Positions 1-64,000 of a stretch of DNA of 64,000 nucleotides are shown piece by piece. The notes beneath the pieces were generated by a model, which was not told where the DNA came from, did no database searches, and saw nothing but the letters and a program-made list of their open reading frames with translations. The stretch covers positions 1 through 64,000 of the IMG/VR virus record IMGVR_UViG_3300010883_000009; one strand, given 5' to 3'. Both the position numbers and the translations under genes were made by a program. Position 1 is the stretch's first letter. Each line of letters starts with the position of its first letter. The DNA is from a virus.

Positions 1-422
1 AAAGAATCTTTGGCTTTGCCAATGGTAATACTTGCTCCACCAAAAAGTGGCAACCATTTAGACATTGCGCCTTGGGATTTCTTTATGTTGTTGCTCCATT
101 TGTCCCAAGTCGTTGCGCTTTTGCCAACAGCTTGATCTAGAGCTTTGGTAGAATCACGAAGTTGCTGTAGGCTGTTATTAGAATGATCCGCCTGCACGTT
201 TTTTGTTTGGATAGATTTGGCAAGCGCTTCCATCTGAGGTGTAACGCGCCCTGCGGCTTTACCCATCGCATCATAACGCGATGCCATATCCGCCCCGCGA
301 GAAAAAATGTCCTGAACAGTTTTAGCCTGATGAGCAATAGCTTCAAGCCCACCGCCTGCCCCGGCAATTGCCCTCATGAGCGACTGGAAATCTTCCGAAG
401 CATTTAATATTTCTTCTGACAT
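1..422 (-). CDS. Probable tail tape measure protein, N-terminal part (runs off the window)
   Basis: Manual translation from ATG 422: MSEEILNASEDFQSLMRAIAGAGGGLEAIAHQAK..., Ala/Gly/Lys-rich and helical, open to the window edge; lies downstream of tail tube and chaperone genes. Confidence 0.65.
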   Translation of the reverse strand, partial: MSEEILNASEDFQSLMRAIAGAGGGLEAIAHQAKTVQDIFSRGADMASRYDAMGKAAGRVTPQMEALAKSIQTKNVQADHSNNSLQQLRDSTKALDQAVGKSATTWDKWSNNIKKSQGAMSKWLPLFGGASITIGKAKDS

Positions 423-448
423 GATTTAAAATGAACCCTGTTAAAGGA

Positions 449-1456
449 TTATAGTTTTACTTGAGACATAATCATCGTCAAGACGAGAGCTGTAAATTCT
501 ACAAACGTAGGATGTACCCAATCTCGTTGAGTGAATTCAACGCGAGGAGGAGAATCAACAGTCCCCCTTCCCTTTTCTAACATTAAATCGTAAAAGTACT
601 TATCGAATTCTTGGTCGGTCATTTTTGTGTTAAACCGCATAGCAGAATTGATTAGTAGATTGTAATTAAACTCGTAATCGTCTAAGTCCGTGCGTTTTAA
701 AATGGTTTTAGCGACATCTTGCGCCTGCAAAACCATATAACTTCTATCGCGGGGTAGTCCAGTCAACCTAGATTGTGATAAAGCTTTAGGATTAACCAAA
801 AACATTCGGTCTGATCTTATAGAATCTGCTAAAACATCAAACCCATTGGAATCCAAAATAGAGACGATTTGTTGGCTTGCCTCGTCAATAAGGTAAAGGA
901 ACAACTCTCGTTTTTTCTCATTTTTAGTCAACTTCGTCGGCTTCTGCTGAGTTCCGCCTAGATCACCATACGGTTTATTGACAAGACCCTGAGTATGTTT
1001 CCTGAACTCATTTTCAATCTCTCTAAGGTTCTCTTCTACCAACGGAACATCCGATTCCCCTACGGAATGGAAAATGTCTGTATGAGAAAGAATTTGCTCG
1101 AAAGGTTCGAGTATAGCTGAACCGCTTTTTTGGTAAATCTCTGAAAAACTCAAAATAGTTGGGAGATATTTAGAATTGTTGGTCCCAACAAAGTATTTGA
1201 CAAAATCTGGCTTAGAAATCCCATCAGGGTGAGATTCCAGCATTGTGTCGATAAAACGCAATGTATCTAGAACCACTGGATGTGTGAGAGCAGCTAAAGA
1301 TTTTTTAGCTCCTTGTCCTTTGACCCAAGTAAGGAACTCAGCATCAAAATCCATTGCAATCAGAAAAAGTCTTTGAGACAATAAGCGATCAGAGAAGGAT
1401 TTTGAAAGCTGGACCAGTTCAGATCGCAAATTGTGCAATACTTTAGAGGTTTTCAT
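449..1456 (-). CDS. Hypothetical protein (335 aa) between tail chaperones and tape measure
   Basis: Long ORF, GAGG RBS, promoter-like motif at 1477-1505. Confidence 0.6.
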   Translation of the reverse strand: MKTSKVLHNLRSELVQLSKSFSDRLLSQRLFLIAMDFDAEFLTWVKGQGAKKSLAALTHPVVLDTLRFIDTMLESHPDGISKPDFVKYFVGTNNSKYLPTILSFSEIYQKSGSAILEPFEQILSHTDIFHSVGESDVPLVEENLREIENEFRKHTQGLVNKPYGDLGGTQQKPTKLTKNEKKRELFLYLIDEASQQIVSILDSNGFDVLADSIRSDRMFLVNPKALSQSRLTGLPRDRSYMVLQAQDVAKTILKRTDLDDYEFNYNLLINSAMRFNTKMTDQEFDKYFYDLMLEKGRGTVDSPPRVEFTQRDWVHPTFVEFTALVLTMIMSQVKL

Positions 1457-1476
1457 AGCCTTTTATTCCTCTAAAG

Positions 1477-1505
1477 TACTTCAAAGATCTTCACATAAAT
1501 ACCTT
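1477..1505 (-). promoter_or_regulatory. Putative late promoter (AAGG-N19-GAAGTA)
   Basis: Member of a recurrent intergenic bipartite motif. Confidence 0.5.
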
Positions 1506-1506
1506 C

Positions 1507-2058
1507 TTATAAGATAGCTTTCATGCCTACTTCGTCGCGTATTCCTTTAAGAATGGCTTTGATAATGTCCGGGTCGAGTTGAACCATACGGGAGATGTCC
1601 TGTTCTAAGCTCCAACTTCTTACTAATGTAACCATTCTTGCCAACTCCAACTGAACGATATCAGAAATTTTCATTTCGTCAGGAGAACGATAAACACTAC
1701 TGTTGATGATAACCTCATAATCGCCTTGGCTCGGAAGTTTAAAGGTAACTGCGAACTCGTTAACATCCTGCGCTTCGTCAAATTCGGTATCTCCATCTTC
1801 AACGAAAAGTTTTTCTTCAATCTTATACCATCTGACCTTTACATCGAAAGTATCGTCTTCGGTAATGAAGATGTCCTCATTCTCTTCTTCCTCTTTCTGT
1901 TCTTCTGAAGTTTCCTTTTCTTCCTTGGCTTCAGGTTCTTCAGTTGTCTCAGCAGTAGCCTCGACAGCAGTTTCAGTTGCTTCAGTTGCTTCGACGACTT
2001 CTTCGACGACTTCTTCGACGGGAGCCTGCTCTTCTTTTACTTCTTTTTCTTCTGACAT
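1507..2058 (-). CDS. Tail assembly chaperone-like paralog with acidic N-terminus
   Basis: C-terminal half aligns by eye with 2344..2775 (VRWYK/VVYYK, VRSWSL/ILNWDA, QLDPDIIKAIL/KMSPDIAETIL); GGAGG RBS. Confidence 0.5.
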   Translation of the reverse strand: MSEEKEVKEEQAPVEEVVEEVVEATEATETAVEATAETTEEPEAKEEKETSEEQKEEEENEDIFITEDDTFDVKVRWYKIEEKLFVEDGDTEFDEAQDVNEFAVTFKLPSQGDYEVIINSSVYRSPDEMKISDIVQLELARMVTLVRSWSLEQDISRMVQLDPDIIKAILKGIRDEVGMKAIL

Positions 2059-2080
2059 GTCTTCCTCCTAATGTTGTTTA

Positions 2081-2356
2081 TCAAAATCGTTTCGATTGTC
2101 CACTGGACATCGCCTGTCCTCTTCCCTTGCTGTCTTGGACCTGTTGCGCGAAAGCCTGACTTTCTTGTTCGATTTCTCGTTGCTGTCTGCGAACGATATA
2201 GTACTCTTGTAACTGTCGGTAAGGGATCTGTCTTATTTCTTGCGGCAACCAGTGATATGCTTCCATTAATTCTGATTCGATGATCGCTCTTTTAACAGCA
2301 GACGTAACCAACCCCTTACCTTTGATATAATTATACGTCTGCTCTAGGATTTTTTT
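2081..2356 (-). CDS. -1 frame extension of tail assembly chaperone (gpGT-like)
   Basis: Open -1 frame from the A8 run at 2350-2357 through the 76-aa ORF; contains YHWLPQEIRQIP, the HW-type motif typical of gpT segments. Confidence 0.7.
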   Translation of the reverse strand, partial: KKILEQTYNYIKGKGLVTSAVKRAIIESELMEAYHWLPQEIRQIPYRQLQEYYIVRRQQREIEQESQAFAQQVQDSKGRGQAMSSGQSKRF

Positions 2357-2775
2357 TCCGTCTCCTCATCGATTAGCGTCATCTGATCATATCTGTTCAG
2401 AATCGTTTCCGCTATATCGGGAGACATCTTTGTTATCATTTGTGGAGAAGGAGGTACGACTACAAATTCGCCCTCTTCATTTTTCGCTTTAGCATCCCAA
2501 TTAAGAATGATACTGCGAAGCTTGTTCTCTTTGTATACCTTGTAGTTCCATTTACGGTTGCCTAGTTGATCTGCAACCATCGCGTTTTCTTGAAGGTCGT
2601 TATACAACCCCCAAGTCAATTGTCTAGTATTGACCGTTAATTTCTTGAATTCTGCTTTCTCTTCTTCTGGCATATCAAGATCTTTAAAGGTCTCGTCGTC
2701 GTAGGACACGTAATGGCGTCCCACTTTCTTATAATAGACAACAACCGTCATTAGTTCTTCATCTTCTACAAACAT
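2344..2775 (-). CDS. Tail assembly chaperone (gpG-like)
   Basis: Directly after tail tube; GGAGG RBS before ATG 2775; ends GAA AAA AAA TCC TAG (slippery site). Confidence 0.7.
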   Translation of the reverse strand: MFVEDEELMTVVVYYKKVGRHYVSYDDETFKDLDMPEEEKAEFKKLTVNTRQLTWGLYNDLQENAMVADQLGNRKWNYKVYKENKLRSIILNWDAKAKNEEGEFVVVPPSPQMITKMSPDIAETILNRYDQMTLIDEETEKKS

Positions 2776-2847
2776 AGTACCTCCTTTGGTTATTGTTGTG
2801 ACTGTATTATACAAGAAAAGTGTTCACCGGAACAGTGATATATATGA

Positions 2848-2879
2848 AAACAGGGCAGGTATAAGAACCTGCCCTGTTT
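2848..2879. terminator. Intrinsic terminator after tail tube
   Basis: AAACAGGGCAGGT-ATAAGA-ACCTGCCCTGTTT perfect 13-bp stem with A/T flanks. Confidence 0.75.
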
Positions 2880-2916
2880 AAAAAAATGTAACTTTTTTAA
2901 GTAGCCGCTAAAACGC

Positions 2917-3795
2917 TTAGAACGCTTGCGTACCTACTCCAGTAAATGCTACAGTCGAAATAATCGGACCTACGCTAGATGTTGGTTCGACTCTGTGGAA
3001 CTTAACATTAGCGACAATTGTCAAGCCGCCGATCCCAAACGTTACTGTTCCAGTGGCGGATGCTGCATTTTCCGCGTCTGAGTAACCATCCGCTCCGTCT
3101 GTATTAGAAGGAACATTGTAAGCCGAAATACTACCTGTAATCGTTCTCAATCCGGGAACCAGATCGAATGGGTAGTAGTTCGCGCTGCTATGAATCGCAT
3201 AGACAGGTTCTACGTTATTACTTAATGTAAATTCAAAATTGCTATAAACTGTTGAAGATGGAGCGTTTGTTCCGGTACAAGTTACAGAGAGGGCGTCCCA
3301 TGTCAAGAGCTTTTCTGCTGCTGCTCCAGTTACGCCACTCGATCCCCCTATCCATGCAGGAGGAGTTGGATCGCCTGCGCCCAAAACGTCAATAGAAAAC
3401 TGAGCAATATCCCCGGCAGAAGCCGAGAAAGTAATACTGTTGACATACATTTCGCCAAATGATCTTGCCGATTCGCTTCCTGTTGCTGAACCGCAAAAGT
3501 AGTAAAGATCTACTGTTTTAGCTCCTAACAATCCGCATGCGTCACGATCAACAGCCCAGTTCCAAACGGAGCCTGCTCCGCTACTCGCAAAGCTTTCTGT
3601 TACAGGACCAGAAATAGATCCATCTACCTGCGCTGGGCCATAAACGTAAGCCATACGATTAAAGTTCCCCATAATAAGATCTGGGGCATTGACTTCTTGT
3701 TTTACAGATATGTTGGCATCGCTAAAGCGGAGTTCGTTTGTCCCCGCGATGTTAGCATATCCCATGTAGCCTGCTCTAATATCGCCTATCGCCAT
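2917..3795 (-). CDS. Major tail (tube) protein
   Basis: 292 aa, Gly/Ser/Thr-rich beta protein with VDGSISGP, FEFTLSNN and GLRTITGSI strands; position before chaperone and tape measure; strong RBS and terminator. Confidence 0.7.
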   Translation of the reverse strand: MAIGDIRAGYMGYANIAGTNELRFSDANISVKQEVNAPDLIMGNFNRMAYVYGPAQVDGSISGPVTESFASSGAGSVWNWAVDRDACGLLGAKTVDLYYFCGSATGSESARSFGEMYVNSITFSASAGDIAQFSIDVLGAGDPTPPAWIGGSSGVTGAAAEKLLTWDALSVTCTGTNAPSSTVYSNFEFTLSNNVEPVYAIHSSANYYPFDLVPGLRTITGSISAYNVPSNTDGADGYSDAENAASATGTVTFGIGGLTIVANVKFHRVEPTSSVGPIISTVAFTGVGTQAF

Positions 3796-3853
3796 GATTA
3801 TCTCCTTTTTCTAATTATTCAAGCTTTGCTGAAATTATCCTGCTTTTTTCATC

Positions 3854-4228
3854 TTAATTGAATTTCATTGGTTTTTGTTCAGCAACAGTAGTACCGTTGT
3901 GGAGGGGGTCATGACCGAGTACGTAATCAGCTAAATAGTCTACAACCATAGATTTAACATTCCCATAAGCTGCTGCCGTATTTGATAAACGTTGTCTTGA
4001 TGTTCCAGGATTTGCACTATTCAAAGCAACATCGCTCAAACTTTCAGAAACCCTTGCGCCATACTTATTACCATCTTCATCTGTCGCCGCAGTTGTAAAC
4101 TTAAAGAAGTACTTTGGATTATCAGAAACGCCATTTGAGCTAGAAGCCAAATAATCATTGACGAAATCTAAGGCGACTGTCTTGCTGGTAGCGTTTCCAT
4201 TACTGTATATGCTGTAATTAATTGGCAT
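3854..4228 (-). CDS. Putative virion structural protein (124 aa)
   Basis: GGAG RBS, beta-type composition, in tail operon. Confidence 0.5.
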   Translation of the reverse strand: MPINYSIYSNGNATSKTVALDFVNDYLASSSNGVSDNPKYFFKFTTAATDEDGNKYGARVSESLSDVALNSANPGTSRQRLSNTAAAYGNVKSMVVDYLADYVLGHDPLHNGTTVAEQKPMKFN

Positions 4229-4239
4229 TTCCTGTCTCC

Positions 4240-4638
4240 TTAATCATCAAGGGGTGAACTTGAACTTGAACTTTCTCCTAGACTTGAACTTGAACTGCTT
4301 TCGCCCAATGAGCTAGAGGAAGAACTGCTTTCTCCAAACGAACTAGAAGAACTCGAACTAGACTCTGCCAACTGCGCAGTCGTGGTGAAATACTCATAAT
4401 ACATGAGTGCCAACTGGTTAAAGTCAAAAGCCGCAGGATATCCCGGAGGCGTATCTGCCATAGTCCGAACTCTAAACGTCGGGAATGTGCCTCCTGCAAG
4501 AGTTGGAATCGTCGTAGATACCAACAAATAATAATCAACTTCGCCAGTGGTAGTATCGTCCAAAACTCCAGAAGCGATGTTGAGATCGATATTTAACGTA
4601 GTATTCGTCTCTTGATTGTAGATTTTTATTTGTGCCAT
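4240..4638 (-). CDS. Putative virion protein with C-terminal poly-Ser tract
   Basis: GAGGAG RBS; (GESSSSSS)-type repeats at the C-terminus. Confidence 0.55.
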   Translation of the reverse strand: MAQIKIYNQETNTTLNIDLNIASGVLDDTTTGEVDYYLLVSTTIPTLAGGTFPTFRVRTMADTPPGYPAAFDFNQLALMYYEYFTTTAQLAESSSSSSSSFGESSSSSSSLGESSSSSSLGESSSSSSPLDD

Positions 4639-4696
4639 CGCTACTCCTCAAATCTCTTATTAAAATTCATTTTCACACTATCTTTATTCTGCATAC

Positions 4697-4725
4697 TATT
4701 TCATATGCCTTACCCGTAATTCCTC
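4697..4725 (-). promoter_or_regulatory. Putative late promoter (GAGG-N19-GAAATA); second copy at 4779-4807
   Basis: Recurrent motif upstream of tail operon. Confidence 0.55.
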
Positions 4726-4961
4726 TTTTATTTTTTGAGGATTAACGGCGCTAAGCTTACAATTAATTTGTCTTTAATTTATTCTTCAATAACGGGGTAA
4801 AATCCTCCTATCCTAACGGTAAATCCCAAATTGCATTCTGGCTGTCCTCCCTGACAGCGTTCTGCCCGTCCTCAAAAACCTTATTTTGGACTTCTAAACT
4901 GCTCGAAGAACTTGAATCGAGTGAGCTACTTGCATGAACTACTTGAACTGCTTTCAGAGCT

Positions 4962-6002
4962 TTAACTACTGCTAGAGCTTGAACTCGAAGAGCTTCCTTC
5001 AGGAATACGATCAAAGTTATCAACTCCATCTGAAGTCTGAGGGAAATAGTGACGATTGACCCATTTTCCGAACCAATTGATTTCAGAAGCCCTTAAAAAG
5101 GCGCTTCCCTTAGAAACTTCTCCATAGTTCACTCCATCTGCTCTGGAATCATAAATGTACAACCCGATATGACGAATGACCGCAAACTCTGTCAACAAAA
5201 AGTTGTTTGCATCTGATCCACCCATCGTTATATGGATATTGCCACCGCCAACAACTCTGTTTGTGATATTGAAAAACCAATGAGACGCGCCCTGATTGTC
5301 TTGCAAACTGTACTCCTTGGGAGCATTTACGTCGGTATTGACTGTAAAATGTAGTCGATTAAAATCATTATCTTCAATAACAACTGTGTTGCCGCCTGCG
5401 GCATAGTCATTAACCAAAGGCGCTTCAACGTTATTAACATCGATATGGAGGTTATTATTAAGTAGAGAGTAAACTGCCCATGAATATCTGTCTAGAATTC
5501 TTCGTCCTTCATCCGTTGTGATTGACTTTCCGTAGACCATAATCCGAACGCGATATTCTTCGCTCAACCCGCCTTGAAGATAAATCCATTCATTGCTTAA
5601 AGAGACTGGTTCGATAGTAATCGCTATATCATCAGTGGGGATAACCTCCCTATCGCCGTACAAAACATTGTCTGAATAAAGAGGCGAATGACCAATGGTT
5701 TTTTGAATGAACGATTGATCGGCAACAAGCCAAGTACCTACAACAGCATCGTGCAAGGTAATGGAAGTTGTACTGTTGACGGATTTAATGCGAGCGTATT
5801 CAAAGACATTGTGATGAGTATGACCTTGCTGATTATATCCGTAATCAATTAAAACGATTTCTTCGTCTGCATGGAAACGGTAAGCGTTGTCAATAGCTAT
5901 ATCAGTGTCTCCGGTAGACACGTCAGAAGTAACATCAGTTTCGGCAATGATGTTTTTCTTAATTATGTCTATAATTCCATCAGCTATTAACTCAATAGAC
6001 AT
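4962..6002 (-). CDS. Putative tail completion/neck protein with poly-Ser tail
   Basis: GGAGG RBS before ATG 6002; follows head-tail adaptor; IAITIEP...YRVRIMVY resembles tail terminator strands. Confidence 0.5.
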   Translation of the reverse strand: MSIELIADGIIDIIKKNIIAETDVTSDVSTGDTDIAIDNAYRFHADEEIVLIDYGYNQQGHTHHNVFEYARIKSVNSTTSITLHDAVVGTWLVADQSFIQKTIGHSPLYSDNVLYGDREVIPTDDIAITIEPVSLSNEWIYLQGGLSEEYRVRIMVYGKSITTDEGRRILDRYSWAVYSLLNNNLHIDVNNVEAPLVNDYAAGGNTVVIEDNDFNRLHFTVNTDVNAPKEYSLQDNQGASHWFFNITNRVVGGGNIHITMGGSDANNFLLTEFAVIRHIGLYIYDSRADGVNYGEVSKGSAFLRASEINWFGKWVNRHYFPQTSDGVDNFDRIPEGSSSSSSSSSS

Positions 6003-6003
6003 T

Positions 6004-6237
6004 TTATCCTCCGAAAATGTCACTCAATTTATCTTTAACAAACTGAACGTCTGGATCGGTATTCTGAACCTTGATTAATTCCTCTTTGTTCTTTCGCAAT
6101 CGAGTGACTGGTTCTAAAGACCTACGAGATGCCGGATCGGTGTCTCCTTGTTTCTTTTTATGGACAATAGCCTCAAGATCGCTACCCAAAAGGCGCGTTT
6201 CTCTAGCCATTTCAGCAAGTGTATCAGCTAATGACAT
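6004..6237 (-). CDS. Small hypothetical neck-region protein
   Basis: TAATG coupling to the upstream gene. Confidence 0.55.
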   Translation of the reverse strand: MSLADTLAEMARETRLLGSDLEAIVHKKKQGDTDPASRRSLEPVTRLRKNKEELIKVQNTDPDVQFVKDKLSDIFGG

Positions 6238-6938
6238 TATTGTTTTTCCCTACCAAATTGGAACTCGGGCGTCGGGTTTTGGTAAGCGTCAAACAGCGAT
6301 CCTCTAACAAACCTCATACCCGTATGGTCCTGACCAAATAGAAGAGCCGATCCGCTTAGGATGTTATCCATGCTATTGATCGCTAACCTTCTCTGCTCCT
6401 TGCCGTATTCAGAAACGTTCGGAGCTTGTTCTGCCGCGAACAATTGATCGAAGCAGTATGAGATCGCCAAACGAGCGGTTACTAACGGGATGGGATCTGG
6501 AAATTCCAGAATACTAATTTTACTGTTATCCATCACATAAGTATTTTTAACTTGGTTGATAACGAGAGTGGTCATATTTTTGACAGAACCAATATCGTCA
6601 GTTTCCATTTGGCTACGGCTTTGCAGACGCACCATCTGTCCTTTAGAAAAAACCCCTGTATCGTGAACTCTAACCTCAACAGAAGATCCATTCATAACAT
6701 TTTGAAGGATTTCTGTCTCAAAAGTTTTAACTCGACGCAATGGGCAAACGTAATAAGGACGCAAACGGGAATCGACTTCTTCTTCAGCAAACCGTATATA
6801 ACGGATCGCTTCATCAGGCGTCAATTTTGATCGACTTGCTGGATCAGTGCGTCCCGGAGACGGCGTTCCAATATTGGTATCTCCGATTGTAATCGGCTCT
6901 GGCAAGAGCGCTATCATATCTTGTACTGTGCAATACAT
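6237..6938 (-). CDS. Head-tail adaptor (Mu gp36-like)
   Basis: N-terminal MYCTVQDM, AEEEVDSRLRPYY, VTARLA pattern typical of adaptor proteins. Confidence 0.6.
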   Translation of the reverse strand: MYCTVQDMIALLPEPITIGDTNIGTPSPGRTDPASRSKLTPDEAIRYIRFAEEEVDSRLRPYYVCPLRRVKTFETEILQNVMNGSSVEVRVHDTGVFSKGQMVRLQSRSQMETDDIGSVKNMTTLVINQVKNTYVMDNSKISILEFPDPIPLVTARLAISYCFDQLFAAEQAPNVSEYGKEQRRLAINSMDNILSGSALLFGQDHTGMRFVRGSLFDAYQNPTPEFQFGREKQ

Positions 6939-6975
6939 AAAAATTCTCCTATAAAAAGAAAAAGACTCTGGTTAT

Positions 6976-7004
6976 TATTTCAACAACCATAGCCTTAAAT
7001 CCTT
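6976..7004 (-). promoter_or_regulatory. Putative late promoter (AAGG-N19-GAAATA)
   Basis: Recurrent motif. Confidence 0.55.
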
Positions 7005-7015
7005 GTATCGGGAGG

Positions 7016-8194
7016 TTATTTGGATTTTTTACTATAGTCAGCCTGTGCGCGGATGCAAGCACCCTGAGAAACCGAATAAAAAGGCGTATCAGAATGCCTA
7101 ACTCGATATACATTAAATGGCAACTCAGAACTTTCGATAGCCTTACTCAGTCTATCACAAAATCCGGGAGCCATTGAAGTTCCTCCAGCAACAACTATCT
7201 CAACCTCGCCGTCCAATTCGCTGTTTAGATCTTTGAATTGCTGACTAATATGATGAACCATACGCTCAACCATCTCGTCACTATATACAGATAGCGCAGC
7301 TTGTATTCTGTCCGACATATCAACATTACCCAAATCAAGCTTCTTTTCCTTGACTTTGATAACTTTGCTTTTCTTAAACCCTGTCATGGTCGCTACCTGT
7401 TCATCCAAATAATCTCCAGATTTAGTGCAAGAAAACTCAACAATACTCAATCCCTTGTAGGCAAGAGCCAAATTCCACATACCTCCGCCGCAACTGCAAG
7501 TTATACCGCTCAATGGAACCTCTTCTTCATCTTCTTTCATGATAGGGTTACAATCATAAGTAATACACATTGCTTCATTGACCGGCTTGGCATCATAACC
7601 CATGCGTTCAAAGAAGTTTTGCAGAATCATTTCATGGAATTTGTTATTGATAGGAGAGTCAACGGGATCAGCAGGGACAGAAAACCTTAACGATTCTCCT
7701 TCCACCTTAGGATCGCCAACTACCGCTTTGATAATGTAGAAAAGCAATTCTGTAGATTCTTGGAGAGAAGGATTAAGAATCCCATCCTGCATAGGACGGA
7801 CTACTTCGCCTTTGCCAATTGCGTTGACTAATGTCAAAGCATCTTCCCCAACTACAAAATACTTCTTGCCAACTTTAACATAGAGATAGCTGCTCTTTTC
7901 GAGCAAATCCATAGCTTCCTCTGAAATATCAAGCGGATAAAGCATGTTACGATGGAAACGGTTTACAAACGTTCCATCTTTTGTTCTACGGGCAACTACA
8001 ATGTTGCTCGTACCAATATCTACGCCACAACCCGGCAAATACTCAACTGCTTCGTCTTCCTCATTAGCGATTTTGACAGTTGTTTGATTTTGAGAATCTT
8101 GGACGGGTTGAGCTTCTTCATTTGATTCTTTCTTAGGTGCTTCGCCGTTGCCAGCTACATCTTCCAAGACCTCATCTAGAATATCGTCGCTCAT
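7016..8194 (-). CDS. Actin-superfamily (MreB/ParM-like) ATPase
   Basis: Phosphate-1 GVDIGTSN, connect VNEA, phosphate-2 SCGGGMWN, adenosine VVAGGTS motifs. Confidence 0.8.
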   Translation of the reverse strand: MSDDILDEVLEDVAGNGEAPKKESNEEAQPVQDSQNQTTVKIANEEDEAVEYLPGCGVDIGTSNIVVARRTKDGTFVNRFHRNMLYPLDISEEAMDLLEKSSYLYVKVGKKYFVVGEDALTLVNAIGKGEVVRPMQDGILNPSLQESTELLFYIIKAVVGDPKVEGESLRFSVPADPVDSPINNKFHEMILQNFFERMGYDAKPVNEAMCITYDCNPIMKEDEEEVPLSGITCSCGGGMWNLALAYKGLSIVEFSCTKSGDYLDEQVATMTGFKKSKVIKVKEKKLDLGNVDMSDRIQAALSVYSDEMVERMVHHISQQFKDLNSELDGEVEIVVAGGTSMAPGFCDRLSKAIESSELPFNVYRVRHSDTPFYSVSQGACIRAQADYSKKSK

Positions 8195-8204
8195 TTTATT
8201 CTCC

Positions 8205-8573
8205 TCAGTCGTTTAGTTTAGTCAGTAAGTCAATGGTATTATCCACGTCTTTCTGATCCTTCTTTGTTTTCTCGACATTTCCTAAGTTTTCGAAGTTCGC
8301 TTCGTTATTTCCTCGTTCGACTAACATTTGGTCAGCCAAACGATCCATGGTTTTCGAATCATCAAATGTATCTGGTAAAGTTCCGTCTGAATGAATAATA
8401 TGAGTTGTTTGTTGAGGCAAATTCAAATTGATTGCTTGCGCAACCGCATTTGCCAATACATTAATATCCAAACTCTCTGACTTTTCTTCTTTCGGATCTT
8501 TCTCTACTACTTTTTCTATTACCTTTTCTCTTGTGAAACGCCCGGGTTCTGGTCTCTTGATGTAATGTGGCAT
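8205..8573 (-). CDS. Hypothetical protein (122 aa)
   Basis: GGAGG RBS, co-oriented. Confidence 0.55.
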   Translation of the reverse strand: MPHYIKRPEPGRFTREKVIEKVVEKDPKEEKSESLDINVLANAVAQAINLNLPQQTTHIIHSDGTLPDTFDDSKTMDRLADQMLVERGNNEANFENLGNVEKTKKDQKDVDNTIDLLTKLND

Positions 8574-8585
8574 AAGCCCTCCCGC

Positions 8586-8783
8586 TTAAGCAGTACCTAT
8601 GCGAGGCAAAGGACTGTGCTCCTGTTTTTTCTGCCATGTCTCTACATTCATTTGATTTTCTTTCTTACATTGCGGACATACGAAAAAGATCTTCTGATCA
8701 TAGAAGTCTATTTCTAAACAGAGGTCTTCTTCCCCTTGCATCCAAGTAGCTCGACAATGCTTACATCTTAAGGCTATTTTCAT
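8586..8783 (-). CDS. Small zinc-ribbon protein
   Basis: CKHC...CPQC. Confidence 0.6.
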   Translation of the reverse strand: MKIALRCKHCRATWMQGEEDLCLEIDFYDQKIFFVCPQCKKENQMNVETWQKKQEHSPLPRIGTA

Positions 8784-8810
8784 CTCAGAACCTCAGGTGA
8801 TATTATACAA

Positions 8811-8846
8811 AAAACGCACCATCTTGATAACAAAATGGTGCGTTTT
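8811..8846. terminator. Intrinsic terminator
   Basis: AAAACGCACCAT...ATGGTGCGTTTT stem. Confidence 0.65.
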
Positions 8847-8864
8847 CTTAGTTAATTTTGGTCT

Positions 8865-10184
8865 TTAAGCAACGCGAACCCACTTCTTACTGGAAGCAAT
8901 CCTTCTAACATCAGATGCCGCCAATCTTTCTACTTTACTTTCTGAAGGAGCGCCTTGAGCTCCGGTGTCATATTTAACAACAACTGTTCCATTATCATTA
9001 TGCTGAACTACCGTTCCATCGCCCTTCGGAGTTTTAACTCTTTCTCCGGGAATAAATTTGCCCGTCGCAGGAGTTGGCGCTGTAATCTGGTTTGGCTGCT
9101 CGCGTGTTGCCGGTTCAGGTCGTGATCCCGGGGCAACATCAGGCGCTTGCGTCTGTAAGTTAGTAATGTCTGCATCAGGACTTCCCGGCAAGGCTTGTCC
9201 CATTTGTTCCCAAATATTACCACCCGGCTGCGTTGGCGCTCCGACTTGATTTTGCAACTCTTGGATACGCTCAGGAGAGGCTTCTGCTACATCGCCAACT
9301 TCTTGAGCGCTATCTTGCCCGACAGGTACACTACTTTGTTGACCATCTGGACCTACGGGAACTTTTGTTCTCTTGTAGTTGACTTCTATCTCGTTCAATT
9401 TGTTTAGAATCCCCTGAGAGTTGGTAGTAAACGGTTGTACAATGTTCAAAATATTAGTCAAATCCTGCTTATATGCTGGATCTTGAACCCATTCCTGAGA
9501 CTGATTAAGACTTTGCTGTAAAGCTGTAACATTTTTGATAATGCTTTCCATAATGCTTTTAGATCGAGCTAATCCCGCGCCTACTTTTGAGGGATCGACC
9601 CATCCATGCCCTACGTTCTTGACTTCTTGTCCAAAAGCACCCGCTCCGCCCTTCATGCCAGCCCACCAATCGCTTAAAGCAGCTTCTTGGTGGAGATTAG
9701 AAGATTCGAAAGATGTTTCAAAAGATTTTACGTCCGCTTCTGTTACTGAACCATCTTTAACTTTTTGAGCGAGACGAATTGCCTGCTCTGCGATTTGTGG
9801 CTCAGACTTATCATCTGCATACATCGATACCTTGATTAGATTTTTTGTTAATTCATTTTGTTTCATAGCTGTCCTCCATTTCAAAACTTTATACCTTGGT
9901 GGTATGTCTGTTTTTGCTTCATATCTTACTTTGAAATTTTCATCTCTTGCACCACCCATTTCTATGAGTTTCATGATTTCTCCTACATTCTCTTGGATAT
10001 GTCTCAAATCATCAGGAGATTCAATCATAGAATCAAGAGTTTCGGGTGAAGGCAAATCTTGAATCATGAAACTAACTTTTTCACGAATATCATTGTCACC
10101 CATAAAAGAAAATCCGGACATCCTTAAGCCGTGAATAATGGCTCTAAGGTCTTGAATGCCCAAACTTTGATCTGTATCTGGCAT
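8865..10184 (-). CDS. Hypothetical, putative internal head protein with C-terminal KOW/SH3-like segment
   Basis: 439 aa; HQEAA, RLAA, RRIAS, WVRVA motifs; FIPGERVKT...GTVV...VVVKYD. Confidence 0.5.
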   Translation of the reverse strand: MPDTDQSLGIQDLRAIIHGLRMSGFSFMGDNDIREKVSFMIQDLPSPETLDSMIESPDDLRHIQENVGEIMKLIEMGGARDENFKVRYEAKTDIPPRYKVLKWRTAMKQNELTKNLIKVSMYADDKSEPQIAEQAIRLAQKVKDGSVTEADVKSFETSFESSNLHQEAALSDWWAGMKGGAGAFGQEVKNVGHGWVDPSKVGAGLARSKSIMESIIKNVTALQQSLNQSQEWVQDPAYKQDLTNILNIVQPFTTNSQGILNKLNEIEVNYKRTKVPVGPDGQQSSVPVGQDSAQEVGDVAEASPERIQELQNQVGAPTQPGGNIWEQMGQALPGSPDADITNLQTQAPDVAPGSRPEPATREQPNQITAPTPATGKFIPGERVKTPKGDGTVVQHNDNGTVVVKYDTGAQGAPSESKVERLAASDVRRIASSKKWVRVA

Positions 10185-10186
10185 AA

Positions 10187-10498
10187 TTACGGCAATTGAT
10201 GAATTGTATTACTATCCATCAATATAGGTTCTTCAGATTCTTCAACTTGCGGTTGGCGAATCGTTTGTACTCCGCCCTTAGCCATATCAAGAAGACTCTC
10301 GTACATCTCGCTAAGTCTCGCTTGAAAATCCTCTAACTTCTGCTTATTCTCGCCAAGGTCTTGAACTTCAACTGCTGATCCAACCTTGTCCTGAAAAGCG
10401 ATCAAGTCTTGCAACAAACTAAGAATAGCGTTAACTCCGCCACCCTTCTTAGCTGTAGCTGCAAAAACTAAAATATTGTCTTGACTCCATTCAGTCAT
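10187..10498 (-). CDS. Hypothetical protein (103 aa)
   Basis: AAGGAG RBS. Confidence 0.55.
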   Translation of the reverse strand: MTEWSQDNILVFAATAKKGGGVNAILSLLQDLIAFQDKVGSAVEVQDLGENKQKLEDFQARLSEMYESLLDMAKGGVQTIRQPQVEESEEPILMDSNTIHQLP

Positions 10499-10508
10499 AA
10501 TAGTCTCC

Positions 10509-10835
10509 TTATTGATTCCACCAAGCGTTTTGAATCGTTTCCTCTTCCCTTTGGCGTTCCATTTTTTCTATTTGCTGTCTTTGTTGGAGCGACACATTGT
10601 CCAACTCAACCTCAATTTGATATCCCATACTCAAATAATCTTCTAGTTGTGGATACTTCTGCAAGAAAAACAAACGCGCTTGAGCAGGAGAGTACGCATC
10701 TAGACGTACTTCTTCCAATCCTGAAACCGGAACGCCCATGTCGTTCTCTATTTTAACCACCTTATAAGGCGATTTCGGATTTTCATCTTTCTTGTACTTG
10801 CCGTACCAACTACTATATATATTAGGGATTTTCAT
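10509..10835 (-). CDS. Hypothetical protein
   Basis: GAGG RBS; SWYGKY near N-terminus. Confidence 0.5.
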   Translation of the reverse strand: MKIPNIYSSWYGKYKKDENPKSPYKVVKIENDMGVPVSGLEEVRLDAYSPAQARLFFLQKYPQLEDYLSMGYQIEVELDNVSLQQRQQIEKMERQREEETIQNAWWNQ

Positions 10836-10846
10836 CAAAAAGTCCT

Positions 10847-11944
10847 CTAAATTTGTACCCCGACTGATTTTAAGTCTTCTTTTGCCTTCTCTACATAGGC
10901 TCCCTGATCAATTGCGTCTAAGGTGCTTTTTAAGCCGTCTTCACCAACATCTTGTTCAAGATACTCAACCATATCTCCTGTTTGATGAGCCACATTGAAC
11001 CCCATACTTATCATCGCAGTTAAATTCCCGAGATCTTTTGATGACGCCGCTTTTAAACGAGTATGTATATCTTCCACCGTCTCTCTCGTTTCATCAATTC
11101 CTTGCGCAGACCAATGATCATACCAAGATGGGAAAACCAAATGTTGATAGAATTCTGTTAAAATTCCATCTAAGCTACCCCAATTCTGCAATGACTGAAC
11201 AAACGATTCAACATCTCCGCCAAACAGAACATCAGGTTCAAGATCTACATTCTCAACCGTATAGTAATCTTCAATCCATGCTTCTGCCTCTTCTATCGTT
11301 TCGAATTCTTGATCGTGACTCAAGTTGAAATCTTCCAAATTATATTGAGCCGAATCAATTTCTGAATTCTTATAGTCAGGTAAAAACGCATTCTCGACAT
11401 ACCTTATTAAAGATGGGTAACTCTCTTTGTCATTGAGAGCAGTACTCAATATTTCGTACATGTGAGTAGAATAATCGGGAGAGCTACCAAATCCGCTGTT
11501 GAGCCGCTGCCTGTCGTTATGAACATATTTGTCATACTCCCACAACAAATTGTTAACCATCGATTCAGAATCGCCTTCGCCGTTGACTTCCTGATAGTCC
11601 CGCTCTCCTTGCACTCGCTTAGATGCCCAAGTGTTAGGAGTTAGAATGGCATGGCTATCCAACCATTTCTCCAAAGTTTCCAACAGTTTCTTCTGAAGTT
11701 CTTCAGCAATTTCAATCAAACTTTGTTCTAACTGGCGTTGAATATTCTCTTGTCGTTTAGGATGACCTTGAAAAGGAAGTTCGCGCATCATGGAGAACTT
11801 GAATTCCATTTCATGAAACTCTTTGATTTTGCTAGCGAAGTTTCGTTCATCGTCCCATTCGTTCACATCTTCTTCATCAGGACGATACTCCCATATCTGG
11901 GCAACCTTTCGAAGATCTATGGCTATACGATACCAACTTCTCAT
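10847..11944 (-). CDS. Leader-bearing acidic protein (MRSWYRIA)
   Basis: 365 aa, ATGA overlap with upstream gene. Confidence 0.6.
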   Translation of the reverse strand: MRSWYRIAIDLRKVAQIWEYRPDEEDVNEWDDERNFASKIKEFHEMEFKFSMMRELPFQGHPKRQENIQRQLEQSLIEIAEELQKKLLETLEKWLDSHAILTPNTWASKRVQGERDYQEVNGEGDSESMVNNLLWEYDKYVHNDRQRLNSGFGSSPDYSTHMYEILSTALNDKESYPSLIRYVENAFLPDYKNSEIDSAQYNLEDFNLSHDQEFETIEEAEAWIEDYYTVENVDLEPDVLFGGDVESFVQSLQNWGSLDGILTEFYQHLVFPSWYDHWSAQGIDETRETVEDIHTRLKAASSKDLGNLTAMISMGFNVAHQTGDMVEYLEQDVGEDGLKSTLDAIDQGAYVEKAKEDLKSVGVQI

Positions 11945-12465
11945 GCTATGTGCGCCTCGGGTAACTCGCTTTCTAAAACTTTATCAACTGTCAACGGACC
12001 TTCAGCATCGTATTTGTCAACCATATTCTGAATCTCTTCCAACGGAACATCATGTCGATTACGTTCAGCTAACTGTTCTGCGGTCTGACCGCCAGTCCCA
12101 ACTTCTACAAACTCTACTTCATAGCCTTGATTAACAGCCTTTTGGACAGCCGCTTTTGCTTCCCAAGCTTGAAGATTCATATTATCCAAAACCAGAGGGG
12201 TTCTGCCTTCTTCCATAGCTTGACCAATCAACGCGATCAACTGTTGGTGCTTTTCAGAAAGCGGGGACCAATCCTGAGCCTCTTCCATCGCTTCAAAGAA
12301 AGCGTTATAGCCATCAAGGTTGTCGGAAATAAGATCATCTGTCGCAAAGATGTTTTCTGGCACAACTCCTGACAACGACTTGGCGGCAGTACTCTTGCCA
12401 GAGCCACTTATGCCTCGCATAACGTAGAGCTTTTTACCTTTTGATTTGTCGTACCAACTGTCCAT
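11941..12465 (-). CDS. P-loop kinase (AAA_33/polynucleotide kinase-like)
   Basis: Walker A GISGSGKS, LVLDNMN, RNRHDVP lid; TAATG coupling gives start MDSWYDKS at 12465. Confidence 0.75.
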   Translation of the reverse strand: MDSWYDKSKGKKLYVMRGISGSGKSTAAKSLSGVVPENIFATDDLISDNLDGYNAFFEAMEEAQDWSPLSEKHQQLIALIGQAMEEGRTPLVLDNMNLQAWEAKAAVQKAVNQGYEVEFVEVGTGGQTAEQLAERNRHDVPLEEIQNMVDKYDAEGPLTVDKVLESELPEAHIA

Positions 12466-12971
12466 TATACTGTCCATTTATACATGATTTTTGGTTCCGC
12501 CCAATTCTCTGTAGTAACCGTATATCTATCACCTAAAGCGCTTATATCACCTATAATAACTTCAGGAACAGGATCTTCCAACTCGTCATTAAACTGATCT
12601 GCCGTAATGTCAATGATCATGTTGTTCAACTGAACCCAATAATGAAGCGGAGTATATGTTGCAGCTTCCATGGCTTGTTCCGCATATTGCATCTCTTCTT
12701 CTTCAGTCTCCATTGGTTCGGCAGGCAAAAAATCCTTTGCATCCATTTCGCTCCAAGCATCTATATCAGGAGTATCAACTGTAAACGTTCCCTGTGTAAC
12801 AGATGCAGCGTTATATCCGTTGTTAATGAGGATTTGAGCCAGATGCCTTGAAACAGGAAGACAAAGAGCTTTTAAACTATCATCGTCATCACGCAAGAGA
12901 GAATTTCTAACCTGAGTCGCTATCTGTTCTACTGACGGAGGCTCTTGCGCTATCTTATACCAACTTTTCAT
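12465..12971 (-). CDS. Leader-bearing papain/transglutaminase-like protein
   Basis: Start MKSWYKIAQ with GGAGG RBS; Cys (ALCLPVS), His (HYWV), Asp (IIDITADQF) triad. Confidence 0.6.
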   Translation of the reverse strand: MKSWYKIAQEPPSVEQIATQVRNSLLRDDDDSLKALCLPVSRHLAQILINNGYNAASVTQGTFTVDTPDIDAWSEMDAKDFLPAEPMETEEEEMQYAEQAMEAATYTPLHYWVQLNNMIIDITADQFNDELEDPVPEVIIGDISALGDRYTVTTENWAEPKIMYKWTV

Positions 12972-13104
12972 AGTCCTCCAAAGACATTTCTTCGCGTACT
13001 GCTTTATCGCACTCGTCGCAAATACCATGGGAATTGCCGGGGACATCGTATCCGGCATCTAGTCCTTTAAGATGTTTCTTGCACCAAGCACAATAAATCG
13101 GCAT
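12955..13104 (-). CDS. Small Zn-binding protein
   Basis: CAWC...SHGICDEC. Confidence 0.6.
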   Translation of the reverse strand: MPIYCAWCKKHLKGLDAGYDVPGNSHGICDECDKAVREEMSLEDYEKLV

Positions 13105-13162
13105 TAAACTTGCTTTAATGTGTCTGAAAATTAGCATAATTAACCCTGTCATATATCAGTAT

Positions 13163-13191
13163 TATTTCTCCAACAGAATAGCGAAACCCTT
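13163..13191 (-). promoter_or_regulatory. Putative late promoter (AAGG-N19-GAAATA)
   Basis: Recurrent motif just after a terminator. Confidence 0.55.
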
Positions 13192-13201
13192 GCCATAAAT
13201 A

Positions 13202-13226
13202 GAAAAGCCCGTCTTTCAACGGGCTA
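13202..13226 (-). terminator. Intrinsic terminator closing the leader-peptide array
   Basis: AGCCCGTT-GAAA-GACGGGCT-TTTC on the minus strand. Confidence 0.7.
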
Positions 13227-13251
13227 CGCAATGTAACTAAATCGGTTCAAA

Positions 13252-13440
13252 TTACTTGGATGTAACTAAATCGGTTAAATCCCCATCAACTTTAACATTG
13301 GATGGAACAAGTATGGTTTCGTATGACATATAGTTATCTTCCTTAGATGCCAACGAAATTATCCACCCTCCGCCTTTGCATTTGGTTACTTTAAGTGTAT
13401 TTGTTGGAGTTTTATCTTTAGCTATACGTATTATTTTCAT
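13252..13440 (-). CDS. Leader-bearing small protein (MKIIRIA)
   Basis: 62 aa with leader motif. Confidence 0.55.
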   Translation of the reverse strand: MKIIRIAKDKTPTNTLKVTKCKGGGWIISLASKEDNYMSYETILVPSNVKVDGDLTDLVTSK

Positions 13441-13507
13441 ATTTCAACTCAACTACTTGAACTACTAGAGTTATCGTCATAAGGCTCGACAAGTCCTGCT
13501 ATTGCAG

Positions 13508-13645
13508 TCAAACTGATGTCGCTACCATACCGGACTCATTTCGTTCAGGATCAAAGAATTGAAAGCCTTCTTCAATCTTAAATCCATTCTTCAACCGATC
13601 TTGAAGTATAGAGGCATTATCATTTGCTATTTTGAAAATTTTCAT
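13508..13645 (-). CDS. Leader-bearing micro-ORF (MKIFKIA, 45 aa), possibly truncated
   Basis: Manual translation; TGATG overlap with upstream gene. Confidence 0.5.
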   Translation of the reverse strand: MKIFKIANDNASILQDRLKNGFKIEEGFQFFDPERNESGMVATSV

Positions 13646-13941
13646 CAATCTCTCTTCAAAAAAATGAACTCAAAACCCTTTGTCATAAGGAAATAACACT
13701 CTTTATTGCCCCACATTGACTTTGCGAAATAAGAATCCGGATCGTCTGCAATAAATTCTTCCAATGATTCATCTTCAAGCAAAACAGCATGATCACACAT
13801 CATCTGGAATTCTTCCATAGGAACCTTTTGATGTTGAGCAATCATATTCTGCCAATTATCTTCTCCCACTTTATCACAACGCATTCTGTCGCATTGACCG
13901 AAGTATTGGAAAGGTTGAAATGCTAGTCGATAAATTCTCAT
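13645..13941 (-). CDS. Leader-bearing hypothetical protein (MRIYRLA)
   Basis: ATGA overlap fixes the start at 13941. Confidence 0.6.
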   Translation of the reverse strand: MRIYRLAFQPFQYFGQCDRMRCDKVGEDNWQNMIAQHQKVPMEEFQMMCDHAVLLEDESLEEFIADDPDSYFAKSMWGNKECYFLMTKGFEFIFLKRD

Positions 13942-14327
13942 TGCTGAGGTCTCCAATACATAGTCGCAGAAAGTGGGTCTGAAATGGTAAAGTCCGTATT
14001 CCTGCCCCTGTTTGGAACAAAGCCATGCCCTTTGTAAAAGTCGTTTAGTTTCTTTTTGTAGCCTACTTCAGGCTCTGGACTTAAAGAGATGGGCTTTCCT
14101 CTTCTTTGAGCGAACTCTTGTATCGCCCTTATGATTTCACTACCGATACCTTTTCGCCTCATGTCTACAGGCAGACGCAATTCTGATAACTGAATCTTAC
14201 TTTCAGTTTCGTATGCCCAAAGATCTAATTCAGGATATTGATTCATAAAAGAATCAATAATAGACTGCAACTCGGCGTTAGCTTCGTCAAGTTCGTCAGA
14301 TTGCTGCGCTATTCTATAGATCTTCAT
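13938..14327 (-). CDS. Leader-bearing GNAT acetyltransferase
   Basis: Motif A MRRKGIGS and FYKGHGF; start MKIYRIAQ. Confidence 0.7.
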   Translation of the reverse strand: MKIYRIAQQSDELDEANAELQSIIDSFMNQYPELDLWAYETESKIQLSELRLPVDMRRKGIGSEIIRAIQEFAQRRGKPISLSPEPEVGYKKKLNDFYKGHGFVPNRGRNTDFTISDPLSATMYWRPQQ

Positions 14328-14658
14328 TATTTTGGACCTCAATCAATATGCCCTTATCAATGACGTATATAGAATTAGGTTGCCCACTACCCTCATCTAC
14401 CCAAAAAGAACTAAATCCATTCTCTTGAGCTTCGAAAATACCTTTATCAAAACTAGCTTCATCATAAGCTTTTGGCAATTCAAACGCAGTATATATAGCT
14501 TCAGATGGAATTAAAAACGACTGTATTTCAAAATCTCTACCCGATTGAGTGAATTGTCTTGCCCATTCTCTATCGGTAGTAAAATAATTACCACCTTTAT
14601 TGTAAGAACCCTCGCCTCGATATACCGTTATGTTTTGCGCTATCCTAAAAATCTTCAT
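14314..14658 (-). CDS. Leader-bearing ADP-ribosyltransferase-fold protein
   Basis: VYRGE...YFTTDREWARQF; start MKIFRIAQ. Confidence 0.5.
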   Translation of the reverse strand: MKIFRIAQNITVYRGEGSYNKGGNYFTTDREWARQFTQSGRDFEIQSFLIPSEAIYTAFELPKAYDEASFDKGIFEAQENGFSSFWVDEGSGQPNSIYVIDKGILIEVQNNEDL

Positions 14659-15023
14659 TGATAGCTTCCATCCTCTTGTCTCTTCATGACCTTTCTTATC
14701 GCTATCCTTGAAGAATCGAATATAACCCAATTGTGATCTAGATTTATACTGTCAAATCCATTATCTTCAATCTGTTGTAAGAATAACTTTTCATACTCTT
14801 CCCATCCCGCTATATTCTTCACACGCAAATCGACGCTAAGGATATATTTACTGGAATTTGCGCCCGAAGTTCCGCCAATGATTTCATTAATGTCATCTGA
14901 AAACCAAAACACGCCTTGCGCAGAAAAATTCCTATCAAATGTTTCAAAGGGTTTATTCGTCCCATGATAAGCTTGAATGGTCTGTTCTGCCGATTCTTCT
15001 TGAGCTATCCTATAGATCTTCAT
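14655..15023 (-). CDS. Leader-bearing ADP-ribosyltransferase-fold protein (polyvalent-protein type)
   Basis: AYHGTNKPFETFD...GVFWFSDD...GFDSI...WVIFD; start MKIYRIAQ. Confidence 0.6.
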   Translation of the reverse strand: MKIYRIAQEESAEQTIQAYHGTNKPFETFDRNFSAQGVFWFSDDINEIIGGTSGANSSKYILSVDLRVKNIAGWEEYEKLFLQQIEDNGFDSINLDHNWVIFDSSRIAIRKVMKRQEDGSYQ

Positions 15024-15513
15024 AATCCTCAATATATTCTGAAATATCGTCAAAATTACTCGATAATTCACTAATGGAAACATCTCCTTGATTAAAATGT
15101 ATATCGGGACGTTTGTTCCAAGAAAATCCTCCACCAGTCTCATATAAAGAGTGATGAATGTCAACTTCATAAATCCCTTCTCGAACTTGAACAATGCAAT
15201 ACACATGTTGTTCAAAAGAAGACGATTGAGTAAAACATGCTATTCCGTTATCATTCAAAATAGATGCGATTTGATCTGCTATGAAATGACAAATGCCGCC
15301 GCCTGCATAAGTATCTATTTTTGCTTCATCCCATTCATCATATTCTTTTTGTGCTGCTTTAACAATATGTGGGATTAAAACGCCTACATCGTTAATACTC
15401 TTTAACTCATTAAATTTAGAACGATATTTTTGTATTCTTTCATTTTGGCTTTCGTCCTCCGCATCATACCACCATGGATCTTCAACCTCTTGCGCTAGTC
15501 GATAAATTCTCAT
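15010..15513 (-). CDS. Leader-bearing papain-like fold protein
   Basis: GGICHFIA / QHVYC / YEVDI Cys-His-Asp order; start MRIYRLAQ. Confidence 0.5.
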   Translation of the reverse strand: MRIYRLAQEVEDPWWYDAEDESQNERIQKYRSKFNELKSINDVGVLIPHIVKAAQKEYDEWDEAKIDTYAGGGICHFIADQIASILNDNGIACFTQSSSFEQHVYCIVQVREGIYEVDIHHSLYETGGGFSWNKRPDIHFNQGDVSISELSSNFDDISEYIEDYEDL

Positions 15514-15917
15514 GCAGGCGGTTCCCATTTTTTACTTCTATGGAATTCTGAAATATATTGAGGGGGAATTACTCCATGATATTCTAAAGTTTTCCCATTA
15601 GAATTATTTGAATCTTGTTTTAAAAGCTCTGGATCTATTCCTTCAGTATCAATTTGTAAAATAACTATTTCATCTAACCATTTCTCTTCAACAACATCTG
15701 ACGATTCAGCATATGATTCAGCCACCCATGGATCAAAAGCCAGATATACATTTTCTTGACTCATATCCCAGTTTTTAGTTTTATTGCCTTTAAGTCCATT
15801 TGTCATTATAGACTCTAAATGAAGCAAATATGTGGCATGATATAAATACTTCTCCGAAATATATTCTGGTTCAGGAATTTCTACCAACGAACTTTGTGAT
15901 ATCTTATAAATCTTCAT
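15510..15917 (-). CDS. Leader-bearing ART-fold protein (Tpt1/KptA-like)
   Basis: LYHAT...SIMTNGL...VYLA...ILQID...IPPQYI. Confidence 0.6.
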   Translation of the reverse strand: MKIYKISQSSLVEIPEPEYISEKYLYHATYLLHLESIMTNGLKGNKTKNWDMSQENVYLAFDPWVAESYAESSDVVEEKWLDEIVILQIDTEGIDPELLKQDSNNSNGKTLEYHGVIPPQYISEFHRSKKWEPPA

Positions 15918-16501
15918 ATCTGATATTCCTTAAATACCTTTTGAAAAGACTTATTGAATATCAATATCTCTTGCGTAGGGGTCTCTCCAATGAAAATATC
16001 ATTGGGGTTATTTGTACCTACAAATACAACAACATCAAACTTAGAAAACTTTTGTGTTGCGATTTTAGAAACCCATTCAGAATATTCTAATCCCAAATCA
16101 GGATAATACAATCCTACCGCCGCGAGCGCCTCAATAATTGATTCATAAGGGCTATAAGATGCTTTTTTTATCTGTTCATTGAAAACCATTTTGAATTCCA
16201 TGTCCGTTGCCCAATAATCTATCTTAACCTTCTTCAAAGCCCTTTTTAGAATATCACCTATTGCCGACTCAGCTTTAGAAGGATTAATCTTCTTGATTAC
16301 CGCATCATCTGGAACTTGAACTTCATAAACGTTTTCGCCAAACATATTCGCAAATTCGGGCTTATTGGTAACATACATCGCTTCTCCCAAAGGATTGTAG
16401 TGCTGTTCTTCCTTTGCCGCCTGAGAAGGATCATATTCGTCAAATTCAGGGCTGTCTGTACCATGATAATACGTTGGAGTAGCTTTCCTATAAATTTTCA
16501 T
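15914..16501 (-). CDS. Leader-bearing ADP-ribosyltransferase-fold protein
   Basis: YYHGT...FDEYD...LGEAMYVTNKPEFA...VYEV...QEILIF. Confidence 0.6.
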   Translation of the reverse strand: MKIYRKATPTYYHGTDSPEFDEYDPSQAAKEEQHYNPLGEAMYVTNKPEFANMFGENVYEVQVPDDAVIKKINPSKAESAIGDILKRALKKVKIDYWATDMEFKMVFNEQIKKASYSPYESIIEALAAVGLYYPDLGLEYSEWVSKIATQKFSKFDVVVFVGTNNPNDIFIGETPTQEILIFNKSFQKVFKEYQI

Positions 16502-16508
16502 TCTATAT

Positions 16509-16536
16509 TACTTCTTCGCAGTTTCCCGTCTTCCTT
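16509..16536 (-). promoter_or_regulatory. Putative late promoter of the leader-peptide array (AAGG-N18-GAAGTA)
   Basis: Recurrent motif, 7 nt before ATG 16501. Confidence 0.5.
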
Positions 16537-16630
16537 GGGTAACTTATTTTTAAAGGTTTCACTTACATCCTCTACGATTATTGTATAATATAAACAATGG
16601 AACTTCCATAATATAAATTCAAGGAGAATT

Positions 16631-17710
16631 ATGCATAAAACTATAACAAAGGAAACTAAAAAGAAAATAGCAAAAACAAAAAGCGAAGCAGGTAGAACGC
16701 AAATCCTAGAAGGAGCAAAATCTTTCACCCAAACGCCTTCAGAAAATAATCTGAAAGTGTCTTCCCATAGAAAACATAACTTCATATCACTCGATGAATA
16801 TAAACAACTACTATCTCAAGGTAAAACTACCCTAGAAGTATGCAAAATAACCTCTAAACACTTAATCTACTTCTATAATGCACTACTTAAAGGTAGAATA
16901 ACCCTATCCAAAGAAGACTTCGAAACAATGTATGACAATGGACTATCCCTAAATGAAATAGCCTTGAAATCCAACACCCCAAGAGAATATATCACCCAAC
17001 TAAGAAACTTCTATGCCATTAAGCGTAAAGGCGCTACCTTCCAAAAACGCCTAAATAACGAACAACCTCTCCCTCAAGAAGCGAAAAATATCATCATCGG
17101 TTCTATGCTAGGAGATGGGCATATTACAAAAAATGGTTACTTTTCAGAAAAACATTCCCCAGCCCAATTAGAATATTTACAATGGAAAGCATCTTTCTTC
17201 CCCAACCTAACAACTGACAAATCTTGGGCTTATTATGAATCAATAGATAAACGTTCAGGATCTTTAATCAAAACCCATTCGTTCAGAACTACTGTACATT
17301 CTTGGATTCAGGAAATGGAGAAATTATGGTACAAAGAAATTGATGGCAAACGAATTAAAGTTGTTCCTGAAGAAATCGAAGGATGGATGAATGAACAAGT
17401 CTTAGCCGTTTGGTTTATGGATGATGGGCTTACAGATTGGCACTATCGAAATGGGATAAAAACGTATGCAAACATTCAACCAAACTGCTACCTGTGTACG
17501 GATTCTTTTAATGGGAAAAACATGGATAAACTTTTGAAAACCCTTGAGTCTAAATTTTTACTAAAAAGCAAAATAAACTCTAGAAACAGAGTCTCATTTA
17601 ACGTCTATAACACTAAGTTATTAATGAAAACAATAATCTCTTATACTCATAAAACAATGCTTTACAAAGTAGATGAAAAAAGTTATTGTGAATTGTTGAA
17701 AAGCAGATAG
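16631..17710 (+). CDS. Free-standing LAGLIDADG homing endonuclease
   Basis: IIGSMLGDG and LAVWFMDDG motifs; opposite strand, AT-rich, own AAGGAG RBS. Confidence 0.85.
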   Translation: MHKTITKETKKKIAKTKSEAGRTQILEGAKSFTQTPSENNLKVSSHRKHNFISLDEYKQLLSQGKTTLEVCKITSKHLIYFYNALLKGRITLSKEDFETMYDNGLSLNEIALKSNTPREYITQLRNFYAIKRKGATFQKRLNNEQPLPQEAKNIIIGSMLGDGHITKNGYFSEKHSPAQLEYLQWKASFFPNLTTDKSWAYYESIDKRSGSLIKTHSFRTTVHSWIQEMEKLWYKEIDGKRIKVVPEEIEGWMNEQVLAVWFMDDGLTDWHYRNGIKTYANIQPNCYLCTDSFNGKNMDKLLKTLESKFLLKSKINSRNRVSFNVYNTKLLMKTIISYTHKTMLYKVDEKSYCELLKSR

Positions 17711-17736
17711 TTGTAAATGGTTTAGATACTCCTTTA

Positions 17737-19233
17737 TTAACTCCCTGATTTAAACAAATATCTAAACCACCGCGATCTCCCTCCCGGCAATGTATATTCG
17801 GGCGTGACGTATAGCGCGATGCCCGGAAGTTTACGGGTTTTGACGTTCTTGCCGAACTCCACCCATGTCTCTTGATATGATTTGTAAAGATCTTGGTAAA
17901 GAGACGCTGCATTTTGAGCATCTTCTGGACGACCATAAATTATGCGCTTCTCCTGCCAAGTCAACCCGAAAATCAAACGTTTCATAGCGGTTGCAGCGGC
18001 ATACAGTAGAATCCCAGCGTCCCAAATCGCAGGAGCGGCTTCTAAGGAACTGAATGCCTCACTTGCTGGCGGCAAACCATTCATCATCTTAAGTCCTAGA
18101 CGCAAGAACGAAAGCATCTCTTCTTTACTAAAATAGGAGAAGTTGAAAGCTGCCGAAATACTGTCTTCAGGTGCCATAAGGGAATCGAAATACAGCTTGC
18201 CCATATAGTCTGCATGCCATCCGTCATCAACAATTCGGTTGTTAACTCTAACTACAGGTCTTGGAAATTGATTCCAATTCTCATATGCAAAATTGTAAAC
18301 AGTAGAGAACGTACTTTCTTTCTTAGTATACTCTGTGTAGGTAATAGACGGATCTCCATCGCCGTCAGCCAACAGAAGCGTACCATAAGCAGTCGGATCT
18401 CCAGTCCCAACGCATGTTAACACGATCTTATGACTATACGGAGTCGTAGTCGTTGTAATTAGCTCTTCGGAAGTACTTGAACTAGTGGTATCTGATGAAG
18501 AAGATTCCCCTAAGGCTGACTCTGATGACGTAGAAGAGGAGCGCTGTTCGCTACTAGAACTATCTGAGCTAGATGAATCGACAGAGCTACTCGAACTAGA
18601 ATCTAAACTGGATGAGCTACTAGATTGGTTTGACGAGCTACTAGAGTAATTTGAGTATGGCAACGATTCATAGACAGTAAAGCTTTGACCGTTGTTCATG
18701 TACTTGTCGCCCTCGTAAGCTTCTTGCCCTTCGCTATCGATGACAAAATAGTAGTAGCTTTTTGTACGCTTCTGCTGATTGTCCTGCTGGATACGCATCC
18801 CTTGTTCAAAATACAAAGGAATATGCTGTGACTCATATATGAAATCGTTCGACAAATCAATTAATAGTTGGCTTGCCCTGTCGGAAACATCTGTCGCTTT
18901 ACCCTTTGACAGGAAATTGATGTACGATTCCAAACTGTACACATCGAACAGCATTGTCTGTTCTTCGATGTTAGAAGAAGAACTGAATTGGTATGTCCAT
19001 CGGTCATAGTAATGACCAAGAGGCAAATTGGCAGGAACGTACCAGTCCGCATACCATACGCCCAAGTTCTCTTCTTGAGCGGGTACAGTATCTAAAACCG
19101 TTACGCCGTCTGTGTCGAGGATCTCAACAAATGGTTGCCCCGCTGGATCGCAAAGCCTTCCATCACGACTAAAATGGCAATACAGTCGGACAAGTTCGTT
19201 CTGTAAAGCCGTTGTTCTTGTTTGAATTGACAT
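17737..19233 (-). CDS. Virion structural (neck/head-closure-like) protein with central poly-Ser/Thr linker
   Basis: 498 aa; N-terminal beta domain (GVWYADW...GHYYDRW), ~60-aa Ser tract, helical C-terminus. Confidence 0.5.
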   Translation of the reverse strand: MSIQTRTTALQNELVRLYCHFSRDGRLCDPAGQPFVEILDTDGVTVLDTVPAQEENLGVWYADWYVPANLPLGHYYDRWTYQFSSSSNIEEQTMLFDVYSLESYINFLSKGKATDVSDRASQLLIDLSNDFIYESQHIPLYFEQGMRIQQDNQQKRTKSYYYFVIDSEGQEAYEGDKYMNNGQSFTVYESLPYSNYSSSSSNQSSSSSSLDSSSSSSVDSSSSDSSSSEQRSSSTSSESALGESSSSDTTSSSTSEELITTTTTPYSHKIVLTCVGTGDPTAYGTLLLADGDGDPSITYTEYTKKESTFSTVYNFAYENWNQFPRPVVRVNNRIVDDGWHADYMGKLYFDSLMAPEDSISAAFNFSYFSKEEMLSFLRLGLKMMNGLPPASEAFSSLEAAPAIWDAGILLYAAATAMKRLIFGLTWQEKRIIYGRPEDAQNAASLYQDLYKSYQETWVEFGKNVKTRKLPGIALYVTPEYTLPGGRSRWFRYLFKSGS

Positions 19234-19242
19234 AAATCATCC

Positions 19243-19533
19243 TTAAACCAATCTTTTATCAAACCATCGCTTTTTCCCAAACCTTGCTTCTAAAGCTTCT
19301 TGGAGTCGATGGTTATCCCCTTGCTTTGCGGCTTGAATGCCTTCGTAAATATCAGGAAAAGTAGAATCGGAAGAATCGTATCTCCATAAATCACTATTTG
19401 TAATATCATACTGGAAAAGCAAATTCATTGCTTCCTGATCCAAACCAGAACCGTATTCTTGCTCAGATGGAAGACGACGATCTAGTAATCCTGATTCTTT
19501 CCATACATCGTTTGCTTTTCTAATAATCTTCAT
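19243..19533 (-). CDS. Leader-bearing hypothetical protein (MKIIRKA)
   Basis: ATGA overlap at 19530-19533. Confidence 0.55.
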   Translation of the reverse strand: MKIIRKANDVWKESGLLDRRLPSEQEYGSGLDQEAMNLLFQYDITNSDLWRYDSSDSTFPDIYEGIQAAKQGDNHRLQEALEARFGKKRWFDKRLV

Positions 19534-19874
19534 TCTGTTTCTCCGTCTGTTGGCCAAAGAGGAATGTCACCTAAATTCGTTTGAATACTTTCGGCAACTG
19601 CATCGCATGTATGCCGAGCGTTATCAATGTCGCCTAAAAACCTTTCATTGATGAAAGGGTTTTCTGACTGAACGTTTTGCAATTCTCGAATAGAACTCGC
19701 TACATTTTGAGCAGACTGAAGTTGCTTCCTTTGAATTTCTTCAGTAAGAGCCTGTTGCGTTTCAGCCGCGTAAAGTTTTTTCCTCGGAATCCACCCTTTG
19801 TCTTTGCCTATCTTCTCCCATTCACTTCTCGAAAGGACAAGTTGCTTTTTACCCCCAGACATAACCACCTTCAT
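19530..19874 (-). CDS. Class-2 leader protein
   Basis: MKVVMSGGKKQLVLSRSEWEKIGKDKGW. Confidence 0.6.
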   Translation of the reverse strand: MKVVMSGGKKQLVLSRSEWEKIGKDKGWIPRKKLYAAETQQALTEEIQRKQLQSAQNVASSIRELQNVQSENPFINERFLGDIDNARHTCDAVAESIQTNLGDIPLWPTDGETE

Positions 19875-19904
19875 AATAGCTCCTTAATCTTTTTGGCGTT
19901 TAAT

Positions 19905-20258
19905 TTAACAACTCGTACAGGCTTTCTTCTCTTTCTTACGATCTAAATTGTCTTCTTTTATGTGTTTTACGCAGCGCTCATATTTCTCTGGGTCTTCGTC
20001 CTTATCTACTGTCGTATGACAAACAGCCCAAGGGTTATAAGGAGTCTCATCAGCAGAACGTTTCTTCTTGCCCTTCTTAGCTTCTATATCTACTGAAGCC
20101 TTCTTCTTTTTCTTTGGCTTGTTGCGCTTTTCTCGGGTCTTCTTTACAATGTCTCTATCCGCAAGAGTACCTTCGCATTCAGGATACATCTGCGTATCAA
20201 GATGACCTTTAGGTTTCTGATATGTTCCGCAATTTGATTGAAGTCTGTAAATTTTCAT
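19905..20258 (-). CDS. Leader-bearing basic Cys-containing protein
   Basis: MKIYRLQS; Lys-rich; NPWAVC...YERCV. Confidence 0.55.
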   Translation of the reverse strand: MKIYRLQSNCGTYQKPKGHLDTQMYPECEGTLADRDIVKKTREKRNKPKKKKKASVDIEAKKGKKKRSADETPYNPWAVCHTTVDKDEDPEKYERCVKHIKEDNLDRKKEKKACTSC

Positions 20259-20270
20259 ATTACTGAGGAG

Positions 20271-21011
20271 TTATACCATGTCCTCATAATTGACTTCATA
20301 ATCAACTGTGATAGCTGCTGTATTTGTTTCCAAATGCAAAGCCTGATCAATGTCTAAAATCTTCAGATCATCAAAAAAGCTCTCAGTTACAATGCTAGCG
20401 GTTTCGTCAATGATCCACGCTTCTTGGTTAAGACCAAAAACCGTTTCATTGCTAGCAATCGGACTTCCGTAGGCAACATCTGCGGTTAATCCGAAAAGAT
20501 GTCCTGCGATGCTGTCTTGGTAACGAGGAGTTGTCATTGTATTGGCGTTCCAATACCGAATGTTTCCTGCGCTTGGGGTAATTGTGAAAAGACCTGTCGT
20601 GGCAGAATAAGCAACCGTGAATGTAACGCTCAATGCTGTAAATGCAGCATTGGCATCCATTTGGGTTTTCAATTCTGCGGCTAATTCCGTCCCCGTATAA
20701 AACCCGGCGTCAAGAGTTATCTCTTGCGGTAACGTATCAGCGTGTTGAAACCATAGCGAGTCATTACGGTCTGCTACGACTTGTCTGCCGCCTAATATCT
20801 TAGCAGAAAAGTTTCGTGCACCCGCCCCGCTGAAGGTAAACTTGATGCTGTTGATTTGCCAATCGTCATTTGTGCTAACGACAACATCCAGCCCAGATGC
20901 AGTAATGTCTTGAGAGCCTCGAACAAGCTGAGGCTTTCTCATCGCCATTACTCTGTCAATAGCAGGAACGGTTTGCTTTTGTATCCTGTTAGGGTAATCT
21001 TTGATAGCCAT
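20271..21011 (-). CDS. Putative virion structural protein (246 aa)
   Basis: Beta-rich; GFYTGTELAAELKTQM...FTVAYS...FTIT; AGGAG RBS. Confidence 0.5.
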   Translation of the reverse strand: MAIKDYPNRIQKQTVPAIDRVMAMRKPQLVRGSQDITASGLDVVVSTNDDWQINSIKFTFSGAGARNFSAKILGGRQVVADRNDSLWFQHADTLPQEITLDAGFYTGTELAAELKTQMDANAAFTALSVTFTVAYSATTGLFTITPSAGNIRYWNANTMTTPRYQDSIAGHLFGLTADVAYGSPIASNETVFGLNQEAWIIDETASIVTESFFDDLKILDIDQALHLETNTAAITVDYEVNYEDMV

Positions 21012-21051
21012 TTATTTCTCCTGAAATAGATTAGAGTACATGTCTCCGTTC

Positions 21052-21080
21052 TATTTCAAGAAAAAAGTGGCTGAATCCTT
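21052..21080 (-). promoter_or_regulatory. Putative late promoter (AAGG-N19-GAAATA)
   Basis: Recurrent motif. Confidence 0.55.
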
Positions 21081-21086
21081 TACCTA

Positions 21087-22148
21087 TTATGCGCGAGAGA
21101 TTGTTTTGACGCCTTTAGAATTGGCTTCTGAATCATTTCCTACAATCTTTTGAGACCTAGAGCCTCCCTCACCATGATATGAGACCCTAGATCCTCCGTC
21201 ATCTGTATCATTCATAGGAGTCAAATTCATCAATCCCGCTAGCTGCTCCTGATCGCTTGGACCCGTATCATCAACGGGAATGTCAATTTGAGCCGCCTGA
21301 GGAACATGGGTGTCTCCATCTATTGCATTTTCAGCTTCGCCCCTCGTACTGTATACTTCTAGTCCGGGCTTCTGGACTCCTTGTTCTGCGAGCACTCTGT
21401 ACTGGTCAACATCATTTGGAGCAATGAACTTAATTACATTAGACCGCAACATTGCCTTTAAATCACCACTCGTCTCAAGTCTCTTAGCAGAAATATTTGA
21501 GAGATTGATCGGCATATTAAGGTTTAGGTTTAAGTCAATGTCATTTAGAGTTACAGAACTACAACTGTCATTAACAACATAAGCGGGTATATCTATCGCT
21601 TCGGCTTGCTCTTTCATTTCTATAGCGATTGCTTTTTGCCTTGGGTCTTCAATCGTGCTGGGATCAATCTCTGCCTCTTTACCCTGCGCAGCCTTGATAG
21701 CCATCATAAGTTCTTCAATATTGGAAACAAATTGCTGATAGGCAGGCTCTTGGGTTTCAGAAAAGGCATCTGGAGTTGCAATTTCCTCTGAACGCTTCAT
21801 GGCATGCGAAATTTTATTTTTATCTGGAGCCGCTGTTACTGCAATTTGATCTACGGCTGTCCTTGGACCTTGTTGCGTCAAATTACCTGTTGCAAAAATA
21901 GCAGAGACAGGAGTATCCGAAGGAATCTCTTCTTTGATATTGAAAGGAGTAAACTGTATACTGGTTTCTTTATCAATGGCTTGACGGACAACGTTAGAGT
22001 TCAAGTTGTCTCCTGAAATTAACAAGGTTCCCTGCCCCGTTCCGTTATGAACAGAATCAACAATGAGAACAACTCTGCCCTCACTATCTCCAATAATCGA
22101 TCTTAGTTTTTTACTTAGTGAAACATTACATTCTAGACTAACGTCCAT
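21087..22148 (-). CDS. Hypothetical protein
   Basis: GAGGAGGT RBS before ATG 22148. Confidence 0.6.
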   Translation of the reverse strand: MDVSLECNVSLSKKLRSIIGDSEGRVVLIVDSVHNGTGQGTLLISGDNLNSNVVRQAIDKETSIQFTPFNIKEEIPSDTPVSAIFATGNLTQQGPRTAVDQIAVTAAPDKNKISHAMKRSEEIATPDAFSETQEPAYQQFVSNIEELMMAIKAAQGKEAEIDPSTIEDPRQKAIAIEMKEQAEAIDIPAYVVNDSCSSVTLNDIDLNLNLNMPINLSNISAKRLETSGDLKAMLRSNVIKFIAPNDVDQYRVLAEQGVQKPGLEVYSTRGEAENAIDGDTHVPQAAQIDIPVDDTGPSDQEQLAGLMNLTPMNDTDDGGSRVSYHGEGGSRSQKIVGNDSEANSKGVKTISRA

Positions 22149-23778
22149 GATTACCTCCTCTTGAAATTTCATTTAAACGGTTATATACTCTATCTATTGC
22201 AATGTCCCAAGTATAGTTCTCCCGAACCGTCTTGCCCAATATTGCAGATTTGATGTCAGCGCTATCGTAATCTTCGTAAATGCTACGCATGTGTTCTTTC
22301 GTTTTCTCAATAGCAGTACGCCCAAAATCCGGGAAAATCTGATCTTCATAGAAGCCGCAATGCTTGGCAAGCTTAGACATGTTGCCGTTAATCCTAGCTT
22401 CTGAATACGTATCTGGATCAACAAGATAACAGTTTTCTTCATTAAGTATATCCTTTTGTCCTGAACAATTGCTACCAATAACCGGCAACCCTGAAGATGC
22501 TGCCTCGTAATATGGCAACCCAAATCCTTCGCCTCTAGAGATTAGAACAAACGCATCTGATGCAGCATAAACCCCGGGCATATCCTTCTCTTTAATCGGC
22601 TGATCATAAAGAGCAATATGAGGCAACTCCTCGTCTTTCTTAAGAATGCCGCTTCGTATGCTCTTGAAATCCTCAAGAATAACTTGAGGCTTATGCGTTA
22701 CATCTGTACGAGACACAATGAGAAGACTTACATCGTCATCTGCACCAAATTCTTCCATGAAAGACTTTAACAGAACATCATACCCTTTTCTGTATCCCCA
22801 TTTGAAAACGCTAAGAAAGACAAACTTCTTTAACCCAAACCCAAATTTCATAGGACTGGCGTTAGGATGATATCTAACCGTATCTACTCCTAGCGGCATA
22901 ACATGGATAGAGGGTCTTACCCCATTTTTCTCGAATAACTCTTTACCTTGATTTGTAGGAACCCAAATCTCATCATAGAGATTGATTCTACCCACGTACC
23001 CTTCATGTAGCGTTTCTGAAGTCTCCATCATGGTGTACAATATTTTACGCCCTCCGTGAGCTAAGCGCAAAGGTACAGTAGCTCCATAAACTTTAGGAGC
23101 AGCAGGATCAATTTCAGTTTGAGACAGCAATTTAAGTTCGTTCTGAGTGGCTTTGTTAACTTCAACCGTTGATTCTTGAATGTCAGTTTTGATTTTTACG
23201 TTACGGTTTGCCAATCCAAAAGCATAAGCTCTGTTTTGACGACTGAAGCCGGAATAGGATGTAAAATGTCCGTACCAATGAGCCTCTATGGGCGGTCCAT
23301 CATAACTAGGAGTTTTAGGGGGCATAGGTGTCTCTTCCTCTATTTGAGTGTTAGGTTCCTGAGATTCTTCCTCGTCTTCTGGTTGAGATTCTACAATAGC
23401 GCCTGCTTTGTGAAATTCGCTTTTTGGTCCTTCCTCGATCATCATGGGAGGAGATTCTCCCTTGTCAGGTCGTTCCCATGCTTCTACAAAATCAGGCAAT
23501 TGATCTGATTCATCTTCTTTTGGCTCTAACCCAACAATATTTTCGAATCCTTCTTTGTCTACAATTTTGGGAGAGTCTTCTGATAATGAGTCAATGCTAT
23601 TGGAAGCTTCATAGAGAATAGGCCATACGCAATATCTCATCATGGCATCCCCGTCGAAGCCATCGCTCTCCATTTTGACAAGAGATTCTGACATTACTTG
23701 GAACGCATCAACAACGATTTGATTCGCTACACCGTCAATCTTTTCGGGATTATCTGAAGTTGTTTTATTCTCTTCCAT
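22138..23778 (-). CDS. Glycosyltransferase, GT-B fold (GT4-like), with acidic N-terminal extension
   Basis: RKGYDVLL and SRGEGFGLPYYEAASSGLPVIGS (E-x7-E) signature. Confidence 0.85.
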   Translation of the reverse strand: MEENKTTSDNPEKIDGVANQIVVDAFQVMSESLVKMESDGFDGDAMMRYCVWPILYEASNSIDSLSEDSPKIVDKEGFENIVGLEPKEDESDQLPDFVEAWERPDKGESPPMMIEEGPKSEFHKAGAIVESQPEDEEESQEPNTQIEEETPMPPKTPSYDGPPIEAHWYGHFTSYSGFSRQNRAYAFGLANRNVKIKTDIQESTVEVNKATQNELKLLSQTEIDPAAPKVYGATVPLRLAHGGRKILYTMMETSETLHEGYVGRINLYDEIWVPTNQGKELFEKNGVRPSIHVMPLGVDTVRYHPNASPMKFGFGLKKFVFLSVFKWGYRKGYDVLLKSFMEEFGADDDVSLLIVSRTDVTHKPQVILEDFKSIRSGILKKDEELPHIALYDQPIKEKDMPGVYAASDAFVLISRGEGFGLPYYEAASSGLPVIGSNCSGQKDILNEENCYLVDPDTYSEARINGNMSKLAKHCGFYEDQIFPDFGRTAIEKTKEHMRSIYEDYDSADIKSAILGKTVRENYTWDIAIDRVYNRLNEISRGGNHGR

Positions 23779-23800
23779 AGTAAAAACCACAAGTCCCCCA

Positions 23801-23828
23801 TATTATACAGCGTTTAAGGTGTATAATA
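23801..23828. promoter_or_regulatory. Back-to-back TGTATAATA -10-like elements at a strand switch
   Basis: TATTATACA-N10-TGTATAATA between divergent genes. Confidence 0.55.
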
Positions 23829-23850
23829 GAACAAAAAGGAGTTAAGAACC

Positions 23851-24159
23851 ATGAATAGATATTGGAGAGGAAGAACGAAAAACGGAAAATTTGTCAGTGA
23901 AGCGCATGGCGCTCAATGGCATGAAATAGAAACAGACTTAGAAGCTCTTGAACTTGTAACAGAAGAGAGGGTAATCAAACTTCCCGACGCCATGGAATAC
24001 GTGCAGGCTAAAACTGCATCTGCCGACCTTGGATCTAGCGATGTAACGATAGAATCAAGGTATATTGGGTTTTTTATCAACAACGACTCAAAAATTATCG
24101 TTAGAGTTGATGAAAAAACAGGAGATGTAGGTATAGAAATCGAATCAACCGATCCCTAA
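23851..24159 (+). CDS. Hypothetical protein (102 aa)
   Basis: AAGGAG RBS. Confidence 0.6.
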   Translation: MNRYWRGRTKNGKFVSEAHGAQWHEIETDLEALELVTEERVIKLPDAMEYVQAKTASADLGSSDVTIESRYIGFFINNDSKIIVRVDEKTGDVGIEIESTDP

Positions 24160-24416
24160 AAAATCCTGCATATTCTTAAAATACTTTGAGTATGTACGGT
24201 TAGGGTTAGAAGGTATGTTGTCTGGTCTTTCGCCAGAGCTAGAAAAGCTCTTCCATTCCGACCATGATTCTGCACATACATCCACAAATCCTTTCAGAAA
24301 GTTTATAATAGGAGAAAGTCCTTCAAACTGAGAAATAATACTGTACGCATTCGAGTCGATGAGAAGACTGGAGATGTCGGAGTAGAAGTCTCTTAACCCC
24401 AAAATCCTAATACATT

Positions 24417-27296
24417 ATGGCTTGGCTAAACATTAACGGAAATGATCTGGCTAATCGGGTAAAATTTACCGTCGATAACACGTATATCGACAGTAACCTG
24501 ACCGATTATCCGTTTATGATCCTCAAAGGGGGAGGGCATTCTGTGCCATCTGAGGTTATTAGCCACCTCGGAACATCTGCCAACGTCAAAAAGACCTACG
24601 TTACAACTTCTGATGGGATTACCCAATGTGATGTAGTCAATTCATACACAGATACCAACCTTAACTGGTGGATCATGTGGATCAAAGCTCCCATTTTGTC
24701 TGCATCCTCTTCGAATGAATTCTATCTATACTACGATACTTCAACAGTTGATAATCCTTCGCATTCCAGTTCGCATGATGTCTTCAATACATTAAATGAT
24801 ATCATCGCATACTGGAAATTAGACGACACCCACACATCTTCTACAGCCGATGACCTCTCGATACAAAACAATACCGGCACCATCACCAATGTAGAAAATG
24901 TAATTGGTGTCAAAGGGTTGAGAGCATTACGAAATGGATACTTCACTGTTGACAACTACACGGGAGGATTCCCTGCATACAACCCTACTGGCGGATATTC
25001 TATCTCAGGATGGGTAAGCGAAGACGTTGGAACTGGTGTAGGAACAATCTACAGAGAATGGCATACCAGCGGGAGCGCCATGTTCGAAATAAAAGGAACT
25101 GGCAAAGATGCTCCGCTCAGAGTAGTAATTACAAACGACAGTGGTACAGTCTTGTTAGACAAAACAGGACTGACTAACCTTATGCAATCTGGATCAAGTT
25201 GGCATAATATTGCTTGGACGGATAATAATGGTAGCGCGAATTTGTACATTGATGGCGTTGCAGATGGGCAAAACTTTAGTTATACTCCGGGGACTCTTAC
25301 TCTAAACCAAACAAGCGTAGGATTTGATTTCAGCGGATCTGTCGATGAATTTACCATTTACAATGCTGCTAAAAATGCTTCATGGTTGAAAGTCGATGCA
25401 GCCAAATTTCGCGGGAGTAACAACAATGCTCTAGACATAACATTTTCAACACCCGAATCTGCAAATGCTATCGATTACACAAACTACGGCGACAAATGGA
25501 TATTGGTAGATGCTAACGAGAGTACAAGTAGCTTAGCCTCTTTAAGAATCTATGATAATAATTGGTCATACGAAGAGACTATCACCGTTCCTGTAAACAA
25601 CATTGTTAACTACGGGCAGTTCGGGTCACATTCTCATACGAGTTCTTTCTATTATGTGGCTCCTATCGGCACATCGTTAGAAGAAGTAAGTTATGGCGGA
25701 GTTTCTCTGTCCAGCTTGGGCGTGAATTTAGCGGGAGCGGGAAACAACTTGGGAGATATTTTTGTAGACACAAACAATAATATCCTTTACGCAGCAGAAA
25801 GAGGGGCTGGCTTAGGCATGGCGAAATTGCGCAAAATAGACCTAAACAATCCGGGTACTAATTTAGCTTCGTTATCACTTGATACCGTAACTTCGGGGGA
25901 CAGTCGTCCTCGTTCCGTCTTCTTCGACAACAACAATTTGTTTTTGCAGATGTTTGACGAAACAATACTTAAAATAGACACTGATCTCAATTTAGTTGCT
26001 TCAACAAACCTGCCATCAGATGGTAAAAGATGGAACATTCGTTATTGGATTCAGGATGGATTCGGTTATGTTTTTTATCAACTTGCTTCTTCTTTGTCCA
26101 TATATGAAGCGCGTGTATCTAAATGGCAATTAGATTCCAATAATCTTCCCTTCGTTCAAGTCAATGATTATCTTCTTGTTAGCGAAGCAAGCTTGACCTA
26201 TTTCGATTTAGACATAGGTAGAGGAACGCCCTCTAGCTCTCCTACAACTCCTACTACGACAACCGAAACGACGACATCAGGAGCTACCTCCTCAACTACT
26301 ACCACCGGTACCACGACTCCTACTACGACAACTACCACGACAACAACCAGACCGCCTCGTTACGCAGTTCTTGAAAAAGTAGAAACGGTTGAGGTGTTAG
26401 CCGATGGAACAACAAAAATTGAGCAAGACGGTAGCGACAGCAAAGCAACCATCAATACTATAGATTCTGAATCTCTTGAATTAGGTCCAATTGCTCCCGG
26501 AGAAACGTCTATAACCAAAATTATCTACTTACGGGTTCCTGCATCAATTGGGATCGACAACATTAAGCTGAGCCTAATTGATAGTGGAGGGATTGATTTC
26601 AAAAATACAACATTTGGGGTTGAAACACTAAATTATTTAGACTATAATGTTGTACCGTCTACCTTCTTTCAGGGGATTAACTCCGAGAAGTTGCCGGATA
26701 ACGTATATAATTTCGATGTTCCCAACAATGGTGCGCTTCAGTCGCAGTACGTCTATATAAACGTATCTCTGCCTCGGAATCATGCCTTCGGGGGGAATAC
26801 TATACGGTATAAATGGTTCTTTGATTATGATAGCGGTGTTTCAGCGACAGCGGGATCAATCAGTTCAACTGGATCTGGTTCATCTGGCATTGCACAGACA
26901 GGAAGCGGAATAGGAGAAGATGTTACTCAAATTTCAGGACAGTCAACATATACAGCCAGCGGATTCAATAGAAGTGCCATTAACGGGAATTATTATGGGC
27001 CAGTTACAACCAACCCCGGACTTATCAGCCTATTGACCTCTAATTTCATAAAGGGATATTATCTAGAAGGGAATGACCCATCAGATGCAAAGCAGCCATG
27101 GCTTTGTAAAATCGGAACATCAACTTGGTCTAATTGGATTATATATTACTACGGTTCGCCTCCGGTATACGGAACTGTTATTAGATCTTCTTTACTTATC
27201 AACCCATTGACCTCTAATGACCCGGATCTTACACCTGTTGGACAATGGGAATACGAACCTGATTTCTATCCAAACCCAGCAGGAAGGGTTGACTAG
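24417..27296 (+). CDS. DUF2341/LamG (concanavalin A-like) adhesin or fibre protein with Thr-rich linker
   Basis: NLTDYP...WIKAP...YLYY (DUF2341-like), AYWKLD...WHNIAWT...LYIDGV...FSGSVDEFTIYN (LamG), Thr run near 26230-26350. Confidence 0.7.
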   Translation: MAWLNINGNDLANRVKFTVDNTYIDSNLTDYPFMILKGGGHSVPSEVISHLGTSANVKKTYVTTSDGITQCDVVNSYTDTNLNWWIMWIKAPILSASSSNEFYLYYDTSTVDNPSHSSSHDVFNTLNDIIAYWKLDDTHTSSTADDLSIQNNTGTITNVENVIGVKGLRALRNGYFTVDNYTGGFPAYNPTGGYSISGWVSEDVGTGVGTIYREWHTSGSAMFEIKGTGKDAPLRVVITNDSGTVLLDKTGLTNLMQSGSSWHNIAWTDNNGSANLYIDGVADGQNFSYTPGTLTLNQTSVGFDFSGSVDEFTIYNAAKNASWLKVDAAKFRGSNNNALDITFSTPESANAIDYTNYGDKWILVDANESTSSLASLRIYDNNWSYEETITVPVNNIVNYGQFGSHSHTSSFYYVAPIGTSLEEVSYGGVSLSSLGVNLAGAGNNLGDIFVDTNNNILYAAERGAGLGMAKLRKIDLNNPGTNLASLSLDTVTSGDSRPRSVFFDNNNLFLQMFDETILKIDTDLNLVASTNLPSDGKRWNIRYWIQDGFGYVFYQLASSLSIYEARVSKWQLDSNNLPFVQVNDYLLVSEASLTYFDLDIGRGTPSSSPTTPTTTTETTTSGATSSTTTTGTTTPTTTTTTTTTRPPRYAVLEKVETVEVLADGTTKIEQDGSDSKATINTIDSESLELGPIAPGETSITKIIYLRVPASIGIDNIKLSLIDSGGIDFKNTTFGVETLNYLDYNVVPSTFFQGINSEKLPDNVYNFDVPNNGALQSQYVYINVSLPRNHAFGGNTIRYKWFFDYDSGVSATAGSISSTGSGSSGIAQTGSGIGEDVTQISGQSTYTASGFNRSAINGNYYGPVTTNPGLISLLTSNFIKGYYLEGNDPSDAKQPWLCKIGTSTWSNWIIYYYGSPPVYGTVIRSSLLINPLTSNDPDLTPVGQWEYEPDFYPNPAGRVD

Positions 27297-27319
27297 AGGA
27301 TACAAGAGCTTAAAGCTAC

Positions 27320-27348
27320 AAGGACAAAAAACACAACAAATAGAAGTA
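27320..27348 (+). promoter_or_regulatory. Putative late promoter (AAGG-N19-GAAGTA)
   Basis: Recurrent motif, 7 nt before ATG 27356. Confidence 0.5.
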
Positions 27349-27355
27349 TATAACC

Positions 27356-29491
27356 ATGAACGAAGTAAATGTAGATATAGCGTCAAATTTGACACCTTTC
27401 GAAGAAAAGGTCTTCGAGGTGATAGAAGGAGTGCGTCAAAAAAGAGCGCCTAATACAGTAGTTCGCGTAGCAGGCGGATGGGTCAGGGATAAACTTCTTG
27501 ATACTCCATCGGATGATATCGACATTATGGTTGACAATATGAGCGGAGAAGCTTTCGCTCAAATCATGGCTGAAGAAATGGGTCTAAAAGGACCGGCTGT
27601 CATAAAAAGCAATCCCGATAAAACAAAAAACATTGAAACAGCCACGATGCGTGTTCCTATTGACGGAGAAGAAGTTGAATTAGATTTTGCCCAATGTCGA
27701 ACAGAAGAATATGGGGAAAATCGCAGAGAAGTAATTACTACCCCCGCTACCGCTGAAGAAGATGCTATGCGTAGAGATCTTACCATCGGTGCATTGTTCT
27801 ACAACGTTAACGAAAAGAAAGTCGAAGACTTCACTGGTAAGGGCTTGACAGACCTAATTACAGGAACCATTCGTACTCCTTACGATACCGGAGACGAATC
27901 CTCTACAGAGGAAGTTAAGAAAACCTTTATCGAAGATCCGCTGCGAGTCTTCAGGGCAATCCGTTTTGCTGCAAAGTACGAAGGAAATATTTCTCCTGCA
28001 ACTTTGGCATCTTTACAAGATCCAGAGGTAATCAACGCCATCTTCTTCTCTGAACGCAAGATCGCTACAGAAAGAATTGGTCAAGAATTCCAGAAAATGC
28101 TCAAAGGTCCGAACCCCGCCCTTGCAATTAAGCTCTTGAAAGAAACCGGGCTTATGCAGCACATTCTAAATGAATCTCTTAAGGGAACGGAATACGAAGA
28201 GGGCATGGAAGAACTCGATATGGAGCAGAATAATCCTCATCATGAAATGAATGTATGGGAACATACTTATCAGGTTCTAACCAACCTTATTCAACACTTC
28301 CCTGAAGATGATGAAGAAAAACGGATAATAATGATACTAGGAGCTTTGACGCATGATTTGGGCAAGCTATACACCAAGGTGCATGGCGATAGCGCGAGTC
28401 ATCCCGGCAGAACCTCTTATCATGGTCATGAAAAGGAAAGCAAATTTATTGCTGAGCATATCTTGCGCTTCTTGAAATTCGAGAATCAGATTGTAAAACA
28501 AGTCGCAGGACTAGCTCGTTATCATATGCAGCCTCACTCTCTTGAGAGAGGAGATGCTGCTTCGGGTTCTATGAGAAAGTTCATTCGTCGTATGGGAGAA
28601 CAGTCATTGAACTGGCTTGACGTATTCAACCTTTCTGTTGCGGATGCATACTCGAAAGGTCTTGAGGTTAAGCCTGAAACCATCGAATCTTATCAGCAAC
28701 TAAGAGAACAGCTAGAACAAGCGCTTGCATCAATGCAGATGGAAGAGACGAAAGTTAAACCTGTTCTTGATGGTCATCAAATCATGGAAGCCTTGCAAGT
28801 TAAGCCGGGTCCGCACATGGGTGTTGTTCAGGAATACCTTAAAGACATGATCGATAAATACCCTGAAACAACTGTTGAAGAAGCGGCAAGTCGCTTGCGG
28901 CAAGTCAGAGATCAAGCAGAAGTCATGATGAATGACGACACGAACCCGACAATTATCGAAGATTACATCGTCAATGTTATTCAAGCAGATGTAAAAACCG
29001 CTAGCGGATCGGGTAAGTACATTTCTGCCTGCGTTTGCCCACAACAACTCTTCAAACAGAAACATTCAGATGTACATCAATGTTTAAGAGAAGGCAATCT
29101 AACAAAAGCGGTTGCAATCATGAAAGAGTTCTCCTCAAAGTACCCTGAGGATGATAAGGTGGCTCGAATGACAGCTATTTCGATGTTTAATATCTTGTCG
29201 CAAGACATTAAGTTGCGCGACAATGACCTATTGCAATTTGCCCTCGACAGAACGGAGCACAGTATGTTTGACCCCGTATTGCATTCATATGCTGCTGGGC
29301 TTTTGATTCTTCTTAAGACGGTAACTGAACCTGATATCATTTTGCAAATGGGTAATGATATGGCTAAAATAAACCCCGGCATTCTTAGAGGCGTTCTCGA
29401 TGCTTTGCCGAAAGAGGTTTACCACGATGATATTCGCCAGCAACTAAAGGCAGCAATAGATGGAGATTTGAAAGATGGATCAGATGGTTAA
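27356..29491 (+). CDS. cca: CCA-adding tRNA nucleotidyltransferase (class II) with HD domain
   Basis: GGWVRD, DIDI, EDAMRRDLT, EDPLRVFRAIRF; HD motifs VWEHT, HDLGK, GHE. Confidence 0.85.
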   Translation: MNEVNVDIASNLTPFEEKVFEVIEGVRQKRAPNTVVRVAGGWVRDKLLDTPSDDIDIMVDNMSGEAFAQIMAEEMGLKGPAVIKSNPDKTKNIETATMRVPIDGEEVELDFAQCRTEEYGENRREVITTPATAEEDAMRRDLTIGALFYNVNEKKVEDFTGKGLTDLITGTIRTPYDTGDESSTEEVKKTFIEDPLRVFRAIRFAAKYEGNISPATLASLQDPEVINAIFFSERKIATERIGQEFQKMLKGPNPALAIKLLKETGLMQHILNESLKGTEYEEGMEELDMEQNNPHHEMNVWEHTYQVLTNLIQHFPEDDEEKRIIMILGALTHDLGKLYTKVHGDSASHPGRTSYHGHEKESKFIAEHILRFLKFENQIVKQVAGLARYHMQPHSLERGDAASGSMRKFIRRMGEQSLNWLDVFNLSVADAYSKGLEVKPETIESYQQLREQLEQALASMQMEETKVKPVLDGHQIMEALQVKPGPHMGVVQEYLKDMIDKYPETTVEEAASRLRQVRDQAEVMMNDDTNPTIIEDYIVNVIQADVKTASGSGKYISACVCPQQLFKQKHSDVHQCLREGNLTKAVAIMKEFSSKYPEDDKVARMTAISMFNILSQDIKLRDNDLLQFALDRTEHSMFDPVLHSYAAGLLILLKTVTEPDIILQMGNDMAKINPGILRGVLDALPKEVYHDDIRQQLKAAIDGDLKDGSDG

Positions 29492-30110
29492 AACAGCAGT
29501 AAAGAAAATCCCTGATGCTGAAGAGCTAGCCGCGTATGTGGAAGCCCTGAATATTCATTTGGAAAACGGCAAGATCAAAGACCCCGATATTGAGAAGTTA
29601 GTCAAAAATCTCCCTTACCCTGACTCTATCCGAATCGGCTTTTCAGAAGAAGAATGCAGAATCGTATTCGAGTCCATTGGGTATGCTTGGAAAAAGATTT
29701 CAGGTCAGGATATTATTGAAGAAGCAAAAATCGAACGTCCTCCAAAAGGGTTGGAAGGAAACTATTGGATGATGACAAACGGAGTTCTGCTCGAAGGTCC
29801 AAATCATTTTACCATCGTAAAGCAAAATATGGGAATGTTTTCGACTCTATTGAATATTTCAACGTTTGTTATGCATGAAAAAATAGCATCTCCGCCTGAC
29901 GAGTTGATTAAAACCATCATTGATCACGGCGGTATGCGTATTTTCATCAACAAAGACAAGAAGATGTACTGCCAAGTCAACGCCAAAGAGTACTCAAAAT
30001 GGGCTAGACAAAAGATTAAAAAGCTTGATATGAAAAACAAAATAATAAAAGTCATAGATACTTCACGTCCCTATCATGGTTGGAAGACTGGGGTTACTAT
30101 TCTGCTTTAA
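29475..30110 (+). CDS. Hypothetical protein (211 aa)
   Basis: Overlaps cca end; MVKTA motif. Confidence 0.6.
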   Translation: MDQMVKTAVKKIPDAEELAAYVEALNIHLENGKIKDPDIEKLVKNLPYPDSIRIGFSEEECRIVFESIGYAWKKISGQDIIEEAKIERPPKGLEGNYWMMTNGVLLEGPNHFTIVKQNMGMFSTLLNISTFVMHEKIASPPDELIKTIIDHGGMRIFINKDKKMYCQVNAKEYSKWARQKIKKLDMKNKIIKVIDTSRPYHGWKTGVTILL

Positions 30111-30141
30111 AGGGTTGGAAATCAGGAATCCTAATCAAACT

Positions 30142-33100
30142 CTAAACGACATTAGATCTGTGAATCGCTAAGGCCGTCTTATACCAATTGTAATTGCTTC
30201 CACGAACAAGTTTTCTGTCAACACTTTTTGCAAGCCACATCCAATCTGCCCCATAATCTTGTTCCATCTCTGCAATAAACTGTCCACCATCTTCTGCATC
30301 TTGTGGACTAACTGGAGTCGGTTTTTGTTCTTGAAAATCAGCGGACTTCAACTGTTTTTCCCTTTCTACCATTTCTACTACATCCTTTAAAAGAGATTGC
30401 GGCAAAGCTTCTTCAAACAAGCTGTTGACAGTTGTCATATCTACGCTATAAAGTGTCGATGGTGGCCCAAACATTAACAACAACAAATCCTCAATTCCAA
30501 ACAACGTTCTTAGTTTTTGTGGAGTGTTCCGATCTATGTAGCTTTTGAAACGACTAACAAACGCATCCGCATCATAGAAATTATACGCATTTTGAAGAAT
30601 CTCTTGACACCCGTTTAAAAACTGCTTATAGTCTTCTCTTTGACTCAATTCATTAATAAACTTATCTGGTGAATAAGGGTTTCGTTCAGTCGTGTCCTCT
30701 GGTACAACGATCTCTTCATCAAATGTTATATCCTCAACTTTTTTCCCAACGTCTGACAATTGAGATTGCAATTGGTCTTCAACCTTAGATCTCATGAATT
30801 TACGCAAAAAGAACTGAGTGAACATATTCGTCATATTGTCTATCTGTTCTTCTTTAGACATGCTATTTAATGCTTCGATAGCGCTATCGTTAAATTCAGG
30901 CATTGCCGTATCCATTTTTGACAACGCTTCCTGTTTGCTCATCCCTAAAAACTCCCATGCAAAAGCGTCAATTATATCAGATTTGATTTGACTCAAGAAG
31001 CCTTCTGTTATTCTATCAGGGAACGGATAATTAGATTCAAAATACTCATGGATTCTTTGTTTAATATGTTGAAGGTTTCCATATGTAATTGCGGCAATTT
31101 CTTGGGGAGAACTTACCCATTGAGACTCACTCTCTATCTCCTCGCTTCTGCCTTCTACGACTTGATCTAAAAACGAATGGGCAATTTCATGCCATAACGT
31201 GTTTTCTTCAGAGAAAGACAGATCTTTTTCTATTGCATCAATTCCTAATTCGTTCAAAACCTGCTCTGAAGTGGGCATGCCGTTGATTTGATCAGTAAAT
31301 ACAACTATTGTAGCATCTGTTCCAAACATGCTATATTTACCTGCAAAAAAGCCATTAGCATCTTGTGGAGTAGCTGGGAAATATTTAGCTCCTTCTTCTC
31401 CTAACAAACTCATATATTTAGATGCGTTAATAAAATAGATATTCATCTTTTTAAGTTCTTGCATCGCTCGTTCAGTTTTAGGTATATATCCTTCTGAATC
31501 AGGGGAATATGCCTCTTCAGTACCAACATTAGAGTTTACGAAATCTACTACTCGTTGATATACTTCTGGGAAATCTGTTATCTTATTCTTTTTAACTGCA
31601 TCCGATTCTAAAAACGATGGAAGTTTACTCCTCACTTCTTTATGGACTTCCTTCTCTTTGCTTTCAAGTATTTTGCGTACCGCTTCCCTTAGCTTTTCTG
31701 AGTCTCCTGCGCATTGCATGTGGTCAATTACTTTTTTAATATCGTTTACGCTTCCCTGCGCTTTCTCAAGAACTTTGGAACAAGGGAACAATCCTGACAA
31801 ATAGAAAAACCATGAGCCTACATCTCCAGAAACGGCGGATCTAACTCGCATTGGAACCTTACTCCAAAAATCCATTGCAGATTGCATTTTGAAAGGCCAC
31901 ATTTGCGTCCAATGGATTTTTGAATCTTGTCGATAAGTACCGGCATCAAGTATTTCATTCCCTTGAACTAAATTAGAAAACATATCCGTTCCTGCCGCTT
32001 CCGTTAAATCCTTTATGGTTTTTGACTTTACTATTTGCAAATAATCATGATCTGTCATGTCCTCACTAGATAACTTTTGATTTATCCATTCGTTAGACAA
32101 ATCGGCTTCTTCCTTAATGGTCATTCTAGTGGCTCTTTTTAGATAGTCAATATAAGAGTCGCTATAGGATGACGTAACAGAATTAGGATCGGTTCTATCT
32201 TGACCCCCTTTGGCTAAATCTTGATATATTCCTTTTTCTTCATTTATAGCATACACACTTGGCGGTAAGCTTTCTGGTATATTTTCAACGTCTCTAGATC
32301 TAAGGTCTCTGTCTAAATCCTGTTGCCAATTAATTTCCCAGTAATCTTCAATACTAGAATTTATAACCTTGCCCGCTTCATGCAATACTTCTATGCGTAT
32401 TACTTGTGGCCCTAACATCAAATTTTTAACTATTCCAAATTGGGCAGAATTATCAATCGTCACAGTAAGCGGATTGTCTTCAGTCAAAAACTCTTGATTG
32501 TTTTCATAAGCGTTATTTACATCTTGCAACTCCTGAAGCATTTCAGTCCCATACAACATCCAATTTTCCCCGTTATAATGCTGTTGAGATCTAACTTTTT
32601 CCATTTTGTCTCTAAAGTTCCCACTATTTAATAAATAACGGTATATGTCAAATGAAAGCGCCCTTTCTTGTGGAGAAAGCTTCTTCCAATTATCAGGGTT
32701 GCTTGTGTCCATCTCTGACATCTTTTGCGATCCATCCAATATAGCAAAGGTCTCTTTTGATGGAAATTCTAGATAGTCTTTTACATATTGCTTTCTTTGT
32801 TCAATTGATCCGTTTTGCATTGCAGACGCTATCGACGGATATTGTTGAGATATAAATTGTACAAAATCATCTGGATATGAATTGGGGGTTGACAATATGT
32901 CGCTAGCCGTTTCTGCACTAAACCTAGACCTAGAGAATTTTTGCATTATGGTCTGATATACCCAATCTGGCATGTCAGATGGAATTCCGTATTTGAGTTG
33001 GGCTTTTTGTAGGAACGAGTCTAATGCCCCCTTGATCATTCTCTCATCCATATTCCATTGTAAACATTTTTGGATGTCCCATAAGCTCAAATATACATAG

Positions 33101-33279
33101 TTTGGATACCTGACAAAATACTTCAGACGCATAGAGGCATCATTCGTATCAAGAGTGAATCTCCTTATCTTGTCTTTTTGGTCGTTTGTAAGTTCGTTCT
33201 CAGGAGGCATATTGTCAATATCATGACCGCCGACACCGGACATGAACTCATCAACCCCTGATAATCTATATATATTCAT
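30142..33279 (-). CDS. Large leader-bearing protein with HExxH zinc metallopeptidase motif
   Basis: MNIYRLS leader; LWHEIAH plus downstream PQEIAA; C-terminal NWYKTA. Confidence 0.6.
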   Translation of the reverse strand: MNIYRLSGVDEFMSGVGGHDIDNMPPENELTNDQKDKIRRFTLDTNDASMRLKYFVRYPNYVYLSLWDIQKCLQWNMDERMIKGALDSFLQKAQLKYGIPSDMPDWVYQTIMQKFSRSRFSAETASDILSTPNSYPDDFVQFISQQYPSIASAMQNGSIEQRKQYVKDYLEFPSKETFAILDGSQKMSEMDTSNPDNWKKLSPQERALSFDIYRYLLNSGNFRDKMEKVRSQQHYNGENWMLYGTEMLQELQDVNNAYENNQEFLTEDNPLTVTIDNSAQFGIVKNLMLGPQVIRIEVLHEAGKVINSSIEDYWEINWQQDLDRDLRSRDVENIPESLPPSVYAINEEKGIYQDLAKGGQDRTDPNSVTSSYSDSYIDYLKRATRMTIKEEADLSNEWINQKLSSEDMTDHDYLQIVKSKTIKDLTEAAGTDMFSNLVQGNEILDAGTYRQDSKIHWTQMWPFKMQSAMDFWSKVPMRVRSAVSGDVGSWFFYLSGLFPCSKVLEKAQGSVNDIKKVIDHMQCAGDSEKLREAVRKILESKEKEVHKEVRSKLPSFLESDAVKKNKITDFPEVYQRVVDFVNSNVGTEEAYSPDSEGYIPKTERAMQELKKMNIYFINASKYMSLLGEEGAKYFPATPQDANGFFAGKYSMFGTDATIVVFTDQINGMPTSEQVLNELGIDAIEKDLSFSEENTLWHEIAHSFLDQVVEGRSEEIESESQWVSSPQEIAAITYGNLQHIKQRIHEYFESNYPFPDRITEGFLSQIKSDIIDAFAWEFLGMSKQEALSKMDTAMPEFNDSAIEALNSMSKEEQIDNMTNMFTQFFLRKFMRSKVEDQLQSQLSDVGKKVEDITFDEEIVVPEDTTERNPYSPDKFINELSQREDYKQFLNGCQEILQNAYNFYDADAFVSRFKSYIDRNTPQKLRTLFGIEDLLLLMFGPPSTLYSVDMTTVNSLFEEALPQSLLKDVVEMVEREKQLKSADFQEQKPTPVSPQDAEDGGQFIAEMEQDYGADWMWLAKSVDRKLVRGSNYNWYKTALAIHRSNVV

Positions 33280-33388
33280 ACATTATATCTTCTTTTTTAT
33301 ACTGCTAAAAACATTTTTATTTTTGGTTGACACCCCTGTTTGATATTGCAATTGATATTGTATAATACTAAAAAGGAGATTTAATATC

Positions 33389-33868
33389 ATGAGCGCATGG
33401 GTAGAAGGTAAACTTGATCTTAAATGTAGCTTAGACGTTTTACGTAAAGCTATCATCAATATCCATCCTGAATGGGAAGACCATCTTATAATTGACAAAG
33501 AAGGTCATATCCCGATGTATCGCTTCGACGGACAGAGAGAATACAACGGGAAAGGTGGAGACAAAGAGGTTCATGTCCTGATTCCCGGTAGCGGTCATCC
33601 AATAACAGAAACTCCTCCAAATCGCGGAGCGCATAACGATTGGGGATTCCGTCGTTCACAAGACGGAAAATGGGAAGTAACTTTTGCAGACTTCGGATTG
33701 TCACAAGCCAATCATCTTGAGAATCAAATAAAGAGCGAAGTAGCCCTTATGAAAGCAAAAGCGATTGCTAAAATGCGAGGGTTTGAAGTTCTAGCTCAAG
33801 ATGAAACTGACCAAGAGAAGCACGTTGACATAAGAGTTGACTCAAGCGTTTACGAACAAATGTCGTAA
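33389..33868 (+). CDS. DUF1257 (Ycf35-like) paralog
   Basis: Clear similarity to 62391..62822 (GKLDLKCSLDVLRKAI vs GKIELKCSLNILKKAL; MKAKAIAKMRGFEVL vs MKALALAQMRGYEVL). Confidence 0.6.
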   Translation: MSAWVEGKLDLKCSLDVLRKAIINIHPEWEDHLIIDKEGHIPMYRFDGQREYNGKGGDKEVHVLIPGSGHPITETPPNRGAHNDWGFRRSQDGKWEVTFADFGLSQANHLENQIKSEVALMKAKAIAKMRGFEVLAQDETDQEKHVDIRVDSSVYEQMS

Positions 33869-36220
33869 ACTGTCAATCCTCTTGGCGTACTTATACCAAC
33901 TCATAACACTAGCTTGTTGAGGATAAACAGGTACAACCTGCCCTCTTTCGTTAATAGTATATTCATTGGTCGGCATTTCATCGAAAAACGGCAAGTTCTG
34001 CTGTCCCTGATCTTTAAGAGATTTCTCCCCTTGCATACGTTTTGCTCGTTCTTCATAGTTGTATAGTAACGCCTGAACGTTAGGTGGCATTTCCTTGAAA
34101 TCAACATCTACATCAGAAGCAACTATTCCCTGCACAAGCCTTTGTAACTGTTCAGGGGACATTTCTTCTATCGCAGCCTTTCCATCATGTGTTAACATAG
34201 ATTCCCAGTTACCTTTCAAAAAGTAATTTAACCATATCCCCGTAAAATGTCGCTCTCGATCTTGCTCGTCATAGGGAGTCTCGTAGTAGTTATCCCTGAA
34301 GTTATCAGGAGCATAGTCCATTTCAGTTGGATCTTCCGCGATCTTCTCCCACCATATGTTTTCTACCATTTCCCTTATTTGTTCTTGGTCGCCGGGGTAT
34401 CCTTCTGACTCTTCAACATAGTATTGGGTGTATTCGCTTTGATCATACATCGCATCAGTTTCGTATTTAGTAGGATCTGTTTCAATGTATTTCATCCAAG
34501 CATTGTCTAAAGCGTCTTTAACCTCTTGGATTCCGCGAATGTCGCTTTCACCTATGGGTTCAAGCAAAGTATTATTTTTCTCCCATGCCTCATGGTCAAC
34601 TGCATAATCTGTTTCTTCATTCTCGTCACCCCTCCAATAAGATCTGCGATAATCGTCTTCTTGGGGTTCTCTCCATTCTTCTGCGAGAATGGATTCAGGG
34701 TTTGTGTCCCCTTCAGATTGTTTTAGTTTCTCAATGGCTTGAGAGAAAGGATGCTTCTTAGCTTTCTCTATAATGTCATCAGGAAAGGTTGCCAAAGTCT
34801 CATCCTTAAGATTGTACATCTTCCAAGGTTCAGTTTGTACGATCTCTTCCAAGGTTCTACGAATAGTTTCGTTTACTTCTACATCTTCCAAAATCTCTTT
34901 AGGCAAGTGGTCAATTTCTCGGAAGAAATTGTTTCGTAATTTCCCGTTTTCGTTAGGAACCCTAAGCGATATTAGAACAGACTGTGTGACAAAATCTAAT
35001 GTCTCTGGCAGTACTTGAACGCGAATGTCTTGAGGAAGTTCAGAGTAATAACCAACCTCATTATTTAGCTGAAAATAGTGTCGCCCTTTTTCCTGTTTCC
35101 GAATTCCAACGTCAATCGCCTTGACAATATCCTGTACAACTTCAGGGTTCTGTCTGTTCTCTTTAGAAAGACGATCAATCAGCCGAGGCTCTTTAGTGAT
35201 CTGCTCAACGAATTTTTTGTATTTCTGAGGGTCGAGAAGATTATCATTTAGCTTCTTGGCTTCCATTAACTCTGCGTAATGGTAATCATTGCCGGGATCA
35301 ATGCCCTTCGCGTTAAGGAACTCTTCGATCTCTTCTGTATAAGCAAACGGTGCTCTATTTCTCTCGCCTTGGATTTCTGCCAATCGCCCTCCATCCATAC
35401 GAATAGCTACTTCCGCCTTACCATCAAGGATATACAGATAGAAGTCTCCCTTGGTAAGATATGGTACTGCCATGCCCGATCCAGTACACCATCCATTAGG
35501 AACGCTATAGCCTACGAGTTTGTTGACATTATCTTGGAAGTTGGAAGGATCGTTTTGTTGGCTAGGAAGCCTGATCCAACCGTTACCATCCTTCATTTTC
35601 GTCCCCGGGACTACTTCTGTGGACTGCTGATTGGCAACATTAACCTCGTTCATATACTGCTTATCGATTCTAAATTGCTCCGTGCCGCCCCCGTTGCGCA
35701 CTTTTTCATACAGAGCTGCTACTGCCATCTCATTCAGAGGCATCGTAGAACGTTTATTATTTGCTTTTGATTTATCGAAAATAGGTTTTAGTACTGTGTA
35801 CGCAAATGCGGGGGTTTGGGCGTATACGTCATTTCCTGATGTAAAATAAGACCACCAAGAGTCGAATATTCGCTGTTTCTGTCCATTGATAGCCTCTAAT
35901 ATGGATTCTTGAGCCTTTTCAGGGTCTTGCTGGTAGATTGCCCATGCCTGCTGAACTTGTGGATCTCCGGGATTCTGGTTGAATTCCGCTTCAAGGTCTA
36001 TTTCCTTGAGATATCGGTTAGAGTCTGATTTAGGGTCGATAGAGCGTTGCAAATCGGGTAGCAGGGAGGACGATATATGGGCATTAATGTCCTCTGAGGA
36101 CTTGATCTTATTCCACGGGATCAAGTTCTCATATTTTTGAATGAAGAAAGTAAGAAAGGGATCATCGATATTGTATCGCTGAACTTTCTCCTTAAAAGCT
36201 GCTAGCCGATAGATCCTCAT
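33842..36220 (-). CDS. Large leader-bearing protein (792 aa), polyvalent-protein-like WCT domain
   Basis: MRIYRLA leader; GWCTG...GDFYLY...VAIRM...EIQG..N; C-terminal SWYKYA. Confidence 0.55.
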   Translation of the reverse strand: MRIYRLAAFKEKVQRYNIDDPFLTFFIQKYENLIPWNKIKSSEDINAHISSSLLPDLQRSIDPKSDSNRYLKEIDLEAEFNQNPGDPQVQQAWAIYQQDPEKAQESILEAINGQKQRIFDSWWSYFTSGNDVYAQTPAFAYTVLKPIFDKSKANNKRSTMPLNEMAVAALYEKVRNGGGTEQFRIDKQYMNEVNVANQQSTEVVPGTKMKDGNGWIRLPSQQNDPSNFQDNVNKLVGYSVPNGWCTGSGMAVPYLTKGDFYLYILDGKAEVAIRMDGGRLAEIQGERNRAPFAYTEEIEEFLNAKGIDPGNDYHYAELMEAKKLNDNLLDPQKYKKFVEQITKEPRLIDRLSKENRQNPEVVQDIVKAIDVGIRKQEKGRHYFQLNNEVGYYSELPQDIRVQVLPETLDFVTQSVLISLRVPNENGKLRNNFFREIDHLPKEILEDVEVNETIRRTLEEIVQTEPWKMYNLKDETLATFPDDIIEKAKKHPFSQAIEKLKQSEGDTNPESILAEEWREPQEDDYRRSYWRGDENEETDYAVDHEAWEKNNTLLEPIGESDIRGIQEVKDALDNAWMKYIETDPTKYETDAMYDQSEYTQYYVEESEGYPGDQEQIREMVENIWWEKIAEDPTEMDYAPDNFRDNYYETPYDEQDRERHFTGIWLNYFLKGNWESMLTHDGKAAIEEMSPEQLQRLVQGIVASDVDVDFKEMPPNVQALLYNYEERAKRMQGEKSLKDQGQQNLPFFDEMPTNEYTINERGQVVPVYPQQASVMSWYKYAKRIDSLRHLFVNA

Positions 36221-36222
36221 GG

Positions 36223-36771
36223 TTATGTATTCAGTCCAACACCCTGTCCAGCATCATACATGTTAACGTTGGGTTGGATTTTTTCTTCAATCCATTTCGC
36301 ATTCGTTTTAATACCTTCTAAAGCTTCACGAACAGCGTCTAAATTAGCCGGATTTTCCTTGAAAGCTTTATAAAGTTTATCGCTCAGGGCGTTCATATGC
36401 AATGCCCGTGCTTCTGCCTCTTTAAGACTCTGAACTGTTTGTGCTTCTTTTTTGATGCCTTTTTCTTTCTTAGCTTGTTTCCCTGAAGATCCCCTACAAT
36501 TGTCGCAATAACTCTCCGTTGGATTAGATGGGTCGAATGTAAATACATTCTTGCACCCTTTCTTTTCACATCCCAACGTCTTAGGCTTTGCGGATGAACC
36601 TTCTGCTGCGTCAGATGTTTGAACTCCATCGAGAGGCTGAAGCTGATCAACTTGAGCAGTTGTACTTAAATCTGAGTCGTCTAACCATCCTGTTTGACGA
36701 CCTATCTGACTCCATTCTTTATGGGATAGTTTAATCGTAGCTTTACCTTCTGCTGTTCTTGTGATCTTCAT
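36223..36771 (-). CDS. Class-2 leader protein with Zn-finger
   Basis: MKITRTAEGKATIKLSHKEWSQIGRQTGW; CEKKGC...YCDNC; IKKEAQ. Confidence 0.6.
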   Translation of the reverse strand: MKITRTAEGKATIKLSHKEWSQIGRQTGWLDDSDLSTTAQVDQLQPLDGVQTSDAAEGSSAKPKTLGCEKKGCKNVFTFDPSNPTESYCDNCRGSSGKQAKKEKGIKKEAQTVQSLKEAEARALHMNALSDKLYKAFKENPANLDAVREALEGIKTNAKWIEEKIQPNVNMYDAGQGVGLNT

Positions 36772-36857
36772 TATTTCTCTCCTGTAAATTCAAAATCAAT
36801 TGCCATGATCATGTCTTTATTTCTGACTAACTGGTTCGTTTTACGGTAAATTCTCAT
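36771..36857 (-). CDS. Leader-bearing 28-aa micro-ORF (MRIYRKT)
   Basis: Manual translation; 6 nt after promoter motif at 36864-36892; TAATG coupling to the next gene. Confidence 0.45.
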   Translation of the reverse strand: MRIYRKTNQLVRNKDMIMAIDFEFTGEK

Positions 36858-36895
36858 GGATAATATTTCCACGAACCTAGATGAAAACCCTTGTA

Positions 36896-37459
36896 TTAGA
36901 CCATATACTCTACGGCTAACCCTTCGTCTACCAAAAGTCGATTCACATTTACGTTGTCGAAGTATACAGTTGCTAGATAGCGACCATATTTGCCTTTCTT
37001 ATCTTGATTGGTCTCAATGGTTATCTCTTTGTCCAAGATAAGCCCTTTAAGGCGGTCTCTAGCGACTCTTCCTTCAATAAGGGTTGGTCTTCTTAACTCA
37101 GGGGTGTTAATGCCATACAATCGAAATTTGGCGACAACAGTGGTATTAAAACCTAGATTAACTATGGATCGAGTAATGGTATCGCCGTCATAGATTCTTT
37201 CTACTTGACATTTGTACTTACAAACGCGATGCCAAGGTTCGGTAACGACAGTTGCCTGCCAGAATCTACTGTTGGGATCTTTGGGGTGTTTTGTATCAAA
37301 GACATAGGTTTCGCCAAGATCTAGTTTTGTCTTTTTGCTAACAAGTAAATCTTTTTCAGCAAAGACGCCAAACCCTAATGCGAAACGAACTGGAACTGCA
37401 CCATTAGGCAATCTGCTTCCAGCGATATACCCTTCGTATCTGTACAGTTTGGGACTCAT
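36896..37459 (-). CDS. Thermonuclease (SNase-like)
   Basis: YDGDTI, RLYGINTPE, KYGRYLA, NVNRLLVDEGLA. Confidence 0.85.
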   Translation of the reverse strand: MSPKLYRYEGYIAGSRLPNGAVPVRFALGFGVFAEKDLLVSKKTKLDLGETYVFDTKHPKDPNSRFWQATVVTEPWHRVCKYKCQVERIYDGDTITRSIVNLGFNTTVVAKFRLYGINTPELRRPTLIEGRVARDRLKGLILDKEITIETNQDKKGKYGRYLATVYFDNVNVNRLLVDEGLAVEYMV

Positions 37460-37623
37460 AATTCATCTTCGTTGATGAATTCACAATGTTCCTTGCAAGA
37501 AGGGCATATGCCCGTGTCTGAATAGTTAGGTCCATCTTCAGAAACCATACGATCTTTGGTTCCGCAACAATTAGATATAAGGATTTCTTCTACGAAAGCT
37601 ATAGCTAATCTGTATATTTTCAT
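37456..37623 (-). CDS. Leader-bearing 55-aa Zn-binding protein
   Basis: Manual translation MKIYRLAIAF...SNCCG...GICPSCKEHC; ATGA overlap with nuclease gene. Confidence 0.6.
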   Translation of the reverse strand: MKIYRLAIAFVEEILISNCCGTKDRMVSEDGPNYSDTGICPSCKEHCEFINEDEL

Positions 37624-37624
37624 C

Positions 37625-37873
37625 TTATCGACTTACGTTCTGGAAATATTTTGTTACAGTATCAATTGGAGCATGACCTATTTGAATAAAAAACTTGTGA
37701 AATGCTGATGGATCTTGAGCAATTGCCTGAACAATACCTTGACTCCTGCCTAGTTGGTCGTAGCTTTCTACTGTTTCGGTCATAGATTGCCCAAAACAAA
37801 AATTGTAAAACCTAACCATTTCCGACTGTCTTTCATTAAAAGGCTCTTCCTGAGCTAATCTGTATATTTTCAT
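37625..37873 (-). CDS. Leader-bearing hypothetical protein (MKIYRLAQ)
   Basis: 82 aa; first gene after capsid terminator. Confidence 0.6.
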   Translation of the reverse strand: MKIYRLAQEEPFNERQSEMVRFYNFCFGQSMTETVESYDQLGRSQGIVQAIAQDPSAFHKFFIQIGHAPIDTVTKYFQNVSR

Positions 37874-37896
37874 ACTGTATTATACTTCTTCGGCAC

Positions 37897-37933
37897 AAAA
37901 AAGAACCCTCTAGGAAAAAACCTAGAGGGTTCC
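37897..37933 (-). terminator. Intrinsic terminator after major capsid gene (overlaps promoter motif 37883-37910)
   Basis: GAACCCTCTAGG-N6-CCTAGAGGGTTC followed by T6 on the minus strand. Confidence 0.8.
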
Positions 37934-37960
37934 TTAAAACTTTTAGTTAATCGTTACCGA

Positions 37961-38827
37961 TTAGCTGCCAGCCGTAACCGTTACCTTCGCCGTAGCGTAG
38001 GAGTTGATTACTACGATACCGACTTCCTCGTAGATAACCCATCCGAGACGAAGCTTCTTTGGATCGTCCGCTGGGAGAACGGTGATATCCTGACGAATCG
38101 GGAATGCACCAACGTACTCTGCGGGAGCGAGCAAGAAGACTGTATCAGTAGGGCACTTCGAAGAAACATGGATGTCAGCCGTGAACAAGTGTCCGAAGAG
38201 ACCTGTAGTCAAGACTTCCTTCTGTGTCGCTTCATCGTAAACGGTCTTACCGAAGTTACGGATGTCTGCGTAACGCAAAGCGTGGCAAACGATCTTTCCT
38301 ACAGTAAGGTCGTGCTGTTCGATAGTTGCGAATGCTTGGTTCAATGCGTTAAGCGTCAAAGCACCACCAGTCGAAACGACGGTATGTGCAGCGTCAACTG
38401 CGGCATTGATAGCGTTGAAGATGTTTAAGTCCTCTTCCTTCTGGATCGCTTCCTTCGCCTTGATCTGTGCTCTGTCTACAATGTAGAAACGACGAGCCTT
38501 GACTTCGGAAAGTCTGATCGTGGGGTTAGTTGCAATTTCGAACGTAGGTACGAGGATTTCCTCACCTTCTGTGATCATGTCAGGTACAGCGCCACGACGT
38601 GAAATGACGTGTGCGGTAGCTCTAACATCCTTCTCATAACGGGCATACGCGCCCTGAGGAAGTTCATCAACCATAAGCAATTTTCGGCCTACGGCTTGGT
38701 ATTCCAGCGCTCGACGGATAGGCTCCACCATTGCCTGTGCTAACGCAACTCGACCTTGGGGGGTATCCAACGCTTGAGCGATGAGACTTTCTCTCTCAGC
38801 ATTTACTGCTCTTTTGTCAATAGCCAT
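37961..38827 (-). CDS. Major capsid protein (HK97 fold)
   Basis: GRVALAQAMVEPIRRALEYQAVGRKLLMVDELPQG, VPTFEIATNP, GWVIYEEVG; strong RBS; order protease-decoration-capsid-terminator. Confidence 0.9.
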   Translation of the reverse strand: MAIDKRAVNAERESLIAQALDTPQGRVALAQAMVEPIRRALEYQAVGRKLLMVDELPQGAYARYEKDVRATAHVISRRGAVPDMITEGEEILVPTFEIATNPTIRLSEVKARRFYIVDRAQIKAKEAIQKEEDLNIFNAINAAVDAAHTVVSTGGALTLNALNQAFATIEQHDLTVGKIVCHALRYADIRNFGKTVYDEATQKEVLTTGLFGHLFTADIHVSSKCPTDTVFLLAPAEYVGAFPIRQDITVLPADDPKKLRLGWVIYEEVGIVVINSYATAKVTVTAGS

Positions 38828-38890
38828 TTTACTTTCTCCTTAAGTTGTTTTATAGGGGTTATAGCCTATAAAAAGAACTATTACTTAACC

Positions 38891-39403
38891 TTATATGGTT
38901 AGTTTAACTTCGATATAGGTGTTACTGTTTTCTCCACTAAGAGCCTGATCGCCGTTGGAGTCAACGCCCGGTACGCCCGAAGGATATGTACCAGCAGCTT
39001 TGATCAAACGACCAACTTCGCCCGAAGCGAATGAGTTTGTGGGGGACAATACACCGCTTACAGCGTAAAGAAGGTCACCGATAGTAGAAGAGGATACGTT
39101 TGCAAGGAACTGATCCGTTGCAAATTCACCACCACTATGGTAAACAGTCATTTTGCCAGAAGCTTTAGTTTCATCGAAATAATCCGATGCCCTATTTTGC
39201 CAGTCACCGGAAACTCCGGGCATGGCTGATGCGCTAGTTGATTTGGTGTCGCCTGCGATTCCGTAAGGAGCTGCATTCGTCGCACTTTGCAGTACAACTT
39301 CGCCAGATGAGTTCAAAGAAACAATCTGTCCTTCCTTAATAGTTTCGCCTGAAGCAACAGCCCTCTCAGCAGCAACAACGTGATATCTTTCTATAAGAGC
39401 CAT
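38891..39403 (-). CDS. Head decoration/cement protein
   Basis: Directly before MCP; PYGIAGD, SGKMTVYHSGGEFATDQF beta-tulip-like pattern. Confidence 0.7.
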   Translation of the reverse strand: MALIERYHVVAAERAVASGETIKEGQIVSLNSSGEVVLQSATNAAPYGIAGDTKSTSASAMPGVSGDWQNRASDYFDETKASGKMTVYHSGGEFATDQFLANVSSSTIGDLLYAVSGVLSPTNSFASGEVGRLIKAAGTYPSGVPGVDSNGDQALSGENSNTYIEVKLTI

Positions 39404-39559
39404 TTTATTTTCTCCTTTTAATTTGAGTTACTTCGCTTGAATTATTGGCGGATTGTTCTTCTTTTTATTAAAATCAGTTAATGCTGAATGAGTAAGTCGT
39501 TTTTTCTTCGTTTTAGTGCTATCGATTTGATTATGTGATTATGCCAATTTACGTTAAAC

Positions 39560-39588
39560 CTATTCTATAACTTTAGGTGAAATCCCTT
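39560..39588 (-). promoter_or_regulatory. Putative late promoter for decoration/MCP (AAGG-N19-GAATAG)
   Basis: Recurrent motif downstream of a terminator. Confidence 0.55.
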
Positions 39589-39617
39589 TTTTTAATTAGT
39601 AATTTTTACGGATACAG

Positions 39618-39645
39618 AAAAGCCCGTTCAAAAAATGAACGGGCT
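39618..39645 (-). terminator. Intrinsic terminator
   Basis: AGCCCGTTCA-N5-TGAACGGGCT plus T tract. Confidence 0.75.
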
Positions 39646-39663
39646 GCTTCTGCGTAACGTAAA

Positions 39664-42600
39664 TTACTTCTCTCCGTAGATCGTCAAATCCTTATCGAAC
39701 TTGGTATTGCCAATCGTGAAAGAATTTTCCAACTGACTTTGCAGATCATTTACTCCAGCAGTTACCATAGGAGTAGACTCCTGCACGATTGCAGGGATGC
39801 TGTAACCAGCTTCAACTGTCTGTCCTGACTGAGCTTCTGCTGTCTTAATAGTCGTCTCAGGGAACATACGATTCGCCATAACCTGAATCTGATCCGTCTC
39901 AAAGCCCATAAGAGCTTGTACGACAGTATCAAATGTATCCTTGTCCTTGGCGACTCGTTGATTCGCTACGAGCCATGCAGCCGTCTGAACCGCTTCGTTC
40001 TTGCGAGCTTGGGCGATTCTGTCAAGCTGTACCTGACGCTTCTGCTGTACCTGCTTTAGGATCTCGTCGTTAGTTCCGGGCATTCCCTTACCAGTATTGG
40101 CATGATCATATCCTTGCTGAACTTCCTTTTCGTGACCCATGTAAGCGTCTGATACAGGAACGTCTGGTCCATCTGCCTTGGGGTTGATGTTATCTGCGCC
40201 TTCGTTACCCATCTCAGCATTTGCTCGGGGTACATCGGGCTTAGCAGCAGGAACGTCGATGTTATCCGGTCCTTCGTTGCGGATTGTAGCGTCAGAGCGT
40301 GGAACGCCTGCTTCTACATCGCCTTCAACCGTATCAACTTCCTTCAACTTCTTTGCCTGCTTCTCTTGAGAAGCCTGCTTGATTTCATCATCACCTTCAG
40401 CAATGACGGTTCCCTTGATCTCGTTATTAATGGCAGGCATTCCCTTACCAGTATTGGCATGATCATATCCTTGCTGAACTTCCTTTTCGTGACCCATGTA
40501 GGAACTGTCTACGGGAGTCTCGGGGAGACCAGCCTTAGGATTGATGTTGTCTGCGCCTTCATTGCCAAGTTCGGCATTTGCGCGAGGAACATCGGGTTGC
40601 GCCATTGAGACATCAATGTTATCTGCGCTTTCATTTCTGATAGTCGCGTCAGATCTTGGGACTCCAGCTTCTACATTGCCTTCGATGTCCTTTACCTGTT
40701 TTGGGGTACTTGCCATCTTCAAAACCTCCTCATTAGTATTTCTAACTCTTTTGGAATTCATAGTCAAAGCTAGTCGCATTTCTTCCTCAGGGTCAATTTC
40801 TTCCTCTGAAGCTTCAACTTGAACTTCAACTGATGCTACAATGTTCTCTTTTTCAGAAGCAGACTCTTTTTTGTCATCGTCTTTGCCTTTGCCTTTGCAT
40901 TCGCAAGGATCACATTCGCATTTCTTGCAGCAATCCCCATCATCCTTGTCGCACTTGCAACTAGCTTTTGGGTTTTTGCAGTCATCGCAGAAGAAACCTT
41001 TAGCTTCAACAACGATTTCGTCCTCAACTTCTGCTTCAACTTCGATATAATCCGCAGGAGGAAGTTCGGTTCCGATATCCTCTTCGTCAGCCTGAGCTAA
41101 CTTCTGATGCTCTGCTTCGACCTCAGCAGATTTTTCTTCTGCCAAAATACGATCCAAAGTAGCTAAGTCGCCAGCCGTGATTCCATCTTCTCGACCCTCT
41201 TCGGCGTCATCTGAGAATGCCTGAGCGTAAACGTTCTGCATCCATTCAGAAGCGAAACGCTTCTTGATGCAGTTACAGATAGCCTCAGCTTCCTTCAAAG
41301 TATGCCCTTCGCTGTCGGTCTGATCCTCAATGCACTCGTCCCATGGGTCTTTCTCCATCGAAATAGAGGCAAGCTTGTTCAAGTGACGAATCTTTCGGAA
41401 TCCAAGCTTCTGAAGCTGTCCGCATACGCATTCAGCTAAAAGCTTACCTTTGCAAGGACCAAACGATGCAACCGTGTCGCCGCCATATCTGCGAGCTAAA
41501 CGTTCCATGCAAGCGCTTACGGGGAATTCGTCTGCATTTGCAGCAGCCGTCTTCAACATTTGAGCAACTCTGACCTCAGAAGCAAACTTAAGAGCCTCTT
41601 CCTTGCAGCTTTCGCAATTCTCAACGTCAGGGAAGAGATCCCATTGTACTCTGAGATAACCGACCTCTGGGTTGCTTGCGCTTACCATGAAGTCCTTCTC
41701 TACAGGAGTTCCGCATGCTGTGCAAGAGAACTCAGTATGACCATCTTCTTCTGCCGATGCTTCGCAGTTATCCTTGCCGCAAGCTGGGCAAACATGTCCG
41801 TGCTCTTCCTGATTCTTGGCGATACGAACAATCGCATCCTTGCCAAGGCTAGTCTGAGCCGCTACGGGCAATGCAGGAACCTCAGGAACTTCAGGAGCTT
41901 CAGGAGTATCAACTCCCTCTTCGCCTACGCTCTTAGTAGGTTTGATGATCTTGAATTCAACTTCCTTCTTGATAAGGGCTTCATATTCGGCTGTGCAAGC
42001 GTTGCATGTGCCATGAATATCTCCGCCTTCATTCGTAACGTCTACGTCGGTACTTCCGCACTCAGGACATACTGTCCAAGGCATCTGACGTTCGCCAGTC
42101 GTAGGAATGTCATCTTCTGCGCTTGTGTCTTCCGTTGTCAAAGCCTGTACGGGGTCTCCCTCCATAGGTGCTGGACCCGGCAAACCCTGTTCAGGTGCTG
42201 CGCCGCCTGCGCCGGGCATTCCGCCGCCCATAGGGGACTGTGCTTCTCGCGTCATCTTGTCCTTGGACGATGCCCAAGAGTTTTCAAGACCTTCGCCTGC
42301 CATATCGCCTTCAGGGACGGTTTCGGCAGGAGCATCAAGACCTTCAAGACCTTCGCCAATAGGAATCTCGGTTGTTCCTTCGCCCGTATCAATGTTGACC
42401 TCATTCTCTTCGGTGTCCGTTTGGACTGCGATTTGAATGGTGTCGCCGCTGATTGTTACGTTCGTAATGGAACCTAAACGAAGATTCTGAGAAGCGAGTG
42501 CGCCTTTCGTGAAAGCAACAACTGATGGCTTATTGTCGCCCAACTGTCCCGGCTCAACGCCCAACTCTTTAAAACTGGTTTCAATTACCGTGTCAGCCTC

Positions 42601-45258
42601 TCCAATCTCTTCCTTGTTGAGGATTTCCTGTTCTTGATCCTTAACGGAAGCGAGAAGATTCTCACGTTCTGAGTCTCTTTCTGCTCTCGAAGACTCAACA
42701 TCAACCTGAGGCTTCAACGCAGCGCGAAGTTCATCCTTACGGCTGACCTTAGCGGTTGTCTCTTCCTTGGCTGCTTCGAGCTTCTCTTCGACTAAAGAAG
42801 AAACGCTATCGATACCTTCCTGTCCTTCAGAAATGATATCTACGGCATCCATGAGAAGGTCAGGGTTGATTGTTTCGTCAGACGCATGAGCGCGAAGACT
42901 GTCTACGACAACCTCTGCAATCTCTTTAGTTCCAACGCTAGCAACCCTAAGATTCTTATTCTGCCAATAGGCAACTCTCTTTGCGTAATCGATATCTTCT
43001 CTTGATTTTGAATCTTCGAAAAGCGATACGCCCAAATTGTATCTACTTTCAAGCGAGTCAACCAAGGATGCTGCTACAGAACATGCTTCCTCGGGAGTAC
43101 AACCCGTCTTGATAGCGGACGAGGCCATAACATCAACTACCGTCTGCATATGCTCGGACGCGCTCTTGAACCTAGCTGCATCCCTTCCGGCGGCTCTCGC
43201 CCAAGGTGCTGCTACGTTACGAAGTTGATCCTCGGTAATTGTATTTGGCTCGTTATCAACGCGCTTGCCCTCATCAGGCAATTGCTGTTGTGTAATAGAG
43301 TGCTGGTCGCCTTCGATCCTATTATCGCCTTCCATTTGTCCTTCTTGGACTTGATCCGGAGCGTCACCCTCTCTTGGGTGCTGCTTCAATTCAGGATCAT
43401 CCAATTGACCTTCGGTGATCTCATTCTTTTCGCCCGAGCGCTTCTCTTCGAGTTGCTCTTGGGTAATAGAATGTTTTTCATCCTTCTGTCTGGCGTGATA
43501 AAGATCGGAACGCTCAAGCTGACCCTCTTGAACCTGATCTGGAGTCGTTGCTCCAGCTTCTTTGCTGATATCAGTCATCTTTTTTACTCCTTCTTTTGTA
43601 GTATTGAGATTATTCGCAAATGTATCCAATAACTTAATTGCTGCGTCTTTAGGGGAATCGATAATTTCTCCACGTTCTTGTTCTGTCAGGTCTTCATACG
43701 TCCAAACCTTTTTCGCAGAAGAGTCTTTATCTTCCGCGACGATGATGAACGAGTCATCACGTTTATTGACAGACAAGCGATGATCATTGTTTTGTATTGA
43801 TGGTACTTTCTTTATATACTCGAAAAAGGATTGTTTTTCCTCCCACGAATTTGATAGAACTTCAATAGCCTTCTTTTTTTGTGCTTGCTTCTCAGCAATT
43901 GTTCGTCTTGCTCCCATCTCTGTTTCTCCTGTTTTGTTGATTCTTTCACAAATATTCGATGCATTTCTTACAATTGCTTTTCCGTCCGCTACGCGCTGTT
44001 CAAAGGGAACGTCCTTAATTGCGCAGCTTATATCTGAGACTCTCTGAATTGAACGACTGTCCTGAACATCCGATGTTCTCGGCTTAACAGGAGCAGTAAT
44101 AGGTAAATTTGGGGAAGATGTTGCTGGTGAAGCAGGAGATCCCGAAATACTACCCACTCCCGCCGTAGATTCCGCAGCAGGCATAGCCGATGGCATTCCT
44201 CCGGGCGCAGGCGGCATACCTTCAGGCATAGGTGGTTCTGCTCCAACTGGTCCAGCCCCGCCTTCTTCTAGATTTCCAACAGTTCCCGGTACTTCATCGC
44301 CCATGTTCCCGTATCCTGCTCCTACCAATTCTTCCATCCAAGTCTGAAGATCAGACATAATCTGCACCAAATCGCTAGAAAACTCCATTTCGACTTGTTG
44401 ACGATTTTGAATAAGGTTGATAGCAATTTGTTCCAATATCTCTAGACATTGTTCAATTTGATCAATTTCTTCTTGGCTGGCTTCCTTCTCAATAGCCGCA
44501 GTACGAACCATTCGAAGCTCGTTCTCTATGGACGCAACCTTAGCTAAGAAGTTTTCGTTAGGAATAATGCCCTCAATATGACAATTCGGGCAGGCAGGAT
44601 CAACTACAGCGCTCAACTCAATAAACTTGAGTCCGTAGTTGAATTCAAATACATCTTGATCCTTAAAAGACTTTTCTTCACCAGTTTTAACGTCTCTGGC
44701 TCGACCTGTAAATGTTCTTCCCTTGCGGTTACGAATATGCGTACAATAATCTTCGGTACGCTCAGCTTGGTTATTGCAAATATTACAAACGCTGTATTCA
44801 ACCGAACAACCCATGCTGACGCCGGTTACATACTCTTCCTCGATTGAACGACAAATATGCGGATATGCATCTCTATCAATAAAACAGATAGTGTAGATTG
44901 CCTGCTCTTCAGGGACAGCTTCAGCAAAAATAACCTTCCCGCGAGCATTCTCTACGTTCTGATTATCATGGTTGGTGAAAAAAGGAACGCCTTCAAAGCT
45001 CTTGTATGCGGAAAGAAGTTCGTCCCATGAAAAATAATCGCCGTTAGTATTAGGGCAATCGGCTTCAATAGCTTTAGCACGGAAGAACAAAGCATTGGGA
45101 TGCTTCTTTATCTCGGCTTCAACGATTTTCGCCTTATCAGAACCGGGTTCAACAATAACCCTACCTGATGCTGTACGCATCATTCGGTCACCGTCTTCAT
45201 TCGCACCCACTAATGGGTTAATGTCTGTAAAGTTAAAAGATGCTTCTTTTACTATCAT
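39664..45258 (-). CDS. Prohead maturation protease fused to a very long scaffold/core region
   Basis: NGDYF, FFTNH (His), GVSMGC (Ser), CNIC...CTH, FIELSAVVDPA; acidic repeat-rich remainder; position between portal and MCP. Confidence 0.8.
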   Translation of the reverse strand: MIVKEASFNFTDINPLVGANEDGDRMMRTASGRVIVEPGSDKAKIVEAEIKKHPNALFFRAKAIEADCPNTNGDYFSWDELLSAYKSFEGVPFFTNHDNQNVENARGKVIFAEAVPEEQAIYTICFIDRDAYPHICRSIEEEYVTGVSMGCSVEYSVCNICNNQAERTEDYCTHIRNRKGRTFTGRARDVKTGEEKSFKDQDVFEFNYGLKFIELSAVVDPACPNCHIEGIIPNENFLAKVASIENELRMVRTAAIEKEASQEEIDQIEQCLEILEQIAINLIQNRQQVEMEFSSDLVQIMSDLQTWMEELVGAGYGNMGDEVPGTVGNLEEGGAGPVGAEPPMPEGMPPAPGGMPSAMPAAESTAGVGSISGSPASPATSSPNLPITAPVKPRTSDVQDSRSIQRVSDISCAIKDVPFEQRVADGKAIVRNASNICERINKTGETEMGARRTIAEKQAQKKKAIEVLSNSWEEKQSFFEYIKKVPSIQNNDHRLSVNKRDDSFIIVAEDKDSSAKKVWTYEDLTEQERGEIIDSPKDAAIKLLDTFANNLNTTKEGVKKMTDISKEAGATTPDQVQEGQLERSDLYHARQKDEKHSITQEQLEEKRSGEKNEITEGQLDDPELKQHPREGDAPDQVQEGQMEGDNRIEGDQHSITQQQLPDEGKRVDNEPNTITEDQLRNVAAPWARAAGRDAARFKSASEHMQTVVDVMASSAIKTGCTPEEACSVAASLVDSLESRYNLGVSLFEDSKSREDIDYAKRVAYWQNKNLRVASVGTKEIAEVVVDSLRAHASDETINPDLLMDAVDIISEGQEGIDSVSSLVEEKLEAAKEETTAKVSRKDELRAALKPQVDVESSRAERDSERENLLASVKDQEQEILNKEEIGEADTVIETSFKELGVEPGQLGDNKPSVVAFTKGALASQNLRLGSITNVTISGDTIQIAVQTDTEENEVNIDTGEGTTEIPIGEGLEGLDAPAETVPEGDMAGEGLENSWASSKDKMTREAQSPMGGGMPGAGGAAPEQGLPGPAPMEGDPVQALTTEDTSAEDDIPTTGERQMPWTVCPECGSTDVDVTNEGGDIHGTCNACTAEYEALIKKEVEFKIIKPTKSVGEEGVDTPEAPEVPEVPALPVAAQTSLGKDAIVRIAKNQEEHGHVCPACGKDNCEASAEEDGHTEFSCTACGTPVEKDFMVSASNPEVGYLRVQWDLFPDVENCESCKEEALKFASEVRVAQMLKTAAANADEFPVSACMERLARRYGGDTVASFGPCKGKLLAECVCGQLQKLGFRKIRHLNKLASISMEKDPWDECIEDQTDSEGHTLKEAEAICNCIKKRFASEWMQNVYAQAFSDDAEEGREDGITAGDLATLDRILAEEKSAEVEAEHQKLAQADEEDIGTELPPADYIEVEAEVEDEIVVEAKGFFCDDCKNPKASCKCDKDDGDCCKKCECDPCECKGKGKDDDKKESASEKENIVASVEVQVEASEEEIDPEEEMRLALTMNSKRVRNTNEEVLKMASTPKQVKDIEGNVEAGVPRSDATIRNESADNIDVSMAQPDVPRANAELGNEGADNINPKAGLPETPVDSSYMGHEKEVQQGYDHANTGKGMPAINNEIKGTVIAEGDDEIKQASQEKQAKKLKEVDTVEGDVEAGVPRSDATIRNEGPDNIDVPAAKPDVPRANAEMGNEGADNINPKADGPDVPVSDAYMGHEKEVQQGYDHANTGKGMPGTNDEILKQVQQKRQVQLDRIAQARKNEAVQTAAWLVANQRVAKDKDTFDTVVQALMGFETDQIQVMANRMFPETTIKTAEAQSGQTVEAGYSIPAIVQESTPMVTAGVNDLQSQLENSFTIGNTKFDKDLTIYGEK
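40079..40500. repeat. Internal tandem duplication, period 357 bp (119 aa)
   Basis: 65-bp identical segments at 40079-40143 and 40436-40500 within a longer diverged repeat. Confidence 0.85.
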
Positions 45259-46958
45259 AACGTTGTCCTTCCTTGATACTTTTTAATTACCCGTTCAATC
45301 CCCCAAGCACTTTTACCCTTGCCTTGACTTCGTAAATCTTTAGCAATTTTTTGCAATGCTCCAAGCGTCCTTGTCAGAGTAACCTTCTCTTCTTCCGCTT
45401 CTTCCTGCTGTTCTTCGCCGTCTTGAGGCGGAGTTTTCACGGAAGGTCTATCAACCTCTATATTTTCAATTCCTTCAGAAGGTACTTCGCCTGTATCTTC
45501 TACTAACAGTTGTTCTTCATCTTCTACTAACAGTTGTTCTTCATTTTGTGGGATAAATCCTTCTCCGGATCTCATTTGAGTTAGATCTAGACTTGTCATA
45601 TTCACATTAGTTGGCATCTCGAACATAGATGGTATCATAACGAGTTTAGCCCTAGACACTGGGTCAATCTCTGTGGACTGTACCTCTGCGAACCTCAAAG
45701 CGGCAATTTTCAAAGCAGTTTCCATGTCATCGAAACCCTGCCTCATTTCAACTAAATTATTAGCAAACTCTCCCACCATCTCTTCATAACCCTTGACCTG
45801 TTGAACGTTACCATCCGCATCATGACTCTCTTGAAACGTCCGCACTTGTTGAAGCCAATGAGTAACAATGTCAGGCGTAAAAAGTCCCTGAGCTTTGCCT
45901 TTCTTTTTTGGGCGTTTATTGTTAAGACCTTGAGCTATTGACTCCGGATCATCGCTACCTGTCTCAACAATAATCTCACAAATCTCTTTCATAAGCTTGA
46001 TCATTTGAGTTTGTTCTCGGGAAGGCTTAAGCGCTTCAGATCTCTGGCTTCCTGAACGGCGAGGTTTCATAATATCTTCAGCCAAAGGATTAACCTGCGC
46101 AAATTGTTCAGAAACTTCTTGAGCGAAGTCGTTGTCCATTTTTGCTGCTTCTAAAATTTGATCTTCAGGGATACCTCTGCGACCCGCTACTGCCTGAATA
46201 ATCCCTTTGAGTTGCTCTTCTTGTTGGTTATTCTCTGCAACTCGCATAAGTAGCTTGAAAACCCCCTGAGGTTTAATCATAAAATAACTACCTACGCCCA
46301 TAGCTGTTCGATAAGGTGGATCGTTACCTTCATCTAATGACTTCTGATAATCATTAGCCGCCAAAAATTCAGGAGTCATATCTATCAACTCGTAATCTTC
46401 TCCCGGCGTTCCTTTGCCAGAACCAGTTCGCTGACGTACCTGAAGCAAAAAATCGTCTGGAGCAACAACTTCACCCAATCTAGCAACTCCAAGATCATCA
46501 GTAATCTTTTTGTAAGCAGAATGCCCCATCAAAAACTTATTCCAAAGAGTCAAAAGATTTCTAGAATCAGTACTAGGATAACGCATGGTAAAGTAACCAA
46601 ACTTATTCTCTTCATCTTCTTGTTTAGTACCTACATATGGTCCTACGCCAACCATATAGGCACCATATGCGGGATGATATCCCACATTCATGCTATAGAA
46701 CTCTTTAACCTGTTCAGGATTGACTTGGTATCGTTCTGCAAATGTATCAACATAATCTTGATACTCAGATTGGACATGATGGATGATTTTTTCGAGCGAG
46801 GGATTTTTGGCGACTAATTGATTCCACTTTTCATCTTGTCCGCTCAAAATATTATCGAGTGTGAACCATTCATATTCAGGACGGTACGACTGCCAATCCC
46901 ATCCCATAGCAAATCGATGAAGGTTGAATCGAGCTTTACTTGTCATCTTTCTTTTCAT
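45255..46958 (-). CDS. Hypothetical head-associated protein (567 aa)
   Basis: RFNLHRFA near start, LQKIAK near end; ATGA overlap with protease gene. Confidence 0.55.
   Translation of the reverse strand: MKRKMTSKARFNLHRFAMGWDWQSYRPEYEWFTLDNILSGQDEKWNQLVAKNPSLEKIIHHVQSEYQDYVDTFAERYQVNPEQVKEFYSMNVGYHPAYGAYMVGVGPYVGTKQEDEENKFGYFTMRYPSTDSRNLLTLWNKFLMGHSAYKKITDDLGVARLGEVVAPDDFLLQVRQRTGSGKGTPGEDYELIDMTPEFLAANDYQKSLDEGNDPPYRTAMGVGSYFMIKPQGVFKLLMRVAENNQQEEQLKGIIQAVAGRRGIPEDQILEAAKMDNDFAQEVSEQFAQVNPLAEDIMKPRRSGSQRSEALKPSREQTQMIKLMKEICEIIVETGSDDPESIAQGLNNKRPKKKGKAQGLFTPDIVTHWLQQVRTFQESHDADGNVQQVKGYEEMVGEFANNLVEMRQGFDDMETALKIAALRFAEVQSTEIDPVSRAKLVMIPSMFEMPTNVNMTSLDLTQMRSGEGFIPQNEEQLLVEDEEQLLVEDTGEVPSEGIENIEVDRPSVKTPPQDGEEQQEEAEEEKVTLTRTLGALQKIAKDLRSQGKGKSAWGIERVIKKYQGRTTL
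45495..45544. repeat. 24-bp perfect tandem duplication (EEQLLVED x2)
   Basis: atcttctactaacagttgttcttc twice. Confidence 0.85.
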
Positions 46959-47349
46959 TAGCTTCTTTCCATTTATCTACCTTGCCTTTAATGCCGAATA
47001 GCTGGGCAGAAGTATAAGGCTTCAATTCTCTTGGGGTATCTACTCCCCAAGTTTCCTTAGCATAACGAGCGGCGGCATCCATGCTGTCAAAGTACTTGCC
47101 GCCTGCTGAAAAAGTAGCTGGTAAACGTCTAACTCCCGCAAAAAATTTAGCTCGGGGTTTATGGACTTGAGCAGGACCAATAATGCAGTAATACCCTACA
47201 CTTTCGTCTGACTTACCTTCGAAACGAAAATAACTGCCGGGTCCAACTACATCCTCAAACATGTCCTTAAGGAACTGAGTTTTTTGAGTGTAGACTTGTT
47301 TCCAGCCGATATGCTTTTCGACCAATTTTTCTCTAGATAATTTTTCCAT
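46936..47349 (-). CDS. Hypothetical protein
   Basis: GAGG RBS before ATG 47349. Confidence 0.55.
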   Translation of the reverse strand: MEKLSREKLVEKHIGWKQVYTQKTQFLKDMFEDVVGPGSYFRFEGKSDESVGYYCIIGPAQVHKPRAKFFAGVRRLPATFSAGGKYFDSMDAAARYAKETWGVDTPRELKPYTSAQLFGIKGKVDKWKEANEKKDDK

Positions 47350-47403
47350 AAACAAAACGCCGCCTCTCTTACAGTTTTTCTGTAGAGAACGCGGCGTTTC
47401 CTC
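47350..47403 (-). terminator. Long hairpin/terminator after portal, overlapping a promoter motif and the next RBS
   Basis: AAACGCCGC.TCTCTACAG-AAAAA-CTGT.AGAGA.GCGGCGTTT-TGTTT. Confidence 0.6.
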
Positions 47404-47418
47404 TTTTATTTAGTTTTT

Positions 47419-49698
47419 CTATGTGGTATTTGGGGCTGTCAGGCTTGGTTTAGCCTGAAGATCTTGGGCGTTCTGCTCAAGCCACATGCGTTTACGCATG
47501 ATTTCTTGGAGAACTGTGCGAACAATTTGTGGACCTGAACGTTCAATTTCGGTATCAGTAAAACGAAGAATTGTCCATCCTTGTTGCTGTAGTTTCATGT
47601 CCCTTGCGTTATCTCTATCGACTTGTTCTCGGGAACCATGAAAGACTTCTCCATCAGCTTCGATACCGATTTTAAGTTCAGGAATACCAAAGTCAAGAGA
47701 ATATTCTTGACCAGCAGCGTTAACTCTATATTGTGGATAAATAGTTTCTTTTAACAGACCGTCTTGCTGCGCCTGCATTAATTTAGGAATTAAATCTCTT
47801 TCAGCTTTAGTAAACGCTATACGCCCTTTCTCATCTCTAAAATACCCTTGCTCATCTTTTCCCATGACTCCCTGAGTTTCTTGTTCCCTGAATATCTTCT
47901 CTTGTTCCGACTGTATGCGTTCTCTCGTTCTCTTTTTTAGAACTTTTCCCCCAAACTGGGTGGGATCTGCTACCTCAGCCGTAATGCTTGTGCTTTTTGG
48001 CATTGGTCCTCCGACTCCCCCTCCTACGGGAGAAGGCATTCCTCCTCCTCCTACTGGAGTTCCGGGTCCACCCATCTCTCCGGGCGCTCCAATCGGTGGC
48101 TCTCCTCCTAATCCGCCGCCTCCGTCTAACGGCGGCATAGCTGAACCGCCTGCTCCGAATCCGCCGCCGCCTGCTCCTCCCGGAGCCGAAGGTCCAAATC
48201 CTTGTCCAATTGCCATGAACTGCAAGGCATCGTAACGCTTTCTCTCGATTTCCTGATCAGGATCAAGATCGAACGCCTCAAGTACCGTTTGAGCACTTAA
48301 GAGACCCTTATCGTAAAGCTGAATAATAAATGTTCTGTATTGCTGCTGATCGCGCAGATGCATCGAAGCCCATTTGATCTTGGGAATAATGTACTCATCT
48401 TCACCCGTATCAGGATTCTTGTCAACGAACCCTTGTCGTTTCGCTTCTGGAAGATAAATGTTTTTCTCGATCCATCTAGCGACTTCACTACGGAAAGTAT
48501 TGAGACGCTGAATCATTGCCTCGATACCGACAGCCGCCGAACTGAAGTTTGGTCCCTCTCCGTTCAACAGCGCATTGTTGATCATCATACCGTCGAGAAT
48601 TTCTTGATTAATGAACTCAAACTCATTAGAAAGAGTAAGAACTCTTCCTGCTGCGCCAACAAAGTCTAATTCGAAAGCATGGTGAGTAACAATAGTAAGG
48701 TTAGGATCGTTAGCTGTTTGAGATAACTGAGACTGTACGTCTGCAATATCAGCGGGACCAGCAGGACGCTCATCGCTACCGACCTTGACGATCTTGATTG
48801 GGACAATTAAACGCTCTGCAACTATCCACTGAGCAACCATCAGTTTCGTTTTGTAGGAAAGAATAGGAAACAAACGACGAACCATTCCTATACCAAACTT
48901 CTGATATCCACATTCTCCGTACTTTAAATGCGACACATTGCGATTGTCAAGGCGAATAGGTTGTCCTGTAGCGATAAGGGCAACAACTTCAGGAGACAAT
49001 TTCTCATAACCCGGAATCTTTCTTTGTACCATGTTAATCAACTCTTCGTCAGGACGAAGCGCAATCATTGGGTCAGGGTTAATGGAAGTCGTGTGAACCT
49101 CTACATAATCAGGATTTAGGAGAACAACACGGCGTACTGTCCCGCCCTCATGTTCGCATATCTCGTCTCCGACCTTACCTGCTCCGAAACAATGAGGACA
49201 ATCGATTTCAATAAAAGGGAAGCAATCTCCCAAAAGGTGAACTTCATGACTAATTAAACGACACCATTTAGGGAGTTCAATCTTGTCTTTAAGTTTATCG
49301 AAATGAATCTTAACGTCTCGATTACGACATTCATGCTCGAAGTCGCTCATGGGAAAATCGCTGTAGAAGTCAACAGCAGCAGCTACTTTGGGTTCGTTCT
49401 CGTAAAAGAAACGCGCCCACTGATACTGTTCTAGACGCTTAGAAGGTATCTGCCAGTTGATCGGGGTGTGAACTGGTGAGAAGAATTGAGGCTGACCATA
49501 TACGATACCGGCTGAGGTCGCAGCAGTACGCGACATTCCCGTTCCCCATCCGCCAGTTTCTACTGCGGTAGTTGGGGCATAGTTATGTTGGGGAATCCTT
49601 TTGTAGTCAGGATGGGGCGCTACAATTTTCTTCCCGACTTTAGCGGGATCTCGATTTTTAAGTGCTTGAAAAGCTTGTTGTAGTCCTGAATCTGCCAT
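47419..49698 (-). CDS. Portal protein with C-terminal DUF559 (Vsr-like) endonuclease domain
   Basis: WARFFYENEP, LLGDCFPF, LLNPDYVEV, AQWIVAERLIVPIKIVKVG portal motifs; Gly/Pro linker; PQYRV..YSLDF..IEADGEVFH..D..RD..L...GWTILRF. Confidence 0.8.
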   Translation of the reverse strand: MADSGLQQAFQALKNRDPAKVGKKIVAPHPDYKRIPQHNYAPTTAVETGGWGTGMSRTAATSAGIVYGQPQFFSPVHTPINWQIPSKRLEQYQWARFFYENEPKVAAAVDFYSDFPMSDFEHECRNRDVKIHFDKLKDKIELPKWCRLISHEVHLLGDCFPFIEIDCPHCFGAGKVGDEICEHEGGTVRRVVLLNPDYVEVHTTSINPDPMIALRPDEELINMVQRKIPGYEKLSPEVVALIATGQPIRLDNRNVSHLKYGECGYQKFGIGMVRRLFPILSYKTKLMVAQWIVAERLIVPIKIVKVGSDERPAGPADIADVQSQLSQTANDPNLTIVTHHAFELDFVGAAGRVLTLSNEFEFINQEILDGMMINNALLNGEGPNFSSAAVGIEAMIQRLNTFRSEVARWIEKNIYLPEAKRQGFVDKNPDTGEDEYIIPKIKWASMHLRDQQQYRTFIIQLYDKGLLSAQTVLEAFDLDPDQEIERKRYDALQFMAIGQGFGPSAPGGAGGGGFGAGGSAMPPLDGGGGLGGEPPIGAPGEMGGPGTPVGGGGMPSPVGGGVGGPMPKSTSITAEVADPTQFGGKVLKKRTRERIQSEQEKIFREQETQGVMGKDEQGYFRDEKGRIAFTKAERDLIPKLMQAQQDGLLKETIYPQYRVNAAGQEYSLDFGIPELKIGIEADGEVFHGSREQVDRDNARDMKLQQQGWTILRFTDTEIERSGPQIVRTVLQEIMRKRMWLEQNAQDLQAKPSLTAPNTT

Positions 49699-49752
49699 AC
49701 TTACTCCAAAATGTCACTCTTCATTATACAAATAAAGAGCGTTTTTGTGCGA

Positions 49753-51114
49753 TTAACTTGGCTGGAGTTCCGTTACGGCAAAGTCTTGCCCATAGGCAGG
49801 TTCGGCATTTTGCGTTTCCAATGCCGCTTCAGCCATTGCCTCCTGATCATCTTCATTGAGACCAATCTCTGTAGCTACATCCTGAATCGGCGTTGTTGAA
49901 GCAACTTCGAAATCCATGTTAGCGAAGCTTACGCGACTTCCAACCAAATTTGCGTTTACTGGGTGATCAACGATCTCGAAGACATTTGTAACGTTAGGAA
50001 CGTTAACAAACATTGCCCCCGGATCTAAGTAAATTTGCTGATTAGCATCACCGCTGAGAACACCATACGCTCCGTTTTGATCTGTAACTTTAATGTTGCT
50101 CGTACCAGCGTGTTCCAACATCTCCTGTAATGTTTCAGCCTTTTTGACTACCGCTTCGTAACCGATGCCTGCATGCTTAGATACTAGCCGTTGAGCAACT
50201 TGATCAATTTGTGCAACTCCCATGACTGAAGCTCTGTAATGGTCGCAAATAGAATCAACCATTGTTTCATATTCGACACCTGCTTCTCGCATTTCAATTG
50301 TATCTTTGAAAATATGATAGATACGATCTTGTTCAGCTTCTTTAAGATTCTTATTTGAAGCAACCTTTACGACCTTCTCAAACGAGTCAGCAGCAACGGT
50401 AATGCTATCTGCCTTATTGTCTCTCGCTTCTTCCAAGCGTCTTTCGGTAGAGTACTGATGCGGTCTTGGCTTGCGAGTCCTTTCTCCGTCTGCCAATTCC
50501 ATCTGATTCCCTCCGTCTCTTGGAGCGTCAGGATTAGCAGGAGTTCCGGCAGTTGGGAAAACATGGAAACGGTCATTGATGTAACCACCAACTACTTTCC
50601 CATCATTATCTTTGTAATCCCTGTAGAACTTATCCATTACATATGTTCGCCAAATAGATTCTCCGCTATAGATGTGATGAGGATCTTCATCAAAACGAAT
50701 TTCATCGGTTGCGTAGTGCGTGAAGTCATAATACTTATCGCGTCCTACTCTCCAAGGAGTATTTTCGTTGTAAGCGTCTACAACTCTGTTCCATTTGTTT
50801 CTGCTGGATCTAGTCCATTCATTACGCTGACGAGGATCTGAAGATTCTTTTTTCATAGCTGTTGCCTGTTTTGTTAGTTTTGTAATATCATGTTTAGCGA
50901 GAACGCCGAACAAAATCTCAGAAGCATTGCTATTCTCTCCCTGTTCTAAAATTGCTTGACAGGAATCATGAATGTCTTGCTCGTCATCCGGAATTTCAGA
51001 CATGTCTGGAACCGTCTCAATCATTTTCATGAGTTCTTGCGCAGCTTCTTCAGCCGAACCTCTTGAACGAACCCACGCTTCTAAATCCTTAGGATTCTGA
51101 AAATACTCTGCCAT
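49753..51114 (-). CDS. Hypothetical head-associated protein (453 aa)
   Basis: AAGGAG RBS; VVKVAS, VVKKAE motifs. Confidence 0.55.
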   Translation of the reverse strand: MAEYFQNPKDLEAWVRSRGSAEEAAQELMKMIETVPDMSEIPDDEQDIHDSCQAILEQGENSNASEILFGVLAKHDITKLTKQATAMKKESSDPRQRNEWTRSSRNKWNRVVDAYNENTPWRVGRDKYYDFTHYATDEIRFDEDPHHIYSGESIWRTYVMDKFYRDYKDNDGKVVGGYINDRFHVFPTAGTPANPDAPRDGGNQMELADGERTRKPRPHQYSTERRLEEARDNKADSITVAADSFEKVVKVASNKNLKEAEQDRIYHIFKDTIEMREAGVEYETMVDSICDHYRASVMGVAQIDQVAQRLVSKHAGIGYEAVVKKAETLQEMLEHAGTSNIKVTDQNGAYGVLSGDANQQIYLDPGAMFVNVPNVTNVFEIVDHPVNANLVGSRVSFANMDFEVASTTPIQDVATEIGLNEDDQEAMAEAALETQNAEPAYGQDFAVTELQPS

Positions 51115-51124
51115 GTCTAGCTCC

Positions 51125-52120
51125 TTATTGTGCTACGCCCAAGTTTGATGCTAAAGAACTTGCGAAATCATCAGAAATCTGACGAGAACTTTGTTTACAA
51201 GGCTTCTCCCAATCGTCGTTCTCTTTCGGACGCTGGATAGAGGCTTTGTACTCTTTGTTATGTTTCGCAATCTTTTCGCCTTCAGTCAAATCGGGCAAAG
51301 TTTGTTTTCCGCTACCATAAACGCCGCCTTGAACGGGTTCGTGATTAAGACCCGTATGAGCATTAAGTGATTCGGTTGGGAATACCGTTCCTTTCGGAAT
51401 TATATCTCCTCCAGACATTTCATCAGCCTTATCTTGCTGCCATTCGGTATGATTCGCCTTCTTCTGCTCTTCTTTGTCTTTTGCTTGCTGCTTCAAGCGT
51501 TCGCCGTTATCAGGAGTTTCACTCTCTGCAAATTCTTTGATAGCGTCAGGATTCGTGATGCTGTTTTGGTTAGGAGCGGGGTTAACATCCGAATTTTCGA
51601 AATAATTCTCTCCGCCACCAATCGCAATGACATCACCTGTAAACAGGGATGGTTCGGACAAGTTGTCTTGTTTCTTAACCTGTTCCCAGTTAGCAGGCTC
51701 CATGTGAGACGTATCTGAACGCTCATCAATGCGGAAAGGATCTTTCCATACACCTCGTAAATTTTGCGTTTCCTCAGATGGAGCCGCTGCTTGCGCAGTT
51801 CTAACCATCGTATCGGATGCTGATTCTCTTTGAATATCGACAGGATTAAACCCCTTAAACTTGGACAAATCCATGCCGCAAGCAATGGCGTATTCTCTCA
51901 AATGACGAACAACACCATCATCCCAATTGGAATTATAATGGTAAGGCTTACCGTTAGAAGAACATGCTTCAATCCTATCGCACTCTTGAGCTAATACCAA
52001 TTCGTCCACTTCCTCAGAAACATTTATTTCCTCAACTTCTTCAGTTGGAATGGAAGGTTTTTGTTCTTCGGTCATGAACCAAGGAATGCTCTGTTCGTCT
52101 GCGACTCGTAATATGTTCAT
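51125..52120 (-). CDS. Leader-bearing acidic protein (MNILRVA)
   Basis: 331 aa; internal MVRTAQ. Confidence 0.55.
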   Translation of the reverse strand: MNILRVADEQSIPWFMTEEQKPSIPTEEVEEINVSEEVDELVLAQECDRIEACSSNGKPYHYNSNWDDGVVRHLREYAIACGMDLSKFKGFNPVDIQRESASDTMVRTAQAAAPSEETQNLRGVWKDPFRIDERSDTSHMEPANWEQVKKQDNLSEPSLFTGDVIAIGGGENYFENSDVNPAPNQNSITNPDAIKEFAESETPDNGERLKQQAKDKEEQKKANHTEWQQDKADEMSGGDIIPKGTVFPTESLNAHTGLNHEPVQGGVYGSGKQTLPDLTEGEKIAKHNKEYKASIQRPKENDDWEKPCKQSSRQISDDFASSLASNLGVAQ

Positions 52121-52177
52121 AAATCAGTCCTTTTTAGTGGTTACATGGAAATTCACGTACCTATTTTTCCTAATGTC

Positions 52178-52205
52178 TATTTCATACATCCTGCGGTAAT
52201 TCCTT
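52178..52205 (-). promoter_or_regulatory. Putative late promoter (AAGG-N18-GAAATA)
   Basis: Recurrent motif after a terminator. Confidence 0.55.
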
Positions 52206-52219
52206 CTTTTTTGAGCAAC

Positions 52220-52251
52220 AAAAAACCCCGCACTTAGACGCGGGGGTTTTT
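52220..52251. terminator. Intrinsic terminator
   Basis: AAAAACCCCGC...GCGGGGGTTTTT stem with A/T flanks. Confidence 0.7.
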
Positions 52252-52460
52252 GCTTCTAGCGATTTCTACGCTTTCTTATATTATGTATCGACATATAGTC
52301 GATAAAAGTCATATAGCTTTGAGCAAAACGATATTGCTCCGACTCAGGCAAAGAAAGCCAAAATTTAGTTACTTCGTTGTATTTCTCCGACTTCTTTTTG
52401 CGTCTATATACAGTAACTCTGTATCTATAATTGTAATCCTTGGCTTCTTGTGATTCGCCT

Positions 52461-55400
52461 TTATTTCAACTCTTTGAAGCCGGGTTCAGGCTCAGTCTTC
52501 TTCTTGTCAAAATCAAACTGCTCTTGTTCCTCTTTGTCACCCTTTTTCATACGACGAAATACCTCTCGATCTCCAAGAATCAACTCACCTGTTGAATCAT
52601 CGTCTTTCATGGAACCTTCGCAATATTCCAGCACCTTGACGAAGTTTTCCGTATTCCATTCCAAACCCTTCTCACCTCGTTTGAGATAGTAATGATGAGC
52701 CGCCATTTCCATAACAAGAGTTTCAACGTCTCGAACAGTAAAGCCCTTCATGGTACAAAGTTCTGCAACTTGATCCAAATCAAGACCGTCAATGGCTTTT
52801 TGCAACGCTTCATGCGTCATGAAGCCAAGAACCTTGATCTCTCGATTTTTCATTCTACGACCCGTTGTTTTGAGGGTCTCCTTCATAGATTCCGAATCAA
52901 AATTGTCAATGTCAATTACCAAATCTACACGACCTGATCTCAACATTGGACCTGTAATCGTTTCTTTATGGTTCGTAGTCATGACAACGAAAATGTTTCG
53001 CTTAGCGAATTCGTTCTCTTCTTGACCATTCTGCAACCAAGCCATGAACTCAGACTCGACTTGCTTATGAGCCTCATGCATACCTGCCGCAGAGTCATTA
53101 GTTGCACCGATTGCTCTATCATATTCATCGATACGAACGATTACATGAGAAGAGTTCATAATAGCCTGAATTGACTTCCTTGCTTGTTCGGAACCCTCTC
53201 CAACCCATTTAGAGTGAACTGCATTAACATTGAAATCCCAAATATCGAATCCCAAAAGTCCTGCCAAGTGGATCGGGAATGCAGAGTTATGAGTTACTGT
53301 GTAGTCTCCAAGTAAAAATTGGTTATCTCCATCTACTTCAAAACCAAAGTAATCGCCAACACCAATCGGTTCAACATCAATACCACATTTTACTCCAATT
53401 TTTTGAGGATTGTCATGCGCTTGTTTCCTCTCTAGAAGCGTAGGGATTTCGGATAGGTTTCCCCCAAACGTAACCGTATAGCATCTTATTTTGTAGTTTC
53501 TAGATTTAAGCGTCTTTATAGATGATGTCTCAAAAACCTTAAAACCTAAACTTCTACCCAAGTCAGCCACATCTTTTGCCAATCTTTCATTGACGTTAAA
53601 GAACTGTAACGAGCCGCTTTTGGTTTGATATCCGTCAGAGTCTATTAATCCTGCCAAAAGAGCCAATCGATTCTTTCTAGAATTAACCTTATAAACATTT
53701 GGAATGTGTTTATTTCCATATATATCTGTTGACCTGAGCGCAGCCTTTACAAAATTGTCTGCATATCCGCTACCTTGACGAGGTGAGAAATTTATTACCT
53801 CTGCTTTAGTTGTCGTCCGGTTTTCAACTCTGACGAATAAATTATTCGCCTTAGCCCAATCCATTAACCATTCCCGAACTGAATTATCTTTATCACCAAC
53901 GGTTATTGCAGGTTTTTTAGAAGTACCGTCTCCTAACCATAGTCCTGTCCAGTACGGGTCAAGGGGCAAATCTTGCTTAGGATACTCAACACCTGTTTTC
54001 CATCCGTAGTGAGTTTTCTTCCATGTTTCCCCTTTCTGTACATATTCTTCAGCAGAAATAAAAACCGGATCGTCTTGGAATCTCCCCTCTTTCTTCAAAG
54101 ACAAAATGTGTTTGTCATTGCAAATATAGTTGTCGCCATTTCTTTGACTAATCTTGTATAGCTCTCCTACGCCCTTTGTCGTTCCGAGAATCTTGCGGGG
54201 AGTCGAATCTGGACCCATTAAGATGTCATCCAATTGCACGTCTTCTACATTCTTCTTGGACCCATCAAACATGATAACTGGAGTTCCTTGACCAAGGCAT
54301 TTACCAACTCCGCCTTTGCCGAATAGAACAGAAACGTGAGGCATCCGCGTTTGAATGCGTTCAATCAGATCTTCGAATTGAGATTCATCCTTTCCTGCTT
54401 CAACAGCCTTTTGAGAACGCTTACGAAGCTCAGAAACCTCTCTGAAGTCTCTGAGTAACTTCTCTACATCCCAAGTAAAGTTGCTTGACTCAGGCGCAAT
54501 GTAATCTTCCCATGGACGAGGCGTTAACTGTGTTAAACCATATCCTTTGTCCATGAATTTCTGATTGATTGTTTTACGAAGAGTTTTTATCGCTTTAATG
54601 CTGTCGATCTTCTTAGATTTTGGGGGTTCTTCAGAAGCAGCCAACGAAGCAGCCAAAACATCTCCCGCTTCAGTATAAGTCAAACCTGCCAACTTACGAA
54701 CAATCTGTTCGCGCTGCGCTTTGCTGAATTTAACTTGGTATTTTGCGTTAGTGTACAGATCAGTGAAACTCTCAATGATATGATTAGCTTCATGCTCATC
54801 AACTGGACTTATTTCAAGCGTTCTAACTTGGAAAGGCAATTTTAGTTTGACGTTTGAAATCAATAACATACGGCAACCCTTTTTGATGCTAGGGTTGCGG
54901 AAATTATCGAAAACGTTCAATGCCTTAGGCTCAACTACTCCGGGATTCTCCTTGAAGCAGAAGTCAACTGCGAAATCAACATTTTTGATGATCAACAGCT
55001 TATCCTTGAATCTACCTTGTAGAACTTCTCGACGACTAACAAATCCGTCAGGCTTCCTTTTGCGTTTTCCAGTTTGAGGATCTGTTTTCGGTATTGGGAT
55101 ATCCATGTCTGGATCTTGTTCTGTTTCGATAGAACCGTAGATCAACTCGTCAAGATAACCATAACTACGCCCTTTGCCGGGTTGACCATGCTGAAGCTCA
55201 ACAGCATCAATGTCAGCGGTGTTGTTGTAGAGTTCTTGCATTTTGAAACATTCCTTCATTAACGCATCTACTAAGCAAGGGTCTTCGTGATTAACTACGA
55301 AATTTGTAATACCGGTCAACGACAGCTTGGTAGAGACTATAAGCTCTTCCTTGAGCTTTTGGAATGTCTCGCTAGACTTGACCAAAGACGTAAAATTGAT

Positions 55401-55511
55401 ATCCGACCCTTTCTTGGGCGGAGCGGTGGCTGCGGATGCTGCCGATGCTGCCGGGGGCTTTACAGCAACCGTTTTTGAGTCAGTTTTTTGTGTTGTGTTA
55501 GTCGTTGGCAT
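52461..55511 (-). CDS. AAA+ ATPase (Ycf46-like) interrupted by an intein
   Basis: Walker A GKGGVGK|S, SKWVGEGSE, Walker B IDEYD, sensor MTTN, RSGRVD arginine finger. Confidence 0.8.
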   Translation of the reverse strand: MPTTNTTQKTDSKTVAVKPPAASAASAATAPPKKGSDINFTSLVKSSETFQKLKEELIVSTKLSLTGITNFVVNHEDPCLVDALMKECFKMQELYNNTADIDAVELQHGQPGKGRSYGYLDELIYGSIETEQDPDMDIPIPKTDPQTGKRKRKPDGFVSRREVLQGRFKDKLLIIKNVDFAVDFCFKENPGVVEPKALNVFDNFRNPSIKKGCRMLLISNVKLKLPFQVRTLEISPVDEHEANHIIESFTDLYTNAKYQVKFSKAQREQIVRKLAGLTYTEAGDVLAASLAASEEPPKSKKIDSIKAIKTLRKTINQKFMDKGYGLTQLTPRPWEDYIAPESSNFTWDVEKLLRDFREVSELRKRSQKAVEAGKDESQFEDLIERIQTRMPHVSVLFGKGGVGKCLGQGTPVIMFDGSKKNVEDVQLDDILMGPDSTPRKILGTTKGVGELYKISQRNGDNYICNDKHILSLKKEGRFQDDPVFISAEEYVQKGETWKKTHYGWKTGVEYPKQDLPLDPYWTGLWLGDGTSKKPAITVGDKDNSVREWLMDWAKANNLFVRVENRTTTKAEVINFSPRQGSGYADNFVKAALRSTDIYGNKHIPNVYKVNSRKNRLALLAGLIDSDGYQTKSGSLQFFNVNERLAKDVADLGRSLGFKVFETSSIKTLKSRNYKIRCYTVTFGGNLSEIPTLLERKQAHDNPQKIGVKCGIDVEPIGVGDYFGFEVDGDNQFLLGDYTVTHNSAFPIHLAGLLGFDIWDFNVNAVHSKWVGEGSEQARKSIQAIMNSSHVIVRIDEYDRAIGATNDSAAGMHEAHKQVESEFMAWLQNGQEENEFAKRNIFVVMTTNHKETITGPMLRSGRVDLVIDIDNFDSESMKETLKTTGRRMKNREIKVLGFMTHEALQKAIDGLDLDQVAELCTMKGFTVRDVETLVMEMAAHHYYLKRGEKGLEWNTENFVKVLEYCEGSMKDDDSTGELILGDREVFRRMKKGDKEEQEQFDFDKKKTEPEPGFKELK
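53286..54299 (-). mobile_element. Intein (338 aa) with LAGLIDADG endonuclease
   Basis: Starts CLGQGTPV, ends VTHN followed by Ser; GLWLGDG and LAGLIDSDG motifs; inserted between K and S of Walker A. Confidence 0.92.
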
Positions 55512-55566
55512 AAGCGTCTCCAAGTTCTAGTTATAGATTTGAATCTATTATACAACGCCCCCCAAC

Positions 55567-55609
55567 AAAAAAGGCAGACAATAACGCATTATGCGCTATC
55601 GTCTGCCTT
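55567..55609 (-). terminator. Intrinsic terminator
   Basis: AAGGCAGAC...GTCTGCCTT stem plus T tract on the minus strand. Confidence 0.65.
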
Positions 55610-55629
55610 GAAAAAATCGGTAACGACGC

Positions 55630-56415
55630 TTATTTTTCGTAGTTCGTGGTCATCAACTTGGCGTAGTCGGCTACGTATCCCAAGTCGTCTTTCCAGAACT
55701 TCAAAACTTTCTTGCGAGTGGTCGGGCTGATTTTACTCGTCTTAACGAGATCATCTACGCTAGCTTCCTTCAGAAGCTCTTCCTTATCGGACTTTGCAAA
55801 TGCTCCACAAGCTTCAGCCTCTTCGTCAGACTCTTGAATAATGTCTTCGCCGCCTTCTTCAACGTCTTCAACAATATCAATCTCGATAACCGCTTCGTCA
55901 GAAACGTCAGTAATGTCTTCAACAACGTCTTCAACAACGTCTTCGGCTGCGTCGGCTGTTACGCCTACGGCATCCTTAACGGCTTCAACTGCTTCTTCGA
56001 CTTTAGCAACTGCTTCTGTAACTGCTTCCGCGACCTCATCGGCTGCTTCTGATTTCTCTACGAGGTCGGCAACTGCTTCCTGAACGTCTCCGCTAACTGC
56101 TTCTTCAACGTCATCAGTTACGTCAGTTACTTCGTCAGCTTCGTCGTCGTCGTCGTCATCATCGTCAACTTCGTCCACTTCCGTGTCGTCGAATTGAGCT
56201 TCTACTACCTTCTTGGCTGCTTCGTACAGCAAATCCTTATCGGTCTTTGCCTCAACAACCGCTTCTTGAGAAGCTTGCTCGTCGGCTTGTTCGGTATTTT
56301 CTTCGATTGATGCTTCGGTGGATTCCTCGTTGGCAGAAGCCGTTCTTACCATCTCTTCTGGGTCTGTAGGACTCCATTCGAAGTCTGTTTTTCCAACTGG
56401 TGTAATAACTGCCAT
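55630..56415 (-). CDS. Highly acidic scaffold/core-like protein
   Basis: D/E/V/A-rich 261 aa; MVRTAS, LLKEAS motifs; strong RBS. Confidence 0.55.
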   Translation of the reverse strand: MAVITPVGKTDFEWSPTDPEEMVRTASANEESTEASIEENTEQADEQASQEAVVEAKTDKDLLYEAAKKVVEAQFDDTEVDEVDDDDDDDDEADEVTDVTDDVEEAVSGDVQEAVADLVEKSEAADEVAEAVTEAVAKVEEAVEAVKDAVGVTADAAEDVVEDVVEDITDVSDEAVIEIDIVEDVEEGGEDIIQESDEEAEACGAFAKSDKEELLKEASVDDLVKTSKISPTTRKKVLKFWKDDLGYVADYAKLMTTNYEK

Positions 56416-56484
56416 TTTATGTCTCCTTTTGTGATTAAACTTCAGTCTTTTCTTTTAATTCTTTATTATGTTCTCGATTCCTTC

Positions 56485-56712
56485 TTATTTCTTGCTTTGT
56501 GCTGAAGCATATTTGAACGACCAATCTCCGCCACTCAAATCTTGATACTCTTCTATACAAGAAGTAATCGCCGCTTGCGCTGCCATTCCTGCCGAAACCT
56601 TAGCCTTGTAACAGTCCATCCAGTTACGACTTTGGCTTTTCATCAACGCCTGAGCATCTTCGTAGTAAGCTGTACGTCGAAATGCCTTCAGGTTAAACAC
56701 AGTAGTTTTCAT
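56485..56712 (-). CDS. Small hypothetical protein (FNLKAFRRTA)
   Basis: 75 aa, 6 nt after promoter motif at 56719-56746. Confidence 0.55.
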   Translation of the reverse strand: MKTTVFNLKAFRRTAYYEDAQALMKSQSRNWMDCYKAKVSAGMAAQAAITSCIEEYQDLSGGDWSFKYASAQSKK

Positions 56713-56759
56713 GGTGTCTTATTCACGGTTTATTGGCGAATTCCTTCTCTTATCTTTGT

Positions 56760-57239
56760 TTAAAAGCTTTGACCGGGTGATCCCGGCTGCATTCGTGCTT
56801 CAGGAGACATTTGATCAAATACGCTTTGGTCTGGTGCTTCAGCTTGTTGTTGCGGAACAATCTGGTTGATTACTTCCATAACACCTTGTGGCGTTGTTAA
56901 CGTTTGCAAACTTGAAATGTCAGTTTTACCAAAACGAACATTAGTTATCAATCCAGATAGTTGATTCATAAGAGTTAGAACTACCCCTCTGTTAATTGGA
57001 AGCAATTTAGCTAATGTTTCTTCTACCGTTTCTAGTTCAAATTGTCCCTGATCTTGACTATTCGGATATTGACTAACAAATGTTGCCATTGCTTGCGCTG
57101 CTGTTTGTGCAATGTTTTCTTTGCTCGCCTCATCAATTACTTGAGCCGTTTTCGTCCACCCAGCTTTCTTACCAATGTCTTGCCATTCTTTTTGAGACAT
57201 CTTAACTTTACTTTTTCCGTTAGCTGTAATTATTTTCAT
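56760..57239 (-). CDS. Class-2 leader protein
   Basis: MKIITANGKSKVKMSQKEWQDIGKKAGWTKTAQ. Confidence 0.65.
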   Translation of the reverse strand: MKIITANGKSKVKMSQKEWQDIGKKAGWTKTAQVIDEASKENIAQTAAQAMATFVSQYPNSQDQGQFELETVEETLAKLLPINRGVVLTLMNQLSGLITNVRFGKTDISSLQTLTTPQGVMEVINQIVPQQQAEAPDQSVFDQMSPEARMQPGSPGQSF

Positions 57240-57250
57240 ATTTGTGCCTG

Positions 57251-57592
57251 TTAAGCTTTCGTATTATATCTGTCATATATTCTATTCACAAGATTAGAAA
57301 TTTTGTTTCGTACATCTTTCCTTGTTTCGCCTAAAAAATTGATCATATCGACAACATCGGGATAAACCTCTCCCCATTCAGGGTCGTCTCGCATTTCGTT
57401 CTTTACAACAAAAAGATATTGTATTAGAGAATCTATCTTTTGAGAACATCTAAAAGACTCGTCACTTAAATTCTTACCAAGATTGACACCTTCTTGAGCC
57501 GTTTTCGTCCACCCATTGTTTTCGCCAATGGATTTCCATTCACTTTTCGAAATCTTGATTTGCTTCTTACCGTTTGCCATTACTATTTTCAT
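57251..57592 (-). CDS. Class-2 leader protein
   Basis: MKIVMANGKKQIKISKSEWKSIGENNGWTKTAQ. Confidence 0.65.
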   Translation of the reverse strand: MKIVMANGKKQIKISKSEWKSIGENNGWTKTAQEGVNLGKNLSDESFRCSQKIDSLIQYLFVVKNEMRDDPEWGEVYPDVVDMINFLGETRKDVRNKISNLVNRIYDRYNTKA

Positions 57593-57601
57593 TTGGTTCT
57601 C

Positions 57602-58402
57602 CTATTCCACAAATTCTTCCAACACTTCTAATGCAATGATGTTGGAGAACAAAAACCTTTTTATCTGATTCCCCAAAATCTGCCATTTTCCTCCATTTAT
57701 TGTAGGAGATGCGTCAAATGCTACAAAATACTCCCCTCCATTACTTACTCGTATTGGATACCCTTCTCCGGGAGATGGCATTAATTTTCTAGGCGGCAAA
57801 GTTTGACCACTTTCCTTTGACTGATAAATTATCTGCAATGCAAGATTCTTCTGCTCTGCATATCTTACCTTTGCTCTGTCATCCAATACCATTTCAGCGC
57901 GAGGACTTGTCGGTTGCTCCTGTTGCGCTGGTTGCTCCTGCATAGGATCGGGCATTGGCGGCTCTTCAACGACAGGACCATTCTGTAAAACGTCTTGATT
58001 AACAGGGAAGGCAGGATTGCCAATAGTAGATTGAGCTTGACGATGAGTTTTTTCTCCGATATCTACTCCTGCAATTTTGTCCCCAACTCCTAAGTCATTT
58101 TTCAGGAACCACCCGTGATTAACTTCGAGTGCTAACTTGCATGGTTTATCAGATGATGTTAAACGGGTACTAAGAGGATACATCTCTGCGATTTGGAAAA
58201 TAGTACCATCGTCTTCTAAAAAAGCTATGTCCAATGGTATATAAGTGGACTGCATCCAAAAACGAAGATTGTCGGCGCGGGTAAACTTAAACAGCATCCC
58301 TGCATTCTCCGCGAGATTTTTTCTATGCATTAAACCCGTTGCTCTGAGCGTAGGGGTATCTGCTATTTCTACTGAAAGTCTCTTCATGAACTTTCCTGCC
58401 AC
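57602..58402 (-). CDS. DUF192 domain protein with C-terminal WYL-like domain
   Basis: VEIADT...GLMHR...GMLF...FWMQST.IPLDIAF...LEVNHG...GVGD; C-terminal IIYQ...RKLMP...AFD...IKRF..SNI. Confidence 0.7.
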   Translation of the reverse strand: MAGKFMKRLSVEIADTPTLRATGLMHRKNLAENAGMLFKFTRADNLRFWMQSTYIPLDIAFLEDDGTIFQIAEMYPLSTRLTSSDKPCKLALEVNHGWFLKNDLGVGDKIAGVDIGEKTHRQAQSTIGNPAFPVNQDVLQNGPVVEEPPMPDPMQEQPAQQEQPTSPRAEMVLDDRAKVRYAEQKNLALQIIYQSKESGQTLPPRKLMPSPGEGYPIRVSNGGEYFVAFDASPTINGGKWQILGNQIKRFLFSNIIALEVLEEFVE

Positions 58403-58611
58403 GATACGGAGCTATCATCTAAACCATCTCGCAGTTCTTTGGCAGCTTCAACGTCAGGGCAGAAAAAATGTAAAGCTCTTGACCCCGCCTTGTTTCGCAA
58501 CATCACCCCATGAGGAACTTCAACAGATACCTGTCCCGTCTGAACGAGGTTGTATTGCTTTTTACTTAACTCGGCGTAAATCTCGATTGGTCGATCTTCT
58601 TTAGTTTCCAT
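58384..58611 (-). CDS. Hypothetical protein (75 aa)
   Basis: Co-oriented small ORF. Confidence 0.5.
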   Translation of the reverse strand: METKEDRPIEIYAELSKKQYNLVQTGQVSVEVPHGVMLRNKAGSRALHFFCPDVEAAKELRDGLDDSSVSWQESS

Positions 58612-58620
58612 TTCAGAACC

Positions 58621-59085
58621 TTAAAATGAGACAAGATGAGAATGCTCGTCAAAAACGCAAGCAATACGATATCCTTTCTTCCCTCTCTTGTTCATGCTTG
58701 CTAAAATTTCGGTATAACTCTTGTCCTTTCTGTTTTTCAAGAAAAGGTTATTTTCTCCCAACGACATTGTTGAGATTACCTTTCTTCCCTTCTCGGTAAA
58801 TTTGACTTCATTTGTATTGCCGCTTAAAAGACCTCTTGATTTGAGGCGAATCAACTCTTTATTTGCAACATCTATGTTTGCAACTTTGTAAGTTTCGTTG
58901 CTGCTCTTCTCTGCGTTCAACCAAATCTCCATTAACACATTTGCGTCTTTATCCGCAACTGTTACAGAGAAGTCGCTAGCTTCCTTGGGTATATGGTTTG
59001 CCAAAAAAGAGATATCCAACAAACCTTCTGCTTGCGGTTCTGTTTGTAATGTATTTTGGTTTACTAATCCAATTGGTATAGGCAT
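58621..59085 (-). CDS. Hypothetical protein, possible winged helix
   Basis: LIRLKSRGLL...VKFTEKGRKV. Confidence 0.45.
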   Translation of the reverse strand: MPIPIGLVNQNTLQTEPQAEGLLDISFLANHIPKEASDFSVTVADKDANVLMEIWLNAEKSSNETYKVANIDVANKELIRLKSRGLLSGNTNEVKFTEKGRKVISTMSLGENNLFLKNRKDKSYTEILASMNKRGKKGYRIACVFDEHSHLVSF

Positions 59086-59095
59086 AATTATCTCC

Positions 59096-59476
59096 TTATC
59101 CGCTTACGTCTGGCATCTCGCCGCCCTGCATTTCGTGAATATCACCCATAACAAACTCGGTTTCATGTCCCCTACTATTCCACCACATTGCTTGGACTCT
59201 ATCTAAACTTATCAAAAGGTTTTCCATTTGTTTTAAAGATCCTCCATCCATTTCATTAAGCACAGCAAGCAGTTGAGACTTGATTTGATTAGCCCTAGAC
59301 TGAATTTCAGGATCATCAATATCATTTGTCAAATCCTCTAACTTTTCAATGTTATCAGCGTATGCTCTTAATGTATTAGCTATCACATTGAATTCATGAT
59401 TAAATTCAAATGCATTTTCGCTAACGACTGGCTGCGCCTCTTTAATGATCGTAACTTGTCCGTCGTCAATATGCAT
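59096..59476 (-). CDS. Hypothetical helical protein
   Basis: AGGAG RBS; IIKEAQ motif. Confidence 0.55.
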   Translation of the reverse strand: MHIDDGQVTIIKEAQPVVSENAFEFNHEFNVIANTLRAYADNIEKLEDLTNDIDDPEIQSRANQIKSQLLAVLNEMDGGSLKQMENLLISLDRVQAMWWNSRGHETEFVMGDIHEMQGGEMPDVSG

Positions 59477-59486
59477 GTCTTCTCTC

Positions 59487-61928
59487 CTATTTCATCTTTC
59501 GTAGCTTCCACAGCCCGAAATCATCAAATAATCTATCTGCTTCTTTCTTTCCTTCAGAACGGATACTTTCCCTTGCAAATAAAAGATCGAACTCTGAAAT
59601 ACCTCCTTTGAACAAAGAAGCAGAACTAGATATCATAGAATGAACTAAATCTCTATCAATATCCAAATCATACTGCAACTTTAACTTCAAAGCTCTCAAA
59701 ATAATCACTGGGTTATTCTTAACAAGTCTCTTTGGATCAGAGTAAGTCTTAAGAATACCCTTACGAACTGCCTTCTGAGCAACCCTTAGTGGATCAATAA
59801 CGTCCCCCGTGACTACGTTAAAGGCGAACATATTGATCGTAAAATCTCGGCGTAACAAATCAATAACGATTTGACTACGCTGCGACTTGCGTAACATAGA
59901 GAGACGAGCAAGCTCTTCTTTTCTTGATGTCAAGCTAAATTCTACCTTAATTCCCTTATAGGCAAATGTTAAATCGTCACCGATTTCTGGAACAACTCCC
60001 AATTCGCTAGCCAACAACTGTCCAATCTGACCGTTGGTACGTGCTGATTTTGTTGAAAAATCTAGTTGCTCTACATCGGGATTATCATTCCCCATCACCC
60101 TTTCTCTTGCATACATCCCAACGATATGAAGATCCTCAATTTCTGCTCTCTCGGCAATCGACTTGGCAATATCAACGATCTCTTCGACTGCCTGAGATCT
60201 GCAATAAGAAAATCCAAGAAGATCTTCGATCAAATCATCCAAATCTTCAGAAGACTTATCACTTTGGAAACGAGCTTCTGCTTTACGCAACGTATCGGCA
60301 GGAACAGAAGTATCGGTAATCCATATCGAATAGATGAACTCTTCATCCATTGTTCTTCCAAAACGAAATGACTTGAGATTGATGCCTTCGCATTCAACAA
60401 CCTTTTTAATGAACGGATAAATATCGCTAGTGACAACTAATCGAGTAGCTTTCATCTTCCCCAACAATATACGTTCTTTGATTACTTCCAAGATACGCAA
60501 AATCTGCGGAATGTCACTTTCTACATCTGTTTCTACTTTGGCAAAACGTTTTGCAGGATGTACATTAGAATTATCCTCTACCATTTCATCCCATAGTTGC
60601 GGTTTAAAACGTGGCTCAATCCATCTGTAATAGAATCCCTTAAGATCGTATGACGGATTGTATCGAGGTTGGCTCTTAATCCATGTCTCTTCTTCGGAGA
60701 AACTTTCATCTCTATCATCCCACGCCATAACCCTGTCTCCAAGACCGGGAATAGTAGAACCGTCCGAAATCTCAAGATTGTTATACCATCCGAAAAGCGT
60801 AGCTTCTTTCTTCATCTTAGAAGCCGTCTTTCCTAATGGGACCATAAGAGGTTGCGGTCTACGTTCCTCCATCAACTGTTCAAGGGTCTTATACCCAGCA
60901 GTTTCATCATGGTCTTTGGAAAGCAACTCTTCATATATTAACTGAGGATTTGGAACAAAATCATTAGCGAACTGTTTGCGGAGTTGCTTCTCTACGATAT
61001 CGTGAATCTGACTAAGATCAGGGGCTAATGGCCACGTGAAACCTCTACCCAATCGTTCCTCAATAGGAACATTCTGATCTTGTTGAGCCATCATACCCCA
61101 ATCTGCCATACCTGCTTCAGGAGATGGCGATCTACCTGTCCGTCCTGACAAATCAGAACCCGTTGGTTTGTTTTGCATGGACTTAGGAACATAACTCGTA
61201 TATTGAGAAAAACGATACCAATTCCTTTTACCAGCCATGATAGGCATATCTTCGCCGGACTCCGTTTGGTATTTCTGTTTGATGTTTTCCATCATCTGTC
61301 CAGCAAAATCTGCTTCTCTACCTTGAGCGGCACCTTCGTCTCCGCCCATGGAGTGCTCCCATTCATGAACTATGGTAGCTCCTAACTCCAGCATGATTAA
61401 CATATCCCAAAGAAGGTTTGGATTGGAGATAGGGACTCCCGCTGCTTCAGCATCATTAGCAATCTTCAGCATATTTTGTTCTGTAGCGCTTTTGACTTTA
61501 TTCATGTTAACGCCAAGAACTTCACTCTTACCGGTATTAATCTGATCCCAAACCTGTTTGATTTCTGATTGGACTTGTTCGTTAGGCTTATCCTGATCCT
61601 TTGGGTAGGCAACGAGCATCTTGTTCTCTTCTTTAATCTCGTACCCTCTGCCCTCTAATTGCGCTTGCAACTCGTTAGCTTTAACTTCTTCTACGAGAGA
61701 GGGGATATATACGCCGTAAGCTCCTTGATTAGAAAAGTCAAAAATGTAAGATACATCTTGCGATATTTGAGGAGCATATTGGTACACCAACTCCATAGTT
61801 TCGGCTGTTCTTGAGAACATAGAAGAAAGCTGAGAGAAGTCGATACTACCGCCGGGACTGTATTTAGGAGTGTCCCCGCTATAGTACTGAGAATAATCTT
61901 GATTTTGAGATTCCTTTTCCATATTCAT
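59487..61928 (-). CDS. Multidomain protein: HExxH metallopeptidase-like N-terminus, degenerate class II nucleotidyltransferase C-terminus
   Basis: IVHEWEH...DEGAA; VGMYARE, QLDF, DLLRRDFTIN, VIDPL, NPVIILRALK. Confidence 0.65.
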   Translation of the reverse strand: MNMEKESQNQDYSQYYSGDTPKYSPGGSIDFSQLSSMFSRTAETMELVYQYAPQISQDVSYIFDFSNQGAYGVYIPSLVEEVKANELQAQLEGRGYEIKEENKMLVAYPKDQDKPNEQVQSEIKQVWDQINTGKSEVLGVNMNKVKSATEQNMLKIANDAEAAGVPISNPNLLWDMLIMLELGATIVHEWEHSMGGDEGAAQGREADFAGQMMENIKQKYQTESGEDMPIMAGKRNWYRFSQYTSYVPKSMQNKPTGSDLSGRTGRSPSPEAGMADWGMMAQQDQNVPIEERLGRGFTWPLAPDLSQIHDIVEKQLRKQFANDFVPNPQLIYEELLSKDHDETAGYKTLEQLMEERRPQPLMVPLGKTASKMKKEATLFGWYNNLEISDGSTIPGLGDRVMAWDDRDESFSEEETWIKSQPRYNPSYDLKGFYYRWIEPRFKPQLWDEMVEDNSNVHPAKRFAKVETDVESDIPQILRILEVIKERILLGKMKATRLVVTSDIYPFIKKVVECEGINLKSFRFGRTMDEEFIYSIWITDTSVPADTLRKAEARFQSDKSSEDLDDLIEDLLGFSYCRSQAVEEIVDIAKSIAERAEIEDLHIVGMYARERVMGNDNPDVEQLDFSTKSARTNGQIGQLLASELGVVPEIGDDLTFAYKGIKVEFSLTSRKEELARLSMLRKSQRSQIVIDLLRRDFTINMFAFNVVTGDVIDPLRVAQKAVRKGILKTYSDPKRLVKNNPVIILRALKLKLQYDLDIDRDLVHSMISSSASLFKGGISEFDLLFARESIRSEGKKEADRLFDDFGLWKLRKMK

Positions 61929-61958
61929 CTATTTCTTGATTTGCTCTCCAAATCCCTA

Positions 61959-61994
61959 TAAAAAAAAGAGGTAGAGCCATAAGCTCTACCTCTT
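61959..61994 (-). terminator. Intrinsic terminator (promoter motif follows at 61930-61958)
   Basis: AAGAGGTAGAGC-N5-GCTCTACCTCTT plus T tract. Confidence 0.8.
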
Positions 61995-62061
61995 AAACCA
62001 CCAACCAGTATGATTTAGTCTTACTTGCCTAGAGCATATGCCCTTCTCGTAAGAAAACTGT

Positions 62062-62379
62062 TTAAACGCCGTATCCCAAGCCCAAATCTTTTTCTTTGGT
62101 CTCTTCTTCCTCGTCGCCGTCGCCTTCGTCACCTTCATTGTAACGATATTTATGAGGTCTTTGCTTCGCTTGGCGCTCTTCAAAATATTCGCAGGTCTTT
62201 CCTGAGTCTTCAGGAGTTATCAATTCACCAAACCCCGGGACTTCAGCATTCAAGAGATCTTCTAAGATATCTTCATCGATACCATCTCCGCAGCTTGTTC
62301 CCCCTTCGTGACCTAGAACCTTGGCTTCATAGGTTCCATTTTTCTTGTTAACCGTTAATCTGACAATTACATCGCCCAT
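62062..62379 (-). CDS. DUF2997-like protein
   Basis: VRLTVNKKNGTYEAKVLGHEGGTSC...KTCEYF; adjacent to DUF1257-like gene. Confidence 0.55.
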   Translation of the reverse strand: MGDVIVRLTVNKKNGTYEAKVLGHEGGTSCGDGIDEDILEDLLNAEVPGFGELITPEDSGKTCEYFEERQAKQRPHKYRYNEGDEGDGDEEEETKEKDLGLGYGV

Positions 62380-62390
62380 GATCACTCTCC

Positions 62391-62822
62391 TTACGTCAAT
62401 AGCTCTCTGGCTTTTTCGGCGTCAACGCGAATGTCGGTAACAATTTCCTCGTCACCATTCTCGTTGCGTAATACTTCGTATCCTCGCATTTGAGCGAGTG
62501 CCAAAGCTTTCATACGCATTACTTCGCCAGTTAATTTTTGCTTCAGCGCTCCGATAGAGTAATCTCCACCGATTTCCCATGTCCCGTTCTCGTTACGATT
62601 CAAACCGATATCGCTATAAAGATTGGGGATTTTACGTCCGGAACCTTCAACAACAATTTGGAATATATCCTTGACTGGACTGCCATGAAATTTTGCTTGT
62701 AACCCACCCTGTTCATCAACCTTAACATGTTCTTCCCATTCGGGCATAACATTAATCAAAGCTTTTTTCAGGATATTGAGGCTGCATTTTAGCTCAATTT
62801 TACCTGTTTGCCAATGGCTCAT
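62391..62822 (-). CDS. DUF1257 (Ycf35-like) protein
   Basis: MSHW...LKKAL...DIGL.RN.NGTWEIGGD...AQMRGYEV; AAGGAG RBS. Confidence 0.6.
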   Translation of the reverse strand: MSHWQTGKIELKCSLNILKKALINVMPEWEEHVKVDEQGGLQAKFHGSPVKDIFQIVVEGSGRKIPNLYSDIGLNRNENGTWEIGGDYSIGALKQKLTGEVMRMKALALAQMRGYEVLRNENGDEEIVTDIRVDAEKARELLT

Positions 62823-62855
62823 ACTGGTTCTCCTTATCAACTTCTAAATGACAAT

Positions 62856-63920
62856 TTACTTTGTCTTTATGTCATTCATTATACAGAAGTTTTTAAAATA
62901 ATAAGAAGGTAAACCGACATTCAATCCATACTCTCCATCCTGTGCAACAATGGATGTCAACATGCCAACAACCTCTCCATTATCTGTCTTGACGATAGGA
63001 CCGCCGCTATTGCCTTGAAAAACTGGTGCATCTATGAAGAAATACTTAGGAGAACCCTGATGACCATAGATCTGTCTACCCATAGATCCAACGTTGCCAA
63101 ACGATACATTATTTTCAAAACCATGGGGACTTCCAATGGTTAAGATATCGTCTCCGATCTGCATCGAGGCTACGTCTAGTGCAAATGGCTCTACGTCTAT
63201 CTCAGCTTTCAATATGGCTATATCCCATGCAGCATTCATAGCAACAATCTTGGCAGGGATGCGCCGTCCATTCTGAATGATATGGACTTCGACTCGATCT
63301 GTATAGTCTTCTAAATCTATATGAGACTCAATGCTCTTATCATAATTGATGATGACATGTGCGCAAGTTAAAAAGGTTTGGGGAGCTATGCAAAATGCTG
63401 CGCCAGTTTCTTTGACAGAATGATAAGTGTCAACTGACTCAACTTTAAAGGTACGTCTTAGGGATGCCGAAACAGTTTGAACACGATCTTGATTTTGAGC
63501 AACGCGAGCGATCCATTTGATAGGAACATTCTTTTCTCGCATCTTCTCTCTAAACTGCTGTACCAAGTTGAATGACGGAAATGTTTTGGCTCCGCCCGGG
63601 ATCTTAACTTTCCAAGTTTCGCTTTCGTCAGGATAAAGAGCGGTCATCTTGTTAAAGATTTCCATGTCCCGTTCTTTACGTTTGTAAAGGTCGCCTTCGT
63701 CTTTGTACGAACTGAAAAGTTCGTCAGACTTTTCGCCTCTACCCCAATCCCCGCCTGCATTCGGTAATACGTAATTACGTCCGTCCATAACGTCCTGAAT
63801 AGTATGGACATTATTTGTGGGAACAACCGAGCGATTAGTTGGTGTAGATAGACCAGTACCCGGAGCAATAATCTCGGGCATGAAAGTACGTGACTCTTTC
63901 TTTAACTTGATAAATTTCAT
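62856..63920 (-). CDS. Trypsin-like (S1) serine protease with N-terminal extension
   Basis: LTCAHV, DIAILK, GNSGGP catalytic triad. Confidence 0.88.
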   Translation of the reverse strand: MKFIKLKKESRTFMPEIIAPGTGLSTPTNRSVVPTNNVHTIQDVMDGRNYVLPNAGGDWGRGEKSDELFSSYKDEGDLYKRKERDMEIFNKMTALYPDESETWKVKIPGGAKTFPSFNLVQQFREKMREKNVPIKWIARVAQNQDRVQTVSASLRRTFKVESVDTYHSVKETGAAFCIAPQTFLTCAHVIINYDKSIESHIDLEDYTDRVEVHIIQNGRRIPAKIVAMNAAWDIAILKAEIDVEPFALDVASMQIGDDILTIGSPHGFENNVSFGNVGSMGRQIYGHQGSPKYFFIDAPVFQGNSGGPIVKTDNGEVVGMLTSIVAQDGEYGLNVGLPSYYFKNFCIMNDIKTK

Positions 63921-63929
63921 AACAAATAC

Positions 63930-63958
63930 AATTTCAATGTATTCGCTGTAAATTCCTT
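63930..63958 (-). promoter_or_regulatory. Putative late promoter (AAGG-N19-GAAATT)
   Basis: Recurrent motif, 9 nt before ATG 63920. Confidence 0.5.
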
Positions 63959-64000
63959 TCTTAGTACTCTAAGAAGTCGAGATCGTCTTTTTCGCTTTTT

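What the first reader, a model, noticed from the sequence alone, without database searches (positions are those of the whole stretch)
10847..52120. A shared 7-8 aa N-terminal leader on about 20 unrelated proteins: candidate capsid-targeting tag system
Seen: once starts are corrected using gene overlaps and RBSs, minus-strand ORFs begin MKIIRIA (13440), MKIFKIA (13645), MRIYRLA (13941), MKIYRIAQ (14327), MKIFRIAQ (14658), MKIYRIAQ (15023), MRIYRLAQ (15513), MKIYKISQ (15917), MKIYRKA (16501), MKIIRKA (19533), MKIYRLQS (20258), MNIYRLS (33279), MRIYRLA (36220), MRIYRKT (36857), MKIYRLA (37623), MKIYRLAQ (37873), MNILRVA (52120). Variants are MRSWYRIA (11944), MKSWYKIAQ (12971) and MDSWYDKS (12465). 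Similarity stops right after the Ala, and proteins range from 28 to 1045 aa. Nine are consecutive (13252-16501). Known: T4 internal proteins share a 10-aa capsid targeting sequence removed by the prohead protease. Inference: this is an independent, larger version that loads cargo into the head for injection.
Basis: partly seen in the sequence, partly recalled or inferred. Interest (0 to 1): 0.92.

Follow-up and report, generated by a model that had tools for sequence, protein, structure and literature searches.

The report
Shared head-loading tag on megaphage proteins
About 26 unrelated proteins in this fragment of an uncultivated giant phage start with the same eight amino acids, and the end of that tag matches a motif repeated through the phage's own capsid-maturation protease-scaffold protein, so it is most likely a removable label that loads enzymes into the phage head for injection; neither cutting nor loading has been shown.

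Summary
All 20 listed starts carry M-[KRN]-I-[YFIL]-[RK]-x-[AS]-(Q) or M-x-S-W-Y-[KR]-x-A. The whole 93.9-kb record has 26 matches, against 0.13 in shuffles.

- **Peptide, not DNA.** Synonymous codons in the tag are as random as genome codon usage predicts, so selection acts on the peptide.
- **What the record is.** It is about 20% of a roughly 480-kb marine megaphage whose capsid protein is 56% identical to that of Bacillus phage G.
- **Spread.** Relatives carry interchangeable forms (MNWYKKAQ, MKIYRIAQ, MKIIKTA) on at least 97 unrelated protein families. These include ART-PolyVal, GNAT, AAA_33 kinase, Acb1/2H, CCA-adding enzyme and lysozyme/SLT. Orthologues of one cargo keep a tag but switch form.
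- **Link to the head.** The tag's core, hydrophobic-[KR]-x-A-[QS], is about 7-fold enriched and positionally conserved in the 1864-aa protease-scaffold protein. It flanks that protein's assemblin/gp21-fold protease domain.
- **Expression.** Tagged genes share a promoter-like motif with the capsid and tail-tube operons.

Best reading (about 0.55): a T4-CTS-like capsid-targeting propeptide, clipped by the prohead protease. Cleavage, packaging and injection are inferred, not shown.

The scan found the MNWYKKAQ tag before on other DNA. I found nothing in print.

The parts
10847..11944 (-). Tagged gene, 365 aa, starts MRSWYRIA (W-Y form). No family match.
11941..12465 (-). Tagged AAA_33 P-loop kinase, 174 aa, with a degenerate tag MDSWYDKS. 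Its orthologue in L017 starts MNWYKKAQ.
12465..12971 (-). Tagged gene, 168 aa, starts MKSWYKIAQ. Its orthologue in L019 carries MKIIKVAR.
13252..13440 (-). Tagged gene, 62 aa, starts MKIIRIAK.
13508..13645 (-). Tagged gene, 45 aa, starts MKIFKIAN.
13645..13941 (-). Tagged gene, 98 aa, starts MRIYRLAF.
13938..14327 (-). Tagged GNAT acetyltransferase, 129 aa, starts MKIYRIAQ. Its orthologue in L100 starts MNWYKKAK.
14314..14658 (-). Tagged gene, 114 aa, starts MKIFRIAQ.
14655..15023 (-). Tagged ART-PolyVal ADP-ribosyltransferase, 122 aa, starts MKIYRIAQ. The Pfam domain begins at residue 17. Its orthologue in L017 starts MNWYKKAK.
15010..15513 (-). Tagged gene, 167 aa, starts MRIYRLAQ.
15510..15917 (-). 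Tagged gene, 135 aa, starts MKIYKISQ.
15914..16501 (-). First gene of the tagged array, 195 aa, starts MKIYRKAT followed by YYHGTDS (ART-like). Of its 22 full-length orthologues in public data, 21 carry a tag of one form or another. A promoter-like motif ends 8 nt before the ATG.
19243..19533 (-). Tagged gene, 96 aa, starts MKIIRKAN.
19905..20258 (-). Tagged gene, 117 aa, starts MKIYRLQS. Its orthologues in relatives (L041, L049) start M[KR]ILKTA and lie just upstream of the protease-scaffold gene.
30142..33279 (-). Tagged gene, 1045 aa, starts MNIYRLSG. No family or fold lead.
33842..36220 (-). Tagged gene, 792 aa, starts MRIYRLAA. Only a weak PcfJ-like lead.
36771..36857 (-). Tagged 28-aa ORF, starts MRIYRKTN; doubtful as a gene. 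A promoter-like motif ends 6 nt before the ATG.
37456..37623 (-). Tagged gene, 55 aa, starts MKIYRLAI; second gene downstream of the capsid gene.
37625..37873 (-). Tagged gene, 82 aa, starts MKIYRLAQ; directly downstream of the capsid gene. A promoter-like motif ends 9 nt before the ATG.
51125..52120 (-). Tagged gene, 331 aa, starts MNILRVAD (weaker match). A promoter-like motif lies 58 nt upstream.
39664..45258 (-). Protease-scaffold protein, 1864 aa. Residues about 31-246 form an assemblin/gp21-fold head maturation protease. The protein starts MIVKEAS and carries 11 copies of hydrophobic-[KR]-x-A-[SQAGT] (1.57 expected). Copies flank the protease domain (27-31, 251-262) and recur through the scaffold part at positions conserved in relatives.
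37961..38827 (-). Major capsid protein (HK97 fold family), 56% identical to phage G gp27. It starts MAIDKRAV, a weak match to the M-x-hydrophobic-x-K-x-A format.
47419..49698 (-). Portal protein with a C-terminal HNH-like domain. It marks the upstream end of the head module.
36223..36771 (-). Protein with the longer leader MKI-x-[KR]-TA...S-x-x-EW-x-x-IG-x-x-x-GW. In three other bearers (57239, 57592, 79833) the module runs into K-[TS]-A-Q; here TTAQ follows about 10 residues later.
56760..57592 (-). Two adjacent genes (159 and 113 aa) carrying the same long leader, which ends GWTKTAQ.
39561..39600 (-). Approximate position of a promoter-like AGG-N19-GAATAG upstream of the decoration-capsid operon. 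It is a variant of the AGG-N18/19-GAA[AG]TA motif found before tagged genes.

Best explanation
The eight-residue leader is M-(N/K)-(W/I)-Y-(K/R)-x-A-Q, here mostly MKIYRIAQ. I read it as a capsid-targeting propeptide.

Its second half, hydrophobic-[KR]-x-A-[Q/S], copies the motif that the phage's head-maturation protease appears to recognise. That protease has the assemblin/T4-gp21 fold and is fused to a long scaffold. The same motif flanks the protease domain and punctuates the scaffold.

Tagged proteins are made together with the structural proteins and are taken into the assembling prohead through the leader. The leader is then clipped at or next to the Ala. The mature enzymes stay in the head and enter the host with the DNA. 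They include ADP-ribosyltransferases, a GNAT, a kinase, large unknown proteins and, in relatives, Acb1-like phosphoesterases, CCA-adding enzymes and lysozymes.

Shown here:
- the tag and its statistics, and that selection acts at peptide level;
- the diversity of the cargo and the swapping of tag forms between orthologues;
- the enrichment and positional conservation of the motif in the protease-scaffold;
- the protease fold;
- the promoter-like motif shared with structural operons.

Inferred: that the motif is a cleavage site, that the tag causes encapsidation, and that the cargo is injected.
For: - **Non-random and at ORF starts.** The record has 26 matches against 0.13 in shuffles, nearly all at ORF starts.
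- **Selection on the peptide.** Codon identity between leaders is 0.366, against 0.362 expected from genome codon usage, and all six Arg codons are used.
- **An add-on, not part of the fold.** Pfam domains start after the tag: AAA_33 at residue 13, ART-PolyVal at 17. Information content falls to background after Ala+1.
- **Portable.** 119 distinct tagged ORFs in the loci held here fall into 97 BLAST clusters.
- **Kept but interchangeable.** 21 of 22 full-length orthologues of cargo 15914-16501 carry a tag, which flips between MKIYRIAS, MNWYKKAQ and MNW[LF]QKIA forms.
- **Cargo of the polyvalent-protein, counter-defence kind.** It includes ART-PolyVal, GNAT, AAA_33, 2H/Acb1, PolyA_pol/CCA, HD and SLT.
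- **Protease in the head module.** ORF 39664-45258 lies between portal and capsid gene and matches a head maturation protease (phrog_18299, E 2e-15). Its AF2 model (pLDDT 81) finds herpesvirus assemblins and T4 gp21 first.
- **The motif in that protein.** The strict motif occurs 11 times against 1.57 expected (z 7.9), and no other large protein is enriched.
- **Conserved positions.** In 12 relatives there are 19.1 sites per sequence, against 5.3-9.1 for control motifs. Thirteen positions are conserved, against 0-3 for controls, including both flanks of the protease domain.
- **The protease-scaffold's own start.** It begins M-x-hydrophobic-x-K-x-A in 55 of 68 relatives, and 50 of 61 share a second site near residue 28.
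- **Shared promoter-like motif.** AGG-N18/19-GAA[AG]TA occurs 23 times against 4.5 expected. It precedes tagged genes, the tail-tube operon and, as a variant, the decoration-capsid operon.
- **Position in relatives.** Tagged genes sit directly downstream of the capsid gene or directly upstream of the protease-scaffold gene.
- **Precedent.** The T4 CTS MKTYQEFIAE is removed by gp21 from IPI-III and Alt (PMC7411985). Phage G virions contain enzymes by mass spectrometry (PMC12484599).
Against: - There are no proteomic or biochemical data: cleavage, encapsidation and injection are all untested.
- The tagged proteins are strongly acidic (median pI 4.6), unlike the basic T4 internal proteins.
- The folded domain often begins only 1-6 residues after the tag, which leaves little room for a protease.
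- The residue after the Ala is mostly Gln in cargo but Ser/Ala in the scaffold sites.
- Phage G has the homologous protease with the same flanking sites but no tagged cargo. The motif alone therefore does not imply the cargo system.
- Some tagged proteins carry a hydrophobic segment (a lysozyme; L099, L114), or are helicases or sigma-like proteins that could as well act in the cytoplasm.
- In complete relatives the tagged clusters are not confined to the head module.
- The temporal class of the shared promoter-like motif is inferred only from the genes it precedes.
Confidence: 0.55

Rival explanations
1. A processing tag without packaging. The leader is a propeptide cut by the same protease, or simply a binding site for it, but in the cytoplasm. 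It would activate or time the enzymes as in viral polyprotein processing, and the proteins would never enter the head.
For: The motif shared with the protease-scaffold shows only a link to the protease, not a location. The tag abuts the catalytic domain, so it could mask activity. The cargo is acidic. Some tagged proteins look cytoplasmic or membrane-bound.
Against: Prohead proteases of this fold are, as far as studied, active inside the prohead (PMC7411985). In the known precedents (T4, SPN3US) such N-terminal propeptides go with encapsidation. The protease-scaffold itself starts with the same format.
Confidence: 0.15
2. A docking tag for some other common partner. The leader binds a phage hub, chaperone, unfoldase or compartment (for example the Ycf46-like AAA+ ATPase or the actin-like Volactin) and has nothing to do with the capsid.
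For: The record encodes an AAA+ ATPase next to a tagged gene and an actin homologue. A short amphipathic N-terminal peptide could bind many things.
Against: No partner co-varies with the tag. This reading does not explain why the tag's core is the motif enriched 7-fold in the protease-scaffold, or why tagged genes nest in the head module of relatives.
Confidence: 0.12
3. An N-terminal degron. The Met-basic-hydrophobic-hydrophobic start resembles ClpX N-terminal recognition signals, and the phage ClpP, with a host or phage ClpX, would remove these proteins on schedule.
For: A genuine ClpP is encoded at 76248-76835 of the record (172 bits). The resemblance to ClpX N-motifs is from memory only.
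Against: Phage G has ClpP and ClpX but no leader. A degron does not explain the link to the protease-scaffold, nor the invariant Ala/Gln.
Confidence: 0.06
4. A translation feature. The leader exists because these codons or the nascent peptide favour initiation or early elongation, perhaps on leaderless mRNAs.
For: For at least seven tagged genes the -10-like element ends 6-9 nt before the ATG, which implies leaderless transcripts. Lys/Asn-Ile/Tyr starts are said to favour expression (from memory).
Against: Synonymous sites are fully randomised, so no RNA element is conserved. Conservation reaches positions 7-8. Most tagged genes are internal to operons. The presumably highly expressed structural proteins (tail tube, decoration, portal) lack the tag, and untagged genes share the leaderless layout.
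Confidence: 0.05
5. A DNA cassette joint. The leader DNA is a recombination site that shuffles gene cassettes, and the peptide is a by-product.
For: Tagged genes form tandem arrays with overlapping stop/start codons, and a few leader pairs share 18 of 21 nt.
Against: Codon identity between leaders equals the genome-wide expectation (0.366 against 0.362), and mean nucleotide identity is 59%. Orthologues keep a tag while changing its form.
Confidence: 0.02

Closest known systems
Capsid targeting sequence (CTS) of phage T4 internal proteins IPI-III and Alt, removed by prohead protease gp21
   Same: A short N-terminal peptide of about 8-10 residues sits on otherwise unrelated proteins that include an ADP-ribosyltransferase. 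It ends in the motif associated with the phage's own gp21-fold protease, and the cargo is of the anti-host-defence kind. There is even a superficial likeness: MKTYQEFIAE against MKIYR--IAQ (PMC3012670; PMC7411985).
   Different: There is no sequence homology. The apparent P1 residue is Ala after a basic residue, not Glu after Leu/Ile. There are dozens of cargo species per genome instead of four. Several tag forms are interchangeable. The cargo is acidic rather than basic. The protease is fused to a giant scaffold. Nothing has been shown experimentally.
N-terminal propeptides of ejection proteins in phiKZ-like giant phages (SPN3US gp47/gp53/gp54, cut by gp245 at A-X-E)
   Same: This is also a giant phage in which head-resident ejection proteins carry N-terminal propeptides ending in the protease motif. 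A targeting role has been proposed for those propeptides (PMC7411985).
   Different: Those propeptides are 110-130 residues long and specific to each protein. Here the tag is a portable 8-residue consensus, with a different motif.
Herpesvirus UL26 protease-scaffold (assemblin with release and maturation sites)
   Same: An N-terminal protease of the same fold is fused to a scaffold, with conserved sites flanking the protease domain (PMC4498786; fold match). From my own knowledge, assemblins cut after Ala (Ala|Ser), the same P1 residue proposed here.
   Different: The herpesvirus system has no tagged enzyme cargo. The phage protein is far longer and has about 12-19 sites.
Polyvalent proteins of phages and conjugative elements
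   Same: The enzyme repertoire is the same (ART-PolyVal, kinase, GNAT, peptidases, ParB-like), and it is proposed to be delivered with the DNA.
   Different: Here each domain is a separate small gene with its own tag, instead of one giant multidomain protein.
Encapsulin cargo-loading peptides
   Same: A short conserved peptide on diverse enzymes directs them inside an HK97-fold shell (own knowledge).
   Different: Those peptides are usually C-terminal, are not removed, and belong to no virus. No sequence likeness was tested or seen.

Membership tests
T4-type capsid targeting sequence system | One short N-terminal peptide shared by otherwise unrelated proteins of one phage | tested here: met
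   26 matches in the record against 0.13 by chance; no two tagged proteins of the record fall in one BLAST cluster.
T4-type capsid targeting sequence system | The tag ends in the motif that recurs in the phage's own scaffold and protease proteins | tested here: met
   Hydrophobic-[KR]-x-A-[SQAGT] occurs 11 times against 1.57 expected in the protease-scaffold; 13 positions are conserved in relatives against 0-3 for control motifs.
T4-type capsid targeting sequence system | That motif is the actual cleavage site, and the tag is removed in the prohead | not testable with these tools
   Needs N-terminal proteomics or an in vitro protease assay.
T4-type capsid targeting sequence system | A prohead protease of the gp21/assemblin fold is encoded in the head module | tested here: met
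   phrog_18299, E 2e-15. The AF2 model (pLDDT 81) finds herpes assemblins and T4 gp21 (5jbl) as top hits with probability about 1.0, though E is about 3e-3 and TM 0.35-0.57. The Pfam families S77 and S78 themselves do not match.
T4-type capsid targeting sequence system | Tagged proteins are present in virions and ejected into the host | not testable with these tools
   The phage is uncultivated and no proteome exists.
T4-type capsid targeting sequence system | Sequence kinship with the T4 CTS (MKTYQEFIAE) and cutting after Glu in L/I-x-E | tested here: not met
   The consensus is M-[NK]-[WI]-Y-[KR]-x-A-Q, with no Glu. It works like the T4 system but is not a member by descent.
Polyvalent-protein effector repertoire | Domains such as ART-PolyVal, kinase, GNAT and peptidase joined in one giant protein | tested here: not met
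   The domain types are present but each is a separate gene of 45-365 aa.
Herpesvirus-like protease-scaffold fusion | An N-terminal assemblin-fold protease followed by a scaffold, with self-processing sites at the domain boundaries | tested here: inconclusive
   The fold is met, as is the placement of the conserved motif at residues 27-31 and 251-262, in disordered segments of the model. Cleavage itself is untested.
ClpX N-terminal degron | The tag co-occurs with ClpXP and causes degradation | tested here: not met
   Phage G has ClpX and ClpP but no tag. Degradation itself is not testable here.

The most novel reading that the evidence does not exclude
A clade of uncultivated marine megaphages uses a simple, readable eight-residue address label, tied to an Ala-specific assemblin-type protease, to load dozens of separately encoded counter-defence enzymes into the capsid. 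There are at least 26 in one fifth of this genome. If so, the set of proteins a phage injects could be read directly from sequence, and the label could be reused to pack foreign proteins. The same N-terminal format on the protease-scaffold, and weakly on the capsid protein, would make it a general head-assembly code.
Probability: 0.45. Interest if true: 0.82.

Novelty: new variant of a known kind. Interest (0 to 1): 0.72.

Why it matters
Which proteins a phage injects with its DNA is known for only a handful of model phages, and only through proteomics. If this tag is a head-loading label, three things follow.

- **A sequence-only predictor.** Injected proteins could be predicted across a whole clade of giant phages that nobody can grow.
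- **A different way to deliver effectors.** These phages would deliver many small, fast-changing counter-defence enzymes as separate tagged genes rather than as one polyvalent protein.
- **A handle on the protease.** It would point to a prohead protease that cuts after Ala, like the herpesvirus enzymes of the same fold.

It would also offer a compact tag for packing foreign proteins into capsids. Even if the packaging reading fails, an eight-residue peptide kept on about 100 unrelated families, with interchangeable forms, still needs an explanation.

Tried and rejected
- **DNA or RNA-level element, or cassette joint.** Rejected: synonymous sites are random.
- **Paralogy.** Rejected: the tagged proteins share no BLAST similarity beyond the tag, and the Pfam domains differ.
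- **GNAT first strand as a coincidence.** Considered for one protein only; it cannot explain the others.
- **Phage G as a model.** Its genome has no leader. The multi-omics paper on it says nothing about N-terminal processing.
- **Pfam prohead protease families S77 and S78.** No hits in this record or in four complete relatives. The PHROG profile and the fold search were needed instead.
- **PDB sequence search of the giant protein.** Nothing found.
- **ESM Atlas on the 1045- and 792-aa cargo.** Nothing firm.
- **Literature string searches for the tag sequences.** No relevant paper.
- **The K/R-x-A/S motif in the giant protein.** I first thought it was at chance level. A narrower form ([KR].AQ) gave only 5 sites. 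The broader form with shuffles and control motifs showed it is real.
- **A full-length MAFFT alignment of 60 giant proteins.** It timed out and was replaced by partial and close-relative alignments.
- **A passage stating Ala|Ser specificity of assemblins.** Not found in the paper read, so that point rests on my own knowledge.

Full report
**Observation**

Reading the DNA shows that the shared peptide is encoded by freely varying codons. Arg appears as CGT, CGA, CGG, CGC, AGA and AGG, and the Ile, Tyr, Ala and Leu codons vary too.

The window is the first 64 kb of a 93,875-bp virus record. Over the whole record the tag patterns match 26 times. One hundred codon-block shuffles gave a mean of 0.13 and a maximum of 2.

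Between pairs of leaders, the fraction of identical codons at positions with the same amino acid is 0.366. Genome-wide codon usage predicts 0.362. The conservation therefore lies in the peptide, not in the DNA or RNA. This sets aside the idea that the leader DNA is a recombination joint or an RNA signal.

Further tagged genes lie outside the window at 78302+, 79061+, 80155-, 80211+ and 83244+.

**What the DNA is**

- The capsid protein (37961-38827, minus strand) is 56% identical to gp27 of Bacillus phage G.
- IMG/VR holds many relatives with 62-98% capsid identity, some on contigs of 460-548 kb.
- CheckV rates this record about 20% complete, so it is a fragment of a megaphage.
- One orthologue of a cargo protein comes from Tara Oceans data, which points to a marine origin.
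- The head module runs portal (47419-49698), two unknown genes, a 1864-aa ORF (39664-45258), a decoration-like protein, and the capsid protein.

**The tag is clade-wide and comes in interchangeable forms**

- A relative with 92% capsid identity (L017) has a tandem array of genes that all start MNWYKKAQ or close variants.
- An exact-pattern scan of IMG/VR for MNWYKKA found 28 stretches, where I estimate roughly three by chance, many of them on contigs of this clade.
- Four of the five near-complete relatives scanned hold 6-12 exact or relaxed MNWY starts each, in clusters; the fifth, G013, has one.
- Phage G itself has none.
- In the loci held here, 119 distinct tagged ORFs fall into 97 BLAST clusters.
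- Three forms recur: MNWYKKAQ, MKI[YF][KR]IAQ (the main form in this window), and MKI[IL][KR]TA. There are also stretched versions such as MNWYKRQLKIAM.
- Information content falls to background one residue after the Ala, where Gln is enriched.

Orthologous cargo carries different forms in different phages. The ART, the GNAT, the kinase and the 117-aa protein all show this. For the 195-aa ART-like cargo at 15914-16501, 21 of 22 full-length orthologues in the large protein collection carry a tag. The tag flips between the MKIYRIAS, MNWYKKAQ and MNW[LF]QKIA types, and the YHGTDS domain begins 1-6 residues later. The tag is therefore under strong selection, portable, and separate from the fold. 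Pfam domains begin after it.

**What the cargo is**

- In this window: an AAA_33 kinase, a GNAT and an ART-PolyVal. Several proteins have no match, including ones of 1045 and 792 aa.
- In relatives: PolyA_pol/CCA-adding enzymes, AAA_33, ART-PolyVal, 2H phosphoesterase/Acb1, HD, a UvrD helicase, SLT, and others.

This is the repertoire seen in polyvalent proteins and in counter-defence. It fits proteins that are useful at the very start of infection.

**Link to head maturation**

The N-terminal part of the 1864-aa ORF matches a head maturation protease PHROG (E 2e-15). The Pfam families S77 and S78 do not match it.

An AlphaFold2 model of residues 1-270, built on 59 relatives, has mean pLDDT 81. 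Its core is confident at 31-246, and residues 1-30 and 247-255 are disordered. Foldseek places herpesvirus assemblins and T4 gp21 at the top, with probability about 1.0 but modest E-values and TM-scores.

An earlier first-stage note on this genome proposed many K/R-x-A/S sites in this protein, and I tested that.

- The strict motif [ILMVFYW][KR].A[SQAGT] occurs 11 times against 1.57 expected from 300 shuffles of the same protein (z 7.9). No other large protein of the record is enriched.
- Across 12 close relatives (31-76% identical), [KR].A[SQTA] occurs 19.1 times per sequence. The reversed motif gives 6.1, and two control motifs give 5.3 and 9.1.
- Thirteen alignment positions keep the motif in at least 7 of 12 sequences, against 0-3 for the controls.
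- Conserved sites flank the protease domain (MMRTAS at 27, MVRTAA/IEKEAS at 251-262) and recur through the scaffold part (FKSAS, NLRVAS, LKFAS, KRFAS, LKMAS).
- The protein's own N-terminus reads M-x-hydrophobic-x-K-x-A in 55 of 68 relatives. The site near residue 28 sits in the same column in 50 of 61.

The second half of the cargo tag (Y-[KR]-x-A-Q) is this same motif.

Phage G's homologous stand-alone protease, gp19, also has VKIAG, VKTAA and LKIAS flanking its domain. The motif is therefore older than the cargo system.

**Expression**

A promoter-like motif, AGG-N18/19-GAA[AG]TA, occurs 23 times against 4.5 expected. It precedes:

- tagged genes 16501, 36857, 37873, 52120, 78302, 80155, 80211 and 83244;
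- the tail-tube operon (4697), and genes at 6938 and 21011;
- the decoration-capsid operon, as the variant AGG-N19-GAATAG.

For many of these genes the -10-like element ends only 6-9 nt before the ATG, which implies leaderless transcripts. Untagged genes share this layout. Relatives keep it for orthologous genes.

Sharing the motif with structural operons suggests that tagged genes are expressed together with head genes. No timing data exist.

**Explanation and its limits**

The best fit is a capsid-targeting propeptide of the T4 CTS kind.

- In T4, MKTYQEFIAE directs IPI-III and Alt to the scaffolding core and is removed by gp21 (PMC3012670; PMC7411985).
- Here the tag is different in sequence. 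The apparent P1 residue is Ala, as in herpesvirus assemblins (my own knowledge).
- The protease is fused to its scaffold as in herpesvirus UL26 (PMC4498786).
- The number of cargo species is far larger.

What is shown is the tag, its selection, its portability, its match to a conserved and enriched motif in the protease-scaffold, the protease fold, and the shared promoter-like motif. What is inferred is cleavage, encapsidation and injection.

Points against:

- The cargo is acidic (median pI 4.6).
- The domains start very close to the tag.
- The residue after Ala differs between cargo (Gln) and scaffold (Ser/Ala).
- Phage G has the protease motif without tagged cargo.
- Some tagged proteins have hydrophobic segments or look cytoplasmic.
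- Tagged clusters in complete genomes are not all near head genes.

Rivals are given with odds in the report sections: processing without packaging, docking to another partner, a ClpXP degron, a translation effect, and a DNA joint. The last is largely refuted.

**Novelty**

Searches of the paper library for the tag strings found nothing relevant. Earlier notes of this scan describe the MNWYKKAQ tag on other DNA and reach the same reading. Those notes are not independent evidence.

Their claim that the tag matches protease sites, and the notes on this genome about K/R-x-A/S sites and the promoter motif, were re-tested here and hold.

I class this as a new variant of a known kind: it works like a CTS but is not related to the T4 CTS by descent.

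Noticed in passing
window 36223-36771, 56760-57239, 57251-57592, 19530-19874; record 79369-79833: Five proteins share a second, longer N-terminal module of about 30 aa: MKI-x-[KR]-TA-x-GK...S-x-x-EW-x-x-IG-x-x-x-GW. In three of them (57239, 57592, 79833) it runs straight into K-[TS]-A-Q, the same core as the short tag. A relative has it on a 585-aa protein. It may be a folded docking module placed ahead of the same site.
   Followed up: partly
window 16509, 36864, 37883, 27348, 61930; record 78293, 80162, 80203, 83236: The -10-like element GAA[AG]TA of the promoter-like motif ends only 1-9 nt before the ATG, with no Shine-Dalgarno sequence. Many transcripts of this phage are therefore probably leaderless. 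The layout is kept for orthologous genes in L017 and L104.
   Followed up: partly
window 7016-8194 (-): A 392-aa protein matches the Pfam family Volactin (archaeal actin homologue) at E 1e-61. An actin-like protein in a megaphage is unusual.
   Followed up: no
window 52461-55523 (-): A 1020-aa AAA+ ATPase is interrupted by an intein with a homing endonuclease (Hom_end_hint, Hom_end, LAGLIDADG_3). It lies next to tagged gene 51125-52120.
   Followed up: no
window 47419-49698 (-): The portal protein carries a C-terminal HNH-endonuclease-like domain (residues about 663-734). Near residue 57 it has MSRTAAT, which resembles the protease-scaffold site MMRTAS.
   Followed up: no
window 16631-17710 (+); L017 11003-11992 (+): A plus-strand ORF with a LAGLIDADG-like motif (seen by eye: MLGDGHI) sits next to the minus-strand tagged array. 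L017 has a similar free-standing ORF just after its capsid gene. Both are probably homing endonucleases.
   Followed up: no
window 27356-29491 (+) and 59487-61928 (-): Two proteins carry a PolyA_pol/tRNA nucleotidyltransferase domain, both untagged here. In some relatives (L082, L083, L105) the CCA-adding enzyme carries the MNWYK tag.
   Followed up: partly
record 74968-75669 (+), outside the window: A phage lysozyme starts MHYNWYKEAN, followed by a hydrophobic segment. Tagged proteins with a similar segment recur in relatives (L099, L114). This could be an ejected wall-degrading protein or a signal-anchored endolysin.
   Followed up: no
window 55630-56415 (-) and 59096-59476 (-): Two further head-region proteins have the motif close to their N-terminus (EEMVRTAS at residue 23; TIIKEAQ at residue 11). 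They may have longer propeptides.
   Followed up: no
record 76248-76835 (+), outside the window: A genuine ClpP (172 bits) is encoded away from the head module. Phage G also encodes ClpP and ClpX, and both are reported in its virions (PMC12484599).
   Followed up: partly
window 37961-38827 (-): The capsid protein starts MAIDKRAV, the same M-x-hydrophobic-x-K-x-A format as the protease-scaffold. In L050 the protease-scaffold starts MAIDKKAN. The match is weak (about the 97th percentile of other ORF starts), and phage G's capsid protein lacks it.
   Followed up: partly

What the first reader, a model, noticed from the sequence alone, without database searches (positions are those of the whole stretch)
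11941..16501. Leader-tagged cargo is a set of single-domain host-modifying enzymes
Seen: four ART-fold candidates (YHGT/YHAT/YRG strand then YF/YL/WF/YV strand), a GNAT (RRKGIG), two Cys-His-Asp papain-like proteins and a P-loop kinase, each fused behind a leader. Known: these domain types make up phage and plasmid polyvalent proteins, and T4 Alt is a head-packaged, injected ART. Inference: a polyvalent protein split into separately tagged modules, acting on entry for host takeover or anti-defence.
Basis: partly seen in the sequence, partly recalled or inferred. Interest (0 to 1): 0.78.

Follow-up and report, generated by a model that had tools for sequence, protein, structure and literature searches.

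The report
Tagged mini-enzyme genes, huge phage
A piece of an uncultured huge phage carries a tight row of very small enzyme genes (ADP-ribosyltransferase-like, acetyltransferase, transglutaminase/papain-like, kinase), nearly all starting with the same eight-residue peptide; this tag most likely addresses them to the phage head for injection into the host, but loading has not been observed.

Summary
The observation largely holds. Window 11941-16501 (minus strand) is a tightly packed operon of 12 small genes. Ten begin with the leader MKIYRIAQ or its variant MKSWYKIAQ. The 94-kb record has 20 matches to the leader pattern, against about 0.15 in shuffles.

Domain calls:
- **G4:** ART-PolyVal.
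- **G5:** ART fold, nearest AcrIF11.
- **G2:** Tpt1/KptA-like NAD lobe.
- **G1:** probable ART-PolyVal relative.
- **G6:** GNAT, nearest solved relative AcrVA5.
- **G3:** transglutaminase/NAT/papain-like with invariant Cys-His-Asp.
- **G10:** the same kind of call, on weak leads only.
- **G11:** a polynucleotide-kinase-like P-loop kinase with no clean leader.

The same domains occur fused in giant polyvalent proteins of other phages. In phages with a T4-type head protease they occur as single genes behind different leaders ending in L-x-E.

The best reading is a new variant of the T4 capsid-targeting-sequence and internal-protein system, carrying polyvalent-type enzyme modules one per gene. 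Packaging, cleavage, injection and enzyme activity are all inferred.

This scan has reported similar tags, including an MNWYK tag, on other phage DNA. I found no published description. The record is only about 20% of a genome, and no head protease was identified.

The parts
15914..16501 (-). G1, 195 aa, A-type leader; probable ART-PolyVal/AcrIF11-like ADP-ribosyltransferase domain with an inserted helical region
   Evidence: Atlas nearest clusters are ART-PolyVal and AcrIF11_ADP_ribosyl at 0.95. tblastn to the second ART domain of the L055 polyvalent ORF, E 3e-4. One of 5 family members hits PF18760, E 4e-4. hhalign to the G4 family is inconclusive.
15510..15917 (-). G2, 135 aa, A-type leader; Tpt1/KptA-like NAD-binding (ART-fold) lobe only
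   Evidence: 522 representatives at E<=1e-3, both single-domain and embedded in proteins of up to 1662 aa. Against the PDB, the family profile's top 7 hits are Tpt1 (E 8e-4 to 1.4e-3), then DarT and PARP10. PF01885 is found on two long homologues. phrog_5470 RNA 2'-phosphotransferase, E 6.5e-4.
15010..15513 (-). G3, 167 aa, A-type leader; transglutaminase/arylamine-N-acetyltransferase/papain-like Cys-His-Asp domain with no Pfam family
   Evidence: 90 homologues; C75, H103 and D118 are invariant in 61 sequences. AF2 pLDDT 89.7, with the Cys at a helix N-terminus and the His and Asp on the next strands. VIA top hits: NAT Z 7.2, then transglutaminases, LapG and protein-glutaminase at Z 4.5-5.5. 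An in-frame copy lies in the L044 polyvalent ORF.
14655..15023 (-). G4, 122 aa, A-type leader; ART-PolyVal family ADP-ribosyltransferase domain
   Evidence: PF18760 at E 1.1e-5, below the gathering score. 46 of 51 homologues hit PF18760, best E 1.3e-16. Homologues lie inside ORFs of up to 2263 aa.
14314..14658 (-). G5, 114 aa, A-type leader; minimal ART-fold protein, nearest solved structure AcrIF11
   Evidence: AF2 pLDDT 86.7. All Foldseek top-50 hits are ARTs, best E 3.5e-3, prob 0.99-1.0. VIA best hit 6KYF: Z 7.1, rmsd 2.9 A, 90 residues. 6KYF is cited together with AcrIF11.
13938..14327 (-). G6, 129 aa, A-type leader; mini GNAT acetyltransferase
   Evidence: Acetyltransf_7 at E 3.4e-5, below the gathering score. 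Against the PDB, the family profile hits 6IUF (AcrVA5) at E 6.7e-7, then about 100 GNATs. phrog_10691 positions 2689-2791 of 3925, E 6e-16.
13645..13941 (-). G7, 98 aa, A-type leader; Cys-rich, no assignable domain
   Evidence: Leader at the ORF start. No Pfam or PHROG hit.
13508..13645 (-). G8, 45 aa, A-type leader; unknown
13252..13440 (-). G9, 62 aa, A-type leader; unknown, basic
12955..13152 (-). Untagged 65-aa ORF with two CxxC pairs; its 3' end overlaps the G10 leader
   Evidence: promoter-like motif at 13190-13163
12465..12971 (-). G10, 168 aa, B-type leader; possible transglutaminase-like Cys-His-Asp protein (weak)
   Evidence: Pfam YunG E 0.007. Atlas leads: Transglut_core3/YunG at 0.85-0.86, TM 0.51-0.57. 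hhalign to the G3 family gives 10% over the Cys helix. phrog_26734 E 1.9e-4.
11941..12477 (-). G11, 178 aa; P-loop kinase of the AAA_33/polynucleotide-kinase type with only a degenerate S-W-Y remnant of the tag
   Evidence: AAA_33 E 1.4e-14 and Zeta_toxin E 1.1e-4. phrog_2071 E 1.4e-20, phrog_505 polynucleotide kinase E 2.5e-9, and phrog_6931.
10847..11944 (-). G12, 365 aa, B-type leader; very acidic, unknown. It follows the kinase with a 4-nt overlap.
16509..16535 (-). Promoter-like bipartite motif (AGG, 18-19 nt, GAA-R-TA) 8 nt upstream of G1
   Evidence: 23 copies in the record against 4.2 in shuffles. Copies also lie upstream of other tagged genes and of head-module genes.

Best explanation
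The interval is a cargo operon of an uncultured huge phage. It is a row of single-domain enzymes, each translated behind a 7-8-residue N-terminal address peptide (A type MKIYRIAQ, B type MKSWYKIAQ).

Shown:
- The tag is real and is selected at the peptide level.
- The domains are four ART-fold proteins (two solid, two moderate), a GNAT, one or two transglutaminase/papain-like Cys-His-Asp proteins, and a PNK-like kinase that lacks a clean tag.
- The same domain families occur fused in polyvalent proteins, and behind other lineage-specific leaders in other phages.

Inferred:
- The tag works like the T4 capsid targeting sequence, or an encapsulin cargo-loading peptide. It would bind the scaffold or the inner capsid surface during prohead assembly, so that the enzymes are enclosed. 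The head protease may then remove it.
- The enzymes leave with the DNA and act at once on host proteins or nucleic acids by ADP-ribosylation, acetylation, or thiol-dependent cleavage or deamidation. This would happen before any phage gene is expressed, which suits takeover or counter-defence.
- Functionally this is a polyvalent protein delivered as separately tagged modules.
For: Tag:
- 20 matches to the leader pattern in the record against about 0.15 expected; 19 of them start ORFs of 30 aa or more.
- Arg5 uses six codons from both the AGR and CGN families, all other positions vary synonymously, and the upstream DNA is unrelated.
- B-type motifs also sit 15-19 residues from the C-termini of the two large A-tagged proteins.
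- In the AF2 models the first 10 residues have the lowest confidence at the N-terminal end (pLDDT 60-67), which fits an appendage.

Domains.

Comparison with other phages:
- Homologues of G3, G4, G5 and G2 from other metagenomes start with A- or B-type tags in 9 of 89, 4 of 10, 16 of 29 and 3 of 61 cases.
- Others carry leaders ending in hydrophobic-x-Glu.
- L016 has nine tandem genes behind one 14-residue leader ending L-x-E, with an ART-PolyVal among them.
- Three of 5 such records encode a T4 gp21-type S77 protease, E about 1e-31.
- T4 loads diverse internal proteins through a 10-residue CTS that gp21 removes (PMC9026906, PMC3012670). T4 Alt is a packaged, injected ART (PMC5512222).

Spread:
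- 46 metagenome loci carry the exact tag, with 121 tagged ORFs in 228 kb and arrays of up to 10.
- A Pfam census of 87 of them gives GNAT 8, ART-PolyVal 4, KTSC 2, and NUDIX, Acb1, 2H and DUF3990 once each.

Polyvalent link.

Context: the operon lies on the same strand as portal and terminase, between them and a minor-tail-like gene. It shares a promoter-like motif with head-module genes.
Against: - There are no virion proteomics, and the phage is uncultured.
- The record is about 20% of a genome. It holds no S77 or S78 protease, so no protease can be matched to the tag.
- The tag has no Glu, so it is not a T4-type cleavage site.
- The cargo proteins are acidic (pI 4.1-5.9), unlike the basic T4 internal proteins.
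- The major capsid and scaffold genes were not identified, so 'head module' rests on portal, terminase and one tail-like hit.
- Catalytic competence is uncertain. The strand-2 Tyr of ART-PolyVal is Trp/Phe in the G4 family. The strand-1 Arg of the G5 family is Gln in 4 of 30 members. G2 lacks the N-terminal lobe of Tpt1.
- Structural Z scores are middling (7.1-7.2).
- The timing class of the promoter-like motif is unknown.
Confidence: 0.55

Rival explanations
1. The tag is a sorting or assembly signal for a destination other than the capsid. Examples are a shared docking hub, a chaperone or an intracellular phage compartment. On this reading the enzymes act from within the infected cell after being made there, and are not injected.
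For: Nothing ties the tag physically to the head. The cargo is acidic. The phage encodes cytoskeletal and AAA-type proteins, including a Volactin-like actin. The tag also marks very large proteins of 792 and 1045 aa.
Against: The same cargo families in gp21-protease phages carry leaders ending in that protease's cleavage motif and sit in IP-like arrays. The arrays lie in a conserved block co-oriented with portal and terminase.
Confidence: 0.2
2. The tag is an N-terminal degron or regulatory peptide read by the phage's own ClpP or AAA+ machinery. It would give the enzymes a short, timed life.
For: A canonical ClpP lies at 76281-76796, E 6e-52. The tag is short, terminal and partly basic-hydrophobic, as some Clp N-degrons are (my own knowledge, not tested).
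Against: There is no evidence of degradation. A degron would not explain the parallel with CTS-type leaders on the same families, nor the tag-like motifs near C-termini.
Confidence: 0.08
3. The shared start is a DNA-level cassette joint or a translation-initiation element that promotes gene shuffling or expression. The peptide itself would have no function.
For: Some pairs of leaders are identical at the DNA level. Array content differs between relatives.
Against: Every codon position varies synonymously, including the AGR and CGN Arg codons. There is no conserved upstream sequence. The peptide is conserved across distant metagenomes on 30-60% identical cargo. Motif copies lie near C-termini.
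Confidence: 0.05
4. Several of the 'enzymes' are inactive binding modules (pseudo-ARTs or a pseudo-transglutaminase), or they act on nucleic acids in RNA repair rather than modifying host proteins.
For: The triads are non-canonical. G2 resembles Tpt1 and DarT, which act on RNA or DNA. G11 matches a polynucleotide-kinase PHROG and a PHROG it shares with the CCA-adding-like protein at 27356-29491.
Against: G3 keeps an invariant Cys-His-Asp across 61 sequences. H20 in G4, E89 in G5, and H27 in G2 are invariant. G6 keeps the GNAT acetyl-CoA loop, and its closest solved relative is an active enzyme.
Confidence: 0.25

Closest known systems
Phage T4 capsid targeting sequence (CTS) on internal proteins IPI-III, and the propeptides of Alt
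   Same: A short N-terminal peptide is shared by otherwise unrelated small proteins encoded in variable arrays. Cargo includes an ART and anti-defence proteins. Tag-like sequences can occur at both ends, as in Alt (PMC9026906).
   Different: The peptide is different and has no Glu cleavage motif. No gp21-type protease is found in the fragment. There are far more tagged genes: 19 in 20% of a genome. The cargo is acidic and mostly enzymatic. Nothing has been measured.
Polyvalent proteins of phages and conjugative elements (Iyer et al. 2017, PMC5512222)
   Same: The domain set is the same: ART-PolyVal, GNAT, 2H/NUDIX in relatives, and thiol peptidase-like modules. There is direct homology to domains inside 480-2260-aa polyvalent ORFs. 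Both are predicted to be delivered with the DNA.
   Different: Here each domain is a separate gene with its own tag, so the defining multi-domain polypeptide is absent.
AcrIF11 (ART anti-CRISPR, PDB 6KYF) and AcrVA5 (GNAT anti-CRISPR, PDB 6IUF)
   Same: They are the closest solved relatives of G5 (Z 7.1) and of the G6 family (E 6.7e-7). They are minimal single-domain phage enzymes of similar size.
   Different: Identity is low (11% for G5). The target-binding surfaces are not conserved or tested. The known Acrs are not tagged or known to be packaged.
Tpt1/KptA RNA 2'-phosphotransferase and DarT
   Same: G2 shares the strand-1 H-x-T motif and the following helix of the NAD-binding lobe.
   Different: G2 has no N-terminal RNA-binding lobe, which carries part of the Tpt1 catalytic set. 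G2 itself scores below the Pfam threshold.
Encapsulin cargo-loading peptides
   Same: These are short terminal peptides that load unrelated enzymes into an HK97-fold shell. A rubrerythrin/EncFtn-like protein is among the tagged proteins of relatives.
   Different: This is an analogy only, with no sequence similarity. Encapsulin peptides are usually C-terminal.
Shared-leader cargo systems reported earlier in this scan (for example the MNWYK tag of marine huge phages, e1-5379433)
   Same: The B-type tag here and on homologues of G3-G5 is the same kind of peptide. Both mark arrays of unrelated small proteins.
   Different: Here the dominant tag is the A type. This report adds fold-level identification of the cargo. 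Those notes are unchecked AI reports.

Membership tests
ART-PolyVal (PF18760), for G4 | Match to the family HMM at or above the gathering score | tested here: inconclusive
   G4 itself scores 26.7 bits against a 31.2 cutoff. 46 of 51 homologues match at E<=1e-3, best 1.3e-16.
ART-PolyVal (PF18760), for G4 | His in strand 1, Tyr in strand 2 and Asp in strand 5 (PMC5512222) | tested here: inconclusive
   H20 is invariant. The strand-2 position is the invariant W40 with F41, not Tyr. D96 is invariant among 11 close homologues but falls below 90% in the set of 51.
ART-PolyVal (PF18760), for G4 | Occurs as a module of large multi-domain phage proteins | tested here: met
   Homologous domains lie inside ORFs of 900-2263 aa. 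L044, L046, L036 and L029 are confirmed by Pfam.
ADP-ribosyltransferase fold, for G5 | Split beta-sheet ART fold | tested here: met
   AF2 pLDDT 86.7. All 50 top Foldseek rows and all 50 VIA rows are ARTs. Best hit 6KYF: Z 7.1, rmsd 2.9 A over 90 residues. The Z score is middling.
ADP-ribosyltransferase fold, for G5 | Conserved R-S-E or H-Y-E catalytic triad | tested here: inconclusive
   E89 is invariant and the strand-2 position is Ser/Thr-rich. The strand-1 Arg is Gln in 4 of 30 members.
Tpt1/KptA (PF01885), for G2 | Two-lobe enzyme with an N-terminal RNA lobe and a C-terminal NAD lobe; HMM match above threshold | tested here: not met
   G2 scores 15.3 bits against a cutoff of 26. The domain is about 105 aa. 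It aligns only to residues of about 84-124 of Tpt1 chains. It works like an ART lobe but is not a Tpt1.
GNAT acetyltransferases, for G6 | Acetyl-CoA loop (R/Q-x-x-G-x-G/A) and a profile match to GNATs | tested here: met
   The loop is present at residues 57-62 and G60 and G62 are invariant. The family profile hits AcrVA5 at 6.7e-7 and about 100 GNAT structures. G6 alone is just below the Pfam cutoff.
Transglutaminase/NAT/papain-like thiol enzymes, for G3 | Cys at the N-terminus of a helix, with His and Asp on following strands, all conserved | tested here: met
   C75, H103 and D118 are invariant in 61 sequences. In the model the helix spans 75-88 and the strands 103-110 and 113-119.
Transglutaminase/NAT/papain-like thiol enzymes, for G3 | Overall fold match | tested here: inconclusive
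   VIA gives NAT at Z 7.2, and transglutaminases, TglA, LapG and protein-glutaminase at Z 4.5-5.5. These dominate the top 15 rows. Foldseek finds nothing at E<=0.001.
Transglutaminase/papain-like, for G10 | Fold and triad | tested here: inconclusive
   Only Pfam YunG at 0.007, Atlas leads below 0.9, and hhalign at 10%.
T4-type CTS/internal-protein system | One short N-terminal peptide shared by unrelated proteins in arrays | tested here: met
T4-type CTS/internal-protein system | gp21-type (S77) prohead protease, and a leader ending in its L/I-x-E site | tested here: not met
   There is no S77 or S78 hit in the 94-kb fragment, which is about 20% complete, so absence from the phage is not shown. 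The tag has no Glu.
T4-type CTS/internal-protein system | Proteins present in the virion and ejected | not testable with these tools
   The phage is uncultured and no proteome exists.
Polyvalent proteins (PMC5512222) | Two to fifteen effector domains in one polypeptide | tested here: not met
   Each gene here has one domain. Only the repertoire is shared.

The most novel reading that the evidence does not exclude
The A and B peptides are a portable capsid-loading code used by a widespread clade of uncultured huge phages. On this reading every tagged ORF (dozens to perhaps a hundred per genome) is an injected effector. The mini ARTs, the GNAT and the thiol enzymes would be ready-made enzymatic counter-defence proteins, relatives of AcrIF11 and AcrVA5. 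This is the modular, one-gene-per-domain alternative to a polyvalent protein. Reading the tag would then list a phage's injected arsenal from sequence alone.
Probability: 0.4. Interest if true: 0.8.

Novelty: new variant of a known kind. Interest (0 to 1): 0.62.

Why it matters
Injected phage proteins act before any phage gene is expressed, and they are hard to find without virion proteomics. That is impossible for uncultured phages. A sequence tag that marks them would allow an in-silico catalogue of first-strike effectors across huge phages. Such a catalogue would point to minimal ADP-ribosyltransferases, acetyltransferases and thiol enzymes as candidate enzymatic anti-defence proteins.

The same cargo families appear behind different tags in different phage lineages, and fused in polyvalent proteins. 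This suggests that delivery signals and effector domains evolve as separable, exchangeable parts.

Tried and rejected
- No DNA match of the interval in the cultured-phage collection. G3 and G4 have no tblastn hits there, and G2 hits only Lak megaphages.
- The exact back-translated tag found nothing in IMG/VR. The metagenome scan then found 46 loci.
- Single-protein scans of IMG/VR for G1 and G10 found no relatives.
- hhalign of G1, G2 or G5 alone, or of their family alignments, against the G4 family stayed below 70% probability. Sequence profiles therefore do not join the four ART candidates to one another.
- The G3, G4 and G5 family profiles found nothing meaningful by sequence in the PDB, and neither did G10 alone.
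- BLASTP of G3 against G10 was not significant.
- Foldseek of the G3 model against the PDB and BFVD gave no hit at E<=0.001.
- Pfam and PHROGs found nothing for the nine tagged proteins of L016. They also found nothing for most head-module neighbours, so the capsid, scaffold and head protease remain unidentified.
- The conserved 498-aa neighbour has no PDB relative by profile.
- A generic 'hydrophobic-x-Glu within 20 residues' rule is weak. It also fits 30% of control ORFs, against 60% of G3 homologues.

Full report
**What the DNA is**

The window is the first 64 kb of a 93,875-bp virus record. CheckV rates the record at about 20% complete, so it is a fragment of a much larger, probably huge, phage.
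- It encodes a portal whose closest cultured relative is Bacillus phage G at 34% identity.
- It also encodes a large terminase, a minor-tail-like protein, a glycosyltransferase-like protein and two CCA-adding-like proteins.
- Almost all genes lie on the minus strand.
- No tRNA is present in the window.

**The leader**

A regular expression for the tag gives 20 matches in the record, against 0-1 in twenty shuffles. Nineteen of them start ORFs of 30 aa or more; 18 of those lie within 45 codons of the preceding in-frame stop, and G4's lies 72 codons downstream. There are two forms: A (MKIYRIAQ) and B (MKSWYKIAQ).

Selection acts on the peptide, not the DNA:
- Arg5 is written with six codons from both codon families.
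- Every other position also varies synonymously.
- The upstream DNA is unrelated.

Conservation ends after residue 7-8. In the two AF2 models the first ten residues have the lowest confidence at the N-terminal end (pLDDT 60-67), as expected of an appendage.

Both large A-tagged proteins (792 and 1045 aa) also carry a B-like motif 15-19 residues from their C-termini. This again points to a peptide-level signal.

**The genes in 11941-16501**

Twelve ORFs are packed with 1-17-nt overlaps behind a promoter-like motif at 16535-16509. Ten carry a tag.
- **G4** belongs to ART-PolyVal. Its own Pfam score is just below threshold, but 46 of 51 homologues match the family.
- **G5** has no sequence-level match. 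Its model (pLDDT 86.7) hits only ADP-ribosyltransferases in Foldseek and VIA. The best hit is AcrIF11: 6KYF, Z 7.1, 2.9 A over 90 residues.
- **G2** belongs to a large family of 522 representatives. Against the PDB its profile finds Tpt1/KptA first, then DarT and PARP10. It has only the NAD lobe, so it is ART-like but not a Tpt1.
- **G1** is the weakest ART. Support comes from Atlas neighbours ART-PolyVal/AcrIF11 at 0.95, a tblastn hit to a polyvalent ART domain, and one family member matching PF18760.
- **G6** is a GNAT. Its family profile hits AcrVA5 (6IUF) at 6.7e-7, then about a hundred acetyltransferases.
- **G3** founds a family without a Pfam entry. It has 90 homologues, and C75, H103 and D118 are invariant. 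In its model (pLDDT 89.7) the Cys sits at a helix N-terminus and the His and Asp on the following strands. The model's best structural matches are arylamine N-acetyltransferase (Z 7.2), transglutaminases, LapG and protein-glutaminase.
- **G10** shows the same linear Cys...His...Asp pattern but has only weak support.
- **G11** is an AAA_33 kinase that matches PHROGs for polynucleotide kinase. It also matches a PHROG shared with the CCA-adding-like protein. Its N-terminus is not a proper tag.
- **G7, G8 and G9** are tagged but unassignable.

**Comparison with other phages**

Homologues of G2-G5 elsewhere come in three forms:
1. Behind the same A or B tags.
2. Behind other short leaders ending in hydrophobic-x-Glu.
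3. As modules of giant proteins.

Form 2 is organised as arrays.
- L016 has nine consecutive genes that share one 14-residue leader ending L-x-E. One of them is the ART-PolyVal homologue.
- L002, L004 and L005 show the same pattern.
- Three of five such records encode a T4 gp21-type S77 protease, whose known cleavage site follows Glu (PMC9026906).

Form 3 includes a 2240-aa ORF with 2H, SprT-like, GNAT and ART-PolyVal domains plus an in-frame G3-like domain. It also includes a 482-aa ART-PolyVal plus Tpt1-like protein.

A metagenome scan with the exact tag found 46 loci holding 121 tagged ORFs, in arrays of up to ten. A Pfam census of these proteins shows GNAT, ART-PolyVal, KTSC, NUDIX, Acb1 and 2H.

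The arrays sit in a conserved syntenic block, but their content differs between relatives. The variable internal-protein loci of T-even phages behave the same way (PMC9026906).

**Interpretation**

The most economical mechanism is a capsid-targeting tag analogous to the T4 CTS. T4 uses its CTS to load diverse defence-countering internal proteins and, with its own propeptides, the ART Alt (PMC3012670, PMC9026906, PMC5512222).

This remains inference, for these reasons:
- No protease, scaffold or capsid gene was identified in the fragment.
- The tag lacks a Glu site.
- The cargo is acidic.
- No virion data exist.

Rival readings are another sorting destination, a degron for the phage ClpP, or a DNA-level cassette joint. 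The last is disfavoured by the codon data.

Catalytic activity is also unproven, and several triads are non-canonical. G2 and G11 may belong to nucleic-acid repair or modification rather than to protein modification.

**Novelty**

I found no paper containing these tag sequences, and none describing such tags outside T4-like and phiKZ-like phages. That search covers open-access text only.

This scan has noted comparable shared-leader systems in other phage genomes, including an MNWYK tag in marine huge phages, and the same tag system in this genome. Those are unchecked AI notes.

I class the finding as a new variant of a known kind: a CTS-like cargo system carrying polyvalent-type modules.

Noticed in passing
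window 30142-33279 (-) and 33842-36220 (-): The two large A-tagged proteins (1045 and 792 aa) each carry a B-type W-Y-K-x-A motif 15-19 residues before the stop. The tag-like peptide can therefore sit at both ends of one protein.
   Followed up: partly
window 7016-8194 (-): A phage-encoded actin homologue matches Pfam Volactin (PF25216) at E 1.4e-61, with weaker MreB and actin hits.
   Followed up: no
window 16631-17710 (+): A LAGLIDADG homing endonuclease gene lies on the opposite strand, wedged between the conserved 498-aa gene and the cargo array.
   Followed up: no
whole record, e.g. window 16535-16509, 13190-13163, 37909-37883, 52204-52178: The bipartite motif AGG, 18-19 nt, GAA-R-TA occurs 23 times against 4.2 in shuffles. 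It lies directly upstream of tagged genes and of head-module genes.
   Followed up: partly
window 17737-19233 (-); L061, L075, L081, L098, L104: A 494-498-aa protein with a long poly-Ser/Thr insert is conserved next to the tag arrays in metagenome relatives. It is part of a syntenic block with the 246-aa, 361-aa and 550-aa genes. It has no Pfam, PHROG or PDB relative.
   Followed up: partly
window 39664-45258 (-): The 1864-aa protein after the portal has no Pfam hit. It contains the four-residue tail of the tag ([KR][ILVT][AS]Q) three times, against 0.34 expected.
   Followed up: partly
window 47419-49698 (-) and 52461-55523 (-): The portal carries a C-terminal HNH-like region (residues 663-734). 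The terminase ORF is 1020 aa with extra regions that match other PHROGs, possibly inserted elements.
   Followed up: no
window 62856-63920 (-); record 76281-76796 (+): A trypsin-like serine protease (Trypsin_2, E 3.9e-21) and a canonical ClpP (E 6e-52) are present. Neither is shown to be the head protease.
   Followed up: no
window 27356-29491 (+) and 59487-61928 (-): Two CCA-adding/tRNA-nucleotidyltransferase-like proteins are present. phrog_6931 links the first to the G11 kinase, hinting at an RNA-repair theme.
   Followed up: no
metagenome loci L060-L105: Tagged proteins of relatives include an Acb1-like (anti-CBASS) protein, a NUDIX protein, two KTSC proteins and a rubrerythrin/EncFtn-like protein.
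   Followed up: no
L016:6080-12581 (+): Nine tandem genes of a phage record that encodes a gp21-type (S77) protease share a 14-residue leader ending L-x-E. Only the ART homologue could be assigned a domain.
   Followed up: partly
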